Shown here: one piece after another, positions 1 through 64,000 of the stretch | Layout: every line of letters begins with the position of its first letter | Numbering within the stretch: the first letter of the stretch is position 1 | Notes under the pieces: model-generated | Seen by the model: the letters and a program-made list of their open reading frames with translations, nothing else | What the model was told of the DNA's origin: nothing | The model's database searches: none | Assembly (NCBI GenBank): GCA_012270585.1 | Contig: JAAXIB010000020.1 | Location: 13,187-77,186 of the forward strand | Length of the DNA: 64,000 nucleotides | Origin: Nitrospirales bacterium | GTDB lineage: Bacteria > Nitrospirota > Nitrospiria > Nitrospirales > UBA8639 | Direction: 5' to 3' | Translations under genes and position numbers: made by a program

Positions 1-150
1 GAGCCGGTGGAAGACGCGCTGCAGCGAATGACGGAGCACTCGCTGACGGTGATACCGGTGAGGGACCGGGAGTCCCGGAAGTTTCTGGGTGTGGTCAACA
101 TCCGGCAGATTCTGGAACTCATCACCCGAGAAGCCACCGGCGAATATTAA
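1..150 (+). CDS. C-terminal end of a CBS-domain protein (5' end outside window)
   Basis: Frame 1 is open from nt 1 to TAA at 148-150. Translation ...LTVIPVRDRESRKFLGVVNIRQILELI... has the pattern of a CBS motif C-terminus. Confidence 0.45.
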   Translation, partial: EPVEDALQRMTEHSLTVIPVRDRESRKFLGVVNIRQILELITREATGEY

Positions 151-223
151 GCCTATGAATCTCGCATCGACGACCGAATCATATCCAAAAGAGACAAAAG
201 AAAACCTCATGGTCAAGAGACGG

Positions 224-252
224 TTGACAATTCCCAGACAATCAGAAATAAT
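224..252 (+). promoter_or_regulatory. candidate sigma70-type promoter upstream of the 51-aa ORF
   Basis: TTGACA (224-229), 17-nt spacer, AATAAT (247-252), in an AT-rich intergenic stretch. Confidence 0.35.
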
Positions 253-324
253 ACAATTTGTAGAATTAGCAAAGAAAAGAGAAGGGTTCAATGACTTTCA
301 GATCATTGGATAAGAAGGTGCGCT

Positions 325-480
325 ATGGATGAAAAAACAAATAAGGACGTAGAGCCCGAGAAGGTGGAGTCCGAGCCCCTGGAGTCTGAACTCCTGGATG
401 ACGACGAGATGGACAAGATCGTCGGCGGCAATGCGCCCTACAGCCACGCGCCTGATGGCACGCCTTGGAAGCCCCAGTAA
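325..480 (+). CDS. 51-aa peptide with double-glycine-type leader motif (candidate secreted or modified peptide precursor)
   Basis: ATG at 325 preceded by GAAGGTG 5-6 nt upstream, TAA at 478-480. Translation is MDEKTNKDVEPEKVESEPLESELLDDDEMDKIVGG|NAPYSHAPDGTPWKPQ. Below the 60-aa cutoff of the ORF track. Confidence 0.5.
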   Translation: MDEKTNKDVEPEKVESEPLESELLDDDEMDKIVGGNAPYSHAPDGTPWKPQ

Positions 481-637
481 TTTTCCCCTCGTCTGTCCCT
501 TCACCTACCGTTGGTGCCTTTCTTCGAGTCGGGCTCACCATGCCGACGTGTCGCTCGCCTGTTTGACCCCGTGACGTTGCGGCCCCGAGTCGCCTTCAAC
601 CGCCTATCTCCCGGCATCCTGCCGCCCCATAATTGCC

Positions 638-1936
638 TTGATAGGCAATTTTCATTATAGTGTTCAACCAAGAACAGGCCCAAAGTCTTTCCTCGAAGCT
701 TGTCCCGGTCCAGTCCGGAATGAGATCTTTCGGGAGGGTATCAGAATCAGATACCGTCCGGAAACGCCTCTGATGCTAGAGCCACCATCAGCCTATGTCG
801 AGGGTTATGCGAAGGCCCGTCTTTCGGATCAGTTAGGGGCCGACAACTACGTCAAGCATACCACCATGGGTGATCCCGTGCTGGATCCGGTCATGGAGGA
901 ACTCTCCTCCTTGCCGCCTGCCGCCCTGCATCGGTTTCTCGAGGCGGGGATAGAGCAGGATGAGGATGATCTTCGGGATGCGCCGCAGGCCCTGCGCGAT
1001 TTCTTCAACAATTTGGAAGAGCCTCCCTGGCTGGACTACCAAGCGTTTCGTCCGGGAATTCTGGTCTTCAACGAAAACGTCCAACTCATGCTCGTCGCCT
1101 TCGTGACGGGGGTTCTGGTGGAAGGCTTCGCGACGATGATCGCCAAGTCTTTCAATATTACCAAGCGGGTGGCATTGACCACCAGACGCCTCCGGCAGAA
1201 TAACCGCCAACTGCTGGAAATCTTTTACCCCGGCGGGTTGCGAAGAGACGGGGACGGCTGGAAACTTTCTACGCGCGTGCGCTTCGTGCATGCTCGCATC
1301 AGGAACCTGTTGGCGAAATCCGACGATTGGAAACATGACGCGTGGGGCACACCGCTGAGCGCGGCACACTTGGGGTTTGCCATCTCCGTCTTTTCCAAAC
1401 GCCTGCTGGATTATTCGTCGTTGGTGGGGGCGCGTTTCAGCGAGGAAGAAAAAGAGAGTGTACTGGCCGTGTGGCGCTACGCCGGCTATCTCATGGGCAT
1501 CCCTGAAACCATCCTCTATACCGACGGCGCGGAGGCGGACAAGATTTACCGCATCGGGTATATGTGCGAGCCGCCGCCGGATGTCGATTCCATCACCATG
1601 GCGAATGCCTTGATCCAGTCCATTCCCGTAGTAGCGGGCATTACGGATCCGGGGGAAAAGCAAAAACTGATCGGGTTGGCCTACCGCCTTTCACGCGCGC
1701 TCCTTGGGAACCAACTCGCTGATCAGTTCCAGTATCCAAAGGACTCGACCATCGGAACATTGTTTCTTTTCCGGAACAAACAACGCATGCAACGCTGGGG
1801 CAAACGCTGGTTCAAGAAAGGCGGGGTCAGATCAGAAAATTTTTCTCAACTTCTTCAAATCTCGGTGTATGACGAAGGAGGCTTGAGTTACAAGTTGCCT
1901 GATCATGCTCACACCTCAAAATCGAATCCCTGGTAA
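638..1936 (+). CDS. DUF2236 / MpaB-like oxygenase family protein (start uncertain)
   Basis: 432-aa ORF. The central segment ...RRLRQNNRQLLEIFYPGGL...WKLSTRVRFVHARIRNLL...WGTPLSAAHL... resembles the MpaB/DUF2236 core. The annotated start is a non-ATG codon inside a hairpin; ATG at 773 (MLEPP...) is an alternative. Confidence 0.5.
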   Translation: MIGNFHYSVQPRTGPKSFLEACPGPVRNEIFREGIRIRYRPETPLMLEPPSAYVEGYAKARLSDQLGADNYVKHTTMGDPVLDPVMEELSSLPPAALHRFLEAGIEQDEDDLRDAPQALRDFFNNLEEPPWLDYQAFRPGILVFNENVQLMLVAFVTGVLVEGFATMIAKSFNITKRVALTTRRLRQNNRQLLEIFYPGGLRRDGDGWKLSTRVRFVHARIRNLLAKSDDWKHDAWGTPLSAAHLGFAISVFSKRLLDYSSLVGARFSEEEKESVLAVWRYAGYLMGIPETILYTDGAEADKIYRIGYMCEPPPDVDSITMANALIQSIPVVAGITDPGEKQKLIGLAYRLSRALLGNQLADQFQYPKDSTIGTLFLFRNKQRMQRWGKRWFKKGGVRSENFSQLLQISVYDEGGLSYKLPDHAHTSKSNPW

Positions 1937-1998
1937 ATGATGTTCGTGATTAAACGACAGCTTCGCCGTGTTCCGTTTGTCGTCGCTCTCAGCCGCTG

Positions 1999-4296
1999 AT
2001 GGTCACCGCGATGACACCTTTGGACCGCTACATCGTCGCAATTCTGCGCCGCCGGTGGTCGGTCGTTGTGCTGGCTACGCTGCTCATGCTGGTCATGACG
2101 GCGGGTGCTCGCTTGATCATGGTTTCGAACGATTACCGTATCCTGTTCGGCGAAGACAATCCTCAGCTCCTCACGTTCGACGCTCTGGAGAACACCTACT
2201 CCGCGTCGAATTCGGCACTGATCGCCATCGCGCCTCGCGAAAGCTTGGTGTTCACCCGGGAGACGCTCGGCGCGATTGAGGAATTGACCGAAGCCGCGTG
2301 GCGCACCCCGTATTCCATTCGGATCGACTCCCTCACCAACGTTTTTCACAGCGAGGCGTTCGGCGACGATCTGGTCGTCGCCCCGCTCGTGGAGGACGCC
2401 CGATCGAGGAGTGATGAGGAACTGGCGCGAATCGAGACGATCGCGTTGAACGAATCCCAGATAGCCGGGCGGTTGATCTCCGCTGACGGGCGCGTGGCCG
2501 GACTGGCCATCAATTTCGTCCTGCCGGAGAACCCGGACCGGGCCGTGATCGAAATTACCGATTATCTCAATTCGCTCTTGGACCAGGCCCACGCGAGTCA
2601 CCCGGACATCGACTATTACATGACCGGCTACGTGGTTGTGAACCGGGCTTTCGCCGACGTCACACAGGAAGAGATGCAAACCCTGGTGCCGATGGGGTTT
2701 CTCTTCATTATCGGCTTGGCGATCATGCTCCTGCGCTCGGTTCTCGGAACGGTAGCCATTGTCGCCGTTCTCCTCTTCGTTATCAACTCCACCATGGGAT
2801 TCGCCGGCTGGAGCGGCATGGTGCTGAGCCCCACCAACTCCGGCGTGCCGGTGATCGTCATGGTGATAGCCATTGCGGATTCCATTCACATCGTCACGAG
2901 TGTTCTCCTGGGTATGAGGCGCGGTCTGGACAGAAACGCGGCGATTGTCGAATCGATTCGCATCAATACCTACCCGGTCTTTCTCACCTCGATCACGACT
3001 GCGATCGGATTCCTCAGCCTGAACGGCTCGGATTCGCCGCCTTTTCACGTCCTGGGTAACCTTGTGGCCTTCGGCGTCTTGTGCGCCTTCGTCTACACCA
3101 TGACGCTGCTGCCGGCTTTGCTCTCGATTCTGCCGTTGCGCGCACCCCGAGTCCGGTCGGAGGGAACCGCCTTCTTCGACCGCTTTGCCGACTTTGTCAT
3201 CGCCCGACGCACATTTCTGCTCTGGTCCTTTACCCTGGTCGTCGTTGGTCTGATCACCGGCATTCCCCGCATCGAGTTGGGCGATAACCTGACGCAGTTT
3301 TTTGATAAGCGTTACCAAGTCCGGCGCGATGCCGATTACATCGTTGAAAACCTGACCGGCTTGGAGAAGCTGGAATATTCCCTGAATGCCGGACGTGAAG
3401 GGGGCGTGACCGACCCCGACTATCTGCGCAAGGTCGAGGCGTTTACCGAATGGTACCGGCAGCAACCCGAAGTGACCCACGTCCAAGCTTTTTCGGACAT
3501 TATGAAACGTCTCAACAAAAACATGCACGGCGATGACCCGGCCTTCTATCGCCTGCCTGAAAACCAGGATCTTGCGGCGCAGTACCTGTTGTTGTACGAG
3601 TTTTCGCTTCCGTTCGGCAGCGACCTCAACGATCGCATTGACGTCGCCAAATCCGCGACGCGCATGGCCGTCGTGACCAAGGACGGGAACTCTCGATCAC
3701 TGCGGGAACTCGATCAGCGCGCACAGTTCTGGCTCCGCACCAATATACCCGATTTTGCGCAGGAGGCCTCCGGGCTGAGCATCATCGTGGCTCATATGAC
3801 GCAACGAAACATCGACAGCATGTTGGGCAGTACGATCTTCGCCATGGCCCTTATCTCCTTCATCCTGATCGGGGTGTTCAAGAGCGTCCGGATCGGCCTC
3901 CTCAGCCTTCTCCCCAATTTCATCCCTGCACTGATGAGCTTCGGCTTGTGGGGCCATTTCGTCGGTCGCCTGGGCATCGTCTCTTCAGTGGTCGTCGCCG
4001 TCTGCTTCGGAATCGTGGTGGACGATACGATTCATTTTCTGAGCAAATATCTGAAGGCCCGCCGGGAGGGGCTTTCAGCACCCGAGGCCGTGCGCTCCAC
4101 CTTTCACACCGTGGGCCATGCGTTATGGACCACGACCGCGGTCCTGTCGGCGGGTTTTCTGGTGTTCACCATGTCGGGCTTCGAACTCAGTTGGGTGCTC
4201 GGTCTTATGGTTACGATCACGATCGTCTTCGCGATCGCCGCCGATTTCCTGCTGCTTCCTCCTCTGCTGATTGCCCTGGACCGGAGAAATCAATGA
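1999..4296 (+). CDS. RND-superfamily (MMPL/HpnN-like, COG1033-type) exporter
   Basis: 765 aa with two repeated halves. Each half has a large loop followed by a hydrophobic bundle (e.g. ...SIHIVTSVLLGMRRG... and ...DDTIHFLSKYLKARREG...), typical of RND/SSD exporters. Confidence 0.85.
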   Translation: MVTAMTPLDRYIVAILRRRWSVVVLATLLMLVMTAGARLIMVSNDYRILFGEDNPQLLTFDALENTYSASNSALIAIAPRESLVFTRETLGAIEELTEAAWRTPYSIRIDSLTNVFHSEAFGDDLVVAPLVEDARSRSDEELARIETIALNESQIAGRLISADGRVAGLAINFVLPENPDRAVIEITDYLNSLLDQAHASHPDIDYYMTGYVVVNRAFADVTQEEMQTLVPMGFLFIIGLAIMLLRSVLGTVAIVAVLLFVINSTMGFAGWSGMVLSPTNSGVPVIVMVIAIADSIHIVTSVLLGMRRGLDRNAAIVESIRINTYPVFLTSITTAIGFLSLNGSDSPPFHVLGNLVAFGVLCAFVYTMTLLPALLSILPLRAPRVRSEGTAFFDRFADFVIARRTFLLWSFTLVVVGLITGIPRIELGDNLTQFFDKRYQVRRDADYIVENLTGLEKLEYSLNAGREGGVTDPDYLRKVEAFTEWYRQQPEVTHVQAFSDIMKRLNKNMHGDDPAFYRLPENQDLAAQYLLLYEFSLPFGSDLNDRIDVAKSATRMAVVTKDGNSRSLRELDQRAQFWLRTNIPDFAQEASGLSIIVAHMTQRNIDSMLGSTIFAMALISFILIGVFKSVRIGLLSLLPNFIPALMSFGLWGHFVGRLGIVSSVVVAVCFGIVVDDTIHFLSKYLKARREGLSAPEAVRSTFHTVGHALWTTTAVLSAGFLVFTMSGFELSWVLGLMVTITIVFAIAADFLLLPPLLIALDRRNQ

Positions 4297-4364
4297 TTCC
4301 CACCCGCGAAGAAGGTTCGACCATTTGACCGCTTGCAAGTGAACCCCTTGCTCAGGAGCATACG

Positions 4365-5738
4365 ATGGAAACAAAACGAGTCGTCGTAATCGGCGGAGGA
4401 GCGGCCGGGCTGAGTGCCGCCTACACCCTGAAAAAGCACGGCATCAACGCCATCTTGCTTGAGGCTAACGACCGGGTCGGCGGACGTCTGGGCGGGGACA
4501 GGGTCAACGGCTTTTTTATAGACGAGGGTGCCGACTTCTTCACGCCTTCCTACGACGTTGCTTTTCGCTTGTGCGAGGAATTGGGATTGCCCTTGCTTCG
4601 CTCGAAGATGAACCTCGGCTGGTATAGAAACGGTCGGTGGCTTGCGACTTCCCCGATCGTCTCCCTTCGCACCTTCATCCAGAACGTACCAAGTTTTTGG
4701 AGATTGGGAATGTTGTCCCTTGGAGCCATGAAGTTTGTTAAGATGGTCAAAGATCAATCGGAGTACCTGAATTTCCACAGCGACTGTCGGATCGTCGAGC
4801 TGGACGGGGAGGAGAACGCCCATGACTACATGGAAAGGGTCGGTGTGCCCGAGCACCTGAGGGTGACGTTGCAGGGATTCCTGGAGATGACCATGGGCAC
4901 GCTCGAACAAATGGGTGCTGCCTACGCACTGACGTACTTGTCCGATATCATGATGAAGGCCGATAAACTACTTGTGCCGGAGAAGGGAGTCGGTGCCCTG
5001 TCCCACGCGCTGGCCGACAAATTGGGAGACATGATTCGCGTCTCCACACCCGTCAGAAAAGTGATCATCAAGGAAGGGGTTGTGACCGGCGTGATCGTGG
5101 ATGACGGCCCCATCGAAGCGGAGGCGGTCATCTGTGCCACCTCTGCCTCTATGGTGCCCAAAATCATTTCCGACCTGCCCGACGGAATTCGCCAGGTGCT
5201 CAGCAAGGTAGGCTATTCCAAGGGCTGTCGAGTGGTGATCGGCTTAGACCATCCCCCTCTTCCCCCGGGATGGCATGGGGCGTTGTATCCGGAGGACGAA
5301 ACTCCATTGCTGCTGGACCGCTCCATCAACCTGCCCGCCTGCGTGCCGCCGGGTAAGAGCACGCTCGACCTGCTCGTCGGTCGTGACCGCGCCGAGGAGT
5401 TGTTCCCACTGGACGACGAGGAAATCAAACGCCGGATGCTTGGCGATGCGCGCCGGAACCCCCCGCCTGGTTCCAATCTCCCCGGCGACGACGAGGGGTT
5501 GTTTACTCGCGTGTACCGCTGGCGGGAGGCGGTGTGCATGGGGCCGCCCGGCATGTTCAAGGCAGTGGCCCGGATGCGCCAACGCGACCGGGCTGTGAAG
5601 AACCTTTTCCTGGCAGGCGACTACATGCGGGTGCCCTGCGTGAATGGCGCCTTGGCCAGCGGCGTCGATGCGGCCGAGGAGGTTGTGGAACTTCTGGGAT
5701 CTCGTCCCTTGCAAGAGCGGGCGTCCGGTGCTTTTTGA
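4365..5738 (+). CDS. FAD-dependent oxidoreductase (amine oxidase / phytoene desaturase-like)
   Basis: N-terminal dinucleotide fold VVVIGGGAAGLSAAYTLKKHG...LEANDRVGGR, C-terminal FLAGDY motif, 457 aa. Confidence 0.75.
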   Translation: METKRVVVIGGGAAGLSAAYTLKKHGINAILLEANDRVGGRLGGDRVNGFFIDEGADFFTPSYDVAFRLCEELGLPLLRSKMNLGWYRNGRWLATSPIVSLRTFIQNVPSFWRLGMLSLGAMKFVKMVKDQSEYLNFHSDCRIVELDGEENAHDYMERVGVPEHLRVTLQGFLEMTMGTLEQMGAAYALTYLSDIMMKADKLLVPEKGVGALSHALADKLGDMIRVSTPVRKVIIKEGVVTGVIVDDGPIEAEAVICATSASMVPKIISDLPDGIRQVLSKVGYSKGCRVVIGLDHPPLPPGWHGALYPEDETPLLLDRSINLPACVPPGKSTLDLLVGRDRAEELFPLDDEEIKRRMLGDARRNPPPGSNLPGDDEGLFTRVYRWREAVCMGPPGMFKAVARMRQRDRAVKNLFLAGDYMRVPCVNGALASGVDAAEEVVELLGSRPLQERASGAF

Positions 5739-5763
5739 GTCCTAACATTGATAGGAGGAACGT

Positions 5764-6585
5764 ATGATCAACGCTTATTCCCCCAGATCGGTGCTCTTGT
5801 TTGTGGCACCCTGCTTGGCCTTATTGTCTTGGCTGGGGATGCCGCCCCTCGTGCACTCGGCCACCCCCGAGGAAATCGGGCTCAACATCGCGACTGCCGC
5901 CAGCGACAAGGATGAGGGATTTGGCAATTTCACGGCCACCCAAGTCATGGTGCTGCGTAACAAGCAAGGGCAGGAGAGCCGGCGTCAACTCCACGTCAAG
6001 GTGCTGGAGGTCGCCGACGACGGCGACAAAAGCCTGATGCTGTTCGACGAGCCGCGCGACGTCAAGGGGACCGCGCTGCTCACCCACGGCCATAAGCAGG
6101 AGGCGGACGACCAATGGCTCTATCTCCCCGCGCTGAAACGCGTCAAGCGGATCAGTTCGTCGAACAAATCCGGCTCCTTCATGGGTAGCGAATTCTCCTA
6201 TGAGGACCTGAGTACCCCGGAGGTGGAAAAATTCACCTATCGGTACCTGCGGGACGAACCGTGCGGGGACTTGACGTGCACGGTTACGGAGCGGTTCCCG
6301 GTGGACAAGAAAGCCTCGGGCTACAGCCGCCAAGTGGTCTGGCGCGACAAGGACGAACTGCGCACCTGGAAAGTCGAGTACTACGACCGCAAGGACGCGC
6401 ATTTGAAGACGCTCACCATCGGGAAGTACCAGCAATACCTGGACAAGTACTGGCGCGCCGGTGAGATGAACATGGTCAATCATCTCACGGGCAAGAGTAC
6501 CGTGTTGACCTGGACGGATTATCAGTTCCGGACCAAACTCAAAGATCGTGACTTCAGTAAGACCGGATTGAAACGGGCGCGGTGA
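5764..6585 (+). CDS. outer-membrane lipoprotein-sorting (LolA-like) protein
   Basis: Signal peptide, then DQWLYLPALKRVKRISSSNKSGSFMGSEFSYEDL, a signature of the LolA-like family that accompanies COG1033 exporters. Confidence 0.75.
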   Translation: MINAYSPRSVLLFVAPCLALLSWLGMPPLVHSATPEEIGLNIATAASDKDEGFGNFTATQVMVLRNKQGQESRRQLHVKVLEVADDGDKSLMLFDEPRDVKGTALLTHGHKQEADDQWLYLPALKRVKRISSSNKSGSFMGSEFSYEDLSTPEVEKFTYRYLRDEPCGDLTCTVTERFPVDKKASGYSRQVVWRDKDELRTWKVEYYDRKDAHLKTLTIGKYQQYLDKYWRAGEMNMVNHLTGKSTVLTWTDYQFRTKLKDRDFSKTGLKRAR

Positions 6586-7958
6586 TGCGAGGTCGTGGCG
6601 CTCGTTACCCCGTGGCCCTCACGGCGATCTGGCTGGTGGCAGCGATTGTTGCCGCCGAAGCCCATGCGGAATTCGAGATCGTGGCTCAGGAATTGTCCGG
6701 GCGCGTGAGCCTGGAAGGCCGTGCCTTTCCGGAAACCGGCATTGATCCCACGCATCAGCGCTCGTATACGACAGGCTTTGTGGTGGAGCCCAAACTCTAC
6801 TTGGAAGAGGCCGAGGGGAGCAGTTTCACCCTGGTGCCGTTCTTTCGCTACGACAGCGCGGACTCAGTCCGCACCCACTGGGATCTGCGGGAAGCGTACG
6901 TTCTGCTGTTCGGCGAGCTCGGCGAGGGCGAATGGGAGGTGCGGCTGGGCGTGGACCGGGTGTTCTGGGGTGTCGCCGAATCGCAACACCTGGTCGACAT
7001 CATCAACCAGATCGACTTCCTCGAACATCCCAACGGCGAGGTGAAGTTGGGGCAACCCATGGTTCACGTGACGTGGACCGGCGATTGGGGTGCCTTGGAA
7101 TTCTTCGGGCTGCCGTATCACCGCCCGCGTATCTACCCGGGCCAAGGCGGTCGCCTGCGCTTTGCAGGACTCGTGAACCGCGATCAGGTGGAGTATGAAA
7201 GCGGGGCCGAAGAGTGGCATCCGGATTTCGCGGCCCGTTACAGTCACAGCTTCGGCCCCCTGGATATCGGCCTGAGTGTGTTCAATGGTACAAGCCGGGA
7301 AGCGAGCCTGATTTGTATGCCGCCTGCTTGTAAGCTGACCGGGGTCAGTGATGTCTCCAATGTCTGGATTCCGTACTACACGCAGATCCGCCAGTTTGGG
7401 CTGGATGCGCAACTGACGCTCGACGCCTGGCTGTTCAAGTTTGAGGCGATGCATCGCTCGGGCGAACGCAACCTCCTCGGTCGGGAACAGGAGTTCGTAG
7501 AGGAGTACATGGCTGCCGCGGTAGGGGCAAGTGGATTCGACGATCTAGCCGGCACCCTTCGGGAAGAAGAATACATGGCCGCCGTGGTGGGAGGCGAATA
7601 CACGTTCTATTCCGTCTTTGGTTCTACGGCCGACATCGGCCTGCTGGCCGAATGGAATTATGACGAGCGGGGCCGGCGAGCGCTTCCCAGGCGCCAGCCC
7701 ATGACTCTAGACAACGATTTTTTCCTGGGTGCGCGTTTTGCGTTCAACGACATCCAGAGCACCGAGATCACTGCCGCGTTTTTGACGGACGCGAGCCGTG
7801 AAACCCGCACGTTGGCCGTCGAATTCGACCGGCGGCTCTTCGATCAATGGTCCCTGTACGCGGCGGCGAACATGATTCTCAGCATCGACCCATTGGATCT
7901 TCAATACGTGGGGCGACGCGACGGCTTCTTCGAGTTCCACTTGGAGTACAATTTCTAG
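6582..7958 (+). CDS. putative outer-membrane beta-barrel protein
   Basis: Overlaps the upstream stop by 4 nt. Has a signal peptide (…AAEAHA|EFE), alternating hydrophobic pattern and a C-terminal ...HLEYNF aromatic terminus. Confidence 0.5.
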   Translation: MMRGRGARYPVALTAIWLVAAIVAAEAHAEFEIVAQELSGRVSLEGRAFPETGIDPTHQRSYTTGFVVEPKLYLEEAEGSSFTLVPFFRYDSADSVRTHWDLREAYVLLFGELGEGEWEVRLGVDRVFWGVAESQHLVDIINQIDFLEHPNGEVKLGQPMVHVTWTGDWGALEFFGLPYHRPRIYPGQGGRLRFAGLVNRDQVEYESGAEEWHPDFAARYSHSFGPLDIGLSVFNGTSREASLICMPPACKLTGVSDVSNVWIPYYTQIRQFGLDAQLTLDAWLFKFEAMHRSGERNLLGREQEFVEEYMAAAVGASGFDDLAGTLREEEYMAAVVGGEYTFYSVFGSTADIGLLAEWNYDERGRRALPRRQPMTLDNDFFLGARFAFNDIQSTEITAAFLTDASRETRTLAVEFDRRLFDQWSLYAAANMILSIDPLDLQYVGRRDGFFEFHLEYNF

Positions 7959-8015
7959 CCGGTTCATGAACGGACAACCACGGGGGTTGTCCCTACACAG
8001 ACATTGGCCTTGTAG

Positions 8016-8047
8016 GGGACGGCCCCTGTGCCGTCCCGAATATTTTT
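8016..8047 (+). terminator. rho-independent terminator of the export-like operon
   Basis: GGGACGGC-CCCTGT-GCCGTCCC stem-loop followed by GAATATTTTT. A second hairpin GGACAACC-ACGG-GGGTTGTCC lies just upstream. Confidence 0.6.
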
Positions 8048-8055
8048 CCGCGCTC

Positions 8056-10353
8056 TCATTCTGTTGTGTTTTCCATGCTGCTGAGGGCTTCCGCAGGGGG
8101 CTCCAGCGGTAACAAGACGCGCATCTCGGTGTAGTGTCCCTCTTCGGTGTCGACCTGGATGGAGCCACCGTGACGAACCAGAATGTCTCTGGTCAGGGAC
8201 AGCCCCAGACCAGTGCCCTTCCCCGGTTCCTTGGTCGTCACAAAAGGCTCAAAAATCTTGTGGCGCATGTCCTCCGGGATACCGGTTCCATTGTCCCGGA
8301 TCGAGAACTCCACGTGATCCTTCACCTTCCGGCTGGAGATCGACAGTTCCGGTGCGTAGTCGCCATCGGTCTTTTTCTGTTTTTCGTTCAGCGCCTGAAA
8401 CGCGTTGGTGGCGAGATTGAGGAACACGCGACAGATATCCTGTGGGATGACCACAATCTCTTCGAGGTTCGGGTCCAGATCTTTCTTCATCTCCGCGTTG
8501 AAGGAGTTATCTTCGGCGCGCAGCGCGTGATAGGACAGGTTCACGTACTGTTTCAACAGGGCGTTCAGATTCGTCTTGCGCCACTCCCCTTCTTTGCTGC
8601 GGGAATGTTCCAGCATGCTGCGCACGATGTTGTCGGCTCGCTTACCGTGTTCTTTGATTTTACCGAGGCTCGTCCGCAGTTCTTCCAGAATCGACTTGAT
8701 CTCCTCAAGGTCGAGGTCCTGTTGTTCTTTCATCAGTTCCTCGATCTCATCCGCGAGTTCAATCGAGACGTTGGCAAAATTACTGACGAAGTTGAGAGGA
8801 TTCTTGATTTCGTGTGCCACCCCGGCGGTGAGCTGACCCAAAGACGCGAGTTTCTGCTCGGCAACGACCTGATCCTGGGCCTCCTTCAGATTATTCAGTG
8901 CCTGTTCAAGATTCTCATTTTTGGCGTCCAGCTCTTTGGCCAATTTTTCCACAAGATTCAGACGCTGGACCTCACGGGCGTAACGCCGGAACACCTCCAG
9001 TGCCCTGGTCATGTCGGTGACCTCATCATTCCAGATGAAATACCATATGTTCCGCGTCAAGTAATTGGCAGACCCCTTCATCGGTTTGGCGATATCATAC
9101 CCCTCGACTTGGACGGGGACCTCCAGGTCGCCACTGGCCATCTCGCGCATCGCACTGGCCAAGCCCGTCAGGCGGCGTACCAGGTAGCGCCTCACAAACA
9201 GGGAGCCTAACACAAAAGCGCCTACGGTACCGAAAAGGTTGAGGAGGATCAGAAAAAGGATTCCCGTCTTCACGGCGGCGCGGGAAGCCGTGCTGGACTG
9301 AATGGCCTCCTCGTTGATGTACGCGACCAGATTGTTGACTTCCGACACCAGTGATTCCGAGGTGGTTCGCGCCCTTGCCAAGTCGTCCTGCTCCTGTTCC
9401 AGCCTGAACAGGGCCTCCTGGCGCAGTTTAATGACTCCTTCCTGGCCTTCCCCGATTTCGTCCAGACGCATCAGGTTTTCTTGAAGAAGGTCATTCTGCA
9501 TGGAATCCGGCAGCTTCGCATAGGCGTGTATGAAATTCCGGACGGCACTCTGGAAGCGTTCCTCCAAGGGGGTGAGAAACTGGCGATCAGCCAGAACCAG
9601 GACCTCATCCAACAGCAACACGGCAAGATTGGCGGACTGGTTCACGGTAATCAGATTACGATAGGCGGTCAGTTCGTCTTCCGAAGCCCGCTTATTGGTG
9701 GGGTGAACCTTGTCATCAAACTTCCGTAAGCCTGATACCAGGTAAAAGGCCTGATCATCAATGGCTTGGACCAGCAATCGTTCCACGCGCCTGGTGGTTT
9801 CACCGAGTTCGTCAATGAAGACGTGGAGGGCCCGGTCAATTTCCAGGCGCCGGGCGGAGGATTGCTTGATCCCGTCCAGATGTTCGCCAAGTTCCTCCAG
9901 GTTTGACCTGATCAACCGGGTTTGTTCGCCGAAAGCGGAGCGGGCTTCCAGTTCCAGGATGGTGCTTTCGAGTGAGGTTATTTCCCGAGCTATTTCTTCC
10001 ACCACGGCCGTGTGCTCCTCCTTCGAGGAGGCCGACACCAGACGAAAGGCGCCGTTGACCACGATGGCACTTTTCCGGGCCACGTCCACCGAGCTGATCA
10101 GGTTGGGCATGCTGTATTCTGCCAGCCGGATTTCGTGCTTCAATGTTTCGTTGAAGGTGAAGTAAGCCAGCAACGTGGCACCGCCCATAAGGACAACGGA
10201 ACCAAAGAGCAGGAAATACAGCCTTACGCCGACTCCTATCCGGAAATTTTGCTCGGTTTCCGGCTCTTCAATGGCGACAGGGTTCACCTGCCTCCCGGAT
10301 GCGCTGGATTCGGTCAGGTCTTGGGGGGATTCTGTGGGAGGGGATTCGTTCAT
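8056..10353 (-). CDS. membrane sensor histidine kinase (large periplasmic domain, HAMP, HisKA, HATPase)
   Basis: 765 aa with two TM segments. H-box ...[18 protein letters not shown]..., N/G boxes ...[10 protein letters not shown]..., ...DNGTGIP..., ...GTGLGLSL.... Confidence 0.85.
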
Positions 10354-11507
10354 GGCGCCGACATCTTTTCTACCGACTGGAATCGTCCCCTTTTGTTGAT
10401 GCGGGTCAGGTATACCCGATCCGAACCCTGATTGTCATTCACGTCGTAGCGTAGATGAAATCCGCCCAGATTAATGTCTCCGGCCTGAATCAGGGCCTGG
10501 AGAAAGTCCTCTCTGGTAGGAGCGGGTTCCGCCAGCCGCAGACCTTCTATGGCGATGCGGCCTGCGAGGTAGCCTTCCAACGACACGAAGCTCGGTTTGC
10601 TGTTGCCGTCAATTTCCTTTAATGCCTTCTGGTATCGCGCGACGATCGGCAGGGAGGTATCCCGAGGAAAAGGCACAACCTGCGTCACGTACACGCCGGT
10701 TCCGTCTGACCCCAACGCTTTCGCCAGAGCGGCGCTGCCGATGAAGGAAATGTTGATGAAATACGGATTGAAGTTGAGTCGTCTCGCCCACCGGATCATG
10801 GTCGCTGCGGGCTTGTAGGCACCCACGATGACGACGGCCTCGGCGTTGGCCCGGCGCAAATCCAGCAGGGCGATTTTGACGGCCTCGGTGTTGCGGGTAT
10901 AGTACACCTCTTCAATCAGGCTCAGGCCATGGCGATTGACCGCGCGGCGCAACCCGTTCAGCCCGGCCTGCCCGAAGGAGTCGTTCTGGTAGAAAATGCT
11001 GATCCGGTCTATGCCCAGATCTTCGTGGAGTCGGACCACCATTTCCTCGGTTTCCTGGTAGTAGGAAGCCCGTACGTTCACCACGTTGGGATGCTTCTCT
11101 GCGTCCCGCAGAAATTCGGCGCCCGTGAACGGGGCAATATACGGAACGCCCGCCTCCGTGGCGACGGGTTGGGCCGATTTCGACGTTGGAGTGCCCACGG
11201 CACCGATCAGGGCAAAGACCTTGTGATCCTCGATCAAGGTGCGGGTATTGGCAATCGCGGCTTCCGGTTCGTATCTGTCGTCCAGCGATTTGAGGCGTAG
11301 CTGGTAATCGTGTACGCCACCTTCGCGATTGACCTCGGAAAACGCCGCGAGGAGTCCGAGGCGCATGCCGATGCCCAGTTCGCGGGCCGGGCCGGTGAGT
11401 GCCGCGGACTGACCGAACACAATCGTCTGTTGATCGGACTCCGCGCGGGCCGGTGCCCACGGTGTCGCCACAACCACCAACAGAAGCAGGATCATCCCTA
11501 TCGTCAT
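10350..11507 (-). CDS. periplasmic substrate-binding protein (Leu/Ile/Val-binding, Peripla_BP_6-like)
   Basis: Signal peptide MTIGMILLLLVVVATPWAPARA, then ...IVFGQSAALTGPARELG.... I chose the ATG at 11507 because the longer ORF would overlap the upstream gene. The stop overlaps the kinase start by 4 nt. Confidence 0.75.
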   Translation of the reverse strand: MTIGMILLLLVVVATPWAPARAESDQQTIVFGQSAALTGPARELGIGMRLGLLAAFSEVNREGGVHDYQLRLKSLDDRYEPEAAIANTRTLIEDHKVFALIGAVGTPTSKSAQPVATEAGVPYIAPFTGAEFLRDAEKHPNVVNVRASYYQETEEMVVRLHEDLGIDRISIFYQNDSFGQAGLNGLRRAVNRHGLSLIEEVYYTRNTEAVKIALLDLRRANAEAVVIVGAYKPAATMIRWARRLNFNPYFINISFIGSAALAKALGSDGTGVYVTQVVPFPRDTSLPIVARYQKALKEIDGNSKPSFVSLEGYLAGRIAIEGLRLAEPAPTREDFLQALIQAGDINLGGFHLRYDVNDNQGSDRVYLTRINKRGRFQSVEKMSAP

Positions 11508-11520
11508 AGGCAGAACAGGG

Positions 11521-12696
11521 TTATGAGGGAACCGCTGCCAGAAAACGTACCGCCATGCAGGTGATGTCGTCCGATTGCACGGCGTCTCCGACAAATTCCT
11601 GCACGGCGTCCACGACGTCCGTGATCACCCGTTCAGAACTCGCACCGGCAAGGTCGGCCAGCCTCTCGTCGAGTCGCGACTCCATGAACTCGGCGCTCTT
11701 GCTGTCTTCCGCTTCCGTGATCCCGTCGGTGTACAGGAACAGGGTGTCACCCGGCGCAAGCTGGATCTGGTTGTTGCGATACGTGTGGCCCGGTTGGACC
11801 CCCAGTACGATATTGCCGGTTTTCGGCACCACCTCGACCCGGGAATCGGTTCTCAGCGCTCTGGGCGGATTGTGCCCGGCGTTGGAATAGCTCAACTCGC
11901 CGGTCCGCAGGTCAAGCACCCCGAAAAACAGCGTGATGAAGATGCACGACGGGTTGCTCTCGCAGAGCAGGTCATTGACCATGGTCAGGCAATCGCTCGG
12001 CGTGGTGTAGTCCTTCGATGCGACCGCGCGCAGGAGCGCACGGGTCACGGTCGTGAACAAGGCCGCAGGCACCCCTTTGCCGGACACGTCCGCAATGACC
12101 AGTCCGAGACGTGATTCGTCAATGAAAAAGAAATCGTACAGGTCCCCGCCGACTTCACGGGCCGGGATGATCACCGCCTTGACGTCGTGATGCTCATTGG
12201 CCGGCAACGCCTCCGGCTGAAACGACATCTGGACGTCCCGGGCCATATCCAATTCCTGTTTGAGGGCAACCAGCCGATCACGGGTTTCCAAGGCCGCTTG
12301 CATGGCTTGAATGTGCTTGAGACCTTTTTCGATGGTGGCTTCGAGATCGTTGAAATCAATCGGTTTGGTCAGAAAGTCGAATGCCCCGCGGTTCATGGCG
12401 GTGCGAATGTTCTTCATGTCCCCGTAGGCGGAGACGATCACTGCCTGTATGTCCTGTTCCGCGTCGGCAAGCTGGCTCAGCAGGGTGAGACCATCCATCA
12501 CCGGCATGTTGATATCGGAGAGGACCAGGTAGATCTCAGGGTTTTCCTTGAGTACCTCAATGGCCTCTTTGCCATTGTGGGCAAACAGGAACTTGAGATT
12601 CCCCTCGCGGATCCGGCGGCGGAATTTCTGACGGATCAGTAACTCGAGATCTTCTTCGTCGTCGACGACCAGCACCTGAGTCGGTGATTTTCCCAT
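11521..12696 (-). CDS. response-regulator receiver fused to PP2C/SpoIIE phosphatase (RsbU-like)
   Basis: REC domain (VLVVDDEED...LSDINMPVMDG...K), then PP2C motifs (...GGDLYDFF..., ...ADVSGKG..., ...LYTDGITEA..., ...QSDDIT...). Confidence 0.85.
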   Translation of the reverse strand: MGKSPTQVLVVDDEEDLELLIRQKFRRRIREGNLKFLFAHNGKEAIEVLKENPEIYLVLSDINMPVMDGLTLLSQLADAEQDIQAVIVSAYGDMKNIRTAMNRGAFDFLTKPIDFNDLEATIEKGLKHIQAMQAALETRDRLVALKQELDMARDVQMSFQPEALPANEHHDVKAVIIPAREVGGDLYDFFFIDESRLGLVIADVSGKGVPAALFTTVTRALLRAVASKDYTTPSDCLTMVNDLLCESNPSCIFITLFFGVLDLRTGELSYSNAGHNPPRALRTDSRVEVVPKTGNIVLGVQPGHTYRNNQIQLAPGDTLFLYTDGITEAEDSKSAEFMESRLDERLADLAGASSERVITDVVDAVQEFVGDAVQSDDITCMAVRFLAAVPS

Positions 12697-12764
12697 CTCT
12701 TGAATGTCCGGTCAGTGCGCTCGAGGTGTATGCCTTGATCGACCGTTCATGAACAAACGGTTGT

Positions 12765-13115
12765 TCACAGCGCCCCGAGCGCATCGGCCCGGGTGGCGCG
12801 AATGTCCAGAATCTCATTGAACCCGCTGATTTCGAAAATTTCAGCGATGTGATCGGCAAGAGCGCAGAACAGGGCCTTGCCGTCTTCTTTCTGCGTCAGA
12901 CGAGCAGCGATCAGCAGCGCGCGCAAGCCGGCACTGCTGATATAACTCAGATCCTTAAAATCAAAGATCAGAGTCTTATGCCCGGCATTGATCTGTTCCT
13001 GTACGGCACTCTCCAGAATTCCCACACTGGAACCATCCACTCGCCCGATCACGATAAGGATCGTGGCCTTGTCACTATGCTCGGCTTCCACGGATAGCTT
13101 ATATCGTTCTTCCAT
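12765..13115 (-). CDS. STAS-domain anti-sigma-factor antagonist (RsbV/SpoIIAA-like)
   Basis: 116 aa; ...LIFDFKDLSYISSAGLRALL... contains the conserved phosphorylatable Ser context. Confidence 0.85.
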   Translation of the reverse strand: MEERYKLSVEAEHSDKATILIVIGRVDGSSVGILESAVQEQINAGHKTLIFDFKDLSYISSAGLRALLIAARLTQKEDGKALFCALADHIAEIFEISGFNEILDIRATRADALGAL

Positions 13116-13534
13116 AACTTTTCCTCCAATTCGGCCTTACTTGAAAGTCTTTATAAAGTAACACCTGTAGTTCTTCAAGTTCTTCAATCAGTATTGCTTC
13201 AAACACCACCCATGCACAACCTTCCATGAAGTGTTTTCGTTAATTCAAGAAAGAATATCATTCCCTCCATCTTGCTTCAATAGCCATCTCTATACTGCAC
13301 AATATTAGGGTTTCTACATAAATCTCAATCGGTAGAGATGCTGATAGCACTCCATTGGAGTCGGTAGGCCAATGGCATCATGGGGGTTATGGCAGGGTTG
13401 AAGTTGGGCTTGGCTGGTGGCGTGACGGGGGTTGTCTTTTACCATTTGGAATTGGCATGTTGATTCAGCGCAACCCCAAATACCATGCCAAGGCTATACG
13501 AACACGAACGATATGTGTATGATTTGGTTCTATC

Positions 13535-13963
13535 ATGACTGAAATGAAACGGACTTCCCTTACGCCGGACTTGTCCTCGATTACGGAACTGGAGCAGACT
13601 CTTAAAGAGTTCGCCAGTGACCACGAGTTGGATATGGGATTACAGAATCGCCTGAATCTGATGCTCGAAGAACTGATCACCAATAGTGTGAACTACTCCC
13701 TGCAAACGGTGTCCGGACCGGAACTGGAGTTATGGCTGTCTCTGGAAGAAACGTTTGTCGTGGCTCGGCTTGAAGATAACGGACCCGCGTTCAACCCGTT
13801 CAGCGAAGCACCCGAAGCGGATACGACCTCATCCCTGGCGGATCGGCCCATTGGGGGGCTGGGCATCTATCTCACGAAAAAGTTTGCGGATGAATACGCT
13901 TACGAGCGGGTTGGCGAGCGCAACCGGGTGACCTTGCGGTGCAAAATCGGAACCCCCTCGTAA
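13535..13963 (+). CDS. anti-sigma regulatory factor / Ser-Thr kinase (RsbW-like, HATPase_c_2)
   Basis: 142 aa; N-box ...LEELITNSVNY..., ...LEDNGPAFNP..., G-box ...GGLGIYL.... Divergent from the STAS gene across an AT-rich 420-nt spacer. Confidence 0.75.
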   Translation: MTEMKRTSLTPDLSSITELEQTLKEFASDHELDMGLQNRLNLMLEELITNSVNYSLQTVSGPELELWLSLEETFVVARLEDNGPAFNPFSEAPEADTTSSLADRPIGGLGIYLTKKFADEYAYERVGERNRVTLRCKIGTPS

Positions 13964-14075
13964 GCTATCTGTGCGGACCGACTGAATCGCGTCTCAATGG
14001 GTACAAGGCCACTGAGACAACCTTCCGGTGTCAGGCCTGTTCTGCCTCGCAAACGTCTTGTAGCCCGGGGATGAT

Positions 14076-15836
14076 TCACGTCCGGCCGTTCGGAATCGGC
14101 CCTGAAGCTGCTACGCGGACGGTCACGATGTCCGTGTCATGGTATTGCTGGTGGCGAACCGAGGACGTAAGGTGCCGTAGCAGCCGCAGTGAAACTTCCT
14201 GCTCGCACAGAGTTTCGTCGATCCGTGGCCCAAGCAGGGCGATTCGATCCTGAAGATTTTCTTCACCGGTAGAGGCGATAAACTCAAGGACCGCCTCGCC
14301 GTCTTCCTTGTAGGCAACCAAAAGCAAGCGTCGTTTGCGTCCTTCTCCGGCCTCGTCCCGTCGTATGAGCGTCAGTAGCGTCTCCTCGCCGGCGGCGTCT
14401 AGCCGGTTCGCCGTTTCCGCAGCCCAACCGCTTTTGGACGCGAATCCGAGGAGAAACTCCCTGATCTGCGGCAGGGCCGAGACCTTGAACTCCACTTCCA
14501 GCCGGCGGCGGGGTTTTGTCAGATCCGTGAAGAGGGTCATGAGGATGGCCGCAAACCCGCCAGCCGTCATACCGTTCTGCAGAAGACCCCCGGCGAATTC
14601 CGATACAGATTCGGGGAAGATCATGCCGTTTTGGAAGCCGACCCCCACCCAGAAGGCGACGCCACAGACAAGACCCTTGCGATAGTCAATCCCGTCCTGG
14701 ACGACCAGGTTCATGCCGATGACGAACAGCATCGCCAGAAAGACGGCGAGGTAGGCTGCGACGACTGGGCCCGGTATCGCCAGGACCACGGCGAGCGCCT
14801 TGGGAAGGAATGCCAGCACGATGAGTACGGCCCCCAAGGCGATGCCGACGCTTCGGGCGCCGACTCCGGTGAGTTCGGTCACCGAGACGGTCGTGGAGTA
14901 GGTGGTGTTCGGCACCGTTCCGGAGAGGCCGGCCAGCAGCTTGGCGATTCCGGCAGCGGCCACCGCGCCCTGCACCGCCCGGAAATCCACCGCACGAGGC
15001 TGGCGCCAGGACACGTGCTGAATGGCGATCGACGCACTGATTGTTTGCATGGTGTCGATCAGGGCCACGAGCACAAATGCCGGAAGCAGGGTCCAGAAAA
15101 CCGGCGCGAAATCGAGGTCAAAGCCCGGCCATGCGCCCTTCGGAAGACCGCTCCACGACGCCTCGGCGACGCGGTCCATGTCGTAGAGGCCGAATAACCC
15201 GGCGACCACCGAACCGGCAACGACACCGGTAACCAGCGCCCAGAGGCGCCAAGTCCCCGTTCCCTTCAGGACGCTGCCGGCGATGACGAGTATGGTCGCA
15301 AGAGCGCTCAGTGGAGCGGCCACAGCCGGCACCTCATCCGGCACGTCCTTCAGCATGTCGAAGACGTGCGACATCACCGTGACCGGTATCAGCATGATAA
15401 CTGTTCCCGTAACGGTCGGCGTCAGGATTCGCCGGAGCAGCCAGAGCCGTGTGGAAAGCGCAAGCGGAACGAGCGAGGAGACGACAACCAGGGTGGCAAG
15501 CATCGCCGGTCCTCCCTGGGCAAGCGCTGTGATACTGATCGCAATGGAAGCTCCGGAGATGCTCATCAAGAGCACGTAGCCCGAACCGATCTGGCCGAAC
15601 CGAACCGCCTGCAGTACCGTGGTTGCGCCGCAGACCGCGACCGCGGCAAACACCGCCCATGACAGGTAGGATTCAGACTCCCCGGCGGCCCGGATGATGA
15701 TGGCCGGCACCAATACCGTGGCGGCGACACTGAGAATGGCAAGTTGCAGGCCCAGCCCGAAGGCGAGTGCCATCGGTGGTTTTTCGTCGGGTTGGTAGCG
15801 GACGCCTGTGCGACGGTCGGAATAGTTGGACTTCAT
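14076..15836 (-). CDS. NCS2 (xanthine/uracil/vitamin C)-type permease with a ~140-aa cytoplasmic C-terminal domain
   Basis: About 440 aa of multi-TM sequence with Gly/Ala-rich helices typical of NCS2/SLC23. The soluble tail (…LEVEFKVSALPQIREF…AAGEETLLTLIRR…RLLLVAYKEDGEAVLEFIAS…) has an RsbW-like layout. Confidence 0.65.
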   Translation of the reverse strand: MKSNYSDRRTGVRYQPDEKPPMALAFGLGLQLAILSVAATVLVPAIIIRAAGESESYLSWAVFAAVAVCGATTVLQAVRFGQIGSGYVLLMSISGASIAISITALAQGGPAMLATLVVVSSLVPLALSTRLWLLRRILTPTVTGTVIMLIPVTVMSHVFDMLKDVPDEVPAVAAPLSALATILVIAGSVLKGTGTWRLWALVTGVVAGSVVAGLFGLYDMDRVAEASWSGLPKGAWPGFDLDFAPVFWTLLPAFVLVALIDTMQTISASIAIQHVSWRQPRAVDFRAVQGAVAAAGIAKLLAGLSGTVPNTTYSTTVSVTELTGVGARSVGIALGAVLIVLAFLPKALAVVLAIPGPVVAAYLAVFLAMLFVIGMNLVVQDGIDYRKGLVCGVAFWVGVGFQNGMIFPESVSEFAGGLLQNGMTAGGFAAILMTLFTDLTKPRRRLEVEFKVSALPQIREFLLGFASKSGWAAETANRLDAAGEETLLTLIRRDEAGEGRKRRLLLVAYKEDGEAVLEFIASTGEENLQDRIALLGPRIDETLCEQEVSLRLLRHLTSSVRHQQYHDTDIVTVRVAASGPIPNGRT

Positions 15837-16049
15837 GCCGTCACCTGGATTTTCCAGAGAGAAAGGCGGGACCCGGGCAAGAAGACATAGGCGGACATGT
15901 CATGGGGTAACGACGATCCATTGTTACCTCTCTGTCCAAGTGTGTCAATGACGATGTCGTCCCCGCCCTCACTCATCTCCGGATGGATGGACTCCAGTGA
16001 ATTCTCTACACGGTGCTTGGTTGCGTCCCTCATATGGAAGCACAAAATT

Positions 16050-16078
16050 TTGAGGTTAAGCGGAAGGTCTGCTATACT
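16050..16078 (+). promoter_or_regulatory. candidate sigma70-type promoter for the mre operon
   Basis: TTGAGG (16050-16055), 17 nt, TATACT (16073-16078), about 180 nt upstream of mreB. The leader contains a GCGAACA/TGTTCGC hairpin. Confidence 0.3.
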
Positions 16079-16258
16079 AGGTTCCTTATAGTGTAGGTAA
16101 TTCCCGTGTAGGGGTTGATCGGAGAGCGAACACGCCTTGTTCGCCCTTCTCTTCGAACGTCCGTCTCTCCGAAAAGCCGTATTCCTTTTATTGCGGATGT
16201 GAGTTCTCGTCTTTCACGAATTTAGGCCTGAGGCTTCATCTCCGTTAGTGAAAAGATT

Positions 16259-17302
16259 ATGGGATTGATCAGTCAATTTTTGAGCCTCTTCTCAAGTGAT
16301 ATGGCCATTGACCTGGGGACGGCCTATACCTTGGTCTATGTCCAGGGGAAAGGCATTGTGTTGAATGAGCCATCCGTCGTGGCTGTTAAACAGCACACGA
16401 GTAAAATTTTAGCCGTGGGGAGTGAAGCCAAACGAATGGTCGGACGGACTCCAGGAAACATTTCCGCCATTCGTCCGATGAAAGAAGGGGTCATCGCGGA
16501 CTTTGAAATGGCCGAGCGTATGCTTCGCTATTTTATTACCAAGGTTCACAATCGTACGGCGTTTGTCCGGCCTCGGATCATCATTGGCGTTCCTTCAGGC
16601 ATCACGCAAGTTGAACAGCGAGCCGTGAAGGAATCAGCGGAGTTAGCTGGTGCTCGCGAAGTCTATTTGATAGAAGAACCCGTAGCGGCGGCCATTGGAG
16701 CGGGGCTGCCCATCACCGAACCATCTGGAAACATGGTGGTCGATGTGGGAGGGGGCACGACCGATATTGCCGTCATTTCATTGGGAGGCATTGTCTACAG
16801 TGAATCCGTGAAAGTGGCTGGTGACCAAATTGACTCGGCTATTATGAATCACGTGAAGCGTGAACATAATTTATTGATCGGCGAACATATGGCTGAGCGA
16901 GTGAAAATGGGCATTGGCTCCGCCTATCCGTTGGAAGAGAAGGCCCAAATGATGGTCAAAGGACGTGATTTGATTTCCGGTATTCCCCGGACCATTGCGC
17001 TGGAAGACGCTGAAATCCGGGAAGCCCTGCAAGAGTGCCTTGCGGCCATTGTGTCGGCAATCAAGTTGGCTTTGGAACATACCCCCCCTGAATTGGCGGG
17101 AGATATCGTTGATCGAGGGATCGTGTTGACGGGGGGCGGGGCTTTGCTACAGGGGTTGGATGCCCGGTTGCGAGAGGAAACCGGCCTTCCTATTGTCAAC
17201 GTCGATGATCCACTCACTTCTGTCGTTTTAGGAGTAGGGAAAACGCTCGAAGAGCTCGCCCTCCTGCGGAGTGTCTCCTCTATGTCAACGGCCAGTTCGT
17301 AA
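16259..17302 (+). CDS. mreB: rod-shape actin homologue MreB
   Basis: 347 aa; ...[11 protein letters not shown]...NEPSVVA..., ...[18 protein letters not shown].... Confidence 0.95.
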
Positions 17303-17316
17303 AGGAACAACTTCTT

Positions 17317-18219
17317 ATGAGTGGCCGGTTTCAGCCTGGGGTGTTTTGGGGTTCCGGCGTGAAGCGGGTCAGCGTGGCCGTCTTGGCTGTCGCCTTTGTC
17401 GTGTTCGCCCTCCTGCCTCGGCAATCTCAATTCCTCCTCCACACGATAGGCCAACCCTTTGCCGACCTCGTTGCCATTCCTCTTGAGGGCATGGCCGCCC
17501 TTGATCGGAACATGCGTGAATGGTGGATGCAGTATATTGCCCTCCAGGGTCTTTCCGAACAAAACCGTGAGCTTCGGGAAAAAGTCCAGCAACTGACGGG
17601 CGATGTGAATCGATTGCGAGCACAGGCGTTGACTGCGGAACGGTTAGCCGCGCTGTTGAAATTTCAGAAGGACGAGTCGATCCGGACAGTGGCCGCAAGG
17701 GTCATTGGGCGAAGTCTGTCGAACTGGTATCAAGGTGTGATTCTGAATAAAGGAGAAGATGATGGCGTTCGGGAACAAATGGGAGTCATCACACCGGCCG
17801 GAGTCGTGGGGCGAATTGTCAGAACCTCAGGGGCTACGAGCATTGCCTTGTTGACGATCGATCCGAATGTGGCCATCGTGGGAATGGTTCAACGAACGCG
17901 AGAGGAAGGGATGGTTCAGGGAACGTCGCAAGGGCTTGTGCGCATGAAATATCTCCCCCCGCTTTCCTCGGTCAAAAAAGGTGACGCCGTAGTCACCTCA
18001 GGGTTGACGGGCGGGTTTCCGCGGGGGGTGTTGATTGGGGAAGTCTCCCGTGTTGAAGAAAGTGCAGACAATTTGTTCCAAGTCGCCGAAATCGTGCCGG
18101 CGGTGCAATTTCGACACTTGGACGAAGTGCTGATCGTCGTTTCTCCTCGGTCACCGGAAGCCATGATTCCCCTTGATCAAGCGTTGGTTTCCCCGGGGCT
18201 CCAGAATCCAACTCCATGA
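17317..18219 (+). CDS. mreC: rod-shape protein MreC
   Basis: 300 aa. N-terminal TM, coiled coil (…LRAQALTAERLAALL…), beta-rich C-terminus, position after mreB. Confidence 0.85.
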   Translation: MSGRFQPGVFWGSGVKRVSVAVLAVAFVVFALLPRQSQFLLHTIGQPFADLVAIPLEGMAALDRNMREWWMQYIALQGLSEQNRELREKVQQLTGDVNRLRAQALTAERLAALLKFQKDESIRTVAARVIGRSLSNWYQGVILNKGEDDGVREQMGVITPAGVVGRIVRTSGATSIALLTIDPNVAIVGMVQRTREEGMVQGTSQGLVRMKYLPPLSSVKKGDAVVTSGLTGGFPRGVLIGEVSRVEESADNLFQVAEIVPAVQFRHLDEVLIVVSPRSPEAMIPLDQALVSPGLQNPTP

Positions 18220-18704
18220 AGATCAGTGTGTATACGGTTTTTATTCTGGTCCTTTTTTCCTTTCAGGCCGCCTTGTTGTATTCTCTGAATCCTTTTGGGA
18301 TTCAGCCGGATCTCTGTCTCATCATCACCTGTTTGGTAGGATTTCGGGTGGGACAGGTTCCTGGAGTGCTCGTGGGGTTTCCCCTGGGGTTTATCCAGGA
18401 TTTATTTTCTGCCGGTCCGTTTGGGCTGAATACGGTCACAAAAGCCGGAGTGGGGTTCCTGGCTGGCGTCTTCGCCAAAAATTTGGCCAATAGGGCACCC
18501 CAAGCCGCCTTTTTGCCGGTCATGGCGTGTTCCGTTCTTTCGGCGATCGTGTTTTTACTGTTGTCTCGTATGGGAATGGGTCTGGGAGAAATGCTCTATG
18601 GGTTTTCCTCTATCTTGCTTCCTCAAGCGCTATTGGATGGGGTTGTGGCGATCGTGGCCAATTGGGTCCTTGTGCGGTGGCTGCTCGAAGCGCCAAGTGC
18701 CTGA
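18216..18704 (+). CDS. mreD: rod-shape protein MreD
   Basis: 162-aa polytopic membrane protein, 4-nt overlap with mreC, conserved gene order. Confidence 0.75.
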   Translation: MKISVYTVFILVLFSFQAALLYSLNPFGIQPDLCLIITCLVGFRVGQVPGVLVGFPLGFIQDLFSAGPFGLNTVTKAGVGFLAGVFAKNLANRAPQAAFLPVMACSVLSAIVFLLLSRMGMGLGEMLYGFSSILLPQALLDGVVAIVANWVLVRWLLEAPSA

Positions 18705-18734
18705 AGAACGTCCTGAGTTGTCTCAACGTGAGGT

Positions 18735-20618
18735 TTGTCGGTGAAGCAGACAATGACTGATCCTGGTTTCCAATCGACTGGATTGGCAGACATCCAGGGA
18801 CGATTACTTCTCATCAGAATAGTCGTGTTGATCATTGTGGGGCTATTGGTCGTGCGGTTATGGCAGCTTCAAGTTCGTGATGGAGACTACTATCGAAATC
18901 TTTCTCATGATAATCGGACTCGATCGGTTTTGTTACATCCGGTTCGCGGATTTATTTATGACCGAAACGGGATCTTGCTGGCGAATAACATCCCGAGTTT
19001 CAGCTTGTACGTGCAACTCAGCGACGTGCCGGACCGTGAAGCCCTGATGGGAAAACTCATCGAGTTGTTGTCATTGGACAAGAGTGAGCTGAGCAAAAAG
19101 ATTCAGGCCCAAGGAAGGAGAACGCCGATCCGCCTTAAGAAAGGCATCAGTCTCAAAGAAGCGGCCATCGTTGAATCGCATCGGTTGGATCTGCCCGGCG
19201 TGGTGATTCGTCCGGAATTTCAGCGCAACAATCCTCAAGGTGCCTATGCCGCCCACGTGCTCGGGTATGTAGGGATCGCTTCAGAGGAACAACTTGCAGA
19301 CTTGCAAGGACTTCCCCCGGATAGCGTCATAGGCCAATATGGCGTGGAACGGATCTATGAGATGACGTTGCGAGGGCGGGTAGGGCGAAAACTCATCGAA
19401 GTCGATGCTTTGGGTCATGAGAAGCGTATGATCTCTGTGGACAAGCCGCAAGTCGGAAACGACGTATATCTCACGATAGACTTTCGTTTACAGAAATTAG
19501 CGGAAGATTTGTTGGGAGAAGAAGCAGGAGCAATTGTGGCCTTGGACCCGCAAGCCGGGGAAATTCTGGCCTTGGCGAGTCGACCGAGCTTTGACCCCAA
19601 TGCCTTATCCCATGGCTTACGTGCCAATGAATGGAACAACATTCTTCAGGACACGCGCCATCCTCTGACGAATCGAGCGATTCAAGGCCAGTATCCTCCG
19701 GGTTCCACGTTTAAAATTATTATGGCGACGGCTGCCCTTGAGACCAATGCGATCGCTCTCACCGAGACGGTTGATTGTGACGGCAGGTTTCGATTCGGCA
19801 AACGAACCTTTCGGGATTGGAAGAAGTATGGTCATGGCGCGGTCGATTTACAGAAGGCAATCGCCCACTCGTGTGACGTGTATTTTTATCAATTAGGCCA
19901 TCGCATGGGTGTGGAGACTATCGCGGCCTATGCGAAACAGTTCGGGTTAGGAGCGAGAACGGGTATTGACCTCCCTTCCGAAGGAACGGGACTCATCCCA
20001 TCCCCGGGATGGAAACGCCGGACGCGGGGGGAACCATGGTACCCGGGTGAAACGATTTCCGTGTCGATCGGACAAGGTGCTGTCACGGTCACACCACTTC
20101 AAATGGCGAAAGTGATCGCCACGATTGGTAATAATGGGATTCCAGTTCAACCGCATGTCGTTCGTGGAATATGGGAACGAGAGGGCGAATGGATTGAGAA
20201 GTGGACTCCGGCGCAAGTCCCTTCCCTGGCATTACAACCACCTCAACTGGAAGCCATTCAGGCGGCTCTTGCAGCGGTGGTCACCGAAGGGACGGCGCGA
20301 CGGGCTCAATCTTCGATGGTCAGGATTGCGGGAAAAACCGGGACGGCGCAAGTGGTTTCGTCACGCCATGGATCTGAAGAAGACACTCCCAAGCAATTTC
20401 GAGATCATGCCTGGTTTGTCGCCTATGCGCCGTTCGAAAATCCGAGCATTGCCGTGGCAGTGTTGCTGGAGCACATGGGTCACGGCGGGTCTGCGGCAGC
20501 CCCACTGGCAAAAGAACTCATTGAGACTTATTTGTCATATGGGGTCGATGGGAAACACAGCACACGGGCGTTGCCTTCCCACAAGATGATGAAAAAGGAG
20601 AAGCGGTTTTATGGGTGA
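18735..20618 (+). CDS. mrdA: penicillin-binding protein 2 (elongasome transpeptidase)
   Basis: 627 aa. SxxK motif ...PPGSTFKII..., SxN region ...HSCDVYFY..., KTG motif ...AGKTGTAQV.... Confidence 0.9.
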   Translation: MSVKQTMTDPGFQSTGLADIQGRLLLIRIVVLIIVGLLVVRLWQLQVRDGDYYRNLSHDNRTRSVLLHPVRGFIYDRNGILLANNIPSFSLYVQLSDVPDREALMGKLIELLSLDKSELSKKIQAQGRRTPIRLKKGISLKEAAIVESHRLDLPGVVIRPEFQRNNPQGAYAAHVLGYVGIASEEQLADLQGLPPDSVIGQYGVERIYEMTLRGRVGRKLIEVDALGHEKRMISVDKPQVGNDVYLTIDFRLQKLAEDLLGEEAGAIVALDPQAGEILALASRPSFDPNALSHGLRANEWNNILQDTRHPLTNRAIQGQYPPGSTFKIIMATAALETNAIALTETVDCDGRFRFGKRTFRDWKKYGHGAVDLQKAIAHSCDVYFYQLGHRMGVETIAAYAKQFGLGARTGIDLPSEGTGLIPSPGWKRRTRGEPWYPGETISVSIGQGAVTVTPLQMAKVIATIGNNGIPVQPHVVRGIWEREGEWIEKWTPAQVPSLALQPPQLEAIQAALAAVVTEGTARRAQSSMVRIAGKTGTAQVVSSRHGSEEDTPKQFRDHAWFVAYAPFENPSIAVAVLLEHMGHGGSAAAPLAKELIETYLSYGVDGKHSTRALPSHKMMKKEKRFYG

Positions 20619-21732
20619 ACCGTGGAGTCGCAGGCGCGGATTAGACAGGTTTGATTGGTGCTTTTGCGGTGTCATCCTGGCGTTGTCATCCATTGGGGTC
20701 GTGACCATTTACAGCGTGACGGTCGAGGGGACCGCCAATCAGTTTCCTATTTATTTGAAACAGGCGATATGGGTCGGTGTGGGAACGTTAGCTTTTCTGG
20801 TGGTGTCGCGAATTGATTACCATAAACTCGCTCGATGGTCGTATTTGCTGTACGGACTTGCGTTGCTTCTCCTCGTGGTCGTTCTCTTCAGCGGGAAAAG
20901 CAGTCGCGGTGCCCAACGATGGATTGCCCTGGGGCCCCTGGCGTTTCAACCTTCAGAATTTGTGAAGATTCCGATGCTCTTGGTGTTGGCTGTCTATTAT
21001 TCCACCCAAACTCGGCGAGGATGGTGGTATCGGGTTATCATCCCGGGGTTGATCGCGTTGCCGGGATTTTTCTTGATTCTGAAACAGCCGGATTTGGGAA
21101 GCAGTCTCAGCTTTCTGTCGATTTACGTCACCCTGCTGTTTGCCGTAGGCGTCAAGTCTAAAACTGTGGGGGTGGTGCTCTTGTCGGCGCTGATGCTTTT
21201 CCCTTTTGCCTGGAGTGAATTATGGGGTTCCCTGCATGACTATCAAAAGGATCGGATCTTGAGTTTTGTGGATCCCGACTATGATCCGGGAGGCCGAGGG
21301 TACCAGGGGTTGCAATCCCGCATTGCCGTGGGATCAGGGGAATTAATGGGAAAAGGGTTCCACAGCGGGACGCAAACTCAATTCAAATTTCTTCCGGAAG
21401 GCCACACCGATTTTATCTTTGCAGTACTGGCCGAGGAATGGGGGTTTTTGGGTGGGTTGCTGTTCATCAGTCTTTTTCTCGTGTTGTTGTTGTTGGGTCT
21501 GGAGATAGCGGCGAAGGCCAAGGATACGTTGGGTGCCCTGTTGGCCATTGGGCTCGTCGGCATGCTGACGTTTCAACTGGTGGTCAACGTGGGGATGACC
21601 ATTGGTCTGGTACCCATTGTCGGCATTCCTTTGCCGTTACTCAGTTATGGGGGGAGTGCGACAATTATGACGATGGCCGCGTTGGGCCTGCTGTTCAGTG
21701 TGAAGAGGGAAAGACTGTCGTTATTGGCGTGA
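20611..21732 (+). CDS. rodA: SEDS glycosyltransferase RodA
   Basis: 373 aa multi-TM; ...QPSEFVKI..., ...HTDFIFAVLAEEWGF..., ...PLPLLSYGGS.... Confidence 0.9.
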   Translation: MGEPWSRRRGLDRFDWCFCGVILALSSIGVVTIYSVTVEGTANQFPIYLKQAIWVGVGTLAFLVVSRIDYHKLARWSYLLYGLALLLLVVVLFSGKSSRGAQRWIALGPLAFQPSEFVKIPMLLVLAVYYSTQTRRGWWYRVIIPGLIALPGFFLILKQPDLGSSLSFLSIYVTLLFAVGVKSKTVGVVLLSALMLFPFAWSELWGSLHDYQKDRILSFVDPDYDPGGRGYQGLQSRIAVGSGELMGKGFHSGTQTQFKFLPEGHTDFIFAVLAEEWGFLGGLLFISLFLVLLLLGLEIAAKAKDTLGALLAIGLVGMLTFQLVVNVGMTIGLVPIVGIPLPLLSYGGSATIMTMAALGLLFSVKRERLSLLA

Positions 21733-21896
21733 GCCGTTTACACGAGGCCTTCCCTGCCGCGGGCCGGGATCGACCATTTGACGAAACGTAGAATCCATGT
21801 CACGCTTTTGGGGGAGACGTCACCGGACGGACATGGTCGAGTTTCCCCCGCTGAGTCGCAAGCGCCTCTCGGATAAGGGAATAAAGGAGTAGAAGT

Positions 21897-23420
21897 ATGG
21901 GTCTTGAGATTGCCATCAATATGACGCCGCAAGAAACGCGCGTTGCGGTGTTGGAGAATAAAGTTGTCACGGAATTATACGTGGACCGAGCCAAGAAAAA
22001 GGATTTTGTGGGCAACGTCTATAAAGGCAAAGTCGTGAAAGTCTTGCCCGGTATGCAGGCGGCGTTTGTTGACATTGGGCTGGAACGCGCCGCGTTTATG
22101 CACGTGTCGGATCTGTCGGTGGGCACTGAACCCGGCGATATCCTGGTTGAAAGCGACGAAGATGAGAAAGGGCCGGAATTCCCGCGTCCTCGACGGCAAA
22201 CGGTGTTGCCCATTCAAGAGTTGTTGGAAGAAGATCAGGAACTCGTCGTGCAGATTTCCAAAGGCCCGATAGGAACCAAAGGCCCCCGGGTGACGTCCTA
22301 TTGCTCATTGCCGGGCCGTTTTCTGGTGCTGATGCCGAACGTCGATCATATCGGGATCTCACGACGGATTGCCGAGGAGGATGAGCGAAGTCGTCTCAAA
22401 GACATCATGAAACGCATTCGTGAACCGGGCTATGGATACATTGTCCGGACGGTCAGCGAGGGAGTCAGCGAGGAGGATCTCAAATCTGACGTCGGGTTTT
22501 TGACCGCGATGTGGCAGGATATTGTCAAGAAGCAGGATGTCTATCCTGCTCCTGCCGCGTTGCATACGGATTTGGATCTGACGCTTCGGGTGGTGCGGGA
22601 TTTATTTACCAAAAACGTCAAGAGGCTGCTCATCGATTCGAAAGAGGAATGTGAAGCGGTCAAAGAGTTTGTCCGGCGGTATCTTCCTGACCAAACGTCT
22701 CGAATTTTTCACTATGACAAGGATGAGAGTTTGTTCGATCATTTGGGGATTGAGATGGAAATCTCTCGCGCCTTGAGCCGAAAAGTCTGGCTCAAGTCCG
22801 GCGGCCACATTGTGATTGATCATACGGAAGCCATGACGGTCATCGACGTGAACACGGGGCGTTACGTTGGAAAGCGCGATCAGGAAGAAACGATTTTGAG
22901 AAACAACCTGGAAGCGGCTCGCGAGATCGCCTACCAGATTAAACTTCGCGGAATAGGGGGAATAATCATTATCGATTTTATCGACATGGAACGAGGACGG
23001 AATCGTGACAAAGTCTATCAAGCCCTCGTAGACGCGATGGCCAATGACAAAGCGCGCACGCGTATTTCCCGTATCAGCGATCTGGGGTTGATCGAGATTT
23101 CCCGGGAACGCGTGCGGGAAGATTTGCTCAGGACGCTCTCAGACGTTTGCTCCGATTGTGATGGTCGTGGCTATACACGATCCGCGCTCACGGTGGTGTA
23201 CGATATTTTTCGCGATATCCGCCGAATCGGGCGAGCAGCCGGACAGCAAACCGTGGTGCTCGGAGCACATCCTCATATCGTGGATATGCTGCAAGAGACC
23301 GAGCCCGAAGCGCTTGAGCAACTCCAACGAGAATTTCATTATCAGATTATCGTGAATGCCGACCCCCTGCTCCCGCTTGAGCAGTATGATATTGTGGTGT
23401 TAGGCGACGGTGCAGGCTAG
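21897..23420 (+). CDS. rng: ribonuclease G (RNase E/G family)
   Basis: 507 aa. S1 domain (...GNVYKGKVVKVLPGMQAAFVDIG...), catalytic ...VIDHTEAMTVIDVNTG..., ...GIIIIDFIDM.... Confidence 0.85.
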   Translation: MGLEIAINMTPQETRVAVLENKVVTELYVDRAKKKDFVGNVYKGKVVKVLPGMQAAFVDIGLERAAFMHVSDLSVGTEPGDILVESDEDEKGPEFPRPRRQTVLPIQELLEEDQELVVQISKGPIGTKGPRVTSYCSLPGRFLVLMPNVDHIGISRRIAEEDERSRLKDIMKRIREPGYGYIVRTVSEGVSEEDLKSDVGFLTAMWQDIVKKQDVYPAPAALHTDLDLTLRVVRDLFTKNVKRLLIDSKEECEAVKEFVRRYLPDQTSRIFHYDKDESLFDHLGIEMEISRALSRKVWLKSGGHIVIDHTEAMTVIDVNTGRYVGKRDQEETILRNNLEAAREIAYQIKLRGIGGIIIIDFIDMERGRNRDKVYQALVDAMANDKARTRISRISDLGLIEISRERVREDLLRTLSDVCSDCDGRGYTRSALTVVYDIFRDIRRIGRAAGQQTVVLGAHPHIVDMLQETEPEALEQLQREFHYQIIVNADPLLPLEQYDIVVLGDGAG

Positions 23421-23469
23421 CCGACTGATGCCCATCCCCCCCACGTCTTGTGTGCGGTTCTTCTGAACC

Positions 23470-24597
23470 ATGGAATGGCTGGAAGCGTGGTTGATCTTGC
23501 GGTCAGTGCAAGGATTAAGCGACGGCACCCTCTGTGCCCTCGTTCGCCATTTTGGCGGGCCGAAGGAGGTGCTGGCTGCTTCTTCGTCCGAGTTGCGGCG
23601 CGTGACCGGCCTTCGCCCTTCCGTGGTCGCCGCCATACGAAAAGCCCCTGACTCAAGCGTCGTGGCGCAGGTTCGCAAAGAAATGCGGCTGGTCGAAAAG
23701 GGCGCGAGTTCGATCGTCACACTGTTGGACGACGCCTATCCTCGCCGGCTGGCGATGATCCCGGACCCACCGCCTGTTTTGTACGTTCGCGGCACGCTGC
23801 CTTCGTCTGAAGATCACGCCGTCGCCATTGTGGGATCAAGAAGAGCCACACCGTCGGGGGCGCTTATGACGCAAGAACTCAGTCAACGTTTGGCCGAGAT
23901 GGGGTTTACGATCGTGAGCGGGTTGGCCAGGGGAATCGACGCGGCAGCCCATCGCGGCGCGTTGGCGGCCAAGGCCGGGACGATTGCCGTCGTCGGGTGT
24001 GGAGTCGATCGAACCTACCCGCCCGAACATCAACAACTACGACGGGACATTGAAGACAATGGCGCCGTGGTGTCGGAATTGCCGCTCGGGTCCCCGCCGC
24101 TGCCCTACCATTTTCCCCGCCGGAATCGGATTATCAGCGGATTGTCGTTGGGCGTGATCGTCTCGGAGGCCGATCAGAAAAGCGGCGCGTTGATCACGGC
24201 ACGATTTGCGCTGGAACAGAACCGGGAGGTCTTTGCCATCCCCGGTGCCGTGAAGCAAGGCAGGCATCGAGGGGCGCATGCGCTCATCAAGCAAGGAGCC
24301 AAACTCGTCGAGGAGGCGCGGGACGTTGTTGAAGAATTGCTCCCACAGCTTGACGAGCCCTTTCGCGATCGAGTAAAGAATGCCGGTTTTCAGGATACGG
24401 CCCCTCCGGTCTTGACGGCCAAAGAGCGGCAAGTGCTGTCTCTGGTTCATGATGATCCCGTATCGATTGACGAGGTGTTGACGGAAGCGCCGTTTGATCG
24501 TGCCGAGGTGATGAGCCTGCTGCTGAATCTGGAATTGCGAGGGTGCATTCAGCAGTCACCCGGTTCCTGTTATATCAGGAGTTCGGGTCAGGGATAA
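23470..24597 (+). CDS. dprA: DNA-processing protein DprA
   Basis: 375 aa; ...AIVGSRRATPSG..., ...GLARGIDAAAHRGAL..., ...VVSELPLGSPP...FPRRNRIISGLS.... Confidence 0.9.
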   Translation: MEWLEAWLILRSVQGLSDGTLCALVRHFGGPKEVLAASSSELRRVTGLRPSVVAAIRKAPDSSVVAQVRKEMRLVEKGASSIVTLLDDAYPRRLAMIPDPPPVLYVRGTLPSSEDHAVAIVGSRRATPSGALMTQELSQRLAEMGFTIVSGLARGIDAAAHRGALAAKAGTIAVVGCGVDRTYPPEHQQLRRDIEDNGAVVSELPLGSPPLPYHFPRRNRIISGLSLGVIVSEADQKSGALITARFALEQNREVFAIPGAVKQGRHRGAHALIKQGAKLVEEARDVVEELLPQLDEPFRDRVKNAGFQDTAPPVLTAKERQVLSLVHDDPVSIDEVLTEAPFDRAEVMSLLLNLELRGCIQQSPGSCYIRSSGQG

Positions 24598-24646
24598 ACG
24601 GACTTCCCCGGAGAACGTCGGCCGGTCAAGCATCGCGGAAAATGGT

Positions 24647-27307
24647 TTGATAATGCCTTCTCGTACGTCTGCCGCGCCCAAGAAAAAGACTCGCCCGGCC
24701 CTTGCCCAAGGAACGGGCAAGGCCTTGGTCATTGCCGAGAAGCCCTCGGTGGCCCGGGACATTGCCAGGGCGCTCGGCGGGTTTCAAAATAAGAAAACCT
24801 TCTTTGAAGGGCCGGACCACGTGGTCGCGTCAGCGGTCGGCCATATGCTTGAGTTGGTTCCACCCGAAGGAGCCGAGGTGGCGCGCGGCAAGTGGTCGCT
24901 CGCCAATCTGCCGGTGATTCCCGATCATTTCGACCTGAAACCGATTCAGAAGAATGAATCGCAACTCAAACTGATCCAGAAACTCTACGCGCGGAAGGAT
25001 ATCGACAGGGTCATCAACGCCTGCGACGCCGGCCGCGAAGGCGAATTGATCTTTCATTACCTCATCCGGCATTTCAAGGGCTTAAAGCCGGTGCAACGCC
25101 TGTGGCTGCAATCCATGACCCCGCACGCGATTCGCGACGGGTTCGAACGTCTTCGCGACGGCGAGAAATTATTGCCGCTCCAGCGCGCCGCCGTGTGTCG
25201 TTCGGAGTCGGATTGGCTGATCGGGATCAACGCCACCCGGGCGATGACCGCGCTGAATTCGAGCGGCGGCGGGTTTTCACTGACCACGGTTGGGCGCGTG
25301 CAAACCCCGACGCTCGCGCTGCTTGTCGACCGCGAGAAAGAGATCCAGAACTTCGAGCCGCGTGCGTATTGGGAGGTCAGGGGCACCTTCGCGATTGCCT
25401 CCGGCCGGTACGAAGGGTATTGGATTGATCCACAGGTGCAAGCCCGCTCGAAGCAGGGGGCCGCACAGGGAACGACCAAGGATCAGCATGGCACCGCCAA
25501 GCCGGAACGCATCTGGGACAGGGCCCGGGCCGAGGCCATCGTGGCGACATGCGCGAATCGGGAGGGTCGCGTTTCCGAAACCACGAAACCGTCGAGCCAG
25601 CAGCCACCGATGCTGTTTGACCTGACCTCGCTCCAACGGGAAGCGAACAGGCGGTTTGGTTTCTCGGCCAAGGCCACGCTCGGCATCGCGCAGGCGCTGT
25701 ACGAACGCCACAAGGTCCTGACCTACCCGCGCACCGATTCACGGACGTTACCTGAGGATTACCCGGAGACGGCCAGAACAATCATACAGTCGCTGGTCTC
25801 GTTCGACAACGGCCCGGGTGCCATGCCGCCTGACGGCGAAGGCGACCGACCGATCAGCCACTGGGCCGAACAGGTACTTCAACAAAACTACATCAACGGT
25901 AAAAACAAGCGCATCTTCAACAACGCTCAGGTGTCCGACCACTTTGCCATCATTCCAACCGGGGAGGTGCCTGGCAAACTGAAAGAACAGGAGCGTCGCA
26001 TCTATGAACTGGTCACGCGCTGTTTCATCGCAGCGTTCTATCCTCCGGCCCGCTTTGAGAACACGTTGCGCCGCACCGTCGTGGAACACCAGACTTTTGA
26101 GACCCGCGGGCGGGTGCTGATCGAGAGCGGCTGGTTGCAGGTGATGGGGCGCAAGGAAAGCAACGAGACGTTACCTCCGCTCTCGGGCGCCGCCAAGGAC
26201 GGCGCTGAAAAGGCCAGGACGGAAGAAATCGCAATAGAGGGCAAGCAAACCAAGTCTCCACCGCGCTACAACGAGGCGACCCTGTTGTCCGCGATGGAAG
26301 GCGCGGGCAAATTGATGGAGGACGGTGAGTTGCGCGAAGCCATGCAGGGTCGCGGTCTCGGCACGCCAGCGACGCGCGCTGCAATCATTGAGGAGTTGAT
26401 CCGCAACCGTTACATCCTGCGCGACGGCCGTGAATTGATCCCGACCTCCAAGGCCACGACGCTGCTCAGGTTGTTGCGCGCCCTGAAGATTGATGAATTG
26501 ACCACGGCCGAATTGACCGGCGAGTGGGAAAAGAGACTGAAACAGATCGAAAGCGACCAGTTCTCCTCCGATGAGTTCATGCGGCACATTCGCAGGATGA
26601 CCGTGGATATTGTCGAGGCCGCCCGGCAGTGTGACGTTGACCGGATTGACGACGAATACGCCGTTCTCGCCGTGCCCTGTCCCAAGTGCGGTACGGGCAC
26701 GGTGAAAGAGAACTATCGCAAATTTGTGTGCGAAACGTGTGATTTCTCGCTTTGGAAAACCATCGCCGGGCGGGAGTTGTCAGCCGACGAGGCGGCTAGT
26801 CTGTTGCGTGACCGTCGCCTTGGCCCGCTGAACGGTTTCCGCAGCCGTCTCGGCCGTGAATTTGCCGCGGAGTTGATGATCAAGGACGATTTCACCGTGG
26901 CCTTTGATTTTGGTGAGACCGCCGGAGACGACGACGTTGATCCGCAGAAGTGCGACCAAGTCGGTCCCTGCCCTAAGTGTAACGCGCCGGTGCTTGATAC
27001 GCCGAGACGCTACGTCTGTCTCAACGGTCTGGGTGACGAACCGGCCTGTGATTTCAAAATTGGTCGTCGGATCCTGAATCGCCCTCTCGATGCCGGTGAG
27101 GTGCGGCAATTGCTGGGCAAGGGCAAGACCGATATCCTGCAGGGCTTCCTGTCAAAGAAGAATAAACGGAAATTCGCGGCCCATCTCACGATCGACTTTG
27201 GTTCCGGCAAATTGGGTTTCGAGTTCGCGCCGCGTAAGAACGAGGTGAACGGCGGCAAGAACAAACGGTTCGCGACCAAGAAAGCCGCTCGAAGCTCCGG
27301 CGTCTGA
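24647..27307 (+). CDS. topB: type IA DNA topoisomerase, topoisomerase III-like, with C-terminal zinc ribbons
   Basis: 886 aa. TOPRIM start ...LVIAEKPSVARDIARALGG... is the Topo III type rather than the Topo I VESPAKA type. Active-site region ...LTYPRTDSR..., and CPKCG/CxxC ribbons near the C-terminus. Confidence 0.7.
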   Translation: MIMPSRTSAAPKKKTRPALAQGTGKALVIAEKPSVARDIARALGGFQNKKTFFEGPDHVVASAVGHMLELVPPEGAEVARGKWSLANLPVIPDHFDLKPIQKNESQLKLIQKLYARKDIDRVINACDAGREGELIFHYLIRHFKGLKPVQRLWLQSMTPHAIRDGFERLRDGEKLLPLQRAAVCRSESDWLIGINATRAMTALNSSGGGFSLTTVGRVQTPTLALLVDREKEIQNFEPRAYWEVRGTFAIASGRYEGYWIDPQVQARSKQGAAQGTTKDQHGTAKPERIWDRARAEAIVATCANREGRVSETTKPSSQQPPMLFDLTSLQREANRRFGFSAKATLGIAQALYERHKVLTYPRTDSRTLPEDYPETARTIIQSLVSFDNGPGAMPPDGEGDRPISHWAEQVLQQNYINGKNKRIFNNAQVSDHFAIIPTGEVPGKLKEQERRIYELVTRCFIAAFYPPARFENTLRRTVVEHQTFETRGRVLIESGWLQVMGRKESNETLPPLSGAAKDGAEKARTEEIAIEGKQTKSPPRYNEATLLSAMEGAGKLMEDGELREAMQGRGLGTPATRAAIIEELIRNRYILRDGRELIPTSKATTLLRLLRALKIDELTTAELTGEWEKRLKQIESDQFSSDEFMRHIRRMTVDIVEAARQCDVDRIDDEYAVLAVPCPKCGTGTVKENYRKFVCETCDFSLWKTIAGRELSADEAASLLRDRRLGPLNGFRSRLGREFAAELMIKDDFTVAFDFGETAGDDDVDPQKCDQVGPCPKCNAPVLDTPRRYVCLNGLGDEPACDFKIGRRILNRPLDAGEVRQLLGKGKTDILQGFLSKKNKRKFAAHLTIDFGSGKLGFEFAPRKNEVNGGKNKRFATKKAARSSGV

Positions 27308-27391
27308 ATGATGGGGGCCTGACGGATTTGGTGTCGATGGGGGCGTGGGGCCTCAATCGTCCCGGCGATCAGGATGTTTGCGATCCACTCG

Positions 27392-28651
27392 TTACGAGCC
27401 GACCGCGGGTTTCATGCTCTTGGACGGTTCAAGAAATGTAAACGGTTCGACCTTCTTCAAAATCACGTCTTCGGTAATCACCACTTCCTTGATCTCGGTT
27501 TGAGATGGGACCTCGTACATAATATCAAGCATGACCTCTTCCATGATCGCGCGAAGACCCCGTGCTCCGGTCTTTTGTGCATGGGCTTTTCGGGCAATCG
27601 CATGCAGTGCCCCATCCGTAAATTTCAGTTTCACTTTGTCGAAGGACAACAGTTTTTGATACTGCTTGGTTAAGGCATTTTTGGGCTCGGTCAAAATTCG
27701 CACTAACGCTTTTTCATCCAACTCTTCAAACGTGGTCACCACCGGCAAGCGCCCGATGAATTCGGGAATCAATCCATATTGAAGCAAGTCTTCCGGTTGG
27801 ATATGGGCCAATAGGGAAGAAGAGCGTTCCTTCGTTGAGACGGATCTGTCCGATTTAAAGCCCATGCGGTTTCGATTCAGGCGTCGTTCGATAATGGGTT
27901 CAAGTCCGACAAAGGCCCCACCACAGATGACCAGGATATTTTTGGTATCGACCTGGATGAATTCCTGGTGCGGATGTTTTCTGCCGCCTTGCGGCGGCAC
28001 GTTGGCCACGGTGCCTTCGATCAATTTGAGCAGGGCCTGTTGCACGCCTTCCCCCGACACGTCGCGGGTAATGGAAGGGCTGTCAGCCTTCCGCGTGATT
28101 TTGTCGATCTCATCAATATAAATGATGCCGCGCTCCGCGCGTTCCACTTCATAGTCCGCGGCTTGCAGCAGTTTCAAAATAATGTTCTCGACGTCTTCCC
28201 CGACGTACCCCGCCTCGGTCAAGGTGGTGGCATCGGCCAAGGTAAACGGCACATCGAGATAATCGGCGAGGGTTTGGGCCAATAAGGTTTTACCGGTTCC
28301 CGTCGGCCCGATCATCAGAATGTTGCCCTTTTGGAGCTCGACGTCTTCGGCTTCATTAGCGGCGATGCGTTTATAGTGATTGTGAACGGCAACCGAGAGA
28401 ATTTTTTTGGCGCGGGTCTGGTCGATGATGTATTGATCCAGGTGGCGATTGATCTCGGCGGGTTTTCGAAGTTTTGAGGAGATTTCTTCTTTGGTGTCTT
28501 GCCACTCTTCGGCCATGATTTCATTGCACAGGCCCACGCATTCGTCACAAATGTACACGGTGGGACCTGCGATCAGTTTACGCACCTGATCGCGGCTTTT
28601 CCCGCAGAACGAACACCGAAGATTCTCGTCTGATTTAAGTTGCCTGGCCAT
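27392..28651 (-). CDS. clpX: ATP-dependent Clp protease unfoldase ClpX
   Basis: 419 aa. N-terminal zinc finger CSFCGK...CDEC, Walker A GPTGTGKT, ...IIYIDEIDK.... Confidence 0.95.
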
Positions 28652-28674
28652 GGGGATGGTGAGGTGTTCAGAGG

Positions 28675-29286
28675 TTAGGCGCCGTTCGCGCCGGAAGTCT
28701 CCTTTTCCGATGCTCTGACGATGACTTCATCAATGAGGCCGTAATCTTTAGCTTCCATCCCTGACATGAAATAATCCCGCTCGGTATCCTGGCTGATTTT
28801 CTCCAACGTCCGACCCGTATGTTCCGACAGGATCTGGTTGAGTCGCTCGCGAATTTTCAGGATCTCACGCGCGTGAATGTCGATCTCCGTCGCCTGTCCC
28901 TGAAATCCTCCCATCGGTTGGTGAATCATCACCCGGGCGTTGGGAAGGGCATAGCGTTTGCCTGGGGTGCCGGCGGCCAGGAGAAGGGCGCCCATGCTGG
29001 CGGCTTGACCCAAACAAATGGTCGTAATCGGTGGTTTCACGTATTGCATGGTGTCGTAAATACCGAGGCCCGCGGTGACGCTGCCCCCTGGTGAATTGAT
29101 ATAGAGATTGATGTCTTTTTCCGGATCTTCGGCCTCCAGGAACAGTAATTGCGCAATGATGAGGTTGGAAAATACATCGTCGATGGGCGCGCCGAGAAAG
29201 ATAATGCGATCTTTTAACAGGCGGGAGTAAATGTCATACGCTCGTTCACCCCGGTTCGTACTCTCAATAACCATTGGAATTAACAT
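28675..29286 (-). CDS. clpP: Clp protease proteolytic subunit ClpP
   Basis: 203 aa; ...[13 protein letters not shown]..., ...[11 protein letters not shown]..., ...MIHQP.... Confidence 0.95.
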
Positions 29287-29329
29287 ACGGTTTCGACCCT
29301 TTCTGAGAAAAACTGGTTTTCGGAGCGCC

Positions 29330-30655
29330 CTACCCTTGGATTACCGCAAATTGGTAGACCAATTGAAGCGTTTTTTCGGCCCGGATGCGATCCTCGAGCT
29401 CCTGACGTGAACTTTGCCCTCCTGATTCCACCATCTTTTGAATGTCTTCCAGCGGAACTTGAAGGCTCCGGGCGAGTTTGGTGAATTCGTCCTGAATTTC
29501 CTGCTCACTTACGGAGACTCCTTCCTTGTCCGCAATGGCTTCCAACACCAACCCGAGCTTGACTCGTTTCTGCGCTCCCGGAGCGACCTCTTTTTGGATG
29601 CGTGTCGCTTCCTCTTCCATATGGATTTGATCATTCATCGAGAGCGTTCCGTCTTTTTTCCGTTGCTCTTCCATGAGGCGCTGCCGAACCATCGTGCGAA
29701 TTTCCCGTTCGATCAGGGCTTCAGGGAGATCAAAATGATGCATTTCCAACAGGCGTTCGATAATTTGATCCTTATAGCCTTCTTCGATGTCCCGTTTGAG
29801 GGCCGCTTCCAATTCGGATCGGATCTTGTCTTTGAGCGCTTCGAGGGTGTCATAGGCCCCACAATCTTTGGCAAATTCATCATCTAACGCCGGGAGAATC
29901 TTTTGCTTCACCCCGAGGATTGAAACGCGAAACGTGACGACTTTGCCGGCCAGACGGGCATCCGGATGCGTGGCAGGATATTCCTGATGAATCTCGCCAT
30001 GGTCCCCTTCCTTTTTTCCCACCAGTACCTCGTCGATGGTCAGACCCAGCACGGGTTTCTGAGTCCCCACTTTGTGGAGAAGGCCTTCTTTTTTCGACCC
30101 TTCCACGGGCTCGCCATCCAAAAAGCCTTCAATCGTCACGACCGCATACAAGCCCTCAGCCAGGAGGGTTCCGGAGGGTACGGCATCAAGCCGGGACTGT
30201 TGTTCTCGAAATCGTTCCAGGGCTTTTTCCACGTCCTGATCCGCAATGGTCCGGGAATCGGGCTTCAAGGAAATCGGATTGGGTGGCCGATAATCGCGTA
30301 ATTCAATCGACGGCTTGATTTCAACGGTGGCGGTGAAGGTGAGCGACGTGTTGCGGTTGGCTTTCAATCGCTCCAAAGGAGGAATTTCAACCAGGACGGG
30401 TGCCACACCGGCTTCTTGTATCGCCCTCTGATAGTAGGTCGGGACCAAGCGCTGAATGACATCCTGTTCGACGGCCTTTGCATAACGTTTTTCCAACATG
30501 GCGACCGGTGCCTTACCGGGTCGGAAGCCCGGGATGCGCACCTGGCGTTTCAGATCGGTATACACCCGGTCAAATTCCCGGTTGACGGCGTCTTCCGGCA
30601 CTTCGATTTTAATCGCACGTTTAACCGGGCCTAATTCCGTGACTTCCAATTTCAT
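29330..30655 (-). CDS. tig: trigger factor
   Basis: Start set at [13 protein letters not shown]... (ATG 30655). The longer track ORF runs through the tRNA-Leu gene. ...GFRPGKAP... is the ribosome-binding signature. Confidence 0.9.
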
Positions 30656-30691
30656 GTTGAATCCATTCGCTGATGAAAGACAGCGGGGAAA

Positions 30692-30774
30692 TGGTGCGAG
30701 AGGGGGGATTTGAACCCCCACGGTCTCCCACGAGATCCTAAGTCTCGCGCGTCTGCCAGTTCCGCCACTCTCGC
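30692..30774 (-). tRNA. tRNA-Leu (anticodon TAG)
   Basis: Reverse complement GCGAGAGTGGCGGAACTGGCAGACGCGCGAGACTTAGGATCTCGTGGGAGACCGTGGGGGTTCAAATCCCCCCTCTCGCACCA. Has the long variable arm, a CTTAGGA anticodon loop, GGTTCAAATCC T-arm and encoded CCA. Confidence 0.85.
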
Positions 30775-30942
30775 TTCTCGAAATCGCTTCCTTTTCCCGG
30801 GAGCACTCGAAACGGTGCGGCTGGAGCCCAAAAGGCAACAAGTTTAGCCGTTTTTGCTATTTACCCATACGGTGCGCAGGGTGTCAACGCCTGCCTCGCC
30901 TTCCCATCAACAGGTTCTTGCCAGAATCCGATGGAGTAGGCT

Positions 30943-31194
30943 ATGGTGCTCAGTATGGACCTCAAAAAACTGTACCTGAACATTTACGAGCAATTCATCC
31001 AAACGCGGGATGCGCACAAAGGGTTTCATTTTCAGGAGGAGCCACTCAAAAGCGTGGCGCCCAAAGCGGTTTCGTTTAAGGAACGCGTGAAATGGTGGAC
31101 CCTTGACCGGCCCAGCCGTTTAAAGAAAATTGAACGGGAACGGGACCGGCAACAACAGGAAATTCTTGCCCTCAAGCAGAAATCGTCAGGCTAA
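30943..31194 (+). CDS. hypothetical small protein
   Basis: 83-aa ORF with a charged, coiled-coil-like C-terminus. No recognisable family. Confidence 0.35.
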   Translation: MVLSMDLKKLYLNIYEQFIQTRDAHKGFHFQEEPLKSVAPKAVSFKERVKWWTLDRPSRLKKIERERDRQQQEILALKQKSSG

Positions 31195-31220
31195 TCGTCC
31201 TCCACTTGCCACGATGACGC

Positions 31221-32036
31221 ATGTCGGAGTTCGTCCCAGCGACTCTTCAACTCTATCGTCAAGCGTTGCTCGCGACCTGGCGGTCGTTGACCAGAAACTG
31301 GTTGCTCATACCGGCGGTCGTCATCCTGGCCGTTCTCATGTACTTGGTCACCGGTGTGGCCATGGCCCTCGGCATGCTGGGAGGCTTGTTGCTCGGCGTA
31401 GCCAACGCCTTTGTGGTCGGGGCGTTTCTGGGTTTACTCGAACAAGCCGTGATGGGCGCCCGGCAAATGGTCTGGCGCGATCTGTGGGACGTGGCGGGCA
31501 GCTATTTCTGGGACGTGATCACCGTCGGCTTTGTCGTGTGGGTGCCCTTGCAAATTCTCGAACTCGGCATGCAAGCCAATCCCTATGGGCCGGCGATTGT
31601 CTCGGCCGTCTTTCTGCTGTTGTTTATTTTGCTCAACCCCGTCCCTGAACTCATTTACCAGGGGCGTTCGGGTGCCTCACTTGAGATCCTGAAGGACAGT
31701 TACGAATTTGTCCTGGAAAATTGGATTGAATGGTTTTTGCCCCTTGCCGTGGTCTTTGCGCCTTTTGGGTTATCCTTTTTCTTTTCGATTTCGAGCCGAA
31801 GCGGGCGGCTGATCGGACTGGATTTTTTTCAACTGTTGGGATTGCCTTTCGCCGTGTTGAGCCAGTGGTTCCAATATCTCGGGCTGTCCTCCTCGACGGC
31901 CGTGCTCCTGGTTCTTTGTCTGACGCCCGTCGGGGCGGTCTTGATGATGCTGTTTCGCGGCCATCTCTATAAGGCGCTGACGGGGTCGACCCGACGCCAG
32001 CGATTATTTCAACGACGCCAGTCATTGGGTACCTGA
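31221..32036 (+). CDS. hypothetical polytopic membrane protein
   Basis: 271 aa with about 6 hydrophobic helices. No recognisable family. Confidence 0.55.
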   Translation: MSEFVPATLQLYRQALLATWRSLTRNWLLIPAVVILAVLMYLVTGVAMALGMLGGLLLGVANAFVVGAFLGLLEQAVMGARQMVWRDLWDVAGSYFWDVITVGFVVWVPLQILELGMQANPYGPAIVSAVFLLLFILLNPVPELIYQGRSGASLEILKDSYEFVLENWIEWFLPLAVVFAPFGLSFFFSISSRSGRLIGLDFFQLLGLPFAVLSQWFQYLGLSSSTAVLLVLCLTPVGAVLMMLFRGHLYKALTGSTRRQRLFQRRQSLGT

Positions 32037-32184
32037 CCCACGCTTTATCACTCCCCCTTGCGGGGGAGTCGCAGAAGTCAAGCCGCCAGGCGCCGGCTGA
32101 TGCGGTGGGGGGCAAACGAGTTGCCTTGTTGCTCCATAGGACCCGTGCTAAGATGACGAACTTTTACCGTAATTCCCACAATGC

Positions 32185-32296
<112 letters not shown>

Positions 32297-32541
32297 CGGT
32301 ATGGCTTCCCGTGAAGCCCCACGTGGGCAAGGGGATTTCGTCACTACAGCGTGGAGGGAGCCTAGCAACGCCCCGATCTGTTCGAGCGACGGCGGTCGGT
32401 GATGCAAAAGTGGTCCACCGATGTGCCACGTGCCGACGTGATCCCGTTGCACGGATGATTCTGACCTACCCGTCTTCTTTCCCGGCCTAGATACTCTTGC
32501 TTCCCGCCCCCCCCTTGGACGCTCGCCAAACCACTCACGGC

Positions 32542-32781
32542 TTAGCCCGTCTTTTCACAAATCAGCAACCGTTCATCGGCTTTCATAGGCCCAAAAGCCA
32601 CCCATCTCCCCTCTTTGACCGAATAACAAAACGAGCAGGTTCGATCCTCAAAGGGAGAGAGCCCCATCAACCAATCGGAGGAAAATCCGGATTGATATTC
32701 CAGAGGCAAAAAGGCGGCAAAGGATGAAACCACTCCCGCTTGGCGTGCCGGGGGTTTGCCTTCCGGGAGTTGTTCGGTCAT
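32542..32781 (-). CDS. hypothetical protein (79 aa)
   Basis: ORF whose start overlaps the upstream stop by 4 nt (32778-32781), suggesting coupling. No family recognised. Confidence 0.35.
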   Translation of the reverse strand: MTEQLPEGKPPARQAGVVSSFAAFLPLEYQSGFSSDWLMGLSPFEDRTCSFCYSVKEGRWVAFGPMKADERLLICEKTG

Positions 32782-33461
32782 CCGACCCCGCCTCCCGTTT
32801 CTGCGACCCCCGCTTGATGCAGGCCCCGCACCGTCTCGGCCAGCCGGTAAATGGTGTGCGCCGTAATATCCCGGAACGACAACAAGGCATCTTCATGGCC
32901 GGCCTGAGCACATAGAGCCATCGTATAGCAAGAGGTCCCCCCTCGGACGATTTTCAGTGTGAGATTGGCTTGGTGGCAATGAACTCCGACAAATAACCCG
33001 ACATCGATCCGATTATGCCAGATGGTTAAGTTGGGATGATTGGGATTAATCTCCACCTCCGGATTAATCTTGGGGTATTTGGGCCGGTAATCAGGCATAG
33101 GGATCAACATCGCCCGTTGGTGGGGCATCACGCAGGACTTAATCGTCTCATAGAGATGGCGTACCGCCCTGGCTTTTTGAGCGGCAGCCTCATTCCATGC
33201 CCAGAGCACCAAGGGGCCAGGAAAGATCGTCGGCACCTTGGCCAGCAGGAACTGTCGCGCTGCCTCTTCAAGGGCCGTCTCCTGGGATACCAGATGCCCA
33301 TAAAGAATGGCCTGCCCGGGGTCCGGAAGCCGTACTCCCATGTTGGCGGCAGCCGGAGAAAGGAAATGCTCGGGGCCCGGACGCACTTCATAGGATGCTT
33401 TCATTAATCCACTCCGCTCCTGGTTATCCACACGATTGACATGGCTCGGTGATGCCATCAA
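32778..33461 (-). CDS. hypothetical protein (about 210-227 aa)
   Basis: Well-behaved ORF (…LLAKVPTIFPGPLVLWAWNEAAAQKA…). I cannot assign a family with confidence. The start may be the internal MKASYEV.... Confidence 0.45.
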   Translation of the reverse strand: MMASPSHVNRVDNQERSGLMKASYEVRPGPEHFLSPAAANMGVRLPDPGQAILYGHLVSQETALEEAARQFLLAKVPTIFPGPLVLWAWNEAAAQKARAVRHLYETIKSCVMPHQRAMLIPMPDYRPKYPKINPEVEINPNHPNLTIWHNRIDVGLFVGVHCHQANLTLKIVRGGTSCYTMALCAQAGHEDALLSFRDITAHTIYRLAETVRGLHQAGVAETGGGVG

Positions 33462-33701
33462 TCACATCTCTCACCTGGGCCACGCCGCAACGTTCCAGCA
33501 CGACAACTTCAATATGATACATCCAGTTGACGGCGGATTATTCTTTCCAGCCCCGCAGGTCGCAAGACTTCTTCAATCAAATGTCGATTCCTCCATTTGA
33601 ATAATCAGATTTTACAATGCACCGTCATCCTCTATGAATGACGTATCCGATCAAATCACACCAATCGCATCGCCCTTGTTCCCCTTATTCGAAAGACTTC
33701 C

Positions 33702-34301
33702 TCATGCTCCATTCCTGCCCGCCAAGGCTCGAAGTTCATCACCCGCGTCTCTCGGGAGCTGGCCGCCGGCCATGAGCGTTCCCCAAACGGCATCCCAGGG
33801 AATTTGACGGGGCCAGACAAAACACGGCCAATCCTTCACCTGATCCACCATGGCCTCGGTCGGCGGCTGCACGACTTGATTCCACACGACACAGGCCCCA
33901 CCGGCCTGCTCTTCCGTTTGCAGACGGGCATGCAAGGCAAACAGATGTTCAAGAGCCCAGATATCCGGCCATGAAGGACGCACCGGCACAACGATTTCCC
34001 CGGCCGCCCGGATGATGCTGGCTGTCATCTCGGACACGGTCGGCGGGCCGTCTACAATCATCCAATCGAATGTTCGTCCGAATCTGCTAGCTTGGTCATG
34101 AATGACCGGCAGAATCTGGGACCGAACCACCACACGCCATCGCTCACCTCATCGTGTGCCCCATTCGCTCGCAGTCCCTTGCGGGTCGGCATCCATCAGG
34201 AGCACCCGCGCACCGGTTTCCGCCAGGGCCATGGCTGTCCCGATGGCCAGTGTGGTTTTCCCGGTTCCGCCTTTTTGATGGATGAATCCGATGGTCCGCA
34301 T
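33702..34301 (-). pseudogene. ParA/MinD-like ATPase interrupted by an in-frame TGA
   Basis: From ATG 34301: MRTIGFIHQKGGTGKTTLAIGTAMALAETGARVLLMDADPQGTASEWGTR-TGA(34149-34151)-GERWRVVVRSQILPVIHDQ...DWMIVDGPP.... Deviant Walker A KGGTGKTT, same frame on both sides of the stop. Confidence 0.7.
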
Positions 34302-34389
34302 TGCCCACCTTATTCGTCTTTCCCCGTACCCAACTCGTCTTCCGTGACCAGCGCCGCATCCAAGTCTGCTTCAATCCGCTCACGGTTGG

Positions 34390-34860
34390 TTAGAGTTGGG
34401 TGGGATTGGGGGCGTCACCATAGACCTTCTGGGGGTCGAAAACCTTCTCCATCTCCGTAAATTCCAGCGGCTGGCCAGCCTGGTCGCCAAAGGGCATGGC
34501 TCGGTAGAAACAGGAGCGATACCCTACATGGCAACTGGCCCCGCCTTGGACGTCCACGCGCAGCCAGATGCAATCCTGGTCGTCATCGATTCGCATCTCG
34601 CGGACGCGCTGCACCAGGCCGCTCGTTGCGCCCTTGTGCCAGAGACGCTGTCGGCTCCGGCTCCAGTACACGGCTTCGCCCAAGGTGATCGTTTGCGTGA
34701 GCGCCTCGGCGTTCATGTAAGCGTGCATGAGCACTTCACCGGACGAGAAGTCCGTGGTGATGACGGGGATAAGCCCGTGCTCATTGAACTTGGGAGCCAG
34801 ATCGACGCCTTCCTCGACCTGCTCGATGCTCTGTCTTTTCGAACGGGGTGAACCACTCAT
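34390..34860 (-). CDS. hisI: phosphoribosyl-AMP cyclohydrolase (island copy of HisI)
   Basis: 156 aa; ...GLIPVITTD...[14 protein letters not shown]...[21 protein letters not shown]...[37 protein letters not shown] upstream. Confidence 0.85.
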
Positions 34861-34881
34861 GTGCTTGTTCTCCTGGTTACG

Positions 34882-35028
34882 TCAGTTCGCGAACCTCGCG
34901 TCTCGACACCGACGTTTTGATGCATCATAGAGTTCACCCGCGCGCAGCACGAAGGTGTTGTCATCGAAGAAGAACATCCCAACGACCTCGGCGCCGCGAT
35001 AGCCGCCTTCGAGTTGGGGCAGGATCAT
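34882..35028 (-). CDS. 48-aa ORF translationally coupled to hemB (possible gene remnant)
   Basis: ATGA overlap with the hemB stop. MILPQLEGGYRGAEVVGMFFFDDNTFVLRAG... faintly resembles a DsrE/TusD-type segment. Confidence 0.2.
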   Translation of the reverse strand: MILPQLEGGYRGAEVVGMFFFDDNTFVLRAGELYDASKRRCRDARFAN

Positions 35029-36053
35029 TGTTGCCAGTTGAAAGGTGGAACAGAAGCCAGCAGCCTCGCAGCATCGAGCGCACCGTAGGTCACGATCAGA
35101 TCGGCGCCGGCTCGGCGCAGAGAGCCGAGCGATTCCAGCAAGACTTCTTCGTATCCGAATGCGCCGGCGGCCGATGCCGCCTTGAGCATGGCGTATTCGC
35201 CGCTTACCTGGTACACCGCGACCGGAAGCACCGTATGGGCTCGCACCAGACGCACGATGTCCAGATACGGCAAGCCAGGTTTCACCATCAGCCAATCAGC
35301 GCCTTCTTCTTCATCCAGCTGGATTTCCCGCAACGCTTCCCTGCGATTCCCAGGATCCATCTGATAGGTCCGCTTATCGCCGACACGCGGCGCACTCTCC
35401 AAGGCGTCACGAAACGGTCCATAAAATGCCGAAGCATACTTCACGGCATAGCTGCAGATGCCGACATGTGGATAGCTGGCCTCATCCAAGGCCCGACGGA
35501 TCACACCGATCCGGCCATCCATCATGTCCGAGGGAGCCACGAGGTCTGCTCCAGCCTGTGCCTGCACGAGGGCCATCTCTGCCAACAACGGCAGTGTCGC
35601 ATCGTTGTCGATCTTTCCATTGATCACCACGCCGTCATGTCCATCCGATGAATAGGGATCGAGTGCCACGTCGCTGAGGACCAGAAGGTCCGGCGCAGCG
35701 GCTTTCACTGCGCAAATCGCCCTAGCCATCAGTCCCTGCCGGTTGCAGCTCTCCCGGCCTCGGGGATCCTTGAGACGATCCGGCACAACCGGAAATAGCG
35801 CAATCCCGGCCAGTCCCGCGGAAGCGGCTTCCGCGGCCTGCTCGACGGCCCGGTCGATCGAGACCCGCGCGCAGCCCGGCATGGAGGCAATCGGGGTCAC
35901 CAGATCGTCCCCTTCCTGCACAAACAGGGGCCATATCAGATGCTGCGGCGTGAGCCTGCCGGTCGATCGCCTCGTTCGGAATGCCGCTCGTGCGCGATGG
36001 AGCGGAGGCGAGTCGTCGAGCGGAGTCGGGATCGAATGGAGGCTCATTCCCAA
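35025..36053 (-). CDS. hemB: porphobilinogen synthase (delta-aminolevulinate dehydratase), Asp-rich (Cys-less) metal-site variant
   Basis: 342 aa; ...PLFVQEG..., active-site lysine region ...DWLMVKPGLPYLDIV.... The metal-site segment reads DVALDPYSSDGHDG instead of the Cys-rich DxCxCxY..GHCG. Confidence 0.9.
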   Translation of the reverse strand: MGMSLHSIPTPLDDSPPLHRARAAFRTRRSTGRLTPQHLIWPLFVQEGDDLVTPIASMPGCARVSIDRAVEQAAEAASAGLAGIALFPVVPDRLKDPRGRESCNRQGLMARAICAVKAAAPDLLVLSDVALDPYSSDGHDGVVINGKIDNDATLPLLAEMALVQAQAGADLVAPSDMMDGRIGVIRRALDEASYPHVGICSYAVKYASAFYGPFRDALESAPRVGDKRTYQMDPGNRREALREIQLDEEEGADWLMVKPGLPYLDIVRLVRAHTVLPVAVYQVSGEYAMLKAASAAGAFGYEEVLLESLGSLRRAGADLIVTYGALDAARLLASVPPFNWQQ

Positions 36054-36080
36054 GGCTCCTTCACGAGCAGCACCAGGCAG

Positions 36081-36344
36081 TCAACCGCACCGGTCGTGAG
36101 CGGTTGACCTTCCATCGCATTCGACCAGACCGCTTCCCACCGGATGGGAATCGAAAGTTGCCTTACGTCGGCCCCGCGCCGCATTGGAGCGATACTCAGC
36201 CTGTTGGTTTTGCTCCAGCCGACGTGAGAGTTTGTCGTGAATGGCCCGCAATTGTTGCGCTTCAGCGGCGTACATCGGTTCGTTGAGGGTGTGCTCAAGA
36301 ACCTGAATGATCCAGCGAGCGTCGTCGGCGCTGATCCGGGGCAT
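36081..36344 (-). CDS. hypothetical small protein
   Basis: 87-aa ORF starting 7 nt after the upstream stop. The first ~55 aa look helical and protein-like; the tail is low complexity. Confidence 0.3.
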   Translation of the reverse strand: MPRISADDARWIIQVLEHTLNEPMYAAEAQQLRAIHDKLSRRLEQNQQAEYRSNAARGRRKATFDSHPVGSGLVECDGRSTAHDRCG

Positions 36345-36350
36345 GGCGAT

Positions 36351-37538
36351 TCACCGGGATTGCAGGGCTTGGTTGAGGCGGTGCAGGGCGTCTAGGCCGC
36401 CGTCGGCTACCTTCTGGAAGCATTCATCGGCTCCGCCCCAGGCTTCGCCGTGATAGCTGCGGAACAACGCCAGCATGGGTTCGATGACCTCAACCCGGGG
36501 CTCTCCCCGGCCGTCGTAGGGTTGATTCAGCACCACCGAAAAATAGCCATCCCACTTGTAGGGGTTGCCGGATCGATCGCCGGTGAGGAACCAGATGGTG
36601 AAGTTGAGGCGTCCTCCCTGGCAGGGCGTTGGTTCAGCAACGAATTGCACGCCGGTGATGGCGTAGAGGTCCATATGACAGTGTGACTGTTTGTAGCCGC
36701 CGATCTGCCAGGACACGTAGCCCTGTTCTACAAACTTAAACACACCCTCCAACTGACCGGTTTGCAGTTCCACAAGCGTTCGCTCGCGCAGAATGACCAA
36801 TGACGCTTCCGGCAGATCCAGGGCCTGCTTCAACAATGGCAAGACCAGCGGCTCGGCGGTCGGCTCGGCGGGCGCGGGCATTTGTGGCTTGGGGCGAAAA
36901 ATGCAAAGCGCTTGCTCCCAGGCCTTTGGGGCGGACGGATTGATCCCGGCGACGCGGCACAGCGATTGCTCAATCTGCGGCCCCGCTTCGGATGACCACA
37001 CTTCGGGGTCAATCCACAGCCCGGCCCAGCCGGGTTGACGTCGGCATAAATCGGCGGCCTCCTCTACAAACGCGTTCAGGCAGGCTTCGTCAAGACTACC
37101 GTTGAGATATGGGTTTTCCACCATCGCCGCCAGCGACCAGCGTTCGCTGGCCGATCCGTCCGGACCGGCGAGCATGAAGCGAGCCTCAAGGCTGGGCTTG
37201 AAGCCAAAGCACACGCTCAGGCTGAGACAGTATCGCACTGTGTACACCCGGCCGAGGTCCACATGCAGGTGATGCGGCTGTCCCTCCAGGCGAATGTCAC
37301 AGACCCCGGCGAAACAGTCCTTGTAGCGGGCGCTAAGTACCTGTCCGCGACCGACCGGATTGAACTCCCCGACCGCGCCCTCGCTCCAGCGCCCACAGGC
37401 CAACACCGTGTCCGGCCGCGCCAGCCACCGCTGAAGCACGTCGCGCAGGAAACCGATCCGATCATGAAACACCTGCTGATCGTCGAGAGTCGCCGTCATT
37501 GATTTGGTCATGACTCCTAAACCTTTAGGGATTGGCAA
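36351..37538 (-). CDS. hypothetical two-domain protein (internal tandem duplication)
   Basis: About 390 aa. N- and C-halves share a pattern (...HHLHVDLGRVYTV...NPYLNG... versus ...SHCHMDLYAITGV...NPYKWDG...). No family recognised. Confidence 0.5.
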   Translation of the reverse strand: MPIPKGLGVMTKSMTATLDDQQVFHDRIGFLRDVLQRWLARPDTVLACGRWSEGAVGEFNPVGRGQVLSARYKDCFAGVCDIRLEGQPHHLHVDLGRVYTVRYCLSLSVCFGFKPSLEARFMLAGPDGSASERWSLAAMVENPYLNGSLDEACLNAFVEEAADLCRRQPGWAGLWIDPEVWSSEAGPQIEQSLCRVAGINPSAPKAWEQALCIFRPKPQMPAPAEPTAEPLVLPLLKQALDLPEASLVILRERTLVELQTGQLEGVFKFVEQGYVSWQIGGYKQSHCHMDLYAITGVQFVAEPTPCQGGRLNFTIWFLTGDRSGNPYKWDGYFSVVLNQPYDGRGEPRVEVIEPMLALFRSYHGEAWGGADECFQKVADGGLDALHRLNQALQSR

Positions 37539-37621
37539 AAAAACGGGGAATCATCATTTCTCATCACAATGTTCAAGACGGAAGGGTGACCACCCGCGGA
37601 TCGAGACTTGGCCGGCGCACG

Positions 37622-37768
37622 TCACGCCACAACCAAATCCGTCTTATGCAACACGATCACATTCGCAAATTCGACTTGTTCGGTCAGCAGATCGGCGACC
37701 GTTCGTGGGCGTCTACCGTGGCCAATTGCGAACGTAAAGGTGTCGATGACGGGGAGCCTTCGTGTCAT
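37622..37768 (-). pseudogene. remnant of a COG0523 (CobW/ZigA-like) GTPase gene
   Basis: 48-codon ORF MTRRLPVIDTFTFAIGHGRRPRTVADLLTEQVEFANVIVLHKTDLVVA. It matches only the ...PV.ETF.F... and ...[16 protein letters not shown]... segments of the intact paralogs. ATGA overlap with the upstream stop. Confidence 0.5.
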
Positions 37769-37995
37769 TTTCGATCCTCAGCCATTTCGTCGGCCGCACG
37801 ACGGAACCAGGCGATCGTTCGCTCAAGATGATCGACTCCATAGAGCCTTGCAAATTCTCTGGTCTTTGCCTGCTTGTCATCTTGCAATTCAGCCAAGCGT
37901 TCGCGGATAAACGTCGGCGTCAACCGGATTTTGCAACGGATCTCGATGCAGTTTCGCCATTGCTTGTACGAACGAGGAGTGACGTCATCGCTCAT
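37765..37995 (-). CDS. hypothetical protein (76 aa)
   Basis: MSDDVTPRSYKQWRNCIEIRCKIRLTPTFIRERLAELQDDK.... ATGA overlap with the upstream gene. Confidence 0.4.
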   Translation of the reverse strand: MSDDVTPRSYKQWRNCIEIRCKIRLTPTFIRERLAELQDDKQAKTREFARLYGVDHLERTIAWFRRAADEMAEDRK

Positions 37996-38606
37996 GGCTG
38001 ACTCGGCCCGAGGAACGCATTGAAATTGGATGCAACTCGAAGCGACAACTCGCGCCAGGCCGACGCAAAATTCTCGGCTGGCACGGCTGGTCGCGTGCCG
38101 TCGTCCCACTCAAGCAGCGTTGATCGCCGGTACTCGATCCCCAATTGCTCGACGATGTTTACCTCGTAACGCCGCATCCAATCGATCAAATCCAAGGTCA
38201 ACGTTGCGCACGCATTTCGCTGGGATTCAGTCGGCGTGTTCAACTTCGGAAGATCTGCATCGGACCAGGGCGGACAATCCAGCGTCGCATGAGTTGTATA
38301 TCGAGGTTGAAACTCGTAGCGGGGCAGAAAGACGCCACCCCACTGACCATCTCCGTAGAACACACCAAATCCACGCAGCACAACACATCGTCTCCGCGGC
38401 ATCGCCAAGACATACACGCTCGCACAGTCTTTGCGATCGGCGGGCGGCTCGATGCGGTCAAAGCCGATATCGAGCAGCCAATTGCCTTCCGGTCGCAAAA
38501 TGTCGCGACCCCAGCACCACACCTGTTGGCTGAGCAAGCTCACCGCTTGTTCAAGGAGTTCACCTTCAGCACGTTCGTGATCATTCACTTGAAGTGCTAC
38601 CGACAT
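37992..38606 (-). CDS. hypothetical protein (~204 aa)
   Basis: Start set at MSVALQVNDHERAEG.... The longer track ORF would overlap the upstream gene. No family recognised. Confidence 0.45.
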   Translation of the reverse strand: MSVALQVNDHERAEGELLEQAVSLLSQQVWCWGRDILRPEGNWLLDIGFDRIEPPADRKDCASVYVLAMPRRRCVVLRGFGVFYGDGQWGGVFLPRYEFQPRYTTHATLDCPPWSDADLPKLNTPTESQRNACATLTLDLIDWMRRYEVNIVEQLGIEYRRSTLLEWDDGTRPAVPAENFASAWRELSLRVASNFNAFLGPSQP

Positions 38607-38607
38607 C

Positions 38608-38907
38608 TCAGTCAGCCTCGGCAGTCGCAATCGATGCGATGTTTGCCAACAGCCATGCGGAGGCAGCAAACAACTGCAGCCAATCCCCACTGGAGCTGAT
38701 CCCGTAAGTCAGCATGCTGGCAATCCAGCAAACGCTGGCAACCGTTTGTCCGAGCCATTCGGCGCGCAGCGCCCGTGCTAGTCGGCTTTGCCCCGCGCCA
38801 GACGCGATCCCCCTCCTCGCGGCCTCGCTCGTCGCGTTCGGTCCGCTCGAAGGCGCGGCGAGCGCCCACCCGGCGACCCCTTCGTCGTTCCTCGTCAACA
38901 TACGCAC
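38608..38907 (-). CDS. hypothetical small membrane protein
   Basis: 99 aa. The C-terminal half has two hydrophobic helices (...TVASVCWIASMLTYGI...WLQLFAASAWLLANIASIA...). Confidence 0.4.
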   Translation of the reverse strand: MRMLTRNDEGVAGWALAAPSSGPNATSEAARRGIASGAGQSRLARALRAEWLGQTVASVCWIASMLTYGISSSGDWLQLFAASAWLLANIASIATAEAD

Positions 38908-40025
38908 TCCTCCCCACAGCAGGAGAGGTCATCGAGATACATGCCCCACTTGCGGTAATTCTCCAACTCTTCAGCCGGCAGCCCCAGGGAACCGGCAATC
39001 GCCTTGGCAACCACGGCGAATCGCTGTCGATATTTGTAGATAAAGCAAAAGGAATGGTTATTGTGACGCACGGCGGGCCCGCACAGAAACAGACCCGGCA
39101 CAATTGTTGATTCATCGTGCTCGCTCATGAGCGGAAAGCCGTCGTCGCGTCGCTCGAACAAATCTGCGACCAGCTTGTGACTTCCTTCAAATCCGCCCGC
39201 CCAGAGTGGCGGAACGCTCGTTTGAAACCGGCGTCCGTCCTGCGCCGTGACTTCATACGTGGCGCCCACGCGGGTGACAGAGGCTATTGGCGTTTGCGGA
39301 AACAATTCCACATACTCCTCAAACCAATCTTCTCGCATCCGTTCGAGCGAATACGTGGACAGCGCGACACTGGGATCGGAACTTTGGTCTTTCCATGGAC
39401 AACCTTTGTCGAACAACCGTACCCGTTTGTCGCGATACGCCAGGTGGTAGGCCGCGTCGACGCCACTCTCGTAGCCACCGACAATGATGAAGTCGTCTCC
39501 GTCAAGATCTTCATAACTGGCAATTGTTGCCGTGTGTCGACAGAGTCCGCTGCCGACAAACCCGTTCAGACGTGGGTATTGGAATTCACCGGCCGCCCAA
39601 ATGACATGCCTGGCTCGCAAGGCCTCGTCGGCCGTATCGATGCGAAAAACGTCGCCAACTTTTATGATCCCCGTCACGCTGGTCTTCTCGCGTATCGGTA
39701 ACTCGAAAAACTTCGCGACTCCCCGCAAGTGCGACGCGTATTCCTCGCCCGTCGGATGCTCAACCTCCAAGCTGAACGCGGGCGAAACACCAATCGCGAT
39801 CGAGTTCAAATCGAGCATGCCAATCGAATTGGTCGGAAACGAGGGGGTGATGAATCGAGTCTCGGCCGGCCATGAGGCAAACGACGATCCGACCGTGTGT
39901 CGCTCGAGCACGATAAAGTTCTCAATACCCGCATGCCTGAGGGCTATCGCAACCCCCACACCCGCGGCACCACCACCGACAACTACGACATCGTAAGTCT
40001 TGACGTTACTTGCAATCGTCATCAA
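38895..40025 (-). CDS. FAD/NAD(P)-binding oxidoreductase with Cys-rich C-terminal tail
   Basis: 376 aa. YDVVVVGGGAAGVGVAIAL dinucleotide fold, a second fold ...FIIVGGYESGVDAAYHL..., and the C-terminus ...DDLSCCGEECVC. Confidence 0.7.
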   Translation of the reverse strand: MMTIASNVKTYDVVVVGGGAAGVGVAIALRHAGIENFIVLERHTVGSSFASWPAETRFITPSFPTNSIGMLDLNSIAIGVSPAFSLEVEHPTGEEYASHLRGVAKFFELPIREKTSVTGIIKVGDVFRIDTADEALRARHVIWAAGEFQYPRLNGFVGSGLCRHTATIASYEDLDGDDFIIVGGYESGVDAAYHLAYRDKRVRLFDKGCPWKDQSSDPSVALSTYSLERMREDWFEEYVELFPQTPIASVTRVGATYEVTAQDGRRFQTSVPPLWAGGFEGSHKLVADLFERRDDGFPLMSEHDESTIVPGLFLCGPAVRHNNHSFCFIYKYRQRFAVVAKAIAGSLGLPAEELENYRKWGMYLDDLSCCGEECVC

Positions 40026-40203
40026 GCGCTCCCCTCGGTAACTTCACTGCTGCAACAACCACACAGACAACCGTAACGGCGGTTCAGCAGGCGAGCGGAA
40101 ACCGGCACGATTCCGCCCGGCATGTATGAGCACGGCCTGCCCTTCCTGCGGATAAGCAAACTCGGCGAACATTTCACAAAGCTGTCCCACGCGCATCATG
40201 CCC

Positions 40204-40362
40204 CTACCGCTTTTCTTTATGGAGGGCATGCTTCCGGCAGTACGAACAATATTTTTTCAGTTCGATCCGGTCGGGATCGTTTTTCTTATTTTTGGAGGTC
40301 CAATAGACCGATTTGCCCGGCGTCTCACATCCGGTGCAGGCAATGGCAATCGTGATACGCAT
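40204..40362 (-). CDS. rpmG: ribosomal protein L33 (island copy, four-Cys C+ form)
   Basis: 52 aa, below the track cutoff: [60 protein letters not shown], 21 nt after rpmB. Confidence 0.8.
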
Positions 40363-40383
40363 ACTCTCAACTCCTGAGGCCCG

Positions 40384-40626
40384 TTAGATGTGTTCACCGG
40401 CCGCCCGCATGTCGGCGACGACGCGGGCCAGCCCCTTTTTATCGATAATTTTCATGCCGTGGGTTGAAACCGACAGGGTAATCCAACGATTCTCTTCCTG
40501 CAGAAAATAGCGCTTCCGATGCAGATTCGGAAAAAACCGCCGCTTGGTTTTGTTATTGGCATGACTCACACGATGGCCGGACATCGGTCGCTTTCCGGTG
40601 ACCTGACAATATCGTCCCATCAACAC
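40384..40626 (-). CDS. rpmB: ribosomal protein L28 (island copy, C- form)
   Basis: ...[38 protein letters not shown]...[17 protein letters not shown]...; single Cys, E. coli-like. GGAGG RBS. Confidence 0.85.
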
Positions 40627-40654
40627 ACCTCCTTATCATCGCGTCAACCATTTA

Positions 40655-40666
40655 AATGTGAACATT
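40655..40666 (-). promoter_or_regulatory. inverted-repeat box AATGTTCACATT in the rpmB leader/promoter (candidate Fur-family/Zur operator)
   Basis: Lies about 30 nt upstream of the rpmB start, next to TTTAAAT (a possible -10). Related boxes occur at 53376-53385, 44251-44265 and 44817-44833. Confidence 0.3.
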
Positions 40667-40817
40667 CCACCTTCAGTGACTCCGACCGGGAGGCTCCTGC
40701 CGTGGCCATTGAGCCTGCCTGTTTTCCCAGCCTGGTCTTCTAAACGGATCGACAAACGAAGTTCACAACTCCTCATTCAGCAGCGTGGTCAGACCGGCGA
40801 TATCCATTTAGCTGCGT

Positions 40818-42068
40818 CTAGGCATCGGGAGATTCCGGTGACAACCAGTCGGGAAACGGATCGGAAAATGACCTCCACCCCTCGGCCCCCAGGCTCATCT
40901 CGGCATCCGTCAGCAAACAGGCGTCCAATCGCCGACTCAGTGCCGCTTGATCGACATTCTGTCCGATCACGACGAGTTCCTGCTGGCGGTCACCATAGAC
41001 CGGATCCCAAATCGTCTCCAATCGCTTTCGCTCTTCGTCATCCACCTCCCACTGATCACGGGGGAGCGTCGCATACCAGCGTCCTCCACCCTGTAAGACG
41101 CCTGTCCCACCGGCCTGGGACCAGATCCCAACCCAATCGGGACGAGAGGTCAGCCAGATAAATCCTTTTGATCGCAAAACTCCCTTCCAATTTTTCTGAA
41201 CCATTGCCCACAGACGCTCAGGATGAAAGGGCCGCCGGGCCACATAGACGAAACTCCGAATGCCGTATTCATCAGCTTCCGACCGCCATGCCCCCCGCAA
41301 GATCTGCATCCATCCCGCTGCGCGGCTCGCCCGCTCCAAATCAAACCGGTTTGTCCGGAGCACCTCCACCAAGGACACCCGTCCCTGTTGGGCCGGCACG
41401 ATCTGCGCATCCGGATTCAGTACCCGCAGAATGGCGGTCAACTCGGCCAGTTGCGCATCCGACACCGTATCGATTTTGTTGATCACCAGCACGTCCGCAA
41501 ACTCCACCTGGTCAATCAGCAGATCCGTCACCGTCCGTTCATCCTCTTCACCCAGTTCGAGCCCCCGCTCTTTCAGGTCCTCGGACGCCTGATAGTCGGC
41601 CAGAAATGTTCCCGCATCCACCACGGTGACCATCGTATCCAATCGGGCCACCGAGGAGAGCGACCGTCCCATCTCATCCTGAAAGAAAAACGTCTCGGCC
41701 ACGGGCAAGGGCTCGGAAATTCCGGTGGATTCGACCAACAAATAATCGAAGCGTCGGGCTTCAGCCAGCCGGGCCACTTCCTGGAGCAAGTCCTCACGGA
41801 GGGTACAGCAGATGCAGCCGTTACTCATTTCCACCAGCTTTTCTTCGGTCCGGCTCAGGGCCGCCCCACCCTGGGCGATGAGAGCGGCATCCACATTCAC
41901 ACTGCTCATATCGTTGACGATGACCGCCACCCGCAGGCCCTCCCGATTATGCAGAACATGATTCAACAACGTCGTTTTCCCCGCCCCCAGGAACCCGGAC
42001 AGCACGGTCACCGGCAATCGCGCATCACGGACCACAGCCCCATTCATTTCCCTCTCAGCCACATCCAT
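40818..42068 (-). CDS. COG0523 (CobW/ZigA/YeiR-like) metallochaperone GTPase, paralog 1
   Basis: Start set at [10 protein letters not shown]... with a GGAGCAGGAGG RBS. P-loop [12 protein letters not shown], metal motif [10 protein letters not shown], ...[14 protein letters not shown]..., ...VINKID..., CobW_C domain. Confidence 0.85.
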
Positions 42069-42078
42069 CCTCCTGCTC

Positions 42079-43347
42079 CTATTCGGACTCACGTTCATCT
42101 TCCTGCAGATCAATTTCCAAGGCCGCCTGCGCGAAAGGATCCTCAAACCGGCGCCAACACTCCAGACCCAGCTTCGACTCCGCCGCTGTCAAGAGACATG
42201 ATGCCAGCCGTTGAAACAACCGCTCCCGATCCAACCGGTAGCCGATACAAGCCAAGGCCTGTCGACGATCACCAAACTCCAACGACCAATCCTGGCTCAA
42301 CTCTTTGCGAAAGGCTTTATCGTCAGGCCAATCCGCACAGGGAATCGACGCCCACCAATCCCCGATATATTCGAAAAATCGGCCGCCGGCCGTCTGAGAC
42401 CAGAGAAAACACCGATCGGGTTGTGAGGCAATCCAGAAATGACCTTGGCACCGCAGAATTCCCGGCCAATCGGACTCGATCAGTTCCCATAGCCGCTGCG
42501 GGTGGAAGGGGCGCGTGGCTCGAAAGACCCCCATCGTCCAATAGGACGATCGAATCGTCGGCATCGGCGCTCCCTGGATCAGCTTCGCCCAGCCTGGTTG
42601 AGAACTGATCGGCATCGAGGCAGGAGTACGCTCGTTGACAATCTGTCCCACCACATCCAACCCCTCCGCTATCGATAGGATCGTGGCTTCCGGGTTCAAC
42701 GTCTCGAGCAAGGAGCGGAGACGAGTCTGCTTAGCCAATGACAGCCCCTCGGTTTTGGATATCACCAGCACCGTGGCATACTCCACCTGCTCCACCACCA
42801 GTTCCGACACCGTCCGTCCATCGTCCGTCCCACAACTCGCGCCTCGGGTCTGTAAATCGTCTTCAGAATGCAGATCGTTCCATAACGTCCGGCCGTCGAC
42901 GACCGTGACCAGGTGATCAAGCCACGCCTTCGATGCCAAGGGTTCGCTGTTCTCCCAGGCGTCGTTGAACACTTCGGCGACCAAGACCGGCTCCATCAGG
43001 CCCGAGCACTCGACCAGCACCCGATCAAACCGCTGCATGTCGGCAATCGCCGTGATGGCGCTCGCCAAACTGTCGCGCAAGGAACACCCGACACACCGTT
43101 GAATCAACTCGGCCAAGACTTCACCGAGACGGAAGACTTCGATCCCCAGCGATCGACAGAGGTCCGCATCCAATCCTGCGTCGCTGCGGTCATGGACCAG
43201 CACGGCCAACCGACCGGACGACCGGCCGGCGACAACTTTCTGCACCAACGTGCTCTTCCCGGCTCCGACAAAACCACAGACCACGGTGACCGGAAGCCGT
43301 GTGATCTCGGCTGGACGATAGCCTTTGGGATGGATACCGGGTTTCAT
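42079..43347 (-). CDS. COG0523-family GTPase, paralog 2, variant metal motif and L31-like N-terminus
   Basis: Start set at [12 protein letters not shown].... P-loop [20 protein letters not shown] replaces GCICC. ...[11 protein letters not shown]..., ...VISKTE..., CobW_C-like end. Confidence 0.8.
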
Positions 43348-43496
43348 GGCATCTCCTTGTTCTTCAGCACGAGCACTCACTCTCAGCTCGATTTCCGCAC
43401 ACCAGGGATCTGACCCTGGAGTGCGAGCAGACGAAAATCGATCCGCGCACACTCACCTCCCTACTTCGAGATTGAGAGCTCCAGGCCCTGACTCCA

Positions 43497-43751
43497 TCAG
43501 GATTCGGACTGCCGACCGAACGGTAACAGCGCCATGTGTCGCGCTCGCTTGATCGCTCGTGCAATCTCCCGCTGCCGATGTTGACTATTGCCCGTCATTC
43601 GTCGAGGCAGGATGCGCCCGTTTTCCGTTATGAACCTCCGCAGCCACTCCGCATTTTTCCAATCCACCGGTGTCGTATCGTCGATCACGCGACGGCGTCG
43701 TCCTTCAAGCATGCTCGTTTCTCCATATACGATGAATTGCGCTTGTTTCAT
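43497..43751 (-). CDS. rpsR: ribosomal protein S18 (island copy, Cys-free)
   Basis: ...[50 protein letters not shown].... Start uncertain (M at 43751 or 43712). Confidence 0.75.
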
Positions 43752-43853
43752 GTGGCCCGGACTGAAGCCCTCCCCGATGGCGCTCACGGATACACGTGAG
43801 GTTGCCACACACGGACACGCGTTCAGCCGGACGATCAGAACAATGTGACGAGA

Positions 43854-44162
43854 TCAAACCGCGGCGGGAGGACCCCGCGAATAAGGGACGGACACGAGCA
43901 GGCTCGAAAACTCTTGCACTGAGGGAATCGGCAGGATAGCCGACGGCAACAGCACGGACGGCAGGACAAGGCCAGTTTCAGACAACGATGAACTGGCAGC
44001 CCACTCCAGCCAGGCGTGAACATCGGCATCAGAGTGGTCGGGATCGCCGGCTTGTACGGCGGAATAGTGATCGATCAGCAGGTAGGGCAGGGGCAGAGCG
44101 ACCAGCCCATACAGCATCGCAACGGCGGCGATGAACATCACTCGAATCAACCTGGCCTGCAT
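43854..44162 (-). CDS. hypothetical single-pass membrane protein
   Basis: ORF with one TM (...VMFIAAVAMLYGLVALPLPYLLI...) followed by a His/Asp-containing segment. Weak coding evidence. Confidence 0.25.
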   Translation of the reverse strand: MQARLIRVMFIAAVAMLYGLVALPLPYLLIDHYSAVQAGDPDHSDADVHAWLEWAASSSLSETGLVLPSVLLPSAILPIPSVQEFSSLLVSVPYSRGPPAAV

Positions 44163-44250
44163 CCTTCCTGCCACTCCGATACACTCATCCGTAGCGCGCC
44201 TCGCATGTGAGAGCGCTCTCGTCGAACCCTTGTGAGCCTGATCCAATCCA

Positions 44251-44311
44251 CTCGAATATTTTTCCAGCGCGACCGATCCGGCTTATCCCCGCCTCCGGAA
44301 TGGGCGGTCCG
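44251..44311 (-). promoter_or_regulatory. conserved hairpin element plus adjacent box, copy A
   Basis: The 48-nt core 44264-44311 is 45/48 identical to 53391-53438. On the minus strand: GGACCG-CCCAU-UCCGG-AGGCGGGGAUAAG-CCGGA-U-CGGUC, then GCGCUGGAAAAAUAUUCGAG. Confidence 0.45.
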
Positions 44312-44341
44312 ACGGCCTAACCGCTATTCATGTCCAGCCCT

Positions 44342-44647
44342 CTACCAGCTCGACTTTCTCACTCCGGGAATACCCCCTCGTAATGCCAACAAACGAAAAT
44401 CGATGCGGGACATGCCGAATCGTCTCAGGAACCCACGGGTCCGGCCTGAAATAAGACATCGGTTTCTCACTCGGCTTGGGCTGGCATTGCGGGGCAGCGC
44501 CTGCAGCCCCCGCTGCGCCTCCATCCGCTCTTCCAAAGAAGACCCAGGATTTCTGATAACTTCCTTTAAAATGGTTCGTTGTTGGGCGTACTGCTTCACC
44601 ACTTCTTTTCGTTTTTCATTTTTAATGATGCAACTTTTTTTGGCCAT
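44342..44647 (-). CDS. rpsN: ribosomal protein S14 (island copy, long 101-aa C- form)
   Basis: [24 protein letters not shown]...[43 protein letters not shown]. Start set at ATG 44647. Confidence 0.85.
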
Positions 44648-44816
44648 AGGACCTTCCTTTTCCTCAAGGTGTGAAGCTTTCTCCATATCCTCTTTTTGGA
44701 TAAACCATTGTTTTGGGTAATTCGTCCACCAATCTCGACCAACCAATCGTTCCCTGAATACGCTGGCTGGTTGGCAATCAAGCACAACTGGGCAGTGAGA
44801 GAAACGAGCTTAGGGG

Positions 44817-44833
44817 TTGAAAATGATTTGAAA
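44817..44833. promoter_or_regulatory. TTGAAAATGATTTGAAA, Zur-box-like imperfect palindrome upstream of rpsN
   Basis: From memory it matches 12 of 15 positions of the actinobacterial-type Zur consensus TGAAAATGATTTTCA. It lies about 175 nt upstream of the S14 start in a lower-GC spacer. Confidence 0.3.
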
Positions 44834-45248
44834 CGCCAACTGAAGGCTAGCTCACCAGCGATAGTTTCTGCCGTGTATACTTATATGCGGACACTTCGCT
44901 TTCATGAATAACTTTTCAATGAGCATCCAAAACTATTAAATGAAAGGTATGTTTTCTGGGGACGAGTGTACGACGAAGAGGAACGGTCGAACGAAGAAAT
45001 GTGGGATTTTCACAAGTTCGTTTGATGGCTTTCTGAACTTCGGTGGGACGGTAGCCAAGATTAATCAACGCAGGGGCATGGCTTGTCGGATAAAAACGGC
45101 TTGGGTAAAAATATACGCAAGCCGTTGTCAAGTTCGACGGGAATTCGGTGAACCGATTTTCAGCTACTCAGGCGAATAATAGACTTCGTAGGCAAACTGT
45201 CAAGCCTATGATCGCGTAGCCCGCGCGCGGATTGAAACTCAGTTGCAG

Positions 45249-45404
45249 TTAAATACGGCTTGAGGATTTGCAGCGCCCGCTGCAGCAATCACCACATACG
45301 CATGACGCGTCACAGCGACAAACTTCAGTTCCACAACAGCAGTCACACGCCGTTGTCTTGCATGCACACTTGCCATTTTTGCAGCATCCACAGGAATCTT
45401 TCAT
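45249..45404 (-). CDS. 51-aa cysteine-rich metallothionein-like peptide
   Basis: MKDSCGCCKNGKCACKTTACDCCCGTEVCRCDASCVCGDCCSGRCKSSSRI has 16 Cys in 51 residues. GGAGGAG RBS 7 nt upstream, 13 nt after the merR-like stop. Confidence 0.6.
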   Translation of the reverse strand: MKDSCGCCKNGKCACKTTACDCCCGTEVCRCDASCVCGDCCSGRCKSSSRI

Positions 45405-45417
45405 TGCTTTCTCCTCC

Positions 45418-45852
45418 TCATTTTTCGCAGCACTCCCAATTGTTTTCAAAGCAATCCAGGAGCCTGCATTCAGAATCATTCGACGCTTGACTTCCACAGA
45501 TTAGGGAAAACTCGTGGAGCATTCCCACCATCCTATTCAAGTCGGCTATCTTCTGTTCAATTTGATCGATCTTCTCGTGACAAGTCTTTGCAATAAACGG
45601 TCGTGTTTCTCGGGAACAAAGAGCAAGGTCCAGGAGATCTTGAGCGTCTTTGAGAGAGAATCCAAGCCCCTGAACTCTCTTGACAAACTTGATAATCCGC
45701 ACATCAGATTCCGAGTACTTTCGAAAACCTGACGTTCGAAACGGCTTATCCAGAAGACCCTTCCTGTGATAAAAGCGGACTGTCTCTACCCCAACCCCGG
45801 CTGCCTTGGCTAGGGTTCCAATCGTCATCAGTTCTTTATCGGTCTTTTTCAT
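45418..45852 (-). CDS. MerR-family metal-responsive transcriptional regulator
   Basis: HTH ...MTIGTLAKAAGVGVETVRFYHRKGLL...R...GFRKYSESDVRIIKFVKRVQGLGFSL.... Cys residues in the dimerisation helix and C-terminal loop (…LICGSQASNDSEC…) plus the tail NNWECCEK. Start is ATG 45852 or 45828. Confidence 0.85.
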   Translation of the reverse strand: MKKTDKELMTIGTLAKAAGVGVETVRFYHRKGLLDKPFRTSGFRKYSESDVRIIKFVKRVQGLGFSLKDAQDLLDLALCSRETRPFIAKTCHEKIDQIEQKIADLNRMVGMLHEFSLICGSQASNDSECRLLDCFENNWECCEK

Positions 45853-45857
45853 ATCTG

Positions 45858-45890
45858 AAGTATGCACTCCGTACCTCAGTACGGAGTCAA
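45858..45890 (-). promoter_or_regulatory. mer-operator-like promoter (long spacer with perfect dyad)
   Basis: Minus strand: TTGACT-CCGTACTGAGGTACGGAGTG-CATACT. The dyad ACTCCGTAC-N4-GTACGGAGT (45866-45887) sits between -35 and -10 with a 20-nt spacer. The half-sites TCCGTAC/GTACGGA are those I recall from Tn21/Tn501 merO. Confidence 0.55.
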
Positions 45891-46365
45891 GTTTTTTTTC
45901 ACCCGCACCCGCTGGCCGCGAGCACGGGAAGAGGGGAGTGACCCTATACGGCGAGCCACAACGGCCGCGAATCGTCGAGTGGTTCCAGCAGTTCGATTGA
46001 TCTGAGAGGAGAGTCCTCTTGTAAGCTTCCTGACATGGTATTCTAACGTCATACTGTAGGCCTGAGCCTGGGAATAAGAATTATAAAAGGCCTTTTTGGG
46101 TAAGCGGTAACCTACCAAAGGCCCCGTGCCGGGTCAATTTGCCGACAGTCCCGTCTGATATCTGGAAGTGCCTCCTGCGAAGAGGGGCTGACCGGCCCAT
46201 TTTCCCTGGATCGGGGCAGGTTGTCGCTCCATGGTGGCGGGTGCGAGCCGAAAACGGGTACAGGGAGCCTGTCTGGTCGAGTGGCGACCCGGACTCCGGC
46301 GAGAGGTTAGGCGGTCTGTATGAAGGGGGCGAGACGGGCCGTGAGGGTGGGCCCTCTCGAGAAAG

Positions 46366-46689
46366 CTAGTCGGTCTCGTAGCCCGGCGGGTACCAACGTC
46401 CCGGCGGCTCCCACATCCCGTCGTCGTTTTGAACGGTGAGGACGCGCACGCCGTCTTTCGTGACCGCCAGGGTGTGCTCGCATTGGGCTGATAGTTTGCC
46501 GTCGATGGTGACGGCGGTCCAACCGTCGTCGAGGATCTCCATCTCCCAAGCACCTTCGTTGATCATGGGCTCGATGGTGAAGACGAGGCCGCTCGACTCG
46601 TAGAAATTGACGCCGTTGGTGTTCTCTTTCATCACACGGTGAATAGGAAATTTAAAAGGCCTTTTTGGCTTGAACTGGAAAGTCGCCAA
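46366..46689 (-). pseudogene. map: 3' fragment of a methionine aminopeptidase gene
   Basis: Only the last ~75 residues match Map (...[52 protein letters not shown]...). The N-terminal two-thirds of the enzyme are missing. Confidence 0.6.
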
Positions 46690-46928
46690 GACGGTACGAA
46701 TGGGTCAATCAGGGATCGGAAATGGGGTCGGGTCTTGCCATAACCCATCCCCCTTGAGGTAATCCTCGTAGCCTGATTCCCAAGGAGAGTGACGAGCGGG
46801 CGTCGAGTCGAAATTGTAAAAAGATTCCTGGGAGATGTGGCATGGCAAGCCTTGAAGTGGCCCCATATCCTGCTTTGGCAATTGAATAGAATATGACGTG
46901 TCACGTTTTGGCCCGCACATCGGAAACC

Positions 46929-47243
46929 TCAGTGCTTGCCATGTGAATGCCCTCCATGCGACCGGCAATCATGTCCACAGCCTTGTATGCCCAACCCGCC
47001 ACCGTAAATGTTTTTGAGCGTGGGAGGAGGAGCGGTCGAGCCCGGTGGAGGATCCGATGACGCCCGGCTTTGGGCCATAACATCAGCCCCTGCCGAAAAC
47101 ACTGACGGGGTCTTCTCCAACGGTGCCCCGCATTCGCGACAGGCCGTCACCGGGGCATCATGCATGTTCTGCCAAAAGGCAAACCGCTTAGGACAAAACA
47201 GCGATTTCAAACAATATTCGGCTTGATATTCATAGATGGGCAT
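46929..47243 (-). CDS. FmdB-type zinc-ribbon-like small protein with degenerate first CxxC and a His-rich tail
   Basis: MPIYEYQAEYC...CPKRF...ACRECGAPLEK.... The C-terminus is ...GCGHDCRSHGGHSHGKH. Start set at ATG 47243. Confidence 0.5.
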   Translation of the reverse strand: MPIYEYQAEYCLKSLFCPKRFAFWQNMHDAPVTACRECGAPLEKTPSVFSAGADVMAQSRASSDPPPGSTAPPPTLKNIYGGGLGIQGCGHDCRSHGGHSHGKH

Positions 47244-47577
47244 ACACTTCCCTTTCTTTTTGCCCAATCAGCACCAAGGCATGATCCGGTTCTTCCCGGA
47301 GTTGAATGGGGCCGACCCACCGCCAGGCGGGTCGTGAAAATTGCACCTCATGCAAAGCATTGGAGTCAGCAAATCGACAAAACCCTTTCACCCGTTCGAT
47401 CCCATCGGGCAGGTGTTCACACCATTCAAGAAACCGTGCACGATTCAGGGGACGCGGCAACGGAATCGTCGCCACCATCGGATGACAAGACGGATAAGAA
47501 AAAACCGTCCCCTGCCTTGCTTTATGCCTCATACTCGCCAAGCAGGGTTGACGGAACGGGCTGTTTGACTGCAACAT
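47230..47577 (-). CDS. stand-alone CobW_C-like domain protein (possible COG0523 remnant)
   Basis: ...FSYPSCHPMVATIPLPRPLNRARFLEWCEHLPDGIERVKGFCRF...HEVQFSR...ALVLIGQ... resembles only the C-terminal domain of COG0523 proteins. Start uncertain (47577 or 47532). Confidence 0.45.
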   Translation of the reverse strand: MLQSNSPFRQPCLASMRHKARQGTVFSYPSCHPMVATIPLPRPLNRARFLEWCEHLPDGIERVKGFCRFADSNALHEVQFSRPAWRWVGPIQLREEPDHALVLIGQKEREVYAHL

Positions 47578-47585
47578 TGCCCACC

Positions 47586-48887
47586 TTATTCGTCTTTCGT
47601 TCTTTGAAACACCGTTACCCCGACGACCATTGTCCGGACCGCCGCACCGCGAAGTCGCCACCCCGCAAACGGGCTGTTCCGCCCCTTCGACCGAAACCGT
47701 TCCGGATCAACCGTCCATTCCATCCTTGGATCGATCAACACCACATCAGCCTGTGCCCCGGCGGCCAACGTCCCGCACGATAGACCCAACAAACGGGCCG
47801 GGGCTGACGTCAGTTTTTCTATCATGGATTCCAGGGACAACAGGCTCTCTTCTACCAGCCGAAGAGAAAGCCCTAAGGCCGTTTCAAGTCCGACTATTCC
47901 AAAAGGAGCCTTGGACAATCCCCACTGCTTCTCATAGGCAGCATGCGGAGCATGATCGGTGGCTATGGCATCAATGGTGCCATCCTGCAACCCGTCGCGG
48001 ACCGCCTGGATATCCGCATTTCGACGGAGGGGAGGATTCATTTTCGCCAATGCGCCTCGGTCCCGCACCGCCTCTTCGGTCAGCATGAAATGATGGGGGC
48101 AAGCTTCCGCAGTCACCCGAATTCCGGCGACCTTGGCCGTCCGGACGGCCTCCACCGCATTCGCCGTACTGATATGCGCGATATGCAGATGGCATTCCGT
48201 TGCCTTGGACAACGCGATATCCCGTTTCACCATCTTGGATTCCGCTTCAGAAGGGATGCCTCGGACTCCCAAGAGACGGGAAAGGGGGCCCTCAGCCATA
48301 CATCCGCACCCGGCCAATGACAGATCTTCGCAATGATCGATCACCGGCAGATCCAAGGCCCGAGCCTCTAACATCGCCTGTCGCATGACGGCATTTTTCA
48401 TCACGGGACGGCCATCATCCGAGACAGCCACACATCCGGCCCCACGTAAGCCCCGAAGGTCTGCCGGCTCTTTCCCTTGTAATCCTTTGGTGATGGCCCC
48501 GATTGGATGTACGCGAACCAACCCGGTAGCATGCACACGGTCGTGGATGGTCTGGGTCACAGCAGGGGAATCATTAACGGGATTAGTATTGGGCATGCAA
48601 CAGACGGTCGTAAACCCACCGGCAGCGGCTGCAGCGGTCCCAGTCTCAATGGTTTCTTTGTACTCGAACCCCGGTTCCCGGAGATGGACGTGCAGATCCA
48701 CCAAACCTGGCGCCACAATCAACCCGTCGGCCTTGAAGTGGTCGGCATGTGAGGGAAGAGCCGTCTGTGGAGGCGTCACCTCGGCGATACGACCCTGCCT
48801 GATCCAGACATCCCCCCTACCGTTCCATCGTCCAGGGTCGATAACCCAACCGCTTACGATGATGAATAAATCGGCAGGATGGTTCAG
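47586..48887 (-). CDS. pyrC: dihydroorotase (island copy); start codon unresolved
   Basis: ...DLHVHLREPGFEYKETIETGTAAAAAGGFTTVCCMPNTNP..., ...ATDHAPH.... The track ORF extends into the ZIP gene. No ATG/GTG/TTG lies between the ZIP stop and the conserved N-terminus; CTG at 48887 after GGGGGA is the best candidate. Confidence 0.8.
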   Translation of the reverse strand: MNHPADLFIIVSGWVIDPGRWNGRGDVWIRQGRIAEVTPPQTALPSHADHFKADGLIVAPGLVDLHVHLREPGFEYKETIETGTAAAAAGGFTTVCCMPNTNPVNDSPAVTQTIHDRVHATGLVRVHPIGAITKGLQGKEPADLRGLRGAGCVAVSDDGRPVMKNAVMRQAMLEARALDLPVIDHCEDLSLAGCGCMAEGPLSRLLGVRGIPSEAESKMVKRDIALSKATECHLHIAHISTANAVEAVRTAKVAGIRVTAEACPHHFMLTEEAVRDRGALAKMNPPLRRNADIQAVRDGLQDGTIDAIATDHAPHAAYEKQWGLSKAPFGIVGLETALGLSLRLVEESLLSLESMIEKLTSAPARLLGLSCGTLAAGAQADVVLIDPRMEWTVDPERFRSKGRNSPFAGWRLRGAAVRTMVVGVTVFQRTKDE

Positions 48888-48895
48888 GGATCCCC

Positions 48896-49690
48896 CTAGT
48901 GCGGGAACATGGTCAGCATGCCGATGGTCACCATTCCGGTCAGCATCATGGCAAACGGCCAAGCCCCACTGGCCGCCCCGTGTCGGCCATGTAAGCCGGG
49001 AACCAGATCGGCAAGACCGATATACAAAAAACTGGCGGCGGCCAACATCAGGGCATAGGGCACGATCGGCTCCGCATAGGCCAAGCCCCCAAACGCCAAC
49101 ACCACCCCTGCGAGGGTCGCCATACCAGACAGGGTATTGGCCCAAAACGCCTGCCACCGGGAAAATCCGCTCGACAGCAGAATGGTGAAGTCACTCAACT
49201 CCTGCGGAATTTCATGACCCAGAACCGCCAACGTCGTGACCAGACCCAGAGCAGGGGATACGACACAAGCCACGCCGATGGCAATACCATCGGCAAAGTT
49301 ATGAACAGCATCGCCGACCAGGATCAATGTTCCGGCTTCTCGGCGAACCGTCAGGCCCTTCGCATGCCCGTGAGGCTTGAGCTCAGCAGCCTCCCCGTGC
49401 GCATGACGCCAGATCACCATCCATTCCAGAACAAAGAACAGGACCAGCCCCGCCAACAAAGCGATGCCCGCCTCATTAATCGAAATGTCTTCGAGTGCCT
49501 CGGGAAGCAGCCCGATGGTCGCGGTCGCCAGCATCGTGCCGGTCGCAAATCCCAGCAGATTCGGCATCATCCATTGCCGCCACCCATCCGGAATAAACAG
49601 AATCAGACCGGCAGGTAATAAGGCGCCCAAGCTGCCCAGTAACCCCATCAAGACGACAAACATCCATGTGGATTCTTGGGGCAGGTTCAC
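48896..49690 (-). CDS. ZIP-family (ZupT/GufA-like) divalent metal transporter
   Basis: 264 aa, about 8 TM. ...GDAVHNFADGIAIG..., ...LAVLGHEIPQELSDF.... Histidine-containing loop HAHGEAAELKPHGHAKG. Confidence 0.85.
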   Translation of the reverse strand: MNLPQESTWMFVVLMGLLGSLGALLPAGLILFIPDGWRQWMMPNLLGFATGTMLATATIGLLPEALEDISINEAGIALLAGLVLFFVLEWMVIWRHAHGEAAELKPHGHAKGLTVRREAGTLILVGDAVHNFADGIAIGVACVVSPALGLVTTLAVLGHEIPQELSDFTILLSSGFSRWQAFWANTLSGMATLAGVVLAFGGLAYAEPIVPYALMLAAASFLYIGLADLVPGLHGRHGAASGAWPFAMMLTGMVTIGMLTMFPH

Positions 49691-49753
49691 GCGTTTGGTC
49701 CGATCTGGTCAGGGCCACAGACCTGACCATGATACATCGAACCCCACTTGGTG

Positions 49754-50332
49754 TTAGCCATGCCCATGGACCGGTGGCTGTTCATGTTTGACACGTGGCA
49801 ATAATTCGGTGAGGTTGCAAGGGCGATGATCTATGTCGAGCTGGGGAAGGATGATCTGTTCCATGCCCAAGCGGCAGGCTCCGGTCGACCCCGGCAGCAG
49901 AAACACAATGGTGTCGCCGCACACCCCGGCATCCGCCCGGGATTGAATGGTAGAGGTCCTGATTTCACGGTAACTCAGCCAGCGAAATAATTCACCGAAG
50001 CCCGGAATCGGCTTGGAAAACAGCGAACGGATGGCCTCCGGCGTCACATCCCGTTGGGTCACGCCGGTCCCGCCCGTCACGATCACGAATTCCACCGCCG
50101 GGTCCGCCACCCAGGCGGCGATCGTTTCCCGAATGGTCTCATATTCATCCGGACACAGTTTGCGGTCGACCACACGATGCCCAGACCACATCAATCGATC
50201 AACAATGGTGGATCCACTCGTATCCGTTTCGATCGTTCTGGAATCTGAGACCGTCAAGACCGCCACCGCCACGCTGAGGCCGGCTCTTTTAAAGTCTGCT
50301 GTTTCCGTGGTTGCACCGTCTGCCTGACTCAT
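49754..50332 (-). CDS. moaB: MoaB/MogA-type molybdenum cofactor biosynthesis protein
   Basis: ...[10 protein letters not shown]...DTSG..., ...[18 protein letters not shown]..., ...[11 protein letters not shown].... His-containing tail ...[10 protein letters not shown]. Confidence 0.7.
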
Positions 50333-51024
50333 CCCATCACCTCATGGTTCGATAACATGATCATCCGTGTGCTGACTCTGCCGTTCTCTCCGAATGACAC
50401 GCGCCGGCCGGCCGGAATCCAGATGCCGGCCACCTCCACAAATTCGTTGACATAACTTTCCATCCCGATCACCGTCTGACCATCCAGCGAAAAGTAGGTC
50501 ATCACGTAATGACTGGACACTTGCCGGCCATCCGGGGCGGTGTCGTACCGTTCTATGGTATTCACCCGACGTTCGGCCATGGGGGTGATGCGTCCGATTT
50601 GCGTATATTGTCGGTTCTTGATGCGGTACCAGGACTCGAGTCGTCCTCCGGTCAACAGCACACGGCGCCCCCGGGGATGAGCACAACCGGCATCCTCTTC
50701 GGAATCGAAGGATAAGATGTAGCGGCCGTCACCATCCTCAAACGGCGAATAGGCCAAATGCATTCCCTGCGTCCACAACCGTTCGCGCACCCATTCCTGT
50801 AACGCCGGATCAGCACCCGGCAAGTCCACGGTGGTTTCTTTTCGAGGCACCAGATGAACCGCTCCCCAGACAATCGTTCCGTTGTGGTTGAGGGTGACGT
50901 CGGCTCGATACCCGCCAAACTCTTTGGGCCACTTGTACATCCGGGCATGGGCCTCTCTGACCAGACGTCGCACCTCGGGGTCGTCGGTCAGCTTCAGGCC
51001 GTTTGCTATTGTTGCGTCAGTCAC
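50329..51024 (-). CDS. hypothetical protein, possibly DUF3386-like
   Basis: 231 aa. ...[27 protein letters not shown]... resembles my recollection of DUF3386. 4-nt overlap with moaB. Confidence 0.4.
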
Positions 51025-51041
51025 GCCGTTTCCCGGTTTTC

Positions 51042-51338
51042 CTATACATCGTGGCTTCTATCATCATGATGATGTTCCCCATCCAGCGCCATGGTTTGCA
51101 CATCCTGTTGCGTCACCTCATCCGCCGTTTTATGAATCTTGAACTGGGTCGTCTTTCCCGGCCCTTCCAAAAGCGCAATGACCGTTTCAATGGGCGGACA
51201 ACCGGGCTCCCGGCACTCCAATTCGGTCACCATGACCGTGGTCTCTTCCGGCAAAGACCAGGCCGAACGAACCCAGGATTTGATGCGATCCGCCTGATCC
51301 GGATCAATGCGGGGGCGCCCTCCAAATAAATTCATCAT
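51042..51338 (-). CDS. hypothetical small protein with His-rich C-terminus
   Basis: 98 aa. ...VTELECREPGCPPIETVIALLEG..., tail ...DGEHHHDDRSHDV. 4-nt overlap with the WD40 gene. Confidence 0.45.
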   Translation of the reverse strand: MMNLFGGRPRIDPDQADRIKSWVRSAWSLPEETTVMVTELECREPGCPPIETVIALLEGPGKTTQFKIHKTADEVTQQDVQTMALDGEHHHDDRSHDV

Positions 51339-52390
51339 TTCTCTCCCACGCCTTCCACGGCAAAGAGCGCCACCGTTCCGTCATCGGCGCCCGCCGCCAG
51401 ACAGACATCAATCGGACTCCAGGCCGCACAGGACAATCCTCTCGACACACGCAGTTCCTGACTCACCATCGGCTTCTTCTTCCCTGGCTCCCACAAGCAG
51501 AGCACCCCGTCCTCCCCTACCGTAGCCACCACCCGCTGACGAGGGTGACAGGCAATTGCTTGAATCCACCCCAGATGGCCGCTCAAAAGCCGACCATTGG
51601 ATCCTTCGAAGTTTTGGGCCGACCACGTCACCAAATCAGGACCGGCTGCTGTCCATAAAGATTCTCCATAGGGATCGAAGACCACATGCCCGACCTTGCA
51701 GGGATATCCGGCCATATGCCAATTCCGCTTGGTCGAGACACTCCATAAATGGACCGACCCGTCCAAATTTCCCGCTGCCAGATATTGCCCGGTCGCACTG
51801 ATTGATAACGACAGGAGGGCTCCATCGTAGGGAAACGTATTCACGGGGGAGTCCATCCCGACCTGCCATAAGGTGACTCCTCCGAAACAGGAGGAAAATA
51901 TTTGGCCCGGATATCCTTTTCGCCAACAAAGATCGGACACCGAACTCTTATGATCAGAGGTCTCCCATTCCACAGAACACCCGCCCGACTCCGACCACTT
52001 CAGGATCTGCAGGGTTTTTCCCGCGGTCATCGCCAATCGTTCGCCGCCGGGCTCCCACGCCAGATGTTCCACCCAGCCTTTTCCATCTCCAACCGGAACC
52101 ACGGCACGCTCTTCTCCGGAATCGACGTCCCACACACGCCCCACTCCGTCTTCCCCGGCGGTCGCGAGAATTTTTCCTCCGGGATGCCATGCCTCCGCCA
52201 GCACCGCACCCTGATGTTGCGAGATACGGGAGACGCCCTGCTGGGACGATACATGCCACACCGCGACTTGGCCGCTCGCATCTGCGGCCACCAGCCGGCT
52301 GCCGTCCGGGGAGAACCTCACGGCATGGATGTATTCATCCAATTGAAACGTTCCGATCGGCCGCAATCGAACTCCGGCCCGAGGCCGCAC
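51335..52390 (-). CDS. WD40-repeat (beta-propeller) protein
   Basis: Repeated ...SPDGSRLVAADASGQVAVW..., ...GGKILATAGEDGVGRVWD..., ...GQYLAAGNLDGSVHLW..., ...VVATVGEDGVLCLW..., ...LAAGADDGTVALF.... The GTG start at 52390 shares one base with the upstream TAG. Confidence 0.7.
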   Translation of the reverse strand: MRPRAGVRLRPIGTFQLDEYIHAVRFSPDGSRLVAADASGQVAVWHVSSQQGVSRISQHQGAVLAEAWHPGGKILATAGEDGVGRVWDVDSGEERAVVPVGDGKGWVEHLAWEPGGERLAMTAGKTLQILKWSESGGCSVEWETSDHKSSVSDLCWRKGYPGQIFSSCFGGVTLWQVGMDSPVNTFPYDGALLSLSISATGQYLAAGNLDGSVHLWSVSTKRNWHMAGYPCKVGHVVFDPYGESLWTAAGPDLVTWSAQNFEGSNGRLLSGHLGWIQAIACHPRQRVVATVGEDGVLCLWEPGKKKPMVSQELRVSRGLSCAAWSPIDVCLAAGADDGTVALFAVEGVGEK

Positions 52391-53361
52391 TAAACGAGGC
52401 ACGATCGAAATCCTTCGGTCAGTCGGACGCGATCGAGGTTGCGGCCGATGAACACCATTTGGTTCCCTCTCGGCTCCGTGGCCCGCCACGGCCGATCCGG
52501 GCGACCGTCGAACAACATATGCACCCCCTGAAACACGAAGCGCTCATCTTGTCCCTTCACATTCAAAATCCCTTTCATGCGAAAAATATCGGTGCCCATC
52601 CCCGACAAGACCTCCCGCAGCCAATCATTGACTTTGGCCTCGTCCACCTGTCCGGTCTCGGCAATCGACACGGAGTAGACCGACGGATCATGCTCATGCG
52701 CTTCCTCGCCTAAAAAGTTCGGATCGATTTCCAGTTTCCGGCTCAGGTCAAACGCCCCCACATTCAACAACCGTTCGATTTCCAACCGGGCATCACGGGT
52801 CCGGTAGATTTGGGCCATGGCATTGATGGCCCGAACACGGCTCTCCAGCCGCTCCACTTTCCCTTCGTCCACCAGATCGATCTTGTTCAGAAGAATGACA
52901 TCCGCAAAGGCAATTTGTTCCTTGGCCTCTGGACTGGTGTCCAGGTGTTCCCAGATATGCTTGGCATCCACCACCGTCACAATGGCATCCAACATCAACC
53001 GGCGCTTCATGTCATCATCGACGAAAAAGGTCTGTGCGACGGGTGCCGGATCGGCCAACCCCGTGGTCTCGATAACCATATAGTCGAACCGTTCTTTTCG
53101 TTTAAGCAAATTGGAAATAATCCGGATCAGGTCTCCGCGAACGGTACAACAGATGCACCCATTGTTCATTTCAAAGATTTCTTCGTCCGCTCCTACCACC
53201 AGTTGATTATCAATTCCGACTTCACCGAATTCATTCACAATCACCGCCACCCGTTTCCCATGCTCGGTGGTCAGAATACGATTCAACAAGGTTGTTTTGC
53301 CCGCACCAAGAAATCCCGTCAATACAGTGACCGGGACTGGAGCTTGCTCTTCGACTTTCAT
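52390..53361 (-). CDS. COG0523 (CobW/ZigA/YjiA-like) metallochaperone GTPase, paralog 3
   Basis: 323 aa. [25 protein letters not shown], ...[13 protein letters not shown]..., ...LLNKIDLV..., CobW_C domain. AAGGGGG RBS. Confidence 0.9.
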
Positions 53362-53375
53362 ACTTGCCCCCTTTC

Positions 53376-53438
53376 TGTTCGAACATTTTCCCAGCGCGAC
53401 CGATCCTGCTTATCCTCGCCTCAGGAATGGGCGGTCCG
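53376..53438 (-). promoter_or_regulatory. conserved hairpin element plus adjacent palindromic box, copy B (leader/promoter of the COG0523 operon)
   Basis: Core 53391-53438 on the minus strand: GGACCG-CCCAU-UCCUG-AGGCGAGGAUAAG-CAGGA-U-CGGUC, then GCGCUGGGAAAA. The perfect palindrome TGTTCGAACA (53376-53385) lies 15 nt before the ATG. Confidence 0.45.
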
Positions 53439-54309
53439 TGCGATTCCTAAAACCTCTACTCTGGGACTCCCACGGGTAATGGTGAGTCTTACCCGGACGG
53501 CGAAGCGAACATGAATCGCCTCGGAACTGAAGCAAACTGGTGAGTTAAACTTAGCCGAATATACGAAAACGGCAACGAGATTTTCATGAATGGTCCAATT
53601 GTTTCCTTGATTCTCCCCAATACGGCTATGAAGCAGTCTATTTCATTTTTTCTTCTCCTGGCTGCAAACAGGGGAATCTGTGAGCCCCGTAAGCTTCCCC
53701 GTCAAGGAGACAATTCAATTGACCAACCAGTTTCCCTGAGAAACTGCGCGGTATTTTTGGGGACAATCGGAGGAGGGCGCGACACGGAACGGGAGGGACG
53801 GGTTCACGTCGCGTGATGGGCTCCATGGACGAAGGCGGCCATTCACACCGTGACGCGGAGTGCCCCATCATCGGACTATGTTCCGACACAAATACGGGGC
53901 GACCTGTTCAAAAGTCATGGGTTCGATGGCGTGCATGACAAAAGTTTGCGATCGAAAGACGGTTTTCATGTAGCCCTTTCGATAGGAATGCTGCTACTAT
54001 GGTTGACGGCTGTGGGTCGAGAGTAGCAAAGATCCCGTATTCGTTTGGCCGACGAGACCCCACGGCCGACGACGCGCTGATCAAAAAGATTTCGGACCAC
54101 GTGTCGTGGCCACTTCAGGACCATGGACGTGATGCCCGTCCGCTGAAGTGAAATCCAGGTCTGGCAGATATAGCCTGGCCTGAGCCCCGTAGCACGGAGA
54201 CCCATCCTGCGGGGGCCGCGCCTACGGAGGTGGGAACAAACTTGGGAACACAAATTACATGGTCTGCGAAACGCTACTGTTTATAGGGTTTCGCGCATCA
54301 TTGAAAGAA

Positions 54310-54345
54310 CACCCTCTCCACCATAACGTCGAAAGCTGTACTATA
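54310..54345. repeat. right copy of the att-like direct repeat (partial tRNA-Ser 3' end)
   Basis: CACCCTCTCCACCATAACGTCGAAAGCTGTACTATA; 33/36 identical to 32261-32296. Confidence 0.65.
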
Positions 54346-54424
54346 GGGAGTGGAGCCATGACCTCATGTACTGGCCGGAGAAGAAGGTGGGGTTCGAACC
54401 GGGGGATCTGAAGGGGGTGGGGAG

Positions 54425-54754
54425 ATGCCGAATTTCATGATTGCCTATTACGGAGGAAACAAGCCGAATTCACAAGAAGAAGGTATGGCTCAAATGGAAA
54501 AATGGAATGCTTGGGTTAAAGGTCTCGGTGAAGCGATCGTGAATCCGGGAACACCGTTACCCGTTTCAAAAATTGTCACGTCCAGTCGCGTTGAAGATGA
54601 TACTGATCCGAATTCGATGAAAGGATTTGCCGTTGTGAAGGCAGAAAGCATGGCGGCTGCCGTTGAAATAGCTCAATCCGATCCGTTTTTGGAAAATGGC
54701 GGGACAATCCGCGTTTCTCAGATGATGGAGATGAACGAGCAGGGCTCATGCTGA
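54425..54754 (+). CDS. YCII/DGPF-like small protein
   Basis: 109 aa; MPNFMIAYYGG...MEKWNAWVKGLG..., ...GFAVVKAESMAAAVEIAQSDPFLENGGTIRVSQ.... Confidence 0.55.
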   Translation: MPNFMIAYYGGNKPNSQEEGMAQMEKWNAWVKGLGEAIVNPGTPLPVSKIVTSSRVEDDTDPNSMKGFAVVKAESMAAAVEIAQSDPFLENGGTIRVSQMMEMNEQGSC

Positions 54755-54838
54755 ACATTTGTTTAAGCGCATTAAAGGGGAAGAAAGCCGCCCTTTGTTC
54801 TTCGTCTCCATTTTGCCTTCATCCACCCAAGAGGGAAA

Positions 54839-54939
54839 GGGGCTGGGCCCTGTGCAGCAGAATCTTGTGAACCCCGCCAGGTCCGGAAGGAAGCAACGGT
54901 AAGCAGGCGAGTCTGTGTGCTACAGGATCACCCGGCCCC
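54839..54939 (+). ncRNA. ffs: signal recognition particle RNA (small/4.5S type)
   Basis: GGGGCUGGGCC...GUGAACCCCGCCAGGUCCGGAAGGAAGCAACGGUAAGC...CCCGGCCCC. Contains the conserved domain IV CAGGUCCGGAAGGAAGCA motif, the ends pair, it is followed by GGTTTT, and it sits in the classical position upstream of dnaX. Confidence 0.8.
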
Positions 54940-55015
54940 GGTTTTGACGATCCTCGCGCGTAAAAAGTGATTCCGTGACGGTGCAGCAAGAGATGAAGCG
55001 CGTGATGCAGGACGA

Positions 55016-56833
55016 GTGATGGAATACCAGGTTTCCGCCAGAAAATTTCGTCCGGGCACGTTTGAGGAGTTGATCGGGCAGCCGCACGTCGTGCAAACGC
55101 TACGGAACGCCATCCTTCGGCAACAGGTGGCCCATGCCTATCTCTTTTCCGGAATGCGTGGGGTGGGAAAGACCACGGCGGCGCGTATTCTGGCCAAGGC
55201 GCTGAATTGCGAAAAAGGACCGATCCCGGAACCTTGCGGGCAGTGCGAGAGTTGTCTGGAAATTGGGCGTGGCAACTCGGTTGACGTCATTGAAATCGAT
55301 GGGGCCTCGAATACCGGGGTGGACGACGTCCGGGAACTTCGCGAAAACGTCAAATTTTCTCCCTTTCGAGGCACCTATCGGATCTACATCATCGACGAAG
55401 TGCATATGCTCTCCAATTCGGCGTTTAACGCCCTGTTGAAGACGTTGGAAGAGCCCCCGCCGCATGCGGTGTTTATCTTTGCGACGACTGAAGTCCATAA
55501 GATCCCACCCACCATCACGTCCCGCTGCCAACATTTCAACTTTCGACGGATTCCCCGGCGGGAGATCATTGCTCGTCTCCAGGAAGTCGTGAAATACGTG
55601 AACGTCACGATCGGCGAACGAAGCTTGGGAGCGATGGCCAGGGCGAGTGAAGGCAGTATGCGCGATGCCCTCAGCTTGTTGGATCAGGCCGTGGCGTTCG
55701 GCGGCAAAACGATTACCGAGCATGACGTGGACGATATGCTCGGGGCCGTGCCCGACGAACTGGTAGGTCGAATCGTGAACACGGTTGTGACCCAGGACCC
55801 AGCCGCGGCCGTCGCCCTTGTCGGCGAGGTGGTTGATCATGGGTACGACCTGCGGGCTTATTGTGGGGCGGTGGTGGAGCGCATGCGCCACCTGATGATT
55901 GCGGCAGTGGTGCCCGGGTTTGAGCAAGCGCAAGGCTTGATGGATTTACCCGATGAAGACGTGAAACGATTGTTGGCGGAAGCCAAGTCGTTTTCGGTAG
56001 AGCAGGTACAGGAGGTCTTCCATCTCTTTGCCCAAGCCGAAGATCGCCTTCGGTCAACGGCGCATCCTCGTTTTGTCTTTGAAGTGGCGGCAGTGCGCGC
56101 GGCACGGGTGCTCCAACCCGGTGCGCAGGTTCCGCAAGCACCAGAACTGCCAAGGGGTCCTCACCCAAGCGTTTCAAAAACGCAGGTTGAAAAAAGCGGG
56201 CCGACGACCGGGGCATCGCCGTCACCGGTACGATCACCGGGCCTCGGAATGTCCGGGCGACCCTCAGCTCCCGTTCAGGGGGGCAGCCCATCTCCTCCCG
56301 TGCCAGGAGAACCTCTCCCGCCGAAAAACGTGGCGAGTGCTCCTCGCACCGCACGGCCTGCGGTCGAGCCGAAACAGGTCTCTACCCCGCAACCGAGACC
56401 GGCAGCTCCGCCGGCTCTTCGGCAGGAAGACTGGCAGCGGGTCGTCGAAGCCGTGATTCAGAGGTCCCCCAACATTGGAACCTTTTTGGAAATGGGGACG
56501 CTGGTAAAAATCGAAGGGGACCAGATCATCGTGGGGTTTCCCAAAACCGCATCCGTGGCCTGTTCAAGAATCCAGAAAGAAGAGAACCGTGCACGAATCT
56601 CAAGGATCTGTCAGGAAATCGCGGGCGTGAATATTCGCCTGCGCGTGGTCGAGTTGACCGGAGAACCAAGCGACGGGCTCACCATCAAGCAGATGCGAGT
56701 CAAACAGCAGCAACAGGATGACGAGGCCTTACTGGAACAGGCACGAGCGAATCCCATGGTGAAACACGCCATGGAATTATTTGGCGGAAAAGTCGTGAAG
56801 GCAAGTCGCGCGAGGGGAAAGAAGGAGGCTTAA
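55016..56833 (+). CDS. dnaX: DNA polymerase III subunit tau/gamma
   Basis: 605 aa; ...YLFSGMRGVGKTT..., zinc module CGQCESC, ...IYIIDEVHMLS..., Pro-rich linker. Confidence 0.9.
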   Translation: MMEYQVSARKFRPGTFEELIGQPHVVQTLRNAILRQQVAHAYLFSGMRGVGKTTAARILAKALNCEKGPIPEPCGQCESCLEIGRGNSVDVIEIDGASNTGVDDVRELRENVKFSPFRGTYRIYIIDEVHMLSNSAFNALLKTLEEPPPHAVFIFATTEVHKIPPTITSRCQHFNFRRIPRREIIARLQEVVKYVNVTIGERSLGAMARASEGSMRDALSLLDQAVAFGGKTITEHDVDDMLGAVPDELVGRIVNTVVTQDPAAAVALVGEVVDHGYDLRAYCGAVVERMRHLMIAAVVPGFEQAQGLMDLPDEDVKRLLAEAKSFSVEQVQEVFHLFAQAEDRLRSTAHPRFVFEVAAVRAARVLQPGAQVPQAPELPRGPHPSVSKTQVEKSGPTTGASPSPVRSPGLGMSGRPSAPVQGGSPSPPVPGEPLPPKNVASAPRTARPAVEPKQVSTPQPRPAAPPALRQEDWQRVVEAVIQRSPNIGTFLEMGTLVKIEGDQIIVGFPKTASVACSRIQKEENRARISRICQEIAGVNIRLRVVELTGEPSDGLTIKQMRVKQQQQDDEALLEQARANPMVKHAMELFGGKVVKASRARGKKEA

Positions 56834-56835
56834 GC

Positions 56836-57159
56836 ATGTCCAAGAATCCTTTTGGCAACATGGGAAATTTGTTGAAACAAGCCCAAGCCATGCAGGAGAA
56901 ACTGGGAAAAATTCAGGAAGAAGCAGCCGCGAAAACCGTCCAGGCATCGGCTGGGGGCGGAATGGTCACGGTCACGGCCAACGGAGGGATGCAAATCACC
57001 AAAGTGGCGATCGAGCCCGACGTTTTGAAGTCGGACGATCCCGACATGTTACAGGACCTCCTCGTGGCTGCCACCAATGAAGCGTTGCGTAAAGCCAAAG
57101 AATTAATGGCTGACGAAGTGAAGGGATTGACCGGAGGGCTGGGTATCCCCGGATTGTAA
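56836..57159 (+). CDS. ybaB: nucleoid-associated protein YbaB/EbfC
   Basis: 107 aa; ...GNMGNLLKQAQAMQEKL...ASAGGGMVTVTANG.... Confidence 0.9.
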   Translation: MSKNPFGNMGNLLKQAQAMQEKLGKIQEEAAAKTVQASAGGGMVTVTANGGMQITKVAIEPDVLKSDDPDMLQDLLVAATNEALRKAKELMADEVKGLTGGLGIPGL

Positions 57160-57234
57160 CGCATTGAGGATTGTAGATTGCGGATTTGAGAATCCACAAT
57201 CAAAAATCCACAATCAAAAATCAAAAATGCCCTC

Positions 57235-57840
57235 ATGAGCGTACAACAGCGGCAGGGATTATTGGCCAAGCTGGCTAAGGAGTTCGTCCGATTGCCCGGC
57301 GTTGGGCAAAAGACCGCGCAACGACTTGCCTTTCATCTGATGAAGGTCGCCAGGGAAGACGCCCTGCGTTTGGCCGATGCCATTCGGGACGTCAAAGAAC
57401 ATGTGGTATTTTGCGTGCAATGTCGCAATATTGCGGAAAGCGAGTTGTGCGACATTTGCCAGGATCCGGAACGCGATCGGACCAGGATTCTGGTCGTGGA
57501 AGAACCGAGCACCTTACACGCAATCGATCAATGTCGAGGATACAAAGGCCTATATCACGTCCTGATGGGCTCGATCTCGCCGCTGGACGGGGTAGGTCCG
57601 TCCGACATCCGCGCGAAGGAACTGGAAGTGCGCGTCCGGGACGGTGGAGTCCAGGAGGTCATCGTGGCGACGAATCCCACCATTGAAGGTGAGGCCACGG
57701 CGATTTACCTCACGAACCTCTTGAAGCCCTACGGAGTCAAGGTCTCACGAATTGCCTACGGTATTCCCGTGGGCATGGATATCGAATACGCCGACGACGT
57801 GACCCTGACCAAATCCATCGAAGGCCGGCGGGAACTGTAG
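57235..57840 (+). CDS. recR: recombination protein RecR
   Basis: 201 aa; ...LPGVGQKTAQRLAFHL..., zinc finger CVQCRNI...CDIC, Toprim ...ILVVEEP.D.... Confidence 0.95.
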   Translation: MSVQQRQGLLAKLAKEFVRLPGVGQKTAQRLAFHLMKVAREDALRLADAIRDVKEHVVFCVQCRNIAESELCDICQDPERDRTRILVVEEPSTLHAIDQCRGYKGLYHVLMGSISPLDGVGPSDIRAKELEVRVRDGGVQEVIVATNPTIEGEATAIYLTNLLKPYGVKVSRIAYGIPVGMDIEYADDVTLTKSIEGRREL

Positions 57841-57847
57841 CGAATGG

Positions 57848-58038
57848 ATTGTCGGGTTATGCCTTCGGCTAACCCGACCTACGGGTGTATTTGGTCTTTG
57901 CCTTTTCTGTCATCCCCGACATTTTTAATCGGGGATCCAGGGTCTTTGCTTTTTTCTTTCGTCAGAACAACGACCCCGGATTCCTGCTTTCGCAGGAAGG
58001 ACAAGTAGGTCGGATTAGCGCAGCGTAATCCGACAAAT
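57848..58038. repeat. pair of inverted REP-like hairpins flanking two further small hairpins (BIME/MITE-like cluster)
   Basis: ATTGTCGGGTTATGCCTTCGGCTAACCCGACCTAC (57848-57882) versus GTAGGTCGGATTAGCGCAGCGTAATCCGACAAAT (58005-58038), which is its near reverse complement. Internal hairpins are CCCCGA-N9-TCGGGG and TTCCTGC-TTTC-GCAGGAA. Confidence 0.5.
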
Positions 58039-58217
58039 GCGTCTGGTGTGATTAGCTCCGCGTTCCGTTAGCGAATGAATAAAAAATTTCATCCCCTCTC
58101 AGAATTTTCGGAACCTCGAAAATGAGTCAGGAACTGGAAATTCTTCAAATGGTCACGGCCCGCTTGGCGGAAGCCGGCATTCCCTACATGGCCACGTTGA
58201 CAAATGCCGGTTGAATC

Positions 58218-59012
58218 GTGAGCCGGAGAGGCAAGATTCAGATGAAAGTGTTTGTAAGATTCCTTGTTCTCATAGGGGTACTTGGAGTCATAGCCGTGGT
58301 GTTGGTCAGCCTGTCGTTGAACGCCTTGGTCAAAGGCGGGATCGAGACCATGGGCCCACAAATATTGGGGGTGCCGGTGACGCTGGAGGACGTGGACGTG
58401 ACGCTGTTGTCCGGCACGACCATGCACGCCGGGTTGACCCAACTCGTTGTCAATAACCCTGAAGGATATGAGACCGCCTCTGCCGTATCCCTTCCGGAAA
58501 TCCGAGTGCACGTCGATTGGAACTCTCTGTTGACTGATACCGTGGTCATCGAAGAGGTGCTGATCGTGGCACCGGCCATTACCTTCGAATGGTCGTTACG
58601 GGGCAGCAACCTCGGCACGATTCAAGAGAACGTCAAGCGCAATACGCGATCCGGTTCCGATGACAATGGTCGAGAAGAAGGTGACCGGCATGAGGAAGGA
58701 CAAGAACCCGATAAAACCGTTCACATTAAAAAAGTGACGGTCAAAGACGCGATCATCAACGTGAGCCTCATAGGTGGACAAGGCGAAGTCATTCAGTTGC
58801 CGCTGCCTGATCTCGAATTGCGTGATATCGGCAACCCATCCGGAGGCACCACGTTCTCACAAGCGTCAGCCGTCGTTTTCGACGAGATCTACGGCGCCAT
58901 TATCAAGGCCGTCATAAAATCAGGAATGCTCCTGCCTCAGGGTATCGAGCAACTCGGCAAATCCCTCGGGAAGATGGGGAAAGAGTTGTTGAGAGGATTG
59001 TTTGGCAAATAA
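58218..59012 (+). CDS. membrane-anchored hypothetical protein (AsmA/DUF748-like N-terminus)
   Basis: 264 aa. N-terminal TM (MKVFVRFLVLIGVLGVIAVVLV...), beta-rich body, acidic insert. The start is probably ATG 58242. Confidence 0.45.
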   Translation: MSRRGKIQMKVFVRFLVLIGVLGVIAVVLVSLSLNALVKGGIETMGPQILGVPVTLEDVDVTLLSGTTMHAGLTQLVVNNPEGYETASAVSLPEIRVHVDWNSLLTDTVVIEEVLIVAPAITFEWSLRGSNLGTIQENVKRNTRSGSDDNGREEGDRHEEGQEPDKTVHIKKVTVKDAIINVSLIGGQGEVIQLPLPDLELRDIGNPSGGTTFSQASAVVFDEIYGAIIKAVIKSGMLLPQGIEQLGKSLGKMGKELLRGLFGK

Positions 59013-59408
59013 GCGCCTCGAACCCTAACCGGGTCGCAATCCATTGTGGTTAAATGTCTGGGCAAAGTCCACCTTTTCTTTTCCTCTACAAATCAAGCTT
59101 CGTCCGTCACGAACAAACCAATAAAAAGTTTTGAATATTACCTGATTACGTGTAGCGTTGGCTGATATTGGGATAAGCTTCACAGATCTCTGAATATCAA
59201 CACCTACGTGAAAACGTTTCTTATCTATTGATATTATGTTAAATAAAGTCTGTCTTTGCTTGAAAAAAAGCAATGTACTCTCATGAATCGACATGTTGCA
59301 ATTTACCCAAAACTTTTTTGCGCAAGCCCATTGACAGGAATATTTAGGTAAAATAAGGTTTGGTTTGGTAAAATAAATTATTACCACACCTTAACCAAGG
59401 AATAAAAA

Positions 59409-60086
59409 ATGGACATGCAGAAAGAAATAGATCGCATTCAATCACTTTTGTTCGATCAGATTTCGTCTGCCGTCTCAAATCGCGATGTTGCCAAAGTTGT
59501 CAAGCTTAGCAGCCACGCTAAAGAGTGCGAGACACTAAAGACTGAAAATACGGCATTCATTCGTCGTGTGGAAGCACTCAAGAACGCTCTCAATGGTTCC
59601 GGATCTCTATCAACAACCTCACCAAATCCCACTGATCCCGCCGAAGCTGCTTTTCTCTCACGTAGAGAAGTTGGTAAACAGGCGCGCTCCGAATGGATAG
59701 AGAGGCTCCGAACGTTTGGCATCTCTTTAAATAGGCATGGCAAGCAGTATCAAATGGCGCGTGGGCAGTCCGTGGCAGTGGCGTTCGCAAACGAACTCCC
59801 CGAATTGGAAAACCAATGGTTCCTTGGTCTTGCTGACGAGGAACCCACCGCAGCCGCTGTACTTTTATGCAAATCTCTGGGAGGTAAACTCCACGATATT
59901 GTGCTGCCTGTCTCGCTTTTGCGCGAAGTATGGCCTGTCCTCAACAGGAGCGGTAAACAGGTGAAATTCCATATCCAAGAAAGGGATGCTGGCCAGTTAT
60001 TCCTGCGCATTCCCAAAGCCAGTCGGCTGGACATCACTTGGCTGGATGTCACGAGGTACATAGGCAATTATGGGCCACTCCGATAA
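59409..60086 (+). CDS. hypothetical protein in a low-GC insert
   Basis: 225-aa ORF with AAGGAATAAAAAATG context, preceded by about 400 nt of AT-rich DNA. No family recognised. Confidence 0.45.
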   Translation: MDMQKEIDRIQSLLFDQISSAVSNRDVAKVVKLSSHAKECETLKTENTAFIRRVEALKNALNGSGSLSTTSPNPTDPAEAAFLSRREVGKQARSEWIERLRTFGISLNRHGKQYQMARGQSVAVAFANELPELENQWFLGLADEEPTAAAVLLCKSLGGKLHDIVLPVSLLREVWPVLNRSGKQVKFHIQERDAGQLFLRIPKASRLDITWLDVTRYIGNYGPLR

Positions 60087-60189
60087 TACGGCCCCTGGTG
60101 CCCATCGAAGCTCGCCAGCCGCCGATTTGATCCTCCAAAATTCAAAGGGCCGGCACATGGGTCGGCCCCTACTGAGGATGAGGGTTACC

Positions 60190-60444
60190 ATGCGTATTGT
60201 CTCATTTACCGAAGCCAGGAATCGTCTGAAATCAGTGCTTGATGGGGTTGTAAATGATGCCGGCTGTGCGGTCATCACGCGTCGGGATGCGAAAGATGCC
60301 GTGGTGATGTCAATGGATTATTACAACAGCTTAATGGAAACCGTCCATTTGCTGAAATCGCCGGCCAATGCTGCTCATCTGGCTCAATCCATCGAGCAAT
60401 TCAAGACAGGGCAGGTCGCTAAACGAGATATGATGAATAAGTAG
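60190..60444 (+). CDS. yefM: Phd/YefM-family antitoxin
   Basis: [55 protein letters not shown].... Start set at ATG 60190. Confidence 0.8.
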   Translation: MRIVSFTEARNRLKSVLDGVVNDAGCAVITRRDAKDAVVMSMDYYNSLMETVHLLKSPANAAHLAQSIEQFKTGQVAKRDMMNK

Positions 60445-60445
60445 G

Positions 60446-60487
60446 ACGTTTGCGTGGACCGACACCGCTTGGGATGATTATCTGTAA
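60446..60487 (+). pseudogene. remnant of a YoeB/Txe-type toxin gene (first ~13 codons only)
   Basis: Directly after yefM: ...TFAWTDTAWDDYL-TAA. This matches the conserved N-terminus (K.IWSE.AWDDYLYWQ) of YoeB. There is no start codon and the rest of the gene is missing. Confidence 0.5.
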
Positions 60488-60504
60488 AGAAAGGGGCTAA
60501 AACA

Positions 60505-60696
60505 ATGCAAACGCAAAAGTACGTCTATTGGCAAGATGGGGACATGTGGCTCGGATTTTTTGCAGAATATCCCGACTACTGGACACAAGGTGAAACGAAA
60601 GAAGAATTAGAAGAAAATCTGATGGACATATACAACGAACTGACGAGTGGTACCATTCCTTGCGTCCGAAGAGTTGACGAATTACAAGTCTCATGA
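60505..60696 (+). CDS. hicB: HicB-like antitoxin
   Basis: 63 aa; ...WLGFFAEYPDYWTQGETKEELEENLMDIYNEL.... Confidence 0.6.
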   Translation: MQTQKYVYWQDGDMWLGFFAEYPDYWTQGETKEELEENLMDIYNELTSGTIPCVRRVDELQVS

Positions 60697-60869
60697 AAAG
60701 ACGAGACGTGATACGTGAATTAGAGAAGATGGGTTGTGTGCTCATTCGTCATGGGGCAAAGCATGACTGGTATCAAAACCCAAACACAAAAGTCTCCCAG
60801 CCTGTTCCACGTCATAGAGAAATCAAAGATCATTTGGCAAAGCACGTTATCAATATGCTGAAGGCTTAA
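60693..60869 (+). CDS. hicA: HicA-family mRNA-interferase toxin
   Basis: 58 aa, below the track cutoff: MKRRDVIRELEKMGCVLIRHGAKHDWYQNPNTKVSQPVPRHREIKDHLAKHVINMLKA. ATGA overlap with hicB. Confidence 0.6.
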   Translation: MKRRDVIRELEKMGCVLIRHGAKHDWYQNPNTKVSQPVPRHREIKDHLAKHVINMLKA

Positions 60870-60968
60870 TCCTGCCCTTTCCTGACCAAAGACGATGATT
60901 GGCTCAACATTCGTCAACCAACTGTTGGAAATCTCCGATATAAGTATCAACTGCCTGCAATCCCAACG

Positions 60969-61379
60969 TCATTGAGAAAACGTGACCCCCGTATCCTGTA
61001 CTTCGCGGTAGGGCAGCAACCACACGAGTGATTCATCGTGGAGGTCGACGACCTGGATGCGGTTGCCCCAGGGGTCGCGGAAGTCGCACCGGAAAGGCGG
61101 TTCCAACGTCAGACCGTATTTGTTGACGAGTTTCTCCCGCACTTCGTTGACCTGGTTTTCATCCCGGACCATGATGCCGAAATGTTTCATGCGATCGGGT
61201 TGCAGGGTTTCGACTTCGAAGATGGCCAGGAACTGATGCTCCCCCAGTTTGCACCAGGCGGCTCCCTCTCCTCCCCGCAGCATTTCCAGGTTGAACACGT
61301 CTGAATAAAATTCCACGGCTTTCTGGGCGTCGTCCACTTCGATGGCGACGTGGTTGCATCCATAGACTTGAACGGCCAT
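60969..61379 (-). CDS. VOC-family (glyoxalase/bleomycin-resistance/dioxygenase) protein
   Basis: MAVQVYGCNHVAIEVDDAQKAVEFYSDVFNLE...HFGIMV...DPWGNRIQVV.... Start set at ATG 61379. Confidence 0.7.
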   Translation of the reverse strand: MAVQVYGCNHVAIEVDDAQKAVEFYSDVFNLEMLRGGEGAAWCKLGEHQFLAIFEVETLQPDRMKHFGIMVRDENQVNEVREKLVNKYGLTLEPPFRCDFRDPWGNRIQVVDLHDESLVWLLPYREVQDTGVTFSQ

Positions 61380-61528
61380 TGCTTCGTCTCCTTTGTCATG
61401 ATTGAGCCACTGCGTCTTCGATATATTGATCATAACAGATGACGAGAACGAATCTGTAGGGATCGACCCCCGGCGCAGCAAAGAAAAAAATGGGATGCAA
61501 TCGTGGACCGTTTGGGGGAGAGAACGGC

Positions 61529-61858
61529 TTATGGGACAAAGGTTTCAGACAGAACCGCCAGAACTTTTTGCGCGGTGGAAGGAGCAATTCTTCCCAAGCG
61601 TCGCACTAACCGTTTTTTGTCCACGGTTCGAATCTGATCCAAAACAATGTACCCTTTCTTCCCTTGGAACGTCACCGGCACGCGGGTCGGATAGGCACGT
61701 CCTTTTGTGGTCATTGGGGCAATGATAACCGTGTCGATGGTATGGTTTATCTCATCAGGAGAGATGATGAGTCCGGGACGGGTTTTGCGAATTTCTCGAC
61801 CAACCGTAGGCTCTAAATTGACGAGATAAACTTCAAAACGGGAAGCTACCACGTCCAT
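61529..61858 (-). CDS. mazF: MazF/PemK-family toxin endoribonuclease
   Basis: 109 aa; ...VYLVNLEPTVGREIRKTRPGLIISPDEIN...VIIAPMTT...VLDQIRTVDKKRL.... Confidence 0.85.
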   Translation of the reverse strand: MDVVASRFEVYLVNLEPTVGREIRKTRPGLIISPDEINHTIDTVIIAPMTTKGRAYPTRVPVTFQGKKGYIVLDQIRTVDKKRLVRRLGRIAPSTAQKVLAVLSETFVP

Positions 61859-62100
61859 TCGGTCCTATCCCACTCAGAGCCTGAGAAGAGACCGGGATCA
61901 AGAAGTCGGTCTTCTTTCTTCGATGCCATTTCCCTGAATGCCTGTGTCCAGCCTGCTCTCGGTTTTATCAGGGAACGGATAACCAGTTCTCCGTTTTTCG
62001 CTTCCATTTCGACACAGTCTTCCAAGTGGCATTGTTTTAAAAGGGTTTGAGGGATCCGAATGCCACGGGAGTTTCCGACAGCGACAATTTTGGTTCTCAT
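61846..62100 (-). CDS. mazE: AbrB/MazE-type antitoxin
   Basis: MRTKIVAVGNSRGIRIPQTLLKQCHL...VEMEAKNGELVI.... Overlaps the mazF start. Confidence 0.75.
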   Translation of the reverse strand: MRTKIVAVGNSRGIRIPQTLLKQCHLEDCVEMEAKNGELVIRSLIKPRAGWTQAFREMASKKEDRLLDPGLFSGSEWDRTEWTW

Positions 62101-62187
62101 GGTATTCACCGATAGGATTTTAGTAATTACTTTGTAATTACACAAGAAGGTCTTGTGTGTCAAGGCCGGTGCCGGAGAAAAATACGG

Positions 62188-63795
62188 CTACCCCATCTCC
62201 AGAAGGTCGTGGTCGGGGTTGTGTTCTTTGGCGAAGGTTTTGGACCAGGGAGAGCGGAACAACACGATGGGACGGTTCCGGTGATCCTTGACGATCAGGG
62301 CGTCGCTCGGGGCGCGAAAGGTGGCCACGTCTCCGACCAACCAGGCACTGCACGCATAGCTCAGTGGTTCGAGTCGGGTCTCCACCCGGTATTCATTGCG
62401 CAGGCGAAATTCCAAAACGTCGAACTGGAGCCGGCCCACCGCGGCGACGAGGAAGTCCAGGTCATCGAGGCTCCGGAGAATCTGCACCGTGCCTTCGGCG
62501 GCCATTTGTTCCATGCCTTTGTCAAAGGCTTTGCGTTTACCCACGTCGGTGGGATGAATCCTGGCAAAAACCTCCGGTTGAAACTGGGGAAGCGGTTGAT
62601 AATTGAACCCGTCACTCAGTGAGATGGTATCGCCGACGGCAAACTGGCCCGGGTTGATCACTCCGATGATGTCGCCGGGATACGCCACGTCCACGGTGTT
62701 GCGGCCCTTGGCGACGAGACTGTGCGGCCGGGACAGGCGCACGTCATGCCCCAGTCGATGATGTTTGACCACCATGTCACGCTCGAATCGCCCGGAGCAG
62801 ACTCGTAAGAAGGCCGTGCTATCGCGATGCCGGGGATTCATGTTTGCCTGGATTTTAAAGATATAGGCGCTGAACGGTCGCTCTACCGGGTCTACGACGA
62901 TTTCCGTGCCGTCGTGCCGGTCAGCCGTGCGAGGGATAGCGGCGGGCGCCATCTCCACAAAGGCGTCAAAGAAATTTTCCATACCGAAGTTCGTGAGTGC
63001 CGAGGCAAAAAAGACGGGCGTCACCTCACCGTTGAGAAAAGCCTCCTGCGAATACGGGTTCCCGGCCACGTCCAACAGTTCCAAATCATGGTTGACTTCC
63101 TGCAATGTGTCTTCCCCGATCAGCGCCTTGGCTTCAGGGCTATGCAAAAAAATTTCCCTGCGGGCGGCTTTAGCGGATCCTTGCGCCGCCATTTTTTTGA
63201 ACAGCGAGACCCGTTGGGTGGCGCGGTCCACGACGCCCACGAATTGTTGTCCTGACCCGATGGGCCAATTGATCGGATTGGCATGAATGCGCAGGACGTC
63301 TTCCACTTCGGCCATGAGGTCGAGCGGCATACGTCCAGGCAGGTCCATTTTGTTGATCAACGTCAGCACGGGGATGTTGCGCAACCGGCACACCTCGAAT
63401 AATTTCCGGGTTTGGACTTCGACGCCTTTCGCCGCGTCGATGACCATCACGGCACTATCCGCGGCGGTCAGTGTCCGGTACGTATCTTCACAAAAATCCT
63501 GGTGACCCGGTGTATCGAGGACGTTGATGACGGTATTTTTGTATTGGAACTGCATGGCCGACGCGGTGATCGAGATCCCACGCTCCTGTTCCATTTCCAT
63601 CCAGTCTGACGTCGTTGTCCTGGAGCTTTTTCGGCTTCCCACCATTCCTGCGGTGCGAACCATCCCCGAATAGAGCAGGAGTTTTTCCGTGACGGTGGTT
63701 TTACCCGCGTCAGGATGACTGATGATGGCAAAGGTTCGGCGCTTGTTCGCCTGGACCCGAACGTCGTTCTGAATGTGTGGGGCGGATGTGACCAT
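62188..63795 (-). CDS. prfC: peptide chain release factor 3
   Basis: 535 aa; ...RRTFAIISHPDAGKTTVTEKLLL..., ...LDTPGHQDF..., ...INKMD.... Confidence 0.95.
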   Translation of the reverse strand: MVTSAPHIQNDVRVQANKRRTFAIISHPDAGKTTVTEKLLLYSGMVRTAGMVGSRKSSRTTTSDWMEMEQERGISITASAMQFQYKNTVINVLDTPGHQDFCEDTYRTLTAADSAVMVIDAAKGVEVQTRKLFEVCRLRNIPVLTLINKMDLPGRMPLDLMAEVEDVLRIHANPINWPIGSGQQFVGVVDRATQRVSLFKKMAAQGSAKAARREIFLHSPEAKALIGEDTLQEVNHDLELLDVAGNPYSQEAFLNGEVTPVFFASALTNFGMENFFDAFVEMAPAAIPRTADRHDGTEIVVDPVERPFSAYIFKIQANMNPRHRDSTAFLRVCSGRFERDMVVKHHRLGHDVRLSRPHSLVAKGRNTVDVAYPGDIIGVINPGQFAVGDTISLSDGFNYQPLPQFQPEVFARIHPTDVGKRKAFDKGMEQMAAEGTVQILRSLDDLDFLVAAVGRLQFDVLEFRLRNEYRVETRLEPLSYACSAWLVGDVATFRAPSDALIVKDHRNRPIVLFRSPWSKTFAKEHNPDHDLLEMG

Positions 63796-63813
63796 GGGTG
63801 ATGGTGGGCGGGG

Positions 63814-64000
63814 TTAGAGGTCTTCGAGTCGCCCCTGGGCTCTGGCGAGATCCACGCGCGACGCGTTGAAATTGAACAGTGCTTCGATGAGGTTGTCCCG
63901 GGCTTGCGCCACCCGCGTTTGGGCGTCCGTGACCTCGATATTGGTCGCCAGGCCGACCGCGAAGCGTCGCCGGGCGAGATGGAGTTCCTGGAACGCCAAC
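63814..64000 (-). CDS. C-terminal end of a TolC-family outer-membrane efflux protein (5' end outside window)
   Basis: ...ELHLARRRFAVGLATNIEVTDAQTRVAQARDNLIEALFNFNASRVDLARAQGRLEDL is the typical last OEP repeat. Confidence 0.55.
   Translation of the reverse strand, partial: LAFQELHLARRRFAVGLATNIEVTDAQTRVAQARDNLIEALFNFNASRVDLARAQGRLEDL

What the first reader, a model, noticed from the sequence alone, without database searches (positions are those of the whole stretch)
224..480. Promoter-equipped 51-aa ORF with a double-glycine leader-type motif
**Peptide:** MDEKTNKDVEPEKVESEPLESELLDDDEMDKIVGG|NAPYSHAPDGTPWKPQ. It has an acidic ~35-aa N-terminal part ending in ...EL..D.EMDKIVGG. This fits the LSxxELxxIxGG-type double-glycine leader of class II bacteriocins and many RiPPs. 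A 16-aa Cys-free core rich in Pro, His and Trp follows.

**Expression signals:** a near-consensus promoter (TTGACA-17-AATAAT), a Shine-Dalgarno sequence, and a hairpin (AATTGCC-N6-GGCAATT) downstream.

**Neighbours:**
- a heme-oxygenase-type DUF2236/MpaB-like protein
- an RND exporter
- a flavoprotein
- outer-membrane components

**Missing:** no C39-peptidase ABC transporter is visible in the window. The upstream gene, which ends in a CBS motif, is cut off by the window edge.
Basis: partly seen in the sequence, partly recalled or inferred. Interest (0 to 1): 0.6.

Follow-up and report, generated by a model that had tools for sequence, protein, structure and literature searches.

The report
Orphan secreted-peptide gene in sponge symbiont
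This is a real, conserved but unannotated 51-codon gene of a nitrite-oxidising sponge-symbiont bacterium; it encodes a short peptide with a cut-and-export tag that is most likely processed by a peptidase-transporter encoded elsewhere in the genome, a known kind of system whose product here has an unknown role.

Summary
**Verdict:** the ORF (window 325-480, +) is real and protein-coding.

**Evidence that it codes:**
- Intact single copies occur in 20 of 38 genomes of its genus (GTDB "bin75", *Ca.* Nitrosymbion).
- 51 protein clusters match it in public data; all are unnamed.
- It is open only in this frame. dN/dS is 0.42, against about 1 in the shifted frames.

**Where selection acts:**
- The 12 leader residues before Gly-Gly, namely L-12, E-8, L/M-7, I-4 and GG.
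- A C-terminal core motif, A-P-D-G, followed by T/K-I-L-P or T-P-W-K-P.

**Export route:**
- No peptidase-transporter lies nearby.
- Contig C18 carries a complete NHLP-type export set inside a thiazole/oxazole RiPP cluster: HlyD, a PCAT with an intact C39 catalytic set, and ABC2. The cluster has two precursors of its own.
- All 20 peptide-bearing genomes have a PCAT, against 3 of 17 genomes without the peptide.
- A distant relative of the peptide sits directly behind an NHLP-type ABC2 gene.

**Neighbours:** the MpaB, MMPL and flavoprotein genes are repeatedly lost while the peptide gene stays intact. They are probably not its maturation enzymes.

**The "hairpin":** it overlaps the conserved promoter of the next operon and is not a terminator.

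**Classification:** a new, genus-restricted member of the double-glycine exported peptides. The function of the 16-residue product is unknown.

The parts
1..150 (+). 3' end of the upstream gene: NhaP-type Na+/H+ exchanger with a C-terminal CBS domain. It is not part of the system and serves as a synteny marker.
   Evidence: Pfam PF00999 + PF00571 on the full gene in L001; 87-92% identical orthologues sit upstream of the peptide in relatives.
224..252 (+). Sigma-70-type promoter of the peptide gene: -35 TTGACA at 224-229, 17-nt spacer, -10 AATAAT at 247-252. The spacer is also conserved (ATCAGAAAYAAT).
   Evidence: 11 of 12 consensus match. This is the most conserved block of the intergenic region, 0.72-0.83 identity. 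It is retained in L041, where the upstream gene differs. The motif is unique in the genome.
279..299 (+). Short 5'-UTR hairpin (5 bp; weak in this genome) with a conserved TTTCAAT-like loop. Significance uncertain.
   Evidence: RNAalifold: 5 pairs, 3 with compensatory changes, consensus energy only -2.8 kcal/mol.
314..320 (+). Shine-Dalgarno sequence GAAGGTG, 4 nt before the ATG.
   Evidence: Read from the sequence.
325..429 (+). Leader peptide, residues 1-35 (MDEKTNKDVEPEKVESEPLESELLDDDEMDKIVGG), net charge about -10. The double-glycine recognition motif is L24(-12), E28(-8), M29(-7), I32(-4), G34, G35. Predicted cleavage follows G35 (nt 429).
   Evidence: Alignment A4: L-12 and G-1 invariant, I-4 and D-11 at 90% or more. 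pN 0.14 against pS 0.52 in the last 12 leader residues. AF2 places a helix at residues 26-33 at low confidence.
430..480 (+). Core peptide, residues 36-51 (NAPYSHAPDGTPWKPQ; 16 aa, no Cys, predicted [M+H]+ 1765.83), plus the stop codon. The A-P-D-G motif is invariant. This is core 'type B' (APDGTPWKPQ).
   Evidence: A, D and G invariant and P at 90% or more in 36 members. Type B recurs in P0043-P0050 and P0060. pN 0.17 against pS 0.45 from APDG to the end. Masses.
631..661 (+). Second promoter-like site, TTGCCT-17-TATAGT (633-661), overlapped by the palindrome AATTGCCTTGATAGGCAATT (631-650). Probably the promoter, and possibly an operator, of the MpaB operon rather than a terminator.
   Evidence: The hexamers are conserved in relatives but the palindrome is only partly so. 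It forms a conservation island of 0.57-0.64.
773..1936 (+). MpaB/Lcp-type (DUF2236, PF09995) putative haem oxygenase. A neighbour that the peptide gene can do without.
   Evidence: Pfam E 4.6e-19. Start inferred from the G008 orthologue, MVQPPSAYVEGY. Lost or degraded in L024, L031, L034 and G033 while the peptide stays intact.
1999..4296 (+). MMPL / HAE3-family RND inner-membrane pump. A neighbour.
   Evidence: PF03176 and TIGR00921. Truncated in G022 and absent in G033, both of which keep the peptide.
4365..5738 (+). FAD amine-oxidase / CrtI-HpnE-like oxidoreductase. A neighbour, present in only some relatives.
   Evidence: PF01593 E 3.5e-49; TIGR03467 E 7e-20. Present in only 3 of the 15 loci L023-L037 (L023, L027, L032), plus L041.
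5764..7958 (+). LolA-like periplasmic protein (5764-6585) and DUF1302-like outer-membrane barrel (6582-7958). These are the only neighbours kept next to the peptide gene in every locus that could be read.
   Evidence: PF17131 E 6e-64; PF06980 weak. Present in all loci that extend far enough, in L041 and in G033.

Best explanation
The ORF is the single-copy precursor gene of a small secreted peptide.

**Proposed steps:**
1. It is transcribed from its own strongly conserved, probably regulated sigma-70 promoter.
2. The 35-residue acidic leader ends in a canonical double-glycine recognition helix: L-12, E-8, M-7, I-4, G-2, G-1.
3. That motif is recognised in trans by the C39 peptidase domain of the NHLP-type peptidase-ABC transporter on contig C18. 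This PCAT is TIGR03796-like and has HlyD-like and ABC2 partners.
4. The PCAT cleaves after Gly35 and exports the 16-residue core, NAPYSHAPDGTPWKPQ, probably through one of the genome's three TolC-family channels.
5. The core has no Cys and lacks the NHLP domain that the cluster's cyclodehydratase would need, so it is most likely released linear and unmodified.
6. Its constrained C-terminal A-P-D-G-T-x-[LW]-[PK] segment is the functional determinant. The first residues of the core vary freely.

**Role:** I favour an extracellular signalling or interaction function, such as a pheromone or a matrix or biofilm factor, in these extracellular sponge-mesohyl symbionts. I think an antibiotic role is less likely, because the product is short, non-cationic and single-copy, and no immunity gene is apparent.

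**Shown:** coding status; motif conservation; presence and catalytic integrity of the PCAT; co-occurrence.

**Inferred:** cleavage site; export in trans; lack of modification; function.
For: **The gene is real and coding:**
- The ORF is conserved in 20 of 38 genus genomes and in 51 public clusters.
- Only this frame is open in all copies, with dN/dS 0.42.

**The leader fits the double-glycine model:**
- L-12 and G-1 are invariant, I-4 is at 90% or more, -7 is hydrophobic and -2 is G/A.
- Constraint is concentrated on the 12 GG-proximal residues (pN 0.14 against pS 0.52) and on APDG to the C-terminus (0.17 against 0.45). The rest is near neutral.
- C39 domains recognise the last ~13 leader residues through -4, -7 and -12. 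They tolerate diverse cores and leader classes (PMC6363468).
- AF2 puts a helix at residues 26-33, just before GG (low confidence).

**An exporter is available:**
- The own genome has one PCAT, within an NHLP/TOMM cluster.
- Its Q/C/H/D catalytic residues are present.
- The genome has three TolC-family genes.
- This is the only small ORF in the genome with a strongly acidic leader plus E[LM]xxIxGG.

**The peptide tracks the exporter:**
- All 20 peptide-bearing genomes have a PCAT, against 3 of 17 without the peptide. The naive Fisher p is 1e-7 and is not corrected for phylogeny.
- Two genomes that keep the neighbouring module but lack a PCAT (G008, G002) have no peptide gene.
- A distant relative, P0071, lies 168 nt downstream of a TIGR03797 NHLP-export ABC2 gene.
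Against: - There is no transcript or peptide evidence.
- The PCAT is 50-230 kb away or on another contig. It has its own cognate NHLP precursors, so service in trans is an inference.
- The co-occurrence is phylogenetically structured. About a dozen related genomes lack the peptide, the PCAT and the module together, so the Fisher p overstates independence.
- The informative discordant genomes are few: two one way and two or three the other.
- No curated GG-leader, NHLP or Nif11 model matches the peptide.
- The leader is 30-35 aa, longer than a C39 domain needs. Its N-terminus (MxEKxNKE) is fairly conserved at DNA level without a clear reason.
- The P0071 link rests on one 1-kb metagenomic contig and a profile E-value of 1e-4.
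Confidence: 0.6

Rival explanations
1. RiPP with the neighbours as its machinery. The peptide would be tailored by the adjacent MpaB-type oxygenase and/or the flavoprotein, then moved to the cell surface by the MMPL pump, LolA-like protein and DUF1302 barrel. That would define a new RiPP class.
For: - The peptide gene is immediately upstream of this module in every genome.
- It stays there in L041, where the upstream gene is different.
- The LolA-like and barrel genes are retained next to it in all readable loci.
- The core has a conserved Tyr, or Trp in type B, that an oxygenase could target.
Against: - MpaB is lost or degraded in four peptide-bearing genomes (G019/L024, G022/L031, G015/L034, G033).
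- MMPL is truncated or lost in two (G022, G033).
- The flavoprotein is present in only 3 of the 15 loci L023-L037 (L023, L027, L032), plus L041. In all of these cases the peptide ORF is intact.
- The module exists without the peptide in G008 and G002.
- The module has its own conserved promoter.
- The module matches AmeABCD-type HAE3 efflux of hydrophobic terpenes (PMC6394551). MpaB/Lcp enzymes act on isoprenoid C=C bonds (Pfam description).
- This model does not explain the GG leader or the PCAT co-occurrence.
Confidence: 0.1
2. Narrow-spectrum bacteriocin or class II microcin-like toxin. The route (PCAT cleavage and export) is the same, but the mature peptide kills competing bacteria.
For: - The GG leader and PCAT are the classical bacteriocin and microcin export route (PMC6363468).
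- The *Ca.* Nitrosymbion pangenome was reported to contain genus-specific 'bacteriocin protection' genes (PMC11812461).
- The N-terminal part of the core is variable.
Against: - The product has 16-20 residues, is neutral to acidic (charge -0.15 to -1.6 at pH 7) and is Pro-rich. It has no amphipathic or Cys pattern.
- No small hydrophobic immunity ORF is conserved beside it.
- It is single-copy with dN/dS of about 0.45 in the core, so there is no sign of diversifying selection.
Confidence: 0.12
3. Extra substrate of the C18 TOMM enzymes. The Ser and Thr residues of the core would be cyclodehydrated and oxidised to (methyl)oxazoles before export.
For: - A fused cyclodehydratase/YcaO and a SagB dehydrogenase sit in the same cluster as the PCAT.
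- The cores contain Ser and Thr.
Against: - The leader has no NHLP domain: there is no TIGR03793 or PF hit, and it is 35 aa against about 80.
- Only the last ~8 leader residues resemble those of the cognate precursors.
- The cognate cores are 8-residue Cys/Ser/Thr-rich peptides, whereas this core has no Cys. Its conserved residues are A, P, D and G, not Ser or Thr.
Confidence: 0.05
4. Cis-acting upstream ORF or leader peptide, or a structured 5' region, that regulates the MpaB/efflux operon. The Gly-Gly would be incidental.
For: - It sits directly upstream of the operon.
- No intrinsic terminator is evident between the two.
- There is a small co-varying hairpin in the 5' UTR.
- The first ~36 nt of the ORF are conserved at DNA level.
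Against: - Selection acts on the amino-acid sequence of two specific segments, the GG-proximal helix and the APDG tail, not on RNA.
- The operon has its own conserved promoter 150 nt downstream of the stop codon.
- The ORF persists where the first operon genes are deleted.
- No Rfam match.
- This model does not explain PCAT co-occurrence or the P0071-ABC2 adjacency.
Confidence: 0.06

Closest known systems
Double-glycine-leader peptides cleaved and exported by peptidase-containing ABC transporters (PCAT/AMS): class II bacteriocins, ComC/CSP-type pheromones, LahA/ProcA with LahT (PMC6363468)
   Same: - Acidic leader ending in GG, with hydrophobic residues at -4, -7 and -12.
- A predicted helix before the cleavage site.
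- A PCAT with an intact C39 catalytic set in the genome.
- The precursor can lie far from the transporter, as with the scattered ProcA genes.
   Different: - Gram-negative nitrite oxidiser.
- Single-copy gene with a 30-35-aa leader that belongs to no curated leader family.
- 16-20-aa Cys-free, Pro-rich core with an invariant APDG motif.
- No adjacent immunity, kinase or modification gene.
- Processing has not been shown.
NHLP/Nif11 precursor families with the three-gene exporter TIGR03794/03796/03797 (Haft, Basu & Mitchell 2010, cited in PMC6363468)
   Same: - The candidate exporter is of exactly this type. The genome's two cognate precursors are 88-aa NHLP-like peptides ending ...ELRAA[AT]GG.
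- A distant relative of the peptide lies right behind a TIGR03797 gene.
   Different: - The peptide itself has neither an NHLP nor a Nif11 domain (no model hit).
- It shares only the last ~8-12 leader residues with them.
- It would be a short-leader 'hitch-hiker' on this exporter.
EbfG1-4 / PteB of Synechococcus elongatus PCC 7942 (PMC4997328)
   Same: - Small GG-motif proteins of a Gram-negative bacterium.
- Secreted through a C39 peptidase transporter.
- They serve a non-antibiotic, extracellular role (biofilm formation).
- Their cores contain Pro/Tyr-rich stretches.
   Different: - The EbfG genes form a four-gene operon next to the transporter and encode larger products.
- There is no sequence similarity to this family.
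- A biofilm role here is only a conjecture.
AmeABCD-type HAE3 RND efflux system of Castellaniella defragrans (PMC6394551). Closest known for the neighbouring genes, not for the peptide.
   Same: An HAE3/COG1033 pump, a LolA-superfamily periplasmic protein and a DUF1302-type outer-membrane protein, encoded together and associated with terpenoid handling.
   Different: - The gene order differs, there is no AmeC-like protein, and an MpaB/Lcp oxygenase and a CrtI-like flavoprotein are added.
- No peptide gene is known to be associated with Ame systems.

Membership tests
Double-glycine (GG) leader peptide / PCAT substrate | Gly-Gly (or GA/GS/AG) at positions -2/-1 before the core | tested here: met
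   G-1 is invariant and -2 is G in most members, A in a few, across 36 members.
Double-glycine (GG) leader peptide / PCAT substrate | Hydrophobic residues at -4, -7 and -12 on one face of a helix, with an acidic residue near -8 | tested here: met
   I-4 at 90% or more, L/M/I at -7, L-12 invariant, E/D at -8. Strongest purifying selection falls here. AF2 helix at 26-33 at low confidence. Criteria taken from PMC6363468.
Double-glycine (GG) leader peptide / PCAT substrate | A PCAT with a catalytically competent C39 domain in the same genome | tested here: met
   PF03412 E 4e-35 and TIGR03796 E 1e-224 on C18. QxxxxECG, HF and DP motifs present. All 20 peptide-bearing genomes have a PCAT.
Double-glycine (GG) leader peptide / PCAT substrate | Precursor encoded next to its transporter | tested here: not met
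   In this genus the PCAT is on another contig or 53-230 kb away. Adjacency is seen only for the distant relative P0071. This feature is usual but not obligatory; the ProcA genes are an exception.
Double-glycine (GG) leader peptide / PCAT substrate | Cleavage after GG and export, shown experimentally | not testable with these tools
NHLP (TIGR03793) or Nif11 (TIGR03798/PF07862) leader families | Leader of about 70-80 aa homologous to the nitrile hydratase alpha subunit or to Nif11 | tested here: not met
   No Pfam or NCBIfam hit at E of 0.001 to 0.01 or better. The leader is 30-35 aa. The genome's true NHLP-like precursors look quite different.
RiPP (post-translationally modified peptide) | A tailoring enzyme that co-occurs with the precursor and recognises it | tested here: inconclusive
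   The neighbouring MpaB and flavoprotein genes are dispensable. The TOMM enzymes co-occur only through the PCAT cluster, and the peptide lacks their leader and Cys residues. Modification is neither shown nor excluded.
Class II microcins / class II bacteriocins | Adjacent immunity gene, and an antimicrobial core (cationic/amphipathic or 60-90 aa) | tested here: not met
   No conserved small ORF lies beside it. The core is 16-20 aa with charge -0.15 to -1.6.
ComC/BlpC-type peptide pheromones | Linked histidine kinase and response regulator that sense the mature peptide | tested here: inconclusive
   A histidine-kinase/SBP/REC-PP2C operon lies convergently at 8056-12696 and is syntenic within the genus. 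It is not retained in L041, where a P450 gene follows. There is no evidence of sensing.

The most novel reading that the evidence does not exclude
The peptide is a secreted signal, a pheromone-like factor or a matrix or host-interaction factor, of an uncultured Gram-negative nitrite-oxidising sponge symbiont.

- It would come in two 'pherotypes': ...YAPDG[TK]ILPxx and ...APDGTPWKPQ.
- It would be exported by hitch-hiking on a RiPP cluster's PCAT.
- It would be functionally tied to the LolA-like protein and DUF1302 outer-membrane pair, which is never lost from its side.

That would make it a rare case of ribosomal-peptide signalling outside Gram-positive bacteria, in an animal symbiosis. The conserved strand-turn motif, identical to a WD40 blade segment (S-x-x-YAPDGK-x-L), and the PPxY in some cores could then be receptor or host-protein ligands.
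Probability: 0.2. Interest if true: 0.65.

Novelty: new member of a known kind. Interest (0 to 1): 0.36.

Why it matters
- **Unannotated gene family:** it adds a conserved small-gene family to the genomes of *Ca.* Nitrosymbion. These are vertically transmitted nitrite oxidisers that live extracellularly in sponges and corals.
- **Broader reach for the exporter:** it suggests that the NHLP-type peptidase exporter serves more than its own cluster's precursors in these reduced genomes.
- **Testable hypothesis:** if the product is a signal or an interaction factor, it gives a concrete molecule to look for. The sequence is defined, the predicted [M+H]+ is 1765.83, and there are two natural variants. 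This bears on how uncultured symbionts communicate or adhere in the mesohyl.
- **Caution for genome mining:** a strikingly 'RiPP-like' neighbourhood (oxygenase, flavoprotein and exporter) is probably only a syntenic accident.

Tried and rejected
2. **Paralogues in the own genome.** There are none. tblastn gives only the self hit.
3. **First regex for GG leaders.** It was too strict and missed even the target.
4. **Relatives found by the pattern APDGTPWxP in species genomes**. The only hits were 161-aa phage-morphogenesis-type proteins in *Natronospirillum* and *Azorhizobium*. These are chance motif matches and were rejected.
5. **Large hits of the profile search.** They are WD40-repeat proteins, plus one protein with YxAPDGTxW repeats. 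This is motif-level resemblance, not homology.
6. **A frameshift origin for the window's unusual C-terminus (TPWKPQ).** Rejected, because the ending is conserved in a subfamily of its own.
7. **Paralogous MMPL (C55) and MpaB (C53) loci.** Neither has a similar small ORF.
8. **A shared promoter or operator motif linking the peptide gene to the PCAT cluster.** The motif is unique in the genome.
9. **Rfam.** No match over 1-1200.
10. **Antisense or shifted-frame coding.** Rejected on stop codons and dN/dS.
11. **Histidine-kinase operon as the cognate sensor.** No support beyond genus synteny.
12. **Strict 'peptide only where both the module and a PCAT are present' rule.** Weakened once G033 and G022 were seen to lack MMPL and MpaB. 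G036 is undetermined because its contig ends there.
Full report
**1. Observation.**
- The ORF lies at window 325-480 (+). It encodes MDEKTNKDVEPEKVESEPLESELLDDDEMDKIVGG|NAPYSHAPDGTPWKPQ, exactly as reported.
- Its promoter-like site, TTGACA-17-AATAAT (224-252), matches 11 of 12 consensus positions. GAAGGTG precedes the ATG.
- The palindrome AATTGCC-N6-GGCAATT is at 631-650.
- The neighbours are as stated: an MpaB/Lcp-type PF09995 protein, an MMPL/HAE3 RND pump, an amine-oxidase/CrtI-HpnE-like flavoprotein, a LolA-like PF17131 protein and a weak DUF1302 match.
- The window is C4:13187-77186 of a 2.5-Mb, 89-contig genome with 55.8% G+C.
- The 13 kb upstream holds a NhaP-type exchanger with a CBS domain, a MatE transporter, a sulfotransferase, aconitase, a KefB-like protein, TatA and a HEAT-repeat protein. 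There is no peptidase transporter.

**2. The gene is real and coding.**
- A six-frame search of 60 relatives found an intact homologue in 18 of 36 same-genus genomes and none in 24 genomes of other families of the order. A 19th relative, G061, was found later. With the window's own genome, that makes 20 of the 38 genomes of the genus.
- All copies are 45-51 codons, all indels are in frame, and there is one copy per genome.
- In-frame dN/dS is 0.42-0.43. This is the only frame open in all 19 copies analysed (the window's own plus the 18 relatives).
- The two shifted sense frames give 0.96 and 1.28, and two of the antisense frames give 0.99 and 1.18. The third antisense frame gives 0.55 but has stop codons in all 19 copies. 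Every one of these five frames has stops in 4-19 of the 19 copies.
- A profile search of 5.8 billion proteins returned 51 clusters of 45-87 aa. All are unnamed or 'hypothetical protein [Nitrospira sp.]'.
- No Pfam, NCBIfam or Rfam model matches.

**3. Organism.**
- The related records are Nitrospirales MAGs. They include 'Nitrospira sp. bin75', SB0662/SB0677 bins, RHO3_bin_20 and CO36405bin_1.
- GTDB genus 'bin75' has been named *Ca.* Nitrosymbion. It is a lineage-IVb nitrite oxidiser found mostly in marine sponges and corals. It sits extracellularly in the mesohyl and is vertically transmitted (PMC11812461).

**4. Anatomy of the family.**
- Alignment of 36 diverse members shows invariant M1, L-12, G-1 and the A, D and G of an A-P-D-G core motif.
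- K7, D-11, I-4 and the Pro of APDG are at 90% or more. Position -7 is L/M/I, -8 is mostly E, and -2 is G or A.
- There are two core types. Type A is xGPxxxPxYAPDG[TK]ILPxx. Type B, the window's, is xAPYG[NH]APDGTPWKPQ.
- Type B recurs in nine clusters (P0042-P0050) and in P0060. It is therefore not a frameshift artefact.
- Region-wise substitution rates are:
  - GG-proximal 12 residues: pN 0.14, pS 0.52.
  - APDG to the end: pN 0.17, pS 0.45.
  - N-terminal leader: pN 0.26, pS 0.34.
  - Mid-leader: pN 0.31, pS 0.35.
  - Variable core start: pN 0.31, pS 0.37.
- Selection therefore acts on exactly two modules. One is the segment a C39 peptidase reads, and the other is the C-terminal half of the product.
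- For LahT, the recognition element lies in the last ~13 leader residues. There -4, -7 and -12 pack as a helix into a hydrophobic groove, and the protease accepts very different cores and leader classes (PMC6363468).
- AF2 with the family alignment gives low confidence overall (pLDDT 60). Its single helix spans residues 26-33, directly before G34-G35.

**5. The missing transporter.**
- PF03412 hits the genome once, on contig C18.
- That locus, in C18 coordinates, reads as follows:
  - HlyD-like protein (9754-10641).
  - PCAT (about 10.7-12.86 kb; TIGR03796 E 1e-224).
  - ABC2 (12843-15761; TIGR03797 E 1e-211).
  - Two 88-aa NHLP-like precursors on the opposite strand: ...EEELRAAAGG|STSGWCCY and ...ESELRAATGG|SDCTTSSY.
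  - An unknown 374-aa protein.
  - A fused leader-binding/YcaO cyclodehydratase (TIGR03882 + TIGR03604).
  - A SagB dehydrogenase (TIGR03605).
  - A methyltransferase.
- The C39 domain keeps the Gln, Cys, His and Asp motifs. Three TolC-family genes exist.
- A genome-wide scan for small ORFs with E[LIVM]xx[LIVM]xG[GA] found 29. Only the C4 peptide has a strongly acidic leader, with net charge -10.

**6. Co-occurrence.**
- Among 38 genomes of the genus, all 20 with the peptide have a PCAT.
- G036 cannot be judged because its contig ends at the site. Of the other 17 genomes without the peptide, 14 have no C39 domain, one has only a fragment, and two have PCATs.
- The naive Fisher p is 1e-7. The pattern is phylogenetically structured, so it overstates independence: about a dozen genomes lack the peptide, the PCAT and the MMPL module together.
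- The informative cases are G008 and G002. They keep the MpaB-MMPL module, have no PCAT, and have no trace of the peptide gene or its promoter.
- In complete genomes the PCAT lies 53-91 kb from the peptide gene, and 232 kb away in G024. This is a relationship in trans.

**7. Independent link from a distant relative.**
- An exhaustive HMM search of 1.84 billion representatives added a few more small peptides with the same layout.
- One is P0071: ...LDEEELDEIAGG|AGSASETAPDGTPWAPSH.... It comes from a high-G+C metagenomic contig.
- It lies 168 nt downstream of a gene whose last 170 residues match TIGR03797 at E 9e-73. That match is far better than to any other ABC family.
- This supports the view that APDG-type GG peptides are cargo of the NHLP-type exporter. 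It rests on one short contig.

**8. The neighbouring genes.**
- Synteny in the order NhaP-CBS, peptide, MpaB, MMPL, (flavoprotein), LolA-like, barrel holds across the genus.
- In the divergent contig L041 the upstream gene is HEM4 instead. The promoter, peptide and module stay together there.
- However, MpaB is missing or reduced to a fragment in G019, G022, G015 and G033. MMPL is truncated in G022 and absent in G033. The flavoprotein is present in only 3 of the 15 loci L023-L037 (L023, L027, L032), plus L041. The peptide ORF is intact in all these cases.
- Only the LolA-like and barrel genes are always retained.
- The module has its own conserved promoter-like site, TTGCCT-17-TATAGT at 633-661.
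- By composition the module resembles the AmeABCD HAE3 system for hydrophobic terpene efflux (PMC6394551).
- I conclude that these genes are not the peptide's maturation machinery. A looser functional tie, such as co-regulation or use of the outer-membrane pair, is not excluded.

**9. Regulation.**
- The peptide's promoter block, GTTGACAATTC...ATCAGAAAYAATGCAAT, is the most conserved part of the intergenic region (0.72-0.83). Its spacer is conserved too, which suggests a bound regulator.
- The motif occurs nowhere else in the genome.
- A 5-bp hairpin in the 5' UTR shows compensatory changes but little stability.

**10. Interpretation and comparison.**
- The best reading is a short-leader, single-copy, orphan GG-leader precursor. 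An NHLP-type PCAT cleaves it after G35 and exports it in trans, releasing a 16-residue linear peptide (20 residues in most type A members; [M+H]+ 1765.83).
- The product is non-cationic, Cys-free and under purifying rather than diversifying selection. It has no immunity gene beside it.
- I therefore favour a signalling or interaction role over antibiosis. The experimentally studied analogue in a Gram-negative bacterium is EbfG/PteB of *Synechococcus elongatus* (PMC4997328).
- The peptide is not a member of the NHLP or Nif11 families, because no domain was found.
- It fits the definition of a double-glycine leader peptide on every sequence criterion I could test. Cleavage and export remain untested.
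- I found no description of this family in the literature searches.
- Earlier unchecked notes of this scan describe several comparable orphan GG peptides served in trans. The kind of arrangement therefore seems common, which lowers the surprise.

**11. Verdict.**
It is not supported for the neighbours or the terminator.
- This is a new, genus-restricted member of a known kind. Interest is moderate to low, and it is raised somewhat by the host (an uncultured animal symbiont) and by the testable, fully specified product.

Noticed in passing
Own genome, contig C18:9754-23810 (loci L022, L038, L039); outside the window: A complete NHLP-type thiazole/oxazole (TOMM) RiPP cluster. It holds an HlyD-like protein, a PCAT, ABC2, two 88-aa precursors with 8-residue cores (STSGWCCY and SDCTTSSY), an unknown 374-aa protein, a fused cyclodehydratase/YcaO, a SagB dehydrogenase and a methyltransferase.
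   Followed up: partly
window 279-299 and the equivalent positions in L023-L034: A short 5'-UTR hairpin upstream of the peptide ORF. Its arms co-vary between genomes (GGAGG/CCTCC against GAAAGG/CCTTTC) around a conserved TTTCAAT loop. It is only 5 bp with low stability.
   Followed up: partly
window 633-661 and 773: MpaB most likely starts at ATG 773, not at TTG 638. It is preceded by its own conserved promoter-like site, TTGCCT-17-TATAGT. ORF callers that use the longest frame would over-extend the gene by 45 codons.
   Followed up: partly
L024, L031, L034 and L015: The MpaB-MMPL-flavoprotein part of the module is repeatedly deleted or degraded within the genus. G033 retains only the LolA-like and barrel genes, and G022 has MMPL fragments. 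The LolA-like and DUF1302-like genes always persist. Both are single-copy in the own genome, whereas MMPL has a 64% paralogue on C55.
   Followed up: partly
P0052-P0059 and others: The core motif [SG]YAPDG[KT]xL is identical to the strand-turn-strand segment of many bacterial WD40 repeats (SVAYAPDGKTLAS). Some type A cores also contain PPxY (PPPGY, PPSY, PPPSY). P0058 is a 562-aa protein made of YxAPDGTxWxSEE[ED]Y repeats. These are motif resemblances of unknown meaning.
   Followed up: no
L042 (G008:C1:633300-638400), 3032-3409 minus strand: In G008 the place of the peptide gene, between NhaP-CBS and MpaB, is taken by an unrelated 125-aa ORF on the opposite strand. In G002 the whole upstream context differs.
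   Followed up: no
L028 (G013, MEX2-MAG12), 9828-13721: The MMPL, LolA-like and DUF1302 genes each appear split into two or three frames. This is either real pseudogenisation or indel errors in that MAG.
   Followed up: no

Follow-up and report, generated by a model that had tools for sequence, protein, structure and literature searches.

A probable zinc-shortage gene block adjoining tRNA-Ser(GGA) in an uncultured Nitrospirales bacterium

In this study, a block of about 22 kb of predicted zinc-shortage genes adjoining tRNA-Ser(GGA) was characterised in an uncultured Nitrospirales bacterium, at ~32.26–54.35 kb of a 64-kb stretch of DNA (the window). The block is probably a vertically kept chromosomal island at this tRNA gene that carries the zinc-starvation set of its lineage, and it provides a clear example of a cluster kind already known from other bacteria. 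A sequence-only reading had described a complete, metal-sparing zinc-limitation regulon on a tRNA-flanked, potentially transferable segment, and had considered such packaging unusual. The core of that reading, a zinc-limitation set on an inserted tRNA segment, was retained, whereas 'complete', 'metal-sparing', 'transferable' and 'unusual' proved to be overstated.

Insertion at tRNA-Ser(GGA)

Comparison with related Nitrospirota identifies the block as an insertion: 17 or more of their loci have an empty site, a 44-nt repeat includes the 3' end of the tRNA gene, and an integrase gene adjoins this tRNA in a close relative. The boundaries are as follows:

32185..32274, +, tRNA-Ser(GGA), integration target (ARAGORN, Rfam)
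32261..32304, +, left direct repeat, attL-like (last 14 nt of the tRNA plus 30 nt)
54310..54353, +, right direct repeat, attR-like, with a 14-nt tRNA 3' fragment (repeat family D6)
54372..54400, −, degenerate inverted fragment of the tRNA-Ser 3' end (sequence comparison)

The empty sites (5 Nitrospira genomes and 12 metagenome loci) have tRNA-Ser(GGA) ~0.3–0.5 kb from dnaX; in all 17 the tRNA-Ser, SRP RNA gene and dnaX are contiguous, and lineages bracketing the clade of the window are included. The closer relatives among them, L117 and L134, have ClpX 88–89% and DnaX 66–67% identical. The two direct repeats (44 nt, 86% identity; repeat search, family D6) start exactly inside the tRNA-Ser 3' end, and synteny with relatives picks up at once beyond the right copy. 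The segment is thus tRNA-flanked on its left side, whereas its right end bears only the 14-nt tRNA 3' fragment inside the repeat. A comparable inverted tRNA fragment also adjoins the tRNA in the relative L099.

The tRNA-Ser(GGA) gene is identical in the window, L099 and L114. In L114 (ClpX 95%), an Arm-DNA-bind_3/Phage_int_M/Phage_integrase gene of P4 type directly follows it, and L099 carries this island at the corresponding position, its backbone and cargo having diverged to a similar degree (88–98% identity to the window). We infer that the island entered at the tRNA 3' end, most likely via a tyrosine integrase of P4 type, now lost, and that its inheritance has been vertical from a time preceding the split from L099. 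The suggestion of present transferability was not borne out: neither an integrase, an integrase remnant nor any other mobility gene was found in the window, GC and GC3 of island and backbone do not differ, no empty-site variant was found in the population, and divergence from L099 equals that of the backbone.

Gene content and metal ligands

The items of the zinc set all lie on the minus strand at 32.3–54.35 kb (Pfam, NCBIfam). The features of the cargo are as follows:

32542..33461, −, u79 ORF (32542–32781) and CO_dh/CdhB-like protein (32778–33461; Pfam PF02552, E 6e-36)
33702..34301, −, ParA-like ATPase, frameshifted (50-aa N-terminal and 143-aa C-terminal fragments)
34390..34860, −, hisI (PRA-CH), planctomycete-type (Pfam, NCBIfam)
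35025..36053, −, hemB (porphobilinogen synthase; Pfam E 9e-127)
36081..37538, −, two ORFs of 87 and 395 aa, function unassigned, without family match
~37622..37768, −, COG0523 remnant, G4-motif fragment (translation ...DLLTEQVEFANVIVLHKTDLV)
37765..38907, −, three conserved ORFs of 76, 204 and 99 aa (L099 orthologues, 88–93% identity)
38895..40025, −, Pyr_redox_3 flavoprotein, tail ...CCGEECVC (Pfam PF13738, E 3e-92)
40204..40362, −, L33, rpmG (Pfam)
40384..40620, −, L28, rpmB (Pfam)
40818..42062, −, COG0523 GTPase, GCICC, ZigA equivalog, intact (NCBIfam NF038288)
42079..43347, −, COG0523, ZigA-like, diverged, intact, CVGC replacing CxCC (Pfam cobW and CobW_C)
43384..43445, −, S14 3'-end remnant (repeat family D4, alignment)
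43497..44647, −, S14, 60-nt spacer copy, 102-aa membrane ORF and S18 (Pfam, NCBIfam)
43497..43712, −, S18, C- (Pfam, NCBIfam)
44342..44647, −, S14, 101 aa, C- (Pfam, NCBIfam)
45249..45891, −, MerR-family regulator and 51-aa ORF with 19 Cys (Pfam, NCBIfam)
46366..46689, −, methionine aminopeptidase C-terminal remnant (PDB phmmer E 1.6e-18)
46929..47243, −, FmdB-type zinc-ribbon protein, His-rich tail ...GHSHGKH (Pfam Zn_ribbon_8, TIGR02605)
47230..47661, −, COG0523 C-terminal-domain remnant (Pfam CobW_C only, E 2e-10)
47586..48865, −, pyrC, class I dihydroorotase (Pfam, NCBIfam; DHOase ORF 47586–48779 plus upstream)
48896..49690, −, ZIP-family metal importer (Pfam PF02535, E 6e-34)
49754..52402, −, MoaB-like, DUF3386, 97-aa ORF and WD40 protein (Pfam)
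52390..53361, −, COG0523 GTPase, GCICC, WD40-linked type, intact (Pfam)
53379..53560, −, second 60-nt spacer copy and degenerate S14 3' remnant (repeat family D3, 92% identity; alignment)

The inventory of the sequence-only reading was accurate: three intact COG0523 genes (two with GCICC) and two remnants (Pfam, NCBIfam, translations), genes for L28, L33, S14 and S18 and for HisI, HemB, PyrC and ZIP (Pfam, NCBIfam), and the His/Cys-rich tails HSHGKH, EHHHDDRSHDV, VHGHG and CCGEECVC (translations) are all present in the block. The COG0523 protein at 40818–42062 scored 620.3 bits with the ZigA model NF038288 (cutoff 600), and its neighbour at 42079–43347 scored 346 bits, under that cutoff. With the MRF model, COG0523 genes of the window reached 226 and 169 bits, under the cutoff of 375, and the CobW model scored far under its cutoff on island COG0523. 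The protein at 52390–53361 is 77–95% identical to Nitrospirales proteins and 70–73% to cyanobacterial ones (homologue list), and its nearest solved structure is YjiA. The remnant at 37622–37768 forms one DNA repeat family (D1) with two intact COG0523 genes and matches COG0523 genes of relatives by tblastn.

Metal sparing, which had been attributed to the whole set, would apply to HemB, S14, S18 and L28. The HemB motif DVALDPYSSDGHDG aligns to the Asp-rich enzymes 1B4K, 1W1Z and 3OBK, by which HemB is classed as Asp-rich and zinc-independent; loss of Cys ligands is documented for HemB2 (PMC2770081). L28, S14 and S18 have no Cys pairs in translation, whereas L33 keeps all four zinc-binding Cys (CTGC...CSYC, with a 3-aa insertion) and is therefore a zinc-binding (C+) form. 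The L33 clade retains the four Cys and is found in the zinc cluster of Nitrospira sp. CR1.3. In HisI the first zinc-ligand Cys is Asp (IDDDQDC) and three of four aligned zinc-site residues are kept (alignment to 1ZPS); DDDQDx occurred in 119/119 motif-readable best homologues, of which those named were almost all Planctomycetota (77–87% identity). PyrC keeps its metal motifs (HxH, DDG, HCED, AHIS, DHAPH), but its intactness is doubtful, since the GTG start conserved in the L088 and L094 orthologues is replaced by ATC/GTA.

The order S14 to S18 (43497–44647) is the same in L099, and the 102-aa membrane ORF is homologous to an ORF that relatives carry between COG0523 and their Fur-family gene. 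The S14 remnant at 43384–43445 matched by tblastn (85.7% over 21 aa). By its repeat and alignment, 53379–53560 is interpreted as a relic of an ancestral S14–COG0523 junction; RNA folding of this segment was not significant.

The MoaB-like protein ends in ...VHGHG and the 97-aa ORF in ...EHHHDDRSHDV, and this MoaB/DUF3386/97-aa/WD40 core has orthologues in L088, L089, L090, L096 and L111. The u79 and CdhB-like genes are conserved as neighbours in the zinc clusters of Nitrospirales (orthologues in L088, L094, L099 and L111). The core would comprise COG0523, WD40, the small His-tailed ORF, DUF3386, MoaB-like, ZIP, CdhB-like/u79 and ZigA, to which S14, S18, L28, L33, zinc-independent HemB and putative extra HisI and PyrC may have been added. 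Core order is conserved across Nitrospirales: in three relatives (L089, L090/L091, L096) the core comes directly after a Fur-family gene, and in L088 and L093-95 it lies alongside C- L33, S14, S18 and L31. In L088 and in L089/L090 the cluster is located elsewhere on the chromosome. Relatives have genes for L31 and for a fourth COG0523 protein as well as a Fur-family gene; in the window, zur and any other Fur-family gene, ZnuABC, L31, L32, L36 and FolE2 are absent; the regulon can hardly be called complete.

The other cargo is more varied. The ParA-like frameshift represents a pseudogene or an assembly error; the gene is intact in L099 (199 aa) and is conserved within the clusters of L088 and L093-95. 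The 87-aa and 395-aa ORFs had no Pfam, NCBIfam or PDB match and are missing from the L099 island, and the 76-, 204- and 99-aa ORFs had no family match (Pfam). The flavoprotein is 96% identical to its L099 orthologue. The MerR gene and the 19-Cys ORF, with a MerR-type promoter (palindrome 45867–45886, 20-nt spacer), likely form a metal-excess module apart from the zinc set. Both the Zn_ribbon_8 and TIGR02605 scores of the FmdB-type protein were under cutoff, and the methionine aminopeptidase remnant covers just the last ~66 residues of that enzyme. Decay and rearrangement have affected part of the island, which contains five gene remnants.

Candidate operator and predicted zinc response

Palindromes of the TGCAA-N5-TTGCA type occur in L089 and L090 at the promoters of Fur-family genes, and in L111 upstream of the S14 operon. 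A position weight matrix (PWM) built from these boxes was used to scan the window:

45176..45203, −, sigma-70-like promoter, the strongest of the region (score 11/12)
45231..45249, −, candidate Fur-family box upstream of S14 (PWM 19.5 bits)

The candidate box was the single top site, its score being reached in 3/500 shuffles; with the centre masked, 66/500 shuffles reached the score and significance was gone. It is placed upstream of the −35 element, not over the promoter, and L099 is without the stretch that holds it. By PWM no box was found upstream of the COG0523–WD40 operon or any other island operon, and a de novo motif search returned nothing in common.

Under zinc repletion, the operons would be kept silent by a Zur-type repressor whose gene lies outside the window. 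Under zinc shortage, the ZIP transporter would bring metal in, the COG0523 GTPases would hand the little zinc available to priority clients, the Cys-free proteins S14, S18 and L28 would stand in for zinc-binding ribosomal forms, and the Mg-type HemB would replace the zinc enzyme; primary copies of the paralogues presumably lie elsewhere in the genome.

Alternative explanations and known systems

The block could instead be ancestral at this site and deleted in relatives, with the repeats an unrelated local duplication and no island involved. Backbone-like composition, the lack of an integrase and equal divergence of island and backbone from L099 would suit that account, but it appears very unlikely against 17/17 contiguous empty sites that include the bracketing lineages, a repeat starting exactly within the tRNA 3' end, the same cluster elsewhere on the chromosome in L088 and L089/L090, and an integrase-bearing island at the identical tRNA in L114. 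It is also improbable that the block is no longer a coordinated regulon but mostly a decaying relic of duplications and rearrangements. The two COG0523 remnants, three partial S14 copies, methionine aminopeptidase fragment, frameshifted ParA-like gene and pyrC without start codon agree with decay, as do the pyrC paralogue, broken also in L111 and L112, the damaged L33 of the P0248 genome, and the lack of a detected operator at most operons. However, core order is kept across Nitrospirales, and about 20 intact island ORFs are 88–98% identical to L099 orthologues, the same level as housekeeping neighbours, which argues for purifying selection.

A cluster serving another metal (cobalt/B12, nickel or iron), like the COG0523 members CobW and Nha3, has little probability. 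COG0523 metal specificity does not track phylogeny (PMC3323870), ZIP transporters are broad-range, Fur-family proteins of the relatives are not assignable to Zur by NCBIfam, and MoaB-like and CdhB-like genes lie within the core; yet one COG0523 scores above the equivalog cutoff of the ZigA model and the CobW model falls far short of its own, cobalamin, urease, hydrogenase and nitrile hydratase genes are absent (Pfam), Cys-free ribosomal paralogues and Cys-free HemB are zinc-specific signatures (PMC2770081; PMC4298942), and ZnuA lies beside the cyanobacterial homologue. The zinc-starvation reading of the island is suggested by gene content and context, namely because a ZigA equivalog, ZIP, Asp-rich HemB and S14/S18/L28 without Cys pairs occur together, published work links COG0523–WD40 to zur and znuABC (PMC2770081; PMC3323870), and the core adjoins a Fur-family gene in three relatives.

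A published precedent for the packaging is the ZnGI of Mycobacterium avium subsp. paratuberculosis, a zinc-responsive genomic island whose genes include COG0523 members and ribosomal paralogues (Eckelt et al. 2014, PMC4298942). Like the window block, it is a chromosomal region specific to its lineage that concentrates a zinc-starvation response (predicted for the window), with three COG0523/CobW-like genes, L33, S14 and S18 paralogues and metal transporters. The ZnGI spans 90 kb rather than 22 kb, and also has L31, a Fur-like regulator (as in relatives of the window, whereas the window block has no regulator gene), 11 predicted Zur-box promoter-operator elements and measured zinc-starvation induction. 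Its ribosomal paralogues all lack CXXC, whereas the window L33 is C+; it has no HemB, HisI or PyrC paralogues or WD40 module, which the window block has; and tRNA and integrase are unmentioned in its description, while the window block is bounded by tRNA repeats.

COG0523 beside HisI, PyrC and HemB paralogues is a documented Zur-regulon pattern of proteobacterial clusters (Haas et al. 2009, PMC2770081). There HemB2 has no Cys ligands, as in the window, whereas PyrC2 has lost the zinc ligands that the window PyrC keeps, and HisI paralogues retain all ligands, the first Cys being Asp in the window; Zur boxes are predicted for the proteobacterial clusters, whose description makes no mention of tRNA islands. 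The mycobacterial rpmB2-rpmG1-rpsN2-rpsR2 operon with Zur-regulated COG0523 (Mrf/ZigA) encodes the same four ribosomal proteins (PMC6094098; PMC11672702), but all four are Cys-free, whereas the window L33 keeps CxxC...CxxC; Zur repression is demonstrated, gene order differs, and the window COG0523 proteins fall under the MRF cutoff.

In identity and gene order, rather than phylogeny, the COG0523 at 52390–53361 resembles cyanobacterial 'subfamily 5', which lies with WD40 beside zur/znuABC (PMC2770081; PMC3323870). It is followed by WD40 and a small ORF, as in Anabaena azotica, where ZnuA comes next (COG0523–WD40–u91–ZnuA). Compared with cyanobacteria, the Nitrospirales pair is extended with DUF3386, MoaB-like, ZIP, CdhB-like and ZigA genes, and in the window it lies on the island. 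VSP-II of Vibrio cholerae is likewise a horizontally acquired island with genes wired into the host Zur regulon; in the excerpted account of it, these genes concern chemotaxis and cell congregation rather than metal chaperones or paralogue replacement (PMC8248653).

Gene content and metal ligands

Open reading frames (ORFs) on the minus strand from 32.5 to 53.4 kb were translated and compared with Pfam and NCBIfam families, and the gene list of the sequence-only reading proved to be correct. The features are given from 53361 downwards.

Features of the zinc-limitation island and of the tRNA gene at its edge (aa, amino acids)
52390-53361, minus: COG0523 GTPase, motif GCICC
51335-52402, minus: WD40 protein
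minus: 97-aa ORF, C-terminal EHHHDDRSHDV
minus: DUF3386 protein, after the 97-aa ORF in transcription order
minus: MoaB-like protein, C-terminal VHGHG
48896-49690, minus: ZIP transporter
47586-48779 and upstream, minus: class I dihydroorotase (pyrC)
47230-47661, minus: CobW_C remnant
minus: FmdB-type zinc ribbon, C-terminal GHSHGKH
46366-46689, minus: methionine aminopeptidase, C-terminal remnant (PDB, E 1.6e-18)
45249-45891, minus: MerR-family regulator and 51-aa ORF with 19 Cys
44342-44647, minus: S14
minus: membrane ORF of 102 aa, after S14
43497-43712, minus: S18
42079-43347, minus: COG0523, motif CVGC
40818-42062, minus: COG0523, motif GCICC; NF038288 ZigA equivalog (620.3 bits, cutoff 600)
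minus: L28 and L33 pair (L33 at 40204-40362)
minus: Pyr_redox_3 flavoprotein, C-terminal CCGEECVC
minus: five ORFs without family match
about 37622-37768, minus: COG0523 fragment
minus: hemB, then hisI (34390-34860)
minus: ParA-like gene, frameshifted
minus: CO_dh/CdhB-like gene and 79-aa ORF (u79)
32185-32274: tRNA-Ser(GGA)

Of the three intact genes for COG0523 proteins, a GTPase family of putative zinc chaperones, two have the CxCC-type motif (GCICC), and the gene at 40818-42062 is of the zinc-linked (ZigA) type. For two ORFs of 87 and 395 aa beside the COG0523 fragment (36081-37538, minus strand), Pfam, NCBIfam and PDB gave no match, and neither ORF has a counterpart in the island of L099, a relative that carries the same island at the same site; the pair looks like a window-specific insertion.

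The enzymes of the cargo differed in the features by which they could dispense with zinc. In alignment, the HemB motif DVALDPYSSDGHDG corresponds to the Asp-rich motifs in the enzymes of P. aeruginosa, Chlorobium and Toxoplasma, and the protein is of the zinc-independent type, as described for the Zur-linked HemB2 (Haas et al., PMC2770081). PyrC retains all of its motifs (HxH, DDG, HCED, AHIS and DHAPH). The canonical HisI motif at the first zinc-ligand Cys is DCDxD. When the island HisI was aligned to the M. thermautotrophicus enzyme (1ZPS), IDDDQDC stood against VDCDGD, so that Asp replaces the first conserved Cys, and the later Cys-His and Cys are retained. The DDDQDx form was found in 119 of the 120 best HisI homologues, the remaining one being unreadable, and the named homologues among these 120 were nearly all from Planctomycetota (77-87% identity). 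This subtype and its planctomycete affinity thus point to the acquisition of a distinct HisI across phyla; that it may be a zinc-free enzyme is an unproven reading.

Among the ribosomal proteins, S14 is the long form (101 aa), and CxxC pairs are absent from S14, S18 and L28. L33 (40204-40362, minus strand) keeps all four Cys (CTGC...CSYC, the second pair in the stretch KYCSYCRKH). Its homologues form a small and rare clade (23 word-sharing matches). The full-length members from Nitrospira and Nitrospirales have four Cys and a 3-residue insertion, a variant found only in these groups (10001-10159 in the related locus L111, and the homologue entries P0241-P0254); the nearest L33 proteins outside them are from Clostridia and Moorella (approximately 58-66% identity). 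The variant lies inside a zinc cluster in every context examined. In Nitrospira sp. CR1.3, the same L33 type ends the cluster COG0523-WD40-...-ZIP-...-S14-S18-L33 and is therefore a regular member of such clusters, against the rule that such paralogues are C- forms, devoid of zinc-binding Cys pairs. In a more distant cluster (L088), L33 is Cys-free instead, and in one close relative (P0248) L33 is without the first Cys and has a frameshifted C-terminus. A Cys-retaining (C+) L33 within a zinc-starvation cluster is a testable exception to the usual C- paralogue rule.

None of the 192 loci compared held a canonical copy of these ribosomal-protein or enzyme genes, and the homologue lists held no second match from the 2.6-Mb L099 contig among the matches listed. 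Relatives in which the integration site is empty must encode these essential proteins elsewhere; this, and the rarity of an L33 type seen in zinc clusters only, give indirect support to the idea that housekeeping copies may exist in the rest of the genome.

Occupation and history of the tRNA-Ser(GGA) site

The organism was placed in Nitrospirota by its DnaX, with best matches in Nitrospira (approximately 52% identity). Five Nitrospira genomes share the order clpX-clpP-tig-tRNA-Leu-(orf271)-tRNA-Ser(GGA)-SRP RNA-dnaX-recR, with 0.3-0.5 kb between tRNA-Ser and dnaX, and a scan with orf271 recovered 12 further empty sites among JGI metagenome loci, including those of two closer relatives (L117 and L134; ClpX 88-89%, DnaX 66-67%). 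The same interval is 22.7 kb in the window. A direct repeat of 44 nt (86% identical) lies at 32261-32304 and 54310-54353, the first 14 nt of which are the tRNA 3' end, and a degenerate inverted tRNA-Ser 3' fragment lies just past the right copy (54372-54400). In the close relative L114 (ClpX 95%), an identical tRNA-Ser is directly followed by a P4-type integrase gene and then by HSDR_N/AAA and SIR2-like genes, which identifies tRNA-Ser(GGA) as an integration hotspot in the lineage. In L099 (a 2.6-Mb contig; HisI 95% identical), the cargo from S14 to u79 occupies the same site. Identity to L099 is similar for the cargo (88-98%) and the backbone (88-95%), and the island is therefore older than that split.

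Several smaller observations concern the same region. A degenerate inverted copy of the tRNA-Ser 3' end also lies beside the island junction in L099 (approximately 12440-12480), and about 170 nt on the 3' side of tRNA-Ser differ between the window, L099 and L114; together, the inverted copies and the differing stretch suggest repeated recombination events at this site. The L114 segment 12233-20619, with its P4-type integrase, HSDR_N/AAA protein and 1181-aa SIR2-domain protein after tRNA-Ser(GGA), resembles a defence island that occupies this integration site, and a SocA/Panacea antitoxin-like ORF lies directly upstream of the tRNA gene. An SRP RNA gene (bacterial small type; 64 bits, E 3e-12) at 54841-54940 on the plus strand, between the YCII gene and dnaX, holds the same position as in the empty Nitrospira sites; none of those empty-site Nitrospira relatives has the YCII gene (54437-54754). 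Outside the island, on the 3' side of recR (60070-61858), the gene calls of an identical contig give a PhdYeFM antitoxin, a PemK toxin and a glyoxalase-family gene.

The segment had been described as potentially transferable, and its mobility was not demonstrable. In a search for integrase remnants at the island ends, no reading-frame fragment in 32275-32560 or 53362-54420 gave any Pfam match, and comparison with the clusters of relatives identified the ParA-like gene as conserved cargo and not as a mobility gene. Exact protein look-ups revealed no empty-site variant among contigs with an identical YCII gene, all of those reaching far enough being occupied, and neither viral contigs nor JGI metagenome contigs matched the att core ACGTCGAAAGCTGTACTATA. 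Composition gave no evidence of a foreign origin, as island and backbone have the same GC (0.565) and similar GC3 (0.637 and 0.665; Mann-Whitney p = 0.24).

The collinear clusters of relatives also have L31, a fourth COG0523 gene and, in some, a Fur-family gene, and the island is a version of them that has been rearranged and has in part eroded. A 60-nt repeat (92% identical) lies upstream of the first COG0523 gene (53379-53438) and downstream of S14 (44252-44311). It is the spacer behind S14 in an ancestral S14-COG0523 junction, which L088 and L093-95 have kept intact, and degenerate S14 3' ends lie upstream of 53361 and of the gene at 42079-43347. Further damage comprises the remnants of two COG0523 genes and of the aminopeptidase gene, a broken ParA-like gene and an altered pyrC start (ATC/GTA where orthologues have GTG); the pyrC paralogue carries a frameshift in L111 and L112. 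A structured-RNA reading of the repeat, as a riboswitch or leader RNA, was rejected: it had no Rfam match and fold z-scores of +0.85 and -1.0, it is absent upstream of orthologues, and in alignment it is a duplication of the S14 3' end together with the spacer. One pair of differences between its copies looks compensatory (CCTG/CAGG versus CCGG/CCGG), and the folds are not significant. The repeat and three partial S14 3' ends (43384-43445 and 53440-53560 among the sites) are a record of segmental duplication and rearrangement.

Fur-family neighbours and a candidate operator

No Fur-family ORF was found within the 64-kb window. In L089 (Nitrospiraceae), L090 and L091 (Nitrospira sp.) and L096 (JGI), the orthologous core comes directly after a Fur-family gene of 138 aa and an ORF of 105 aa, the latter homologous to the 102-aa ORF of the window. 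NCBIfam gave no assignment of these Fur-family proteins to Zur: every score was below its cutoff and did not decide among Fur, PerR and Zur. In Anabaena azotica, a COG0523 gene (71% identical) is followed by WD40, a 91-aa ORF and ZnuA, and this order agrees with the published association of COG0523-WD40 with znuABC/zur (PMC2770081; PMC3323870).

The promoters of the Fur-family genes in L089 and L090 carry CATGCAACTCACTTGCAAT and AATGCAAGTCATCTGCATT across the -10 region, and in L111 a perfect palindrome, AGTATTGCAA-ATAAG-TTGCAATACT, lies ahead of u79-u130-S14-S18-L33. With these three sites as its only input, a PWM gave a single outstanding match in the window, ATTGAAACTCAGTTGCAGT (45231-45249, 19.5 bits), which lies upstream of S14 and also of the strongest promoter-like site (45176-45203). 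This score was reached in 3 of 500 shuffles (66 of 500 when the five central positions were masked), and 1.08 Mb of unrelated loci held one such site. There was no comparable site upstream of the other island operons, and the stretch with the candidate box is missing from L099. From this context, we infer that the island may reasonably be placed under Zur control, with 45231-45249 as a candidate operator only. Other forms of Zur box in the window were at or near chance, namely, an AT-rich palindrome, ATGCA-N7-TGCAT, GTCAATTNAATTGAC and the actinobacterial TGAAAATNATTTTCA pattern (8 matches versus 2.8 expected at up to three mismatches; 1 versus 0.37 at up to two), and a de novo comparison of 13 upstream regions, pair by pair on 17-mers, revealed nothing shared.

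The region 45249-45891 (minus strand) is a putative metal-excess module inside the metal-shortage island, and its GC (0.46) is lower than anywhere else in the island. Its MerR promoter is of the textbook type, with TTGACT, a 20-nt spacer containing the palindrome CTCCGTAC-TGAG-GTACGGAG, and CATACT. On the 3' side of the MerR gene, the 51-aa ORF with 19 Cys, which is preceded by a strong ribosome-binding site and matched no family, looks metallothionein-like. L099 lacks this region upstream of S14.

Comparison with known zinc islands and possible COG0523 partners

The COG0523 protein of 52390-53361 is 77-95% identical to those of Nitrospirales relatives and then 70-73% to those of cyanobacteria, which is unusually close for two different phyla; beyond Nitrospirales, the named matches were nearly all cyanobacterial among the matches listed. 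It is established that COG0523 can lie together with HisI, PyrC and HemB paralogues under the control of Zur (PMC2770081), and in mycobacteria Cys-free L28, L33, S14 and S18 lie beside COG0523 (PMC6094098). The 'zinc responsive genomic island' of M. avium subsp. paratuberculosis, in which a Fur-like regulator accompanies three cobW-like genes, transporters and ribosomal paralogues, is lineage-specific, like the present island (PMC4298942). In V. cholerae, the acquired island VSP-II is reported to carry Zur-controlled genes (PMC8248653). The proposal of a zinc-limitation island stands, and its stronger wording does not: the gene set is not complete, as the window has no Fur-family gene and L31 and a fourth COG0523 gene occur only in relatives; it is not uniformly metal-sparing, given the four Cys of L33, the motifs of PyrC and the later Cys-His and Cys of HisI; and the M. 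avium subsp. paratuberculosis island means that it is not unprecedented. The novelty is modest and lies in three points, namely, packaging of the tRNA/att type, a cargo that is a cross-phylum mosaic, and the Cys-retaining L33, and the established picture of Zur regulons is unchanged.

Our literature search found no description of a zinc-starvation response in Nitrospirales, and, among the papers searched, a single one mentioned Nitrospira and COG0523 together, in passing. The main nitrite oxidisers in soils, groundwater and treatment plants are among the Nitrospirales. The window locus and its relatives define a Nitrospirales zinc-starvation gene set that can occupy different chromosomal sites, in one case a tRNA integration hotspot. 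To our knowledge, few bacterial clients of COG0523 chaperones have been identified, and these loci provide a shortlist of conserved candidate partners.

A broader and rather unlikely reading is that the island represents one state of a modular 'zinc-economy cassette', which would move among Nitrospirales chromosomal sites and recruit parts across phyla. The COG0523-WD40 part is of cyanobacterial likeness (70-73%) and HisI of planctomycete likeness (up to 87%), and the logic of the cassette would exceed zinc-free substitution, with the Cys-retaining L33, the Asp-for-Cys swap in HisI and the co-conserved partners as its signs. The partners, an uncharacterised and strictly co-conserved set, are the WD40 protein, the 97-aa His-tailed ORF, DUF3386, the MoaB-like protein and the CdhB-like/u79/ParA-like proteins, and under this reading they could be COG0523 clients or co-chaperones. 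If this reading were true, the aminopeptidase remnant would hint at a bacterial counterpart of the pairing in which the eukaryotic COG0523 protein ZNG1 metallates METAP1, for which a 2024 review knew of none (PMC11672702). No intact methionine aminopeptidase was seen in related clusters, the window copy being a remnant only. The role of the CdhB-like, 70-79-aa and ParA-like genes in zinc clusters is not obvious; the CdhB-like gene (acetyl-CoA synthase epsilon family) and the 70-79-aa ORF are kept in Nitrospirales zinc clusters (32542-34301, minus strand, in the window), and the ParA-like ATPase is likewise a conserved member in several relatives.

Follow-up and report, generated by a model that had tools for sequence, protein, structure and literature searches.

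A Nitrospirales lineage of ZigA-like COG0523 proteins with CxxC in place of CxCC, encoded in an alternative ribosomal-protein operon

COG0523 genes and remnants at the locus

The window (i.e., the whole stretch of 64,000 nt analyzed here) contains three of the four full-length COG0523 genes of this genome, and all three products, called paralogs 1, 2, and 3, match the cobW and CobW_C families of Pfam. As the earlier note had described, paralogs 2 and 1 lie in tandem on the minus strand with about 10 nt between them, paralog 3 heads a separate unit, and two remnants of COG0523 genes are also present:

42079-43347, minus strand: paralog 2 (type A), a CxxC-type ZigA-like COG0523 protein of 422 aa
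40818-42068, minus strand: paralog 1, a canonical ZigA of 416 aa
41805-41816, minus strand: CICC codons of paralog 1
52390-53361, minus strand: paralog 3, a short YjiA/YeiR-like COG0523 protein of 323 aa
37622-37768, minus strand: ZigA-like remnant (G4 region, HKTD; NCBIfam ZigA, E = 3.6e-8)
47230-47661, minus strand: CobW_C-only ORF that keeps RVKG (Pfam CobW_C, E = 2.2e-10)

At the junction of the tandem pair, the TAG of paralog 2 is separated by a spacer of 10 nt (gagcaggagg) from the ATG of paralog 1. Paralog 1 has the motifs GCICC, INKID, and RSKG with the linker SEADEY and scores 620.3 bits on the NCBIfam ZigA equivalog (cut-off, 600), while paralog 3 has GCICC, NKID, and RMKG and is the first gene of a WD40-DUF3386-MoaB-ZIP-PyrC unit. 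The remnant at 37622-37768 includes 25 residues that are 64% identical to residues 178-202 of ZigA, and a ZigA-like remnant adjoins hemB at the equivalent position in L007, L011, and L012. The CobW_C-only ORF is what remains of a small COG0523 type of ~320 aa; its nearest full-length relative is a COG0523 protein of 324 aa in L008, and in sister genomes the ORF is degraded or missing.

Motifs of paralog 2

Paralog 2 is encoded in an open frame with a Shine-Dalgarno sequence (AAGGAG) ahead of the ATG and has the two Pfam domains PF02492 (cobW, E = 5.7e-33) and PF07683 (CobW_C, E = 3.2e-17). The following elements were located in the gene:

43276-43278, minus strand: residue C24
43252-43275, minus strand: Walker A, GFVGAGKS
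43192-43194, minus strand: residue H52
43084-43095, minus strand: CVGC, residues 85-88
43000-43011, minus strand: ECSG, residues 113-116
42748-42759, minus strand: SKTE, residues 197-200
42442-42453, minus strand: RCQG, residues 299-302

In all of the three alignments (MAFFT, a HMMER alignment to YjiA, and a 123-sequence alignment), CVGC of paralog 2 falls on CICC of paralogs 1 and 3, and the change in paralog 2 is therefore the replacement of the middle Cys of CxCC with Gly. The earlier note had reported the same contrast of GCICC in paralogs 1 and 3 with CVGC in paralog 2 and had set an alignment beforehand as the check on it; the two segments are indeed homologous. The guanine-specificity motif [NST]KxD is also missing from paralog 2, in which the G4 position reads SKTE instead of NKxD, and the C-terminal domain has RCQG instead of the arginine-finger motif RxKG. 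Furthermore, VHDRS replaces VNDMS, and ECSG replaces ESTG, while G1 (GFVGAGKS) and G3 (Walker B, ECSG) are intact.

An AlphaFold2 model of paralog 2 has a confidence score (pLDDT) of 85.3, i.e., a confident fold, and its best match in Foldseek was YjiA (E = 7e-16); the Foldseek search with this model returned nothing beyond the expected YjiA, HypB, MeaB, and SRP GTPases. To our knowledge, E. coli YjiA (PDB 1NIJ and 4IXM) is the only COG0523 protein with a solved fold.

Conservation of type A

About 65 orthologs of paralog 2 were found with identities of 50-92%, all in Nitrospirales, and this group is called type A. Genes of type A are now annotated as "GTP-binding protein," "G3E family GTPase," or "metal chaperone YciC." All of the orthologs (65/65) have C-x-[G/S/D]-C and thus miss the middle Cys of CxCC; namely, the Cys3 zinc site of the family is reduced to Cys85-x-x-Cys88 in type A. 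Cysteine and histidine residues were instead gained at positions where ZigA has Ser/Asn: His52 is conserved in 98%, Cys24 in 95%, and Cys300 in 94% of the orthologs, and ECSG, which contains Cys114, is kept in 63 of the 65. These new residues are found where the strands of the P-loop, switch I, and Walker B end.

The G4 motif is variable in the type A clade, with its Asp mostly gone, and the PETEEY linker, which carries a Zn-gating Glu in ZigA (PMC13001444), has degenerated, while [NST]KxD, CICC, and PETEEY are all retained in 43 of the 43 ZigA proteins in the comparison set. Type A has, therefore, lost the constraint on G4 and on the Zn-gating linker and retained the P-loop (Walker A) and Walker B. 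In the C-terminal domain, the Arg of RxKG is conserved across type A, and the motif reads RCKG in 50 of the 65 orthologs; in the genus from which our sequence derives, it is RCRG or RCQG, so that the catalytic Lys is replaced with Arg or Gln.

Given that CxCC, G4, and the Lys of RxKG are all altered, paralog 2 might be considered as a decaying pseudogene or a non-functional relic of duplication, and its dN/dS (estimates, 0.45-0.58) does exceed that of the neighboring genes. Nonetheless, the frame is open and preceded by a Shine-Dalgarno site, the predicted fold is confident, and the orthologs, which are intact down to 50% identity, share invariant residues specific to the clade. The dN/dS of 0.45 has a bootstrap range of 0.32-0.63 that never reaches 1, and type A is retained while the neighboring ZigA decays (see below). 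A pseudogene is hence strongly disfavored and, in our view, very improbable. Disruption of the G-motifs in a pseudogene was another check that the earlier note had set on its proposal, and only a part of it applies: although G4 is disrupted, paralog 2 retains G1 and G3 and is no pseudogene. Since it has diverged and is maintained by selection, functional specialization, as had been proposed, is likely.

Origin of the tandem pair

Paralog 2 belongs to a Nitrospirota clade of CxxC proteins (support, 100/96) that lies apart from canonical ZigA, whereas paralog 1 falls among canonical ZigA proteins in each of the two trees. Identity between the tandem genes is only 38%, and a topology that unites the clade of paralog 2 with the ZigA partners of Nitrospira was rejected (AU p = 0.002), which rules out a recent tandem duplication of paralogs 1 and 2. 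From the number of copies and remnants in 16 kb, the earlier note had proposed repeated duplication and decay. The decay is borne out by the two remnants and by the fate of ZigA, for which G049 has a deletion, G082 a stub, and L035 four separate ORFs; the repeated duplication is not, since the tandem genes are old in their divergence, paralog 3 belongs to a different, YjiA/YeiR-like subfamily, and the CobW_C remnant comes from yet another type. The pattern of COG0523 genes reflects an old array, with as many as four distinct paralogs, from which different members were lost in different genomes. Type A is an old, Nitrospirales-restricted, working lineage derived from the ZigA-type zinc metallochaperone GTPases.

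Ribosomal-protein operon around type A

The tandem pair is flanked by genes for paralogs of ribosomal proteins:

44818-44832, strand not assigned: candidate Zur-type box TGAAAATGATTTGAA, ~170 nt upstream of rpsN2
44342-44647, minus strand: rpsN2, a long-form S14 paralog of 101 aa (Pfam Ribosomal_S14)
43497-43808, minus strand: rpsR2, a Cys-free S18 paralog (Pfam Ribosomal_S18)
43386-43448, minus strand: remnant of the 3'-end of an S14 gene, directly upstream of paralog 2 (PF00253, E = 1.3e-5)
40384-40626, minus strand: rpmB2, an L28 paralog with one Cys, downstream of ZigA (Pfam Ribosomal_L28)
40204-40362, minus strand: rpmG paralog, L33 with four Cys (Pfam Ribosomal_L33)

The unit is opened by rpsN2, and a second, short S14 is encoded elsewhere in the genome. 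The likely start of rpsR2 is near 43712, which gives a protein of ~71 aa, and a second S18 gene is located on another contig. S14-like matches were also found in L006 and L011 at the position equivalent to that of the S14 remnant. The box TGAAAATGATTTGAA has two mismatches to what we take to be the Zur consensus and is a lead only; this 15-mer is shared with L006, L011, and L012 and is conserved only within the genus, and the number of Zur-type boxes across the window was not above chance. The genome encodes one protein of the S30AE/HPF family, which is nearly universal.

In every locus examined, type A directly follows paralogs of S14, S18, or L31, and the run of COG0523 genes ends with L28 and L33 paralogs where the operon is unrearranged. 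In related genomes, the number of COG0523 genes in this slot between S14/S18/L31 and L28/L33 ranges from one to four. Type A is, therefore, a fixed part of an alternative ribosomal-protein operon, S14-S18(-L31)-[type A]-[ZigA]-L28-L33, a gene order that recurs across Nitrospirales. The surrounding island also encodes the Zn-sparing enzyme paralogs HisI, HemB, and PyrC, but the conserved neighbors of type A are the ribosomal protein paralogs and not these enzymes.

The adjacency of type A and ZigA in most loci, together with the 10-nt spacer between the two genes, raises an idea that type A is a catalytically impaired partner of ZigA, forming a complex with it and regulating its GTPase activity or zinc loading. 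Indeed, the C-terminal domains of ZigA and MigC can activate the GTPase in trans (PMC13001444). COG0523 proteins are, however, thought to work as monomers (PMC11672702), and an intact type A gene is present in L006, which has a deletion of ZigA, in L007, with a ZigA stub, in L035, with ZigA in fragments, and in L042 and L001, both of which lack ZigA. We thus regard this partnership as improbable.

Comparison with known COG0523 proteins

ZigA/ZagA (NF038288) has the same two-domain architecture and length as type A as well as the same presumed context of zinc limitation, and its model was the best-scoring one for paralog 2 (346.4 bits, below the equivalog cut-off of 600). Type A differs from ZigA/ZagA in the loss of CxCC, the Asp of G4, and the linker Glu of PETEEY and in the gain of Cys24, His52, Cys114, and Cys300. 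As for YjiA, a Cys residue follows the Glu of Walker B (ECTG) as in type A, but its identity to paralog 2 is 17%, CxCC is kept, the C-terminal domain is shorter, and the ribosomal-protein context is absent. We had considered Cys114 as a relocated third thiolate of the zinc site, which is weakened because YjiA has ECTG beside an intact CxCC.

Another CxxC paralog in Nitrospirota, called type B, combines CTRC, CSGC, or CVGC with unaltered NKxD and RSKG motifs. Type B shares with type A the CxxC clade (100/96) and the operon slot between ribosomal protein paralogs but differs in keeping G4 and RSKG and in lacking C24, H52, and C300. A type B gene was absent from the 64,000-nt window.

The closest analogue of paralog 2 is Mrf (MPY recruitment factor; MSMEG_6069/Rv0106; NCBIfam NF047431, cut-off 375 bits), a paralog in the ZigA family (PMC2770081, PMC7431043) that helps in ribosome hibernation in mycobacteria. 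It binds to zinc-free (C-) ribosomes and recruits the hibernation factor Mpy; C64xxC67 together with His36 and further His residues forms its zinc ligands, which also control the Clp-dependent stability of the protein (PMC7431043, PMC6094098). For comparison, we used five Mrf equivalogs from the class of Streptomyces; an IS6110 pattern, used to find Mycobacterium, matched no more than short contigs of contaminants, spread over 13 unrelated assemblies. Each of the five equivalogs reads GC[VAM][ST]C and RxRG, with a degenerate G4 and with His in the alignment column that H52 occupies, and their genes are situated between the L28-L33-S14 and L31 genes.

Type A and Mrf are thus alike in several respects. 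Both have a small residue where CxCC has its middle Cys (C-x-S/T-C in Mrf and C-x-G/S-C in type A), and H52 of type A, at the end of strand 2, aligns with the His of VRH/VEH in Mrf, the same column as the zinc ligand H36 (PMC7431043). G4 is degenerate in both, the Lys of RxKG is replaced (RxRG in Mrf and RCQG/RCRG in type A of the source genus), and both are encoded among paralogs of S14/S18/L28/L33/L31. On the other hand, Walker A and Walker B are lost in Mrf but kept in type A, type A forms its own Nitrospirota clade, and it shares only one of the four flanking His residues of Mrf. On the Mrf model, paralog 2 scores 168.9 bits, which is below the cut-off of 375 and even below the score of paralog 1 (225.8). 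Mrf was placed as the sister of type A at 96/89 with all columns, but this placement disappeared when the motif columns were dropped, and an alternative was not rejected (AU p = 0.29); for these reasons, the sisterhood is not claimed. Paralog 2 is not an ortholog of Mrf.

Possible function of type A

Because a canonical ZigA is encoded in the same operon, the operon position alone does not tell whether type A is a ribosome factor or a chaperone. An enzymatic chaperone cycle of type A is indeed conceivable because Walker A, Walker B, and mostly RCKG are kept, all of which are lost in Mrf. Type A would then be, along the lines of the earlier note, a sub-functionalized metallochaperone for NTP-driven metal delivery, in which a Cys2 plus His/Cys site is tuned to another metal, affinity, or client, with ATP or some other nucleotide possibly taking the place of GTP. 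The conserved Arg of RxKG and the new Cys/His residues around the nucleotide-binding strands would fit with such a role, and HisI, HemB, and PyrC of the island, which the earlier note had put forward together with Map, could be the clients. Nonetheless, type A has neither a constrained G4 nor the Zn-gating linker, and the conserved neighbors are not enzymes. Furthermore, zinc is ligated by all three Cys residues of CxCC in ZigA and MigC (PMC12208494, PMC11672702), and both Arg and Lys of RxKG are needed for the GTPase activity of ZigA and MigC, which is abolished by mutation of the Lys (PMC13001444), the residue that is Gln/Arg in this genus. A metallochaperone of this kind is accordingly possible but doubtful to us.

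As the best explanation, we tentatively favor type A as a zinc-responsive, ribosome-linked derivative of ZigA. Upon zinc limitation, type A would be co-expressed with the alternative ribosomal proteins and would act as a zinc-status-responsive, nucleotide-binding adaptor on the remodeled ribosome or its proteins, in the manner of mycobacterial Mrf, while GTP-gated zinc delivery would be left to the adjoining canonical ZigA. Zinc at Cys85/Cys88/His52, possibly together with the new Cys residues, might report zinc repletion and thereby turn off or destabilize type A.

A bolder version, which we consider rather unlikely, is that type A evolved independently of Mrf as its Gram-negative counterpart and now represents an intermediate stage. 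The Cys3 site would have been rebuilt as a putative cluster of C24, H52, C85, C88, and C114 with C300 of the C-terminal domain, which might line the nucleotide pocket and the domain interface, and domain closure would be driven by zinc instead of GTP hydrolysis. Zinc status could then be coupled to the assembly or hibernation of zinc-free ribosomes in the nitrite-oxidizing Nitrospirales.

In conclusion, CxCC has been called family-defining and invariant in COG0523 (PMC13001444, PMC2770081), and recent work describes it as a zinc site to which all three Cys residues contribute. Type A breaks this rule yet retains the P-loop and is hence a natural exception. Whether ZigA-type proteins act on the ribosome is an open idea in recent work, prompted by Mrf, and type A is tied to an alternative ribosomal-protein operon in a phylum far from Actinobacteria. 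As an intermediate between ZigA and Mrf that is directly comparable with a canonical ZigA encoded 10 nt downstream, type A would help to distinguish the features of a zinc chaperone from those of a zinc-sensing ribosome factor.

Organization of the tandem COG0523 genes

Paralog 2, which carries CVGC, and paralog 1, a canonical ZigA gene, were found in tandem among ribosomal protein genes, and paralog 3 is a COG0523 gene located separately:

44342-44647, minus strand: rpsN2 (S14 paralog; ORF and Pfam), first in gene order
43497-43808, minus strand: rpsR2 (S18 paralog; ORF and Pfam)
43386-43448, minus strand: short S14 3' remnant, between rpsR2 and paralog 2
42079-43347, minus strand: COG0523 paralog 2 (Pfam cobW and CobW_C)
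40818-42068, minus strand: COG0523 paralog 1 (Pfam cobW and CobW_C)
40384-40626, minus strand: rpmB2, 3' of paralog 1 in gene order
40204-40362, minus strand: rpmG, last in gene order
52390-53361: paralog 3 (Pfam cobW and CobW_C), first gene of a separate unit with WD40, DUF3386, MoaB, ZIP and PyrC

An AAGGAG site precedes the ATG of paralog 2, and a 10-nt spacer separates paralog 2 from paralog 1 (TAG-gagcaggagg-ATG). The whole genome has four full-length COG0523 genes; also, additional copies of S14 and S18 are present elsewhere in the genome, and those in the window are hence extra paralogs. We noticed that an unassigned 130-aa ORF (43854-44246, minus strand) lies between rpsN2 and rpsR2, and that rpmG encodes L33 with four Cys residues (CTGC...CSYC), namely the zinc-ribbon form, while the S14, S18 and L28 copies encoded alongside are Cys-poor. 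The S14 3'-end copy is decayed; because the order's other family has an intact S14 at this position, S14 appears to have relocated upstream, leaving the old copy to erode.

The gene content suggests that the operon is regulated by zinc. A candidate Zur-like box, TGAAAATGATTTGAA, is located at 44818-44832, ca. 170 nt 5' of rpsN2; its sequence is similar to an actinobacterial-type Zur box. This 15-mer was identical in three same-genus genomes and was not found in the order's other family; furthermore, the count of Zur-like boxes across the window was not above chance, and the single box is considered a lead only.

As for the remnants, a fragment resembling ZigA at 37622-37768 has been kept beside hemB in three sister genomes. 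The CobW_C-only ORF (47230-47661, minus strand) is descended from a COG0523 gene of a small type and keeps an RVKG motif. A C-terminal domain on its own is able to activate the GTPases ZigA and MigC in trans (PMC13001444), but this ORF is either missing or degraded in sister genomes and is hence probably a relic.

Type A as a conserved derivative of ZigA

In three independent alignments, CVGC of paralog 2 (residues 85-88; codons 43084-43095) was placed on CICC of paralogs 1 and 3 and of YjiA, and its middle Cys is thus replaced by Gly. The tandem COG0523 pair with CVGC for CxCC, as described in the earlier note, is therefore confirmed by the ORFs, Pfam and these alignments. Paralog 2 also differs from the canonical sequences in the switch I region (VHDRS for VNDMS), Walker B (ECSG for ESTG), G4 (SKTE for NKxD) and the C-terminal domain motif (RCQG for RxKG); its Walker A is intact. 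With the NCBIfam ZigA model, paralog 1 scored 620, above the equivalog cut-off of 600, and paralog 2 scored 346, below it; paralog 2 was also below the cut-off of the Mrf (mycobacterial MPY recruitment factor) model (169 against 375), and paralog 3 was YjiA/YeiR-like. The AlphaFold2 model of paralog 2 was confident (pLDDT 85.3, pTM 0.85) and closest in structure to YjiA, with C24, H52 and C114 lying where the P-loop, switch I and Walker B strands end.

Searching 5.8 billion proteins, we obtained ca. 65 orthologs of paralog 2 at 50-92% identity, with the next matches falling to ca. 40%; the database relatives bearing names are Nitrospira. In paralog 2 and its Nitrospirales orthologs (type A), C-[VMAT]-[GSD]-C is present throughout and ECSG in 63 of 65, and His52 (98%), Cys24 (95%) and Cys300 (94%), the last being the x position of RxKG, are conserved. 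Walker A is retained, the G4 Asp is largely absent (SKTE, NRSE, TRSA, AQTA and others), and the PETEEY linker of ZigA is missing; most orthologs retain RCKG, with Lys changed to Gln or Arg in the genus of paralog 2. In the same alignment, CICC, [NST]KxD and RSKG/RAKG were invariant in 43 canonical ZigA proteins, and CxCC is kept by 133/150 representatives of ZigA-like clusters. Within the genus, dN/dS of type A was 0.45-0.58 (bootstrap interval 0.32-0.63, never reaching 1), higher than that of ZigA, S14, PyrC and HemB (0.04-0.42). Type A is therefore a conserved, selected and structurally intact ZigA derivative with a reduced Cys motif, new Cys/His residues and an eroded G4; a pseudogene is very improbable, since type A is conserved across orthologs. 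Among 401 sampled Nitrospirota genomes, type A occurred in 12, all from a single order.

Separately, we noticed that 13 unrelated assemblies (Bacillus, Streptomyces, Arthrobacter and others; L013-L025) carry a 27-nt IS6110 sequence on short contigs of low coverage, which most likely represent laboratory or sequencing contamination.

COG0523 genes in the ribosomal operon

In every locus examined, a gene for an S14, S18 or L31 paralog directly precedes type A, and wherever the operon is not rearranged, L28 and L33 paralogs end the COG0523 run, which contains one to four genes. Type B denotes Nitrospirota CxxC paralogs that keep NKxD and RSKG, and the loci of related genomes are numbered with L.

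COG0523 genes in the operon slot
Type A + ZigA: window, L003, L004, L009-L012
Type A + type B: L001
Type A + ZigA + type B: L034
Type A + ZigA + ZigA2 + type B: L040, L041
Type A alone: L042
CxGC-type protein P0124 alone: L036
Type B alone: L037
ZigA alone: L039

Of the same-genus genomes, one has lost ZigA (L006, genome G049) and another keeps only a 40-residue stub of it (L007, G082); in L035, ZigA is broken up into four ORFs. Each of these three loci has an intact type A. Type A is thus a fixed member of the operon of alternative ribosomal proteins, and its retention is independent of ZigA. A role as a partner of ZigA is accordingly improbable, even though the two often share the slot, because type A persists without ZigA.

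In L040 (G603, 7668-12890) and L041 (G572, 7372-12594), four tandem COG0523 genes lie between the L31 and L28 paralogs in the order of type A, ZigA, a second ZigA of 399 aa and a CTRC-type gene; this array is probably close to the ancestral one. In L037 (G042, 8690-10150), type B is the sole COG0523 gene of its ribosomal operon and has lost the motif Cys residues except the last (…DPCSFRRRL), with Walker A, NKCD and RSKG kept.

Phylogeny of the CxxC proteins

In a maximum likelihood tree of 59 rows, type A was monophyletic (100/100) and grouped at 100/99 with the other Nitrospirota CxxC proteins, namely P0124, P0125 and type B (CTRC, CSGC or CVGC with NKxD and RSKG intact), while paralog 1 and the other Nitrospira ZigA partners fell among canonical ZigA. 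A constraint uniting type A with these partners was rejected (AU p = 0.002), and the tandem pair is hence not a recent local duplication. In place of the repeated duplication proposed in the earlier note, the pattern should therefore be read as differential loss out of an old array with multiple paralogs. The note's proposal of sub-functionalisation is supported in part, in that paralog 2 represents a conserved, selected and diverged lineage. We infer that the ancestor of the CxxC clade lost Cys87 and gained Cys114, and that the type A stem would have acquired C24, H52 and C300, with decay of G4 and of the linker.

The CxxC clade was sister to actinobacterial Mrf (96/89) in this tree, but an alternative placement of Mrf was not rejected (p = 0.29). 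A second tree of 72 rows with the motif columns removed kept the CxxC clade (100/96), canonical ZigA (96/92) and Mrf (100/100) without grouping Mrf with the CxxC clade. The sister grouping is thus not robust, and both shared descent and convergence are possible.

Resemblance to Mrf

Rv0106 is a Zur-regulated, COG0523-like protein with CXSC and without GTPase motifs (Haas et al., PMC2770081). Its M. smegmatis ortholog, Mrf (MSMEG_6069), is encoded in the operon of C- (zinc-free) ribosomal proteins, binds C- ribosomes and is required to recruit Mpy; zinc is ligated by C64xxC67 and flanking His residues including H36, and triggers Clp-dependent degradation of Mrf (Li et al., PMC6094098, PMC7431043). 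The five Mrf equivalogs that we retrieved have GC[VAM][ST]C, His at the H52 column, a degenerate G4 and RxRG, and lack Walker A; their genes are flanked by L28-L33-S14 on one side and L31 on the other. Mrf and type A are therefore alike in the ligand pattern and operon context, but type A keeps the P-loop and scores below the Mrf model cut-off.

Our best reading, still tentative, is that type A would act as a zinc-responsive, ribosome-linked factor like Mrf. The main rival, in which type A would be a chaperone whose metal site was remodelled, is less likely; all three Cys ligate zinc in ZigA and MigC (PMC12208494, PMC11672702), and Zn-stimulated GTPase activity of these two proteins depends on, or is gated by, the Arg/Lys of RxKG and the Glu of the linker (PMC13001444). 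A literature search found no relevant link between COG0523 variants and Nitrospira. Mrf-like degenerate paralogs of ZigA are a kind already known, to which type A adds a variant.
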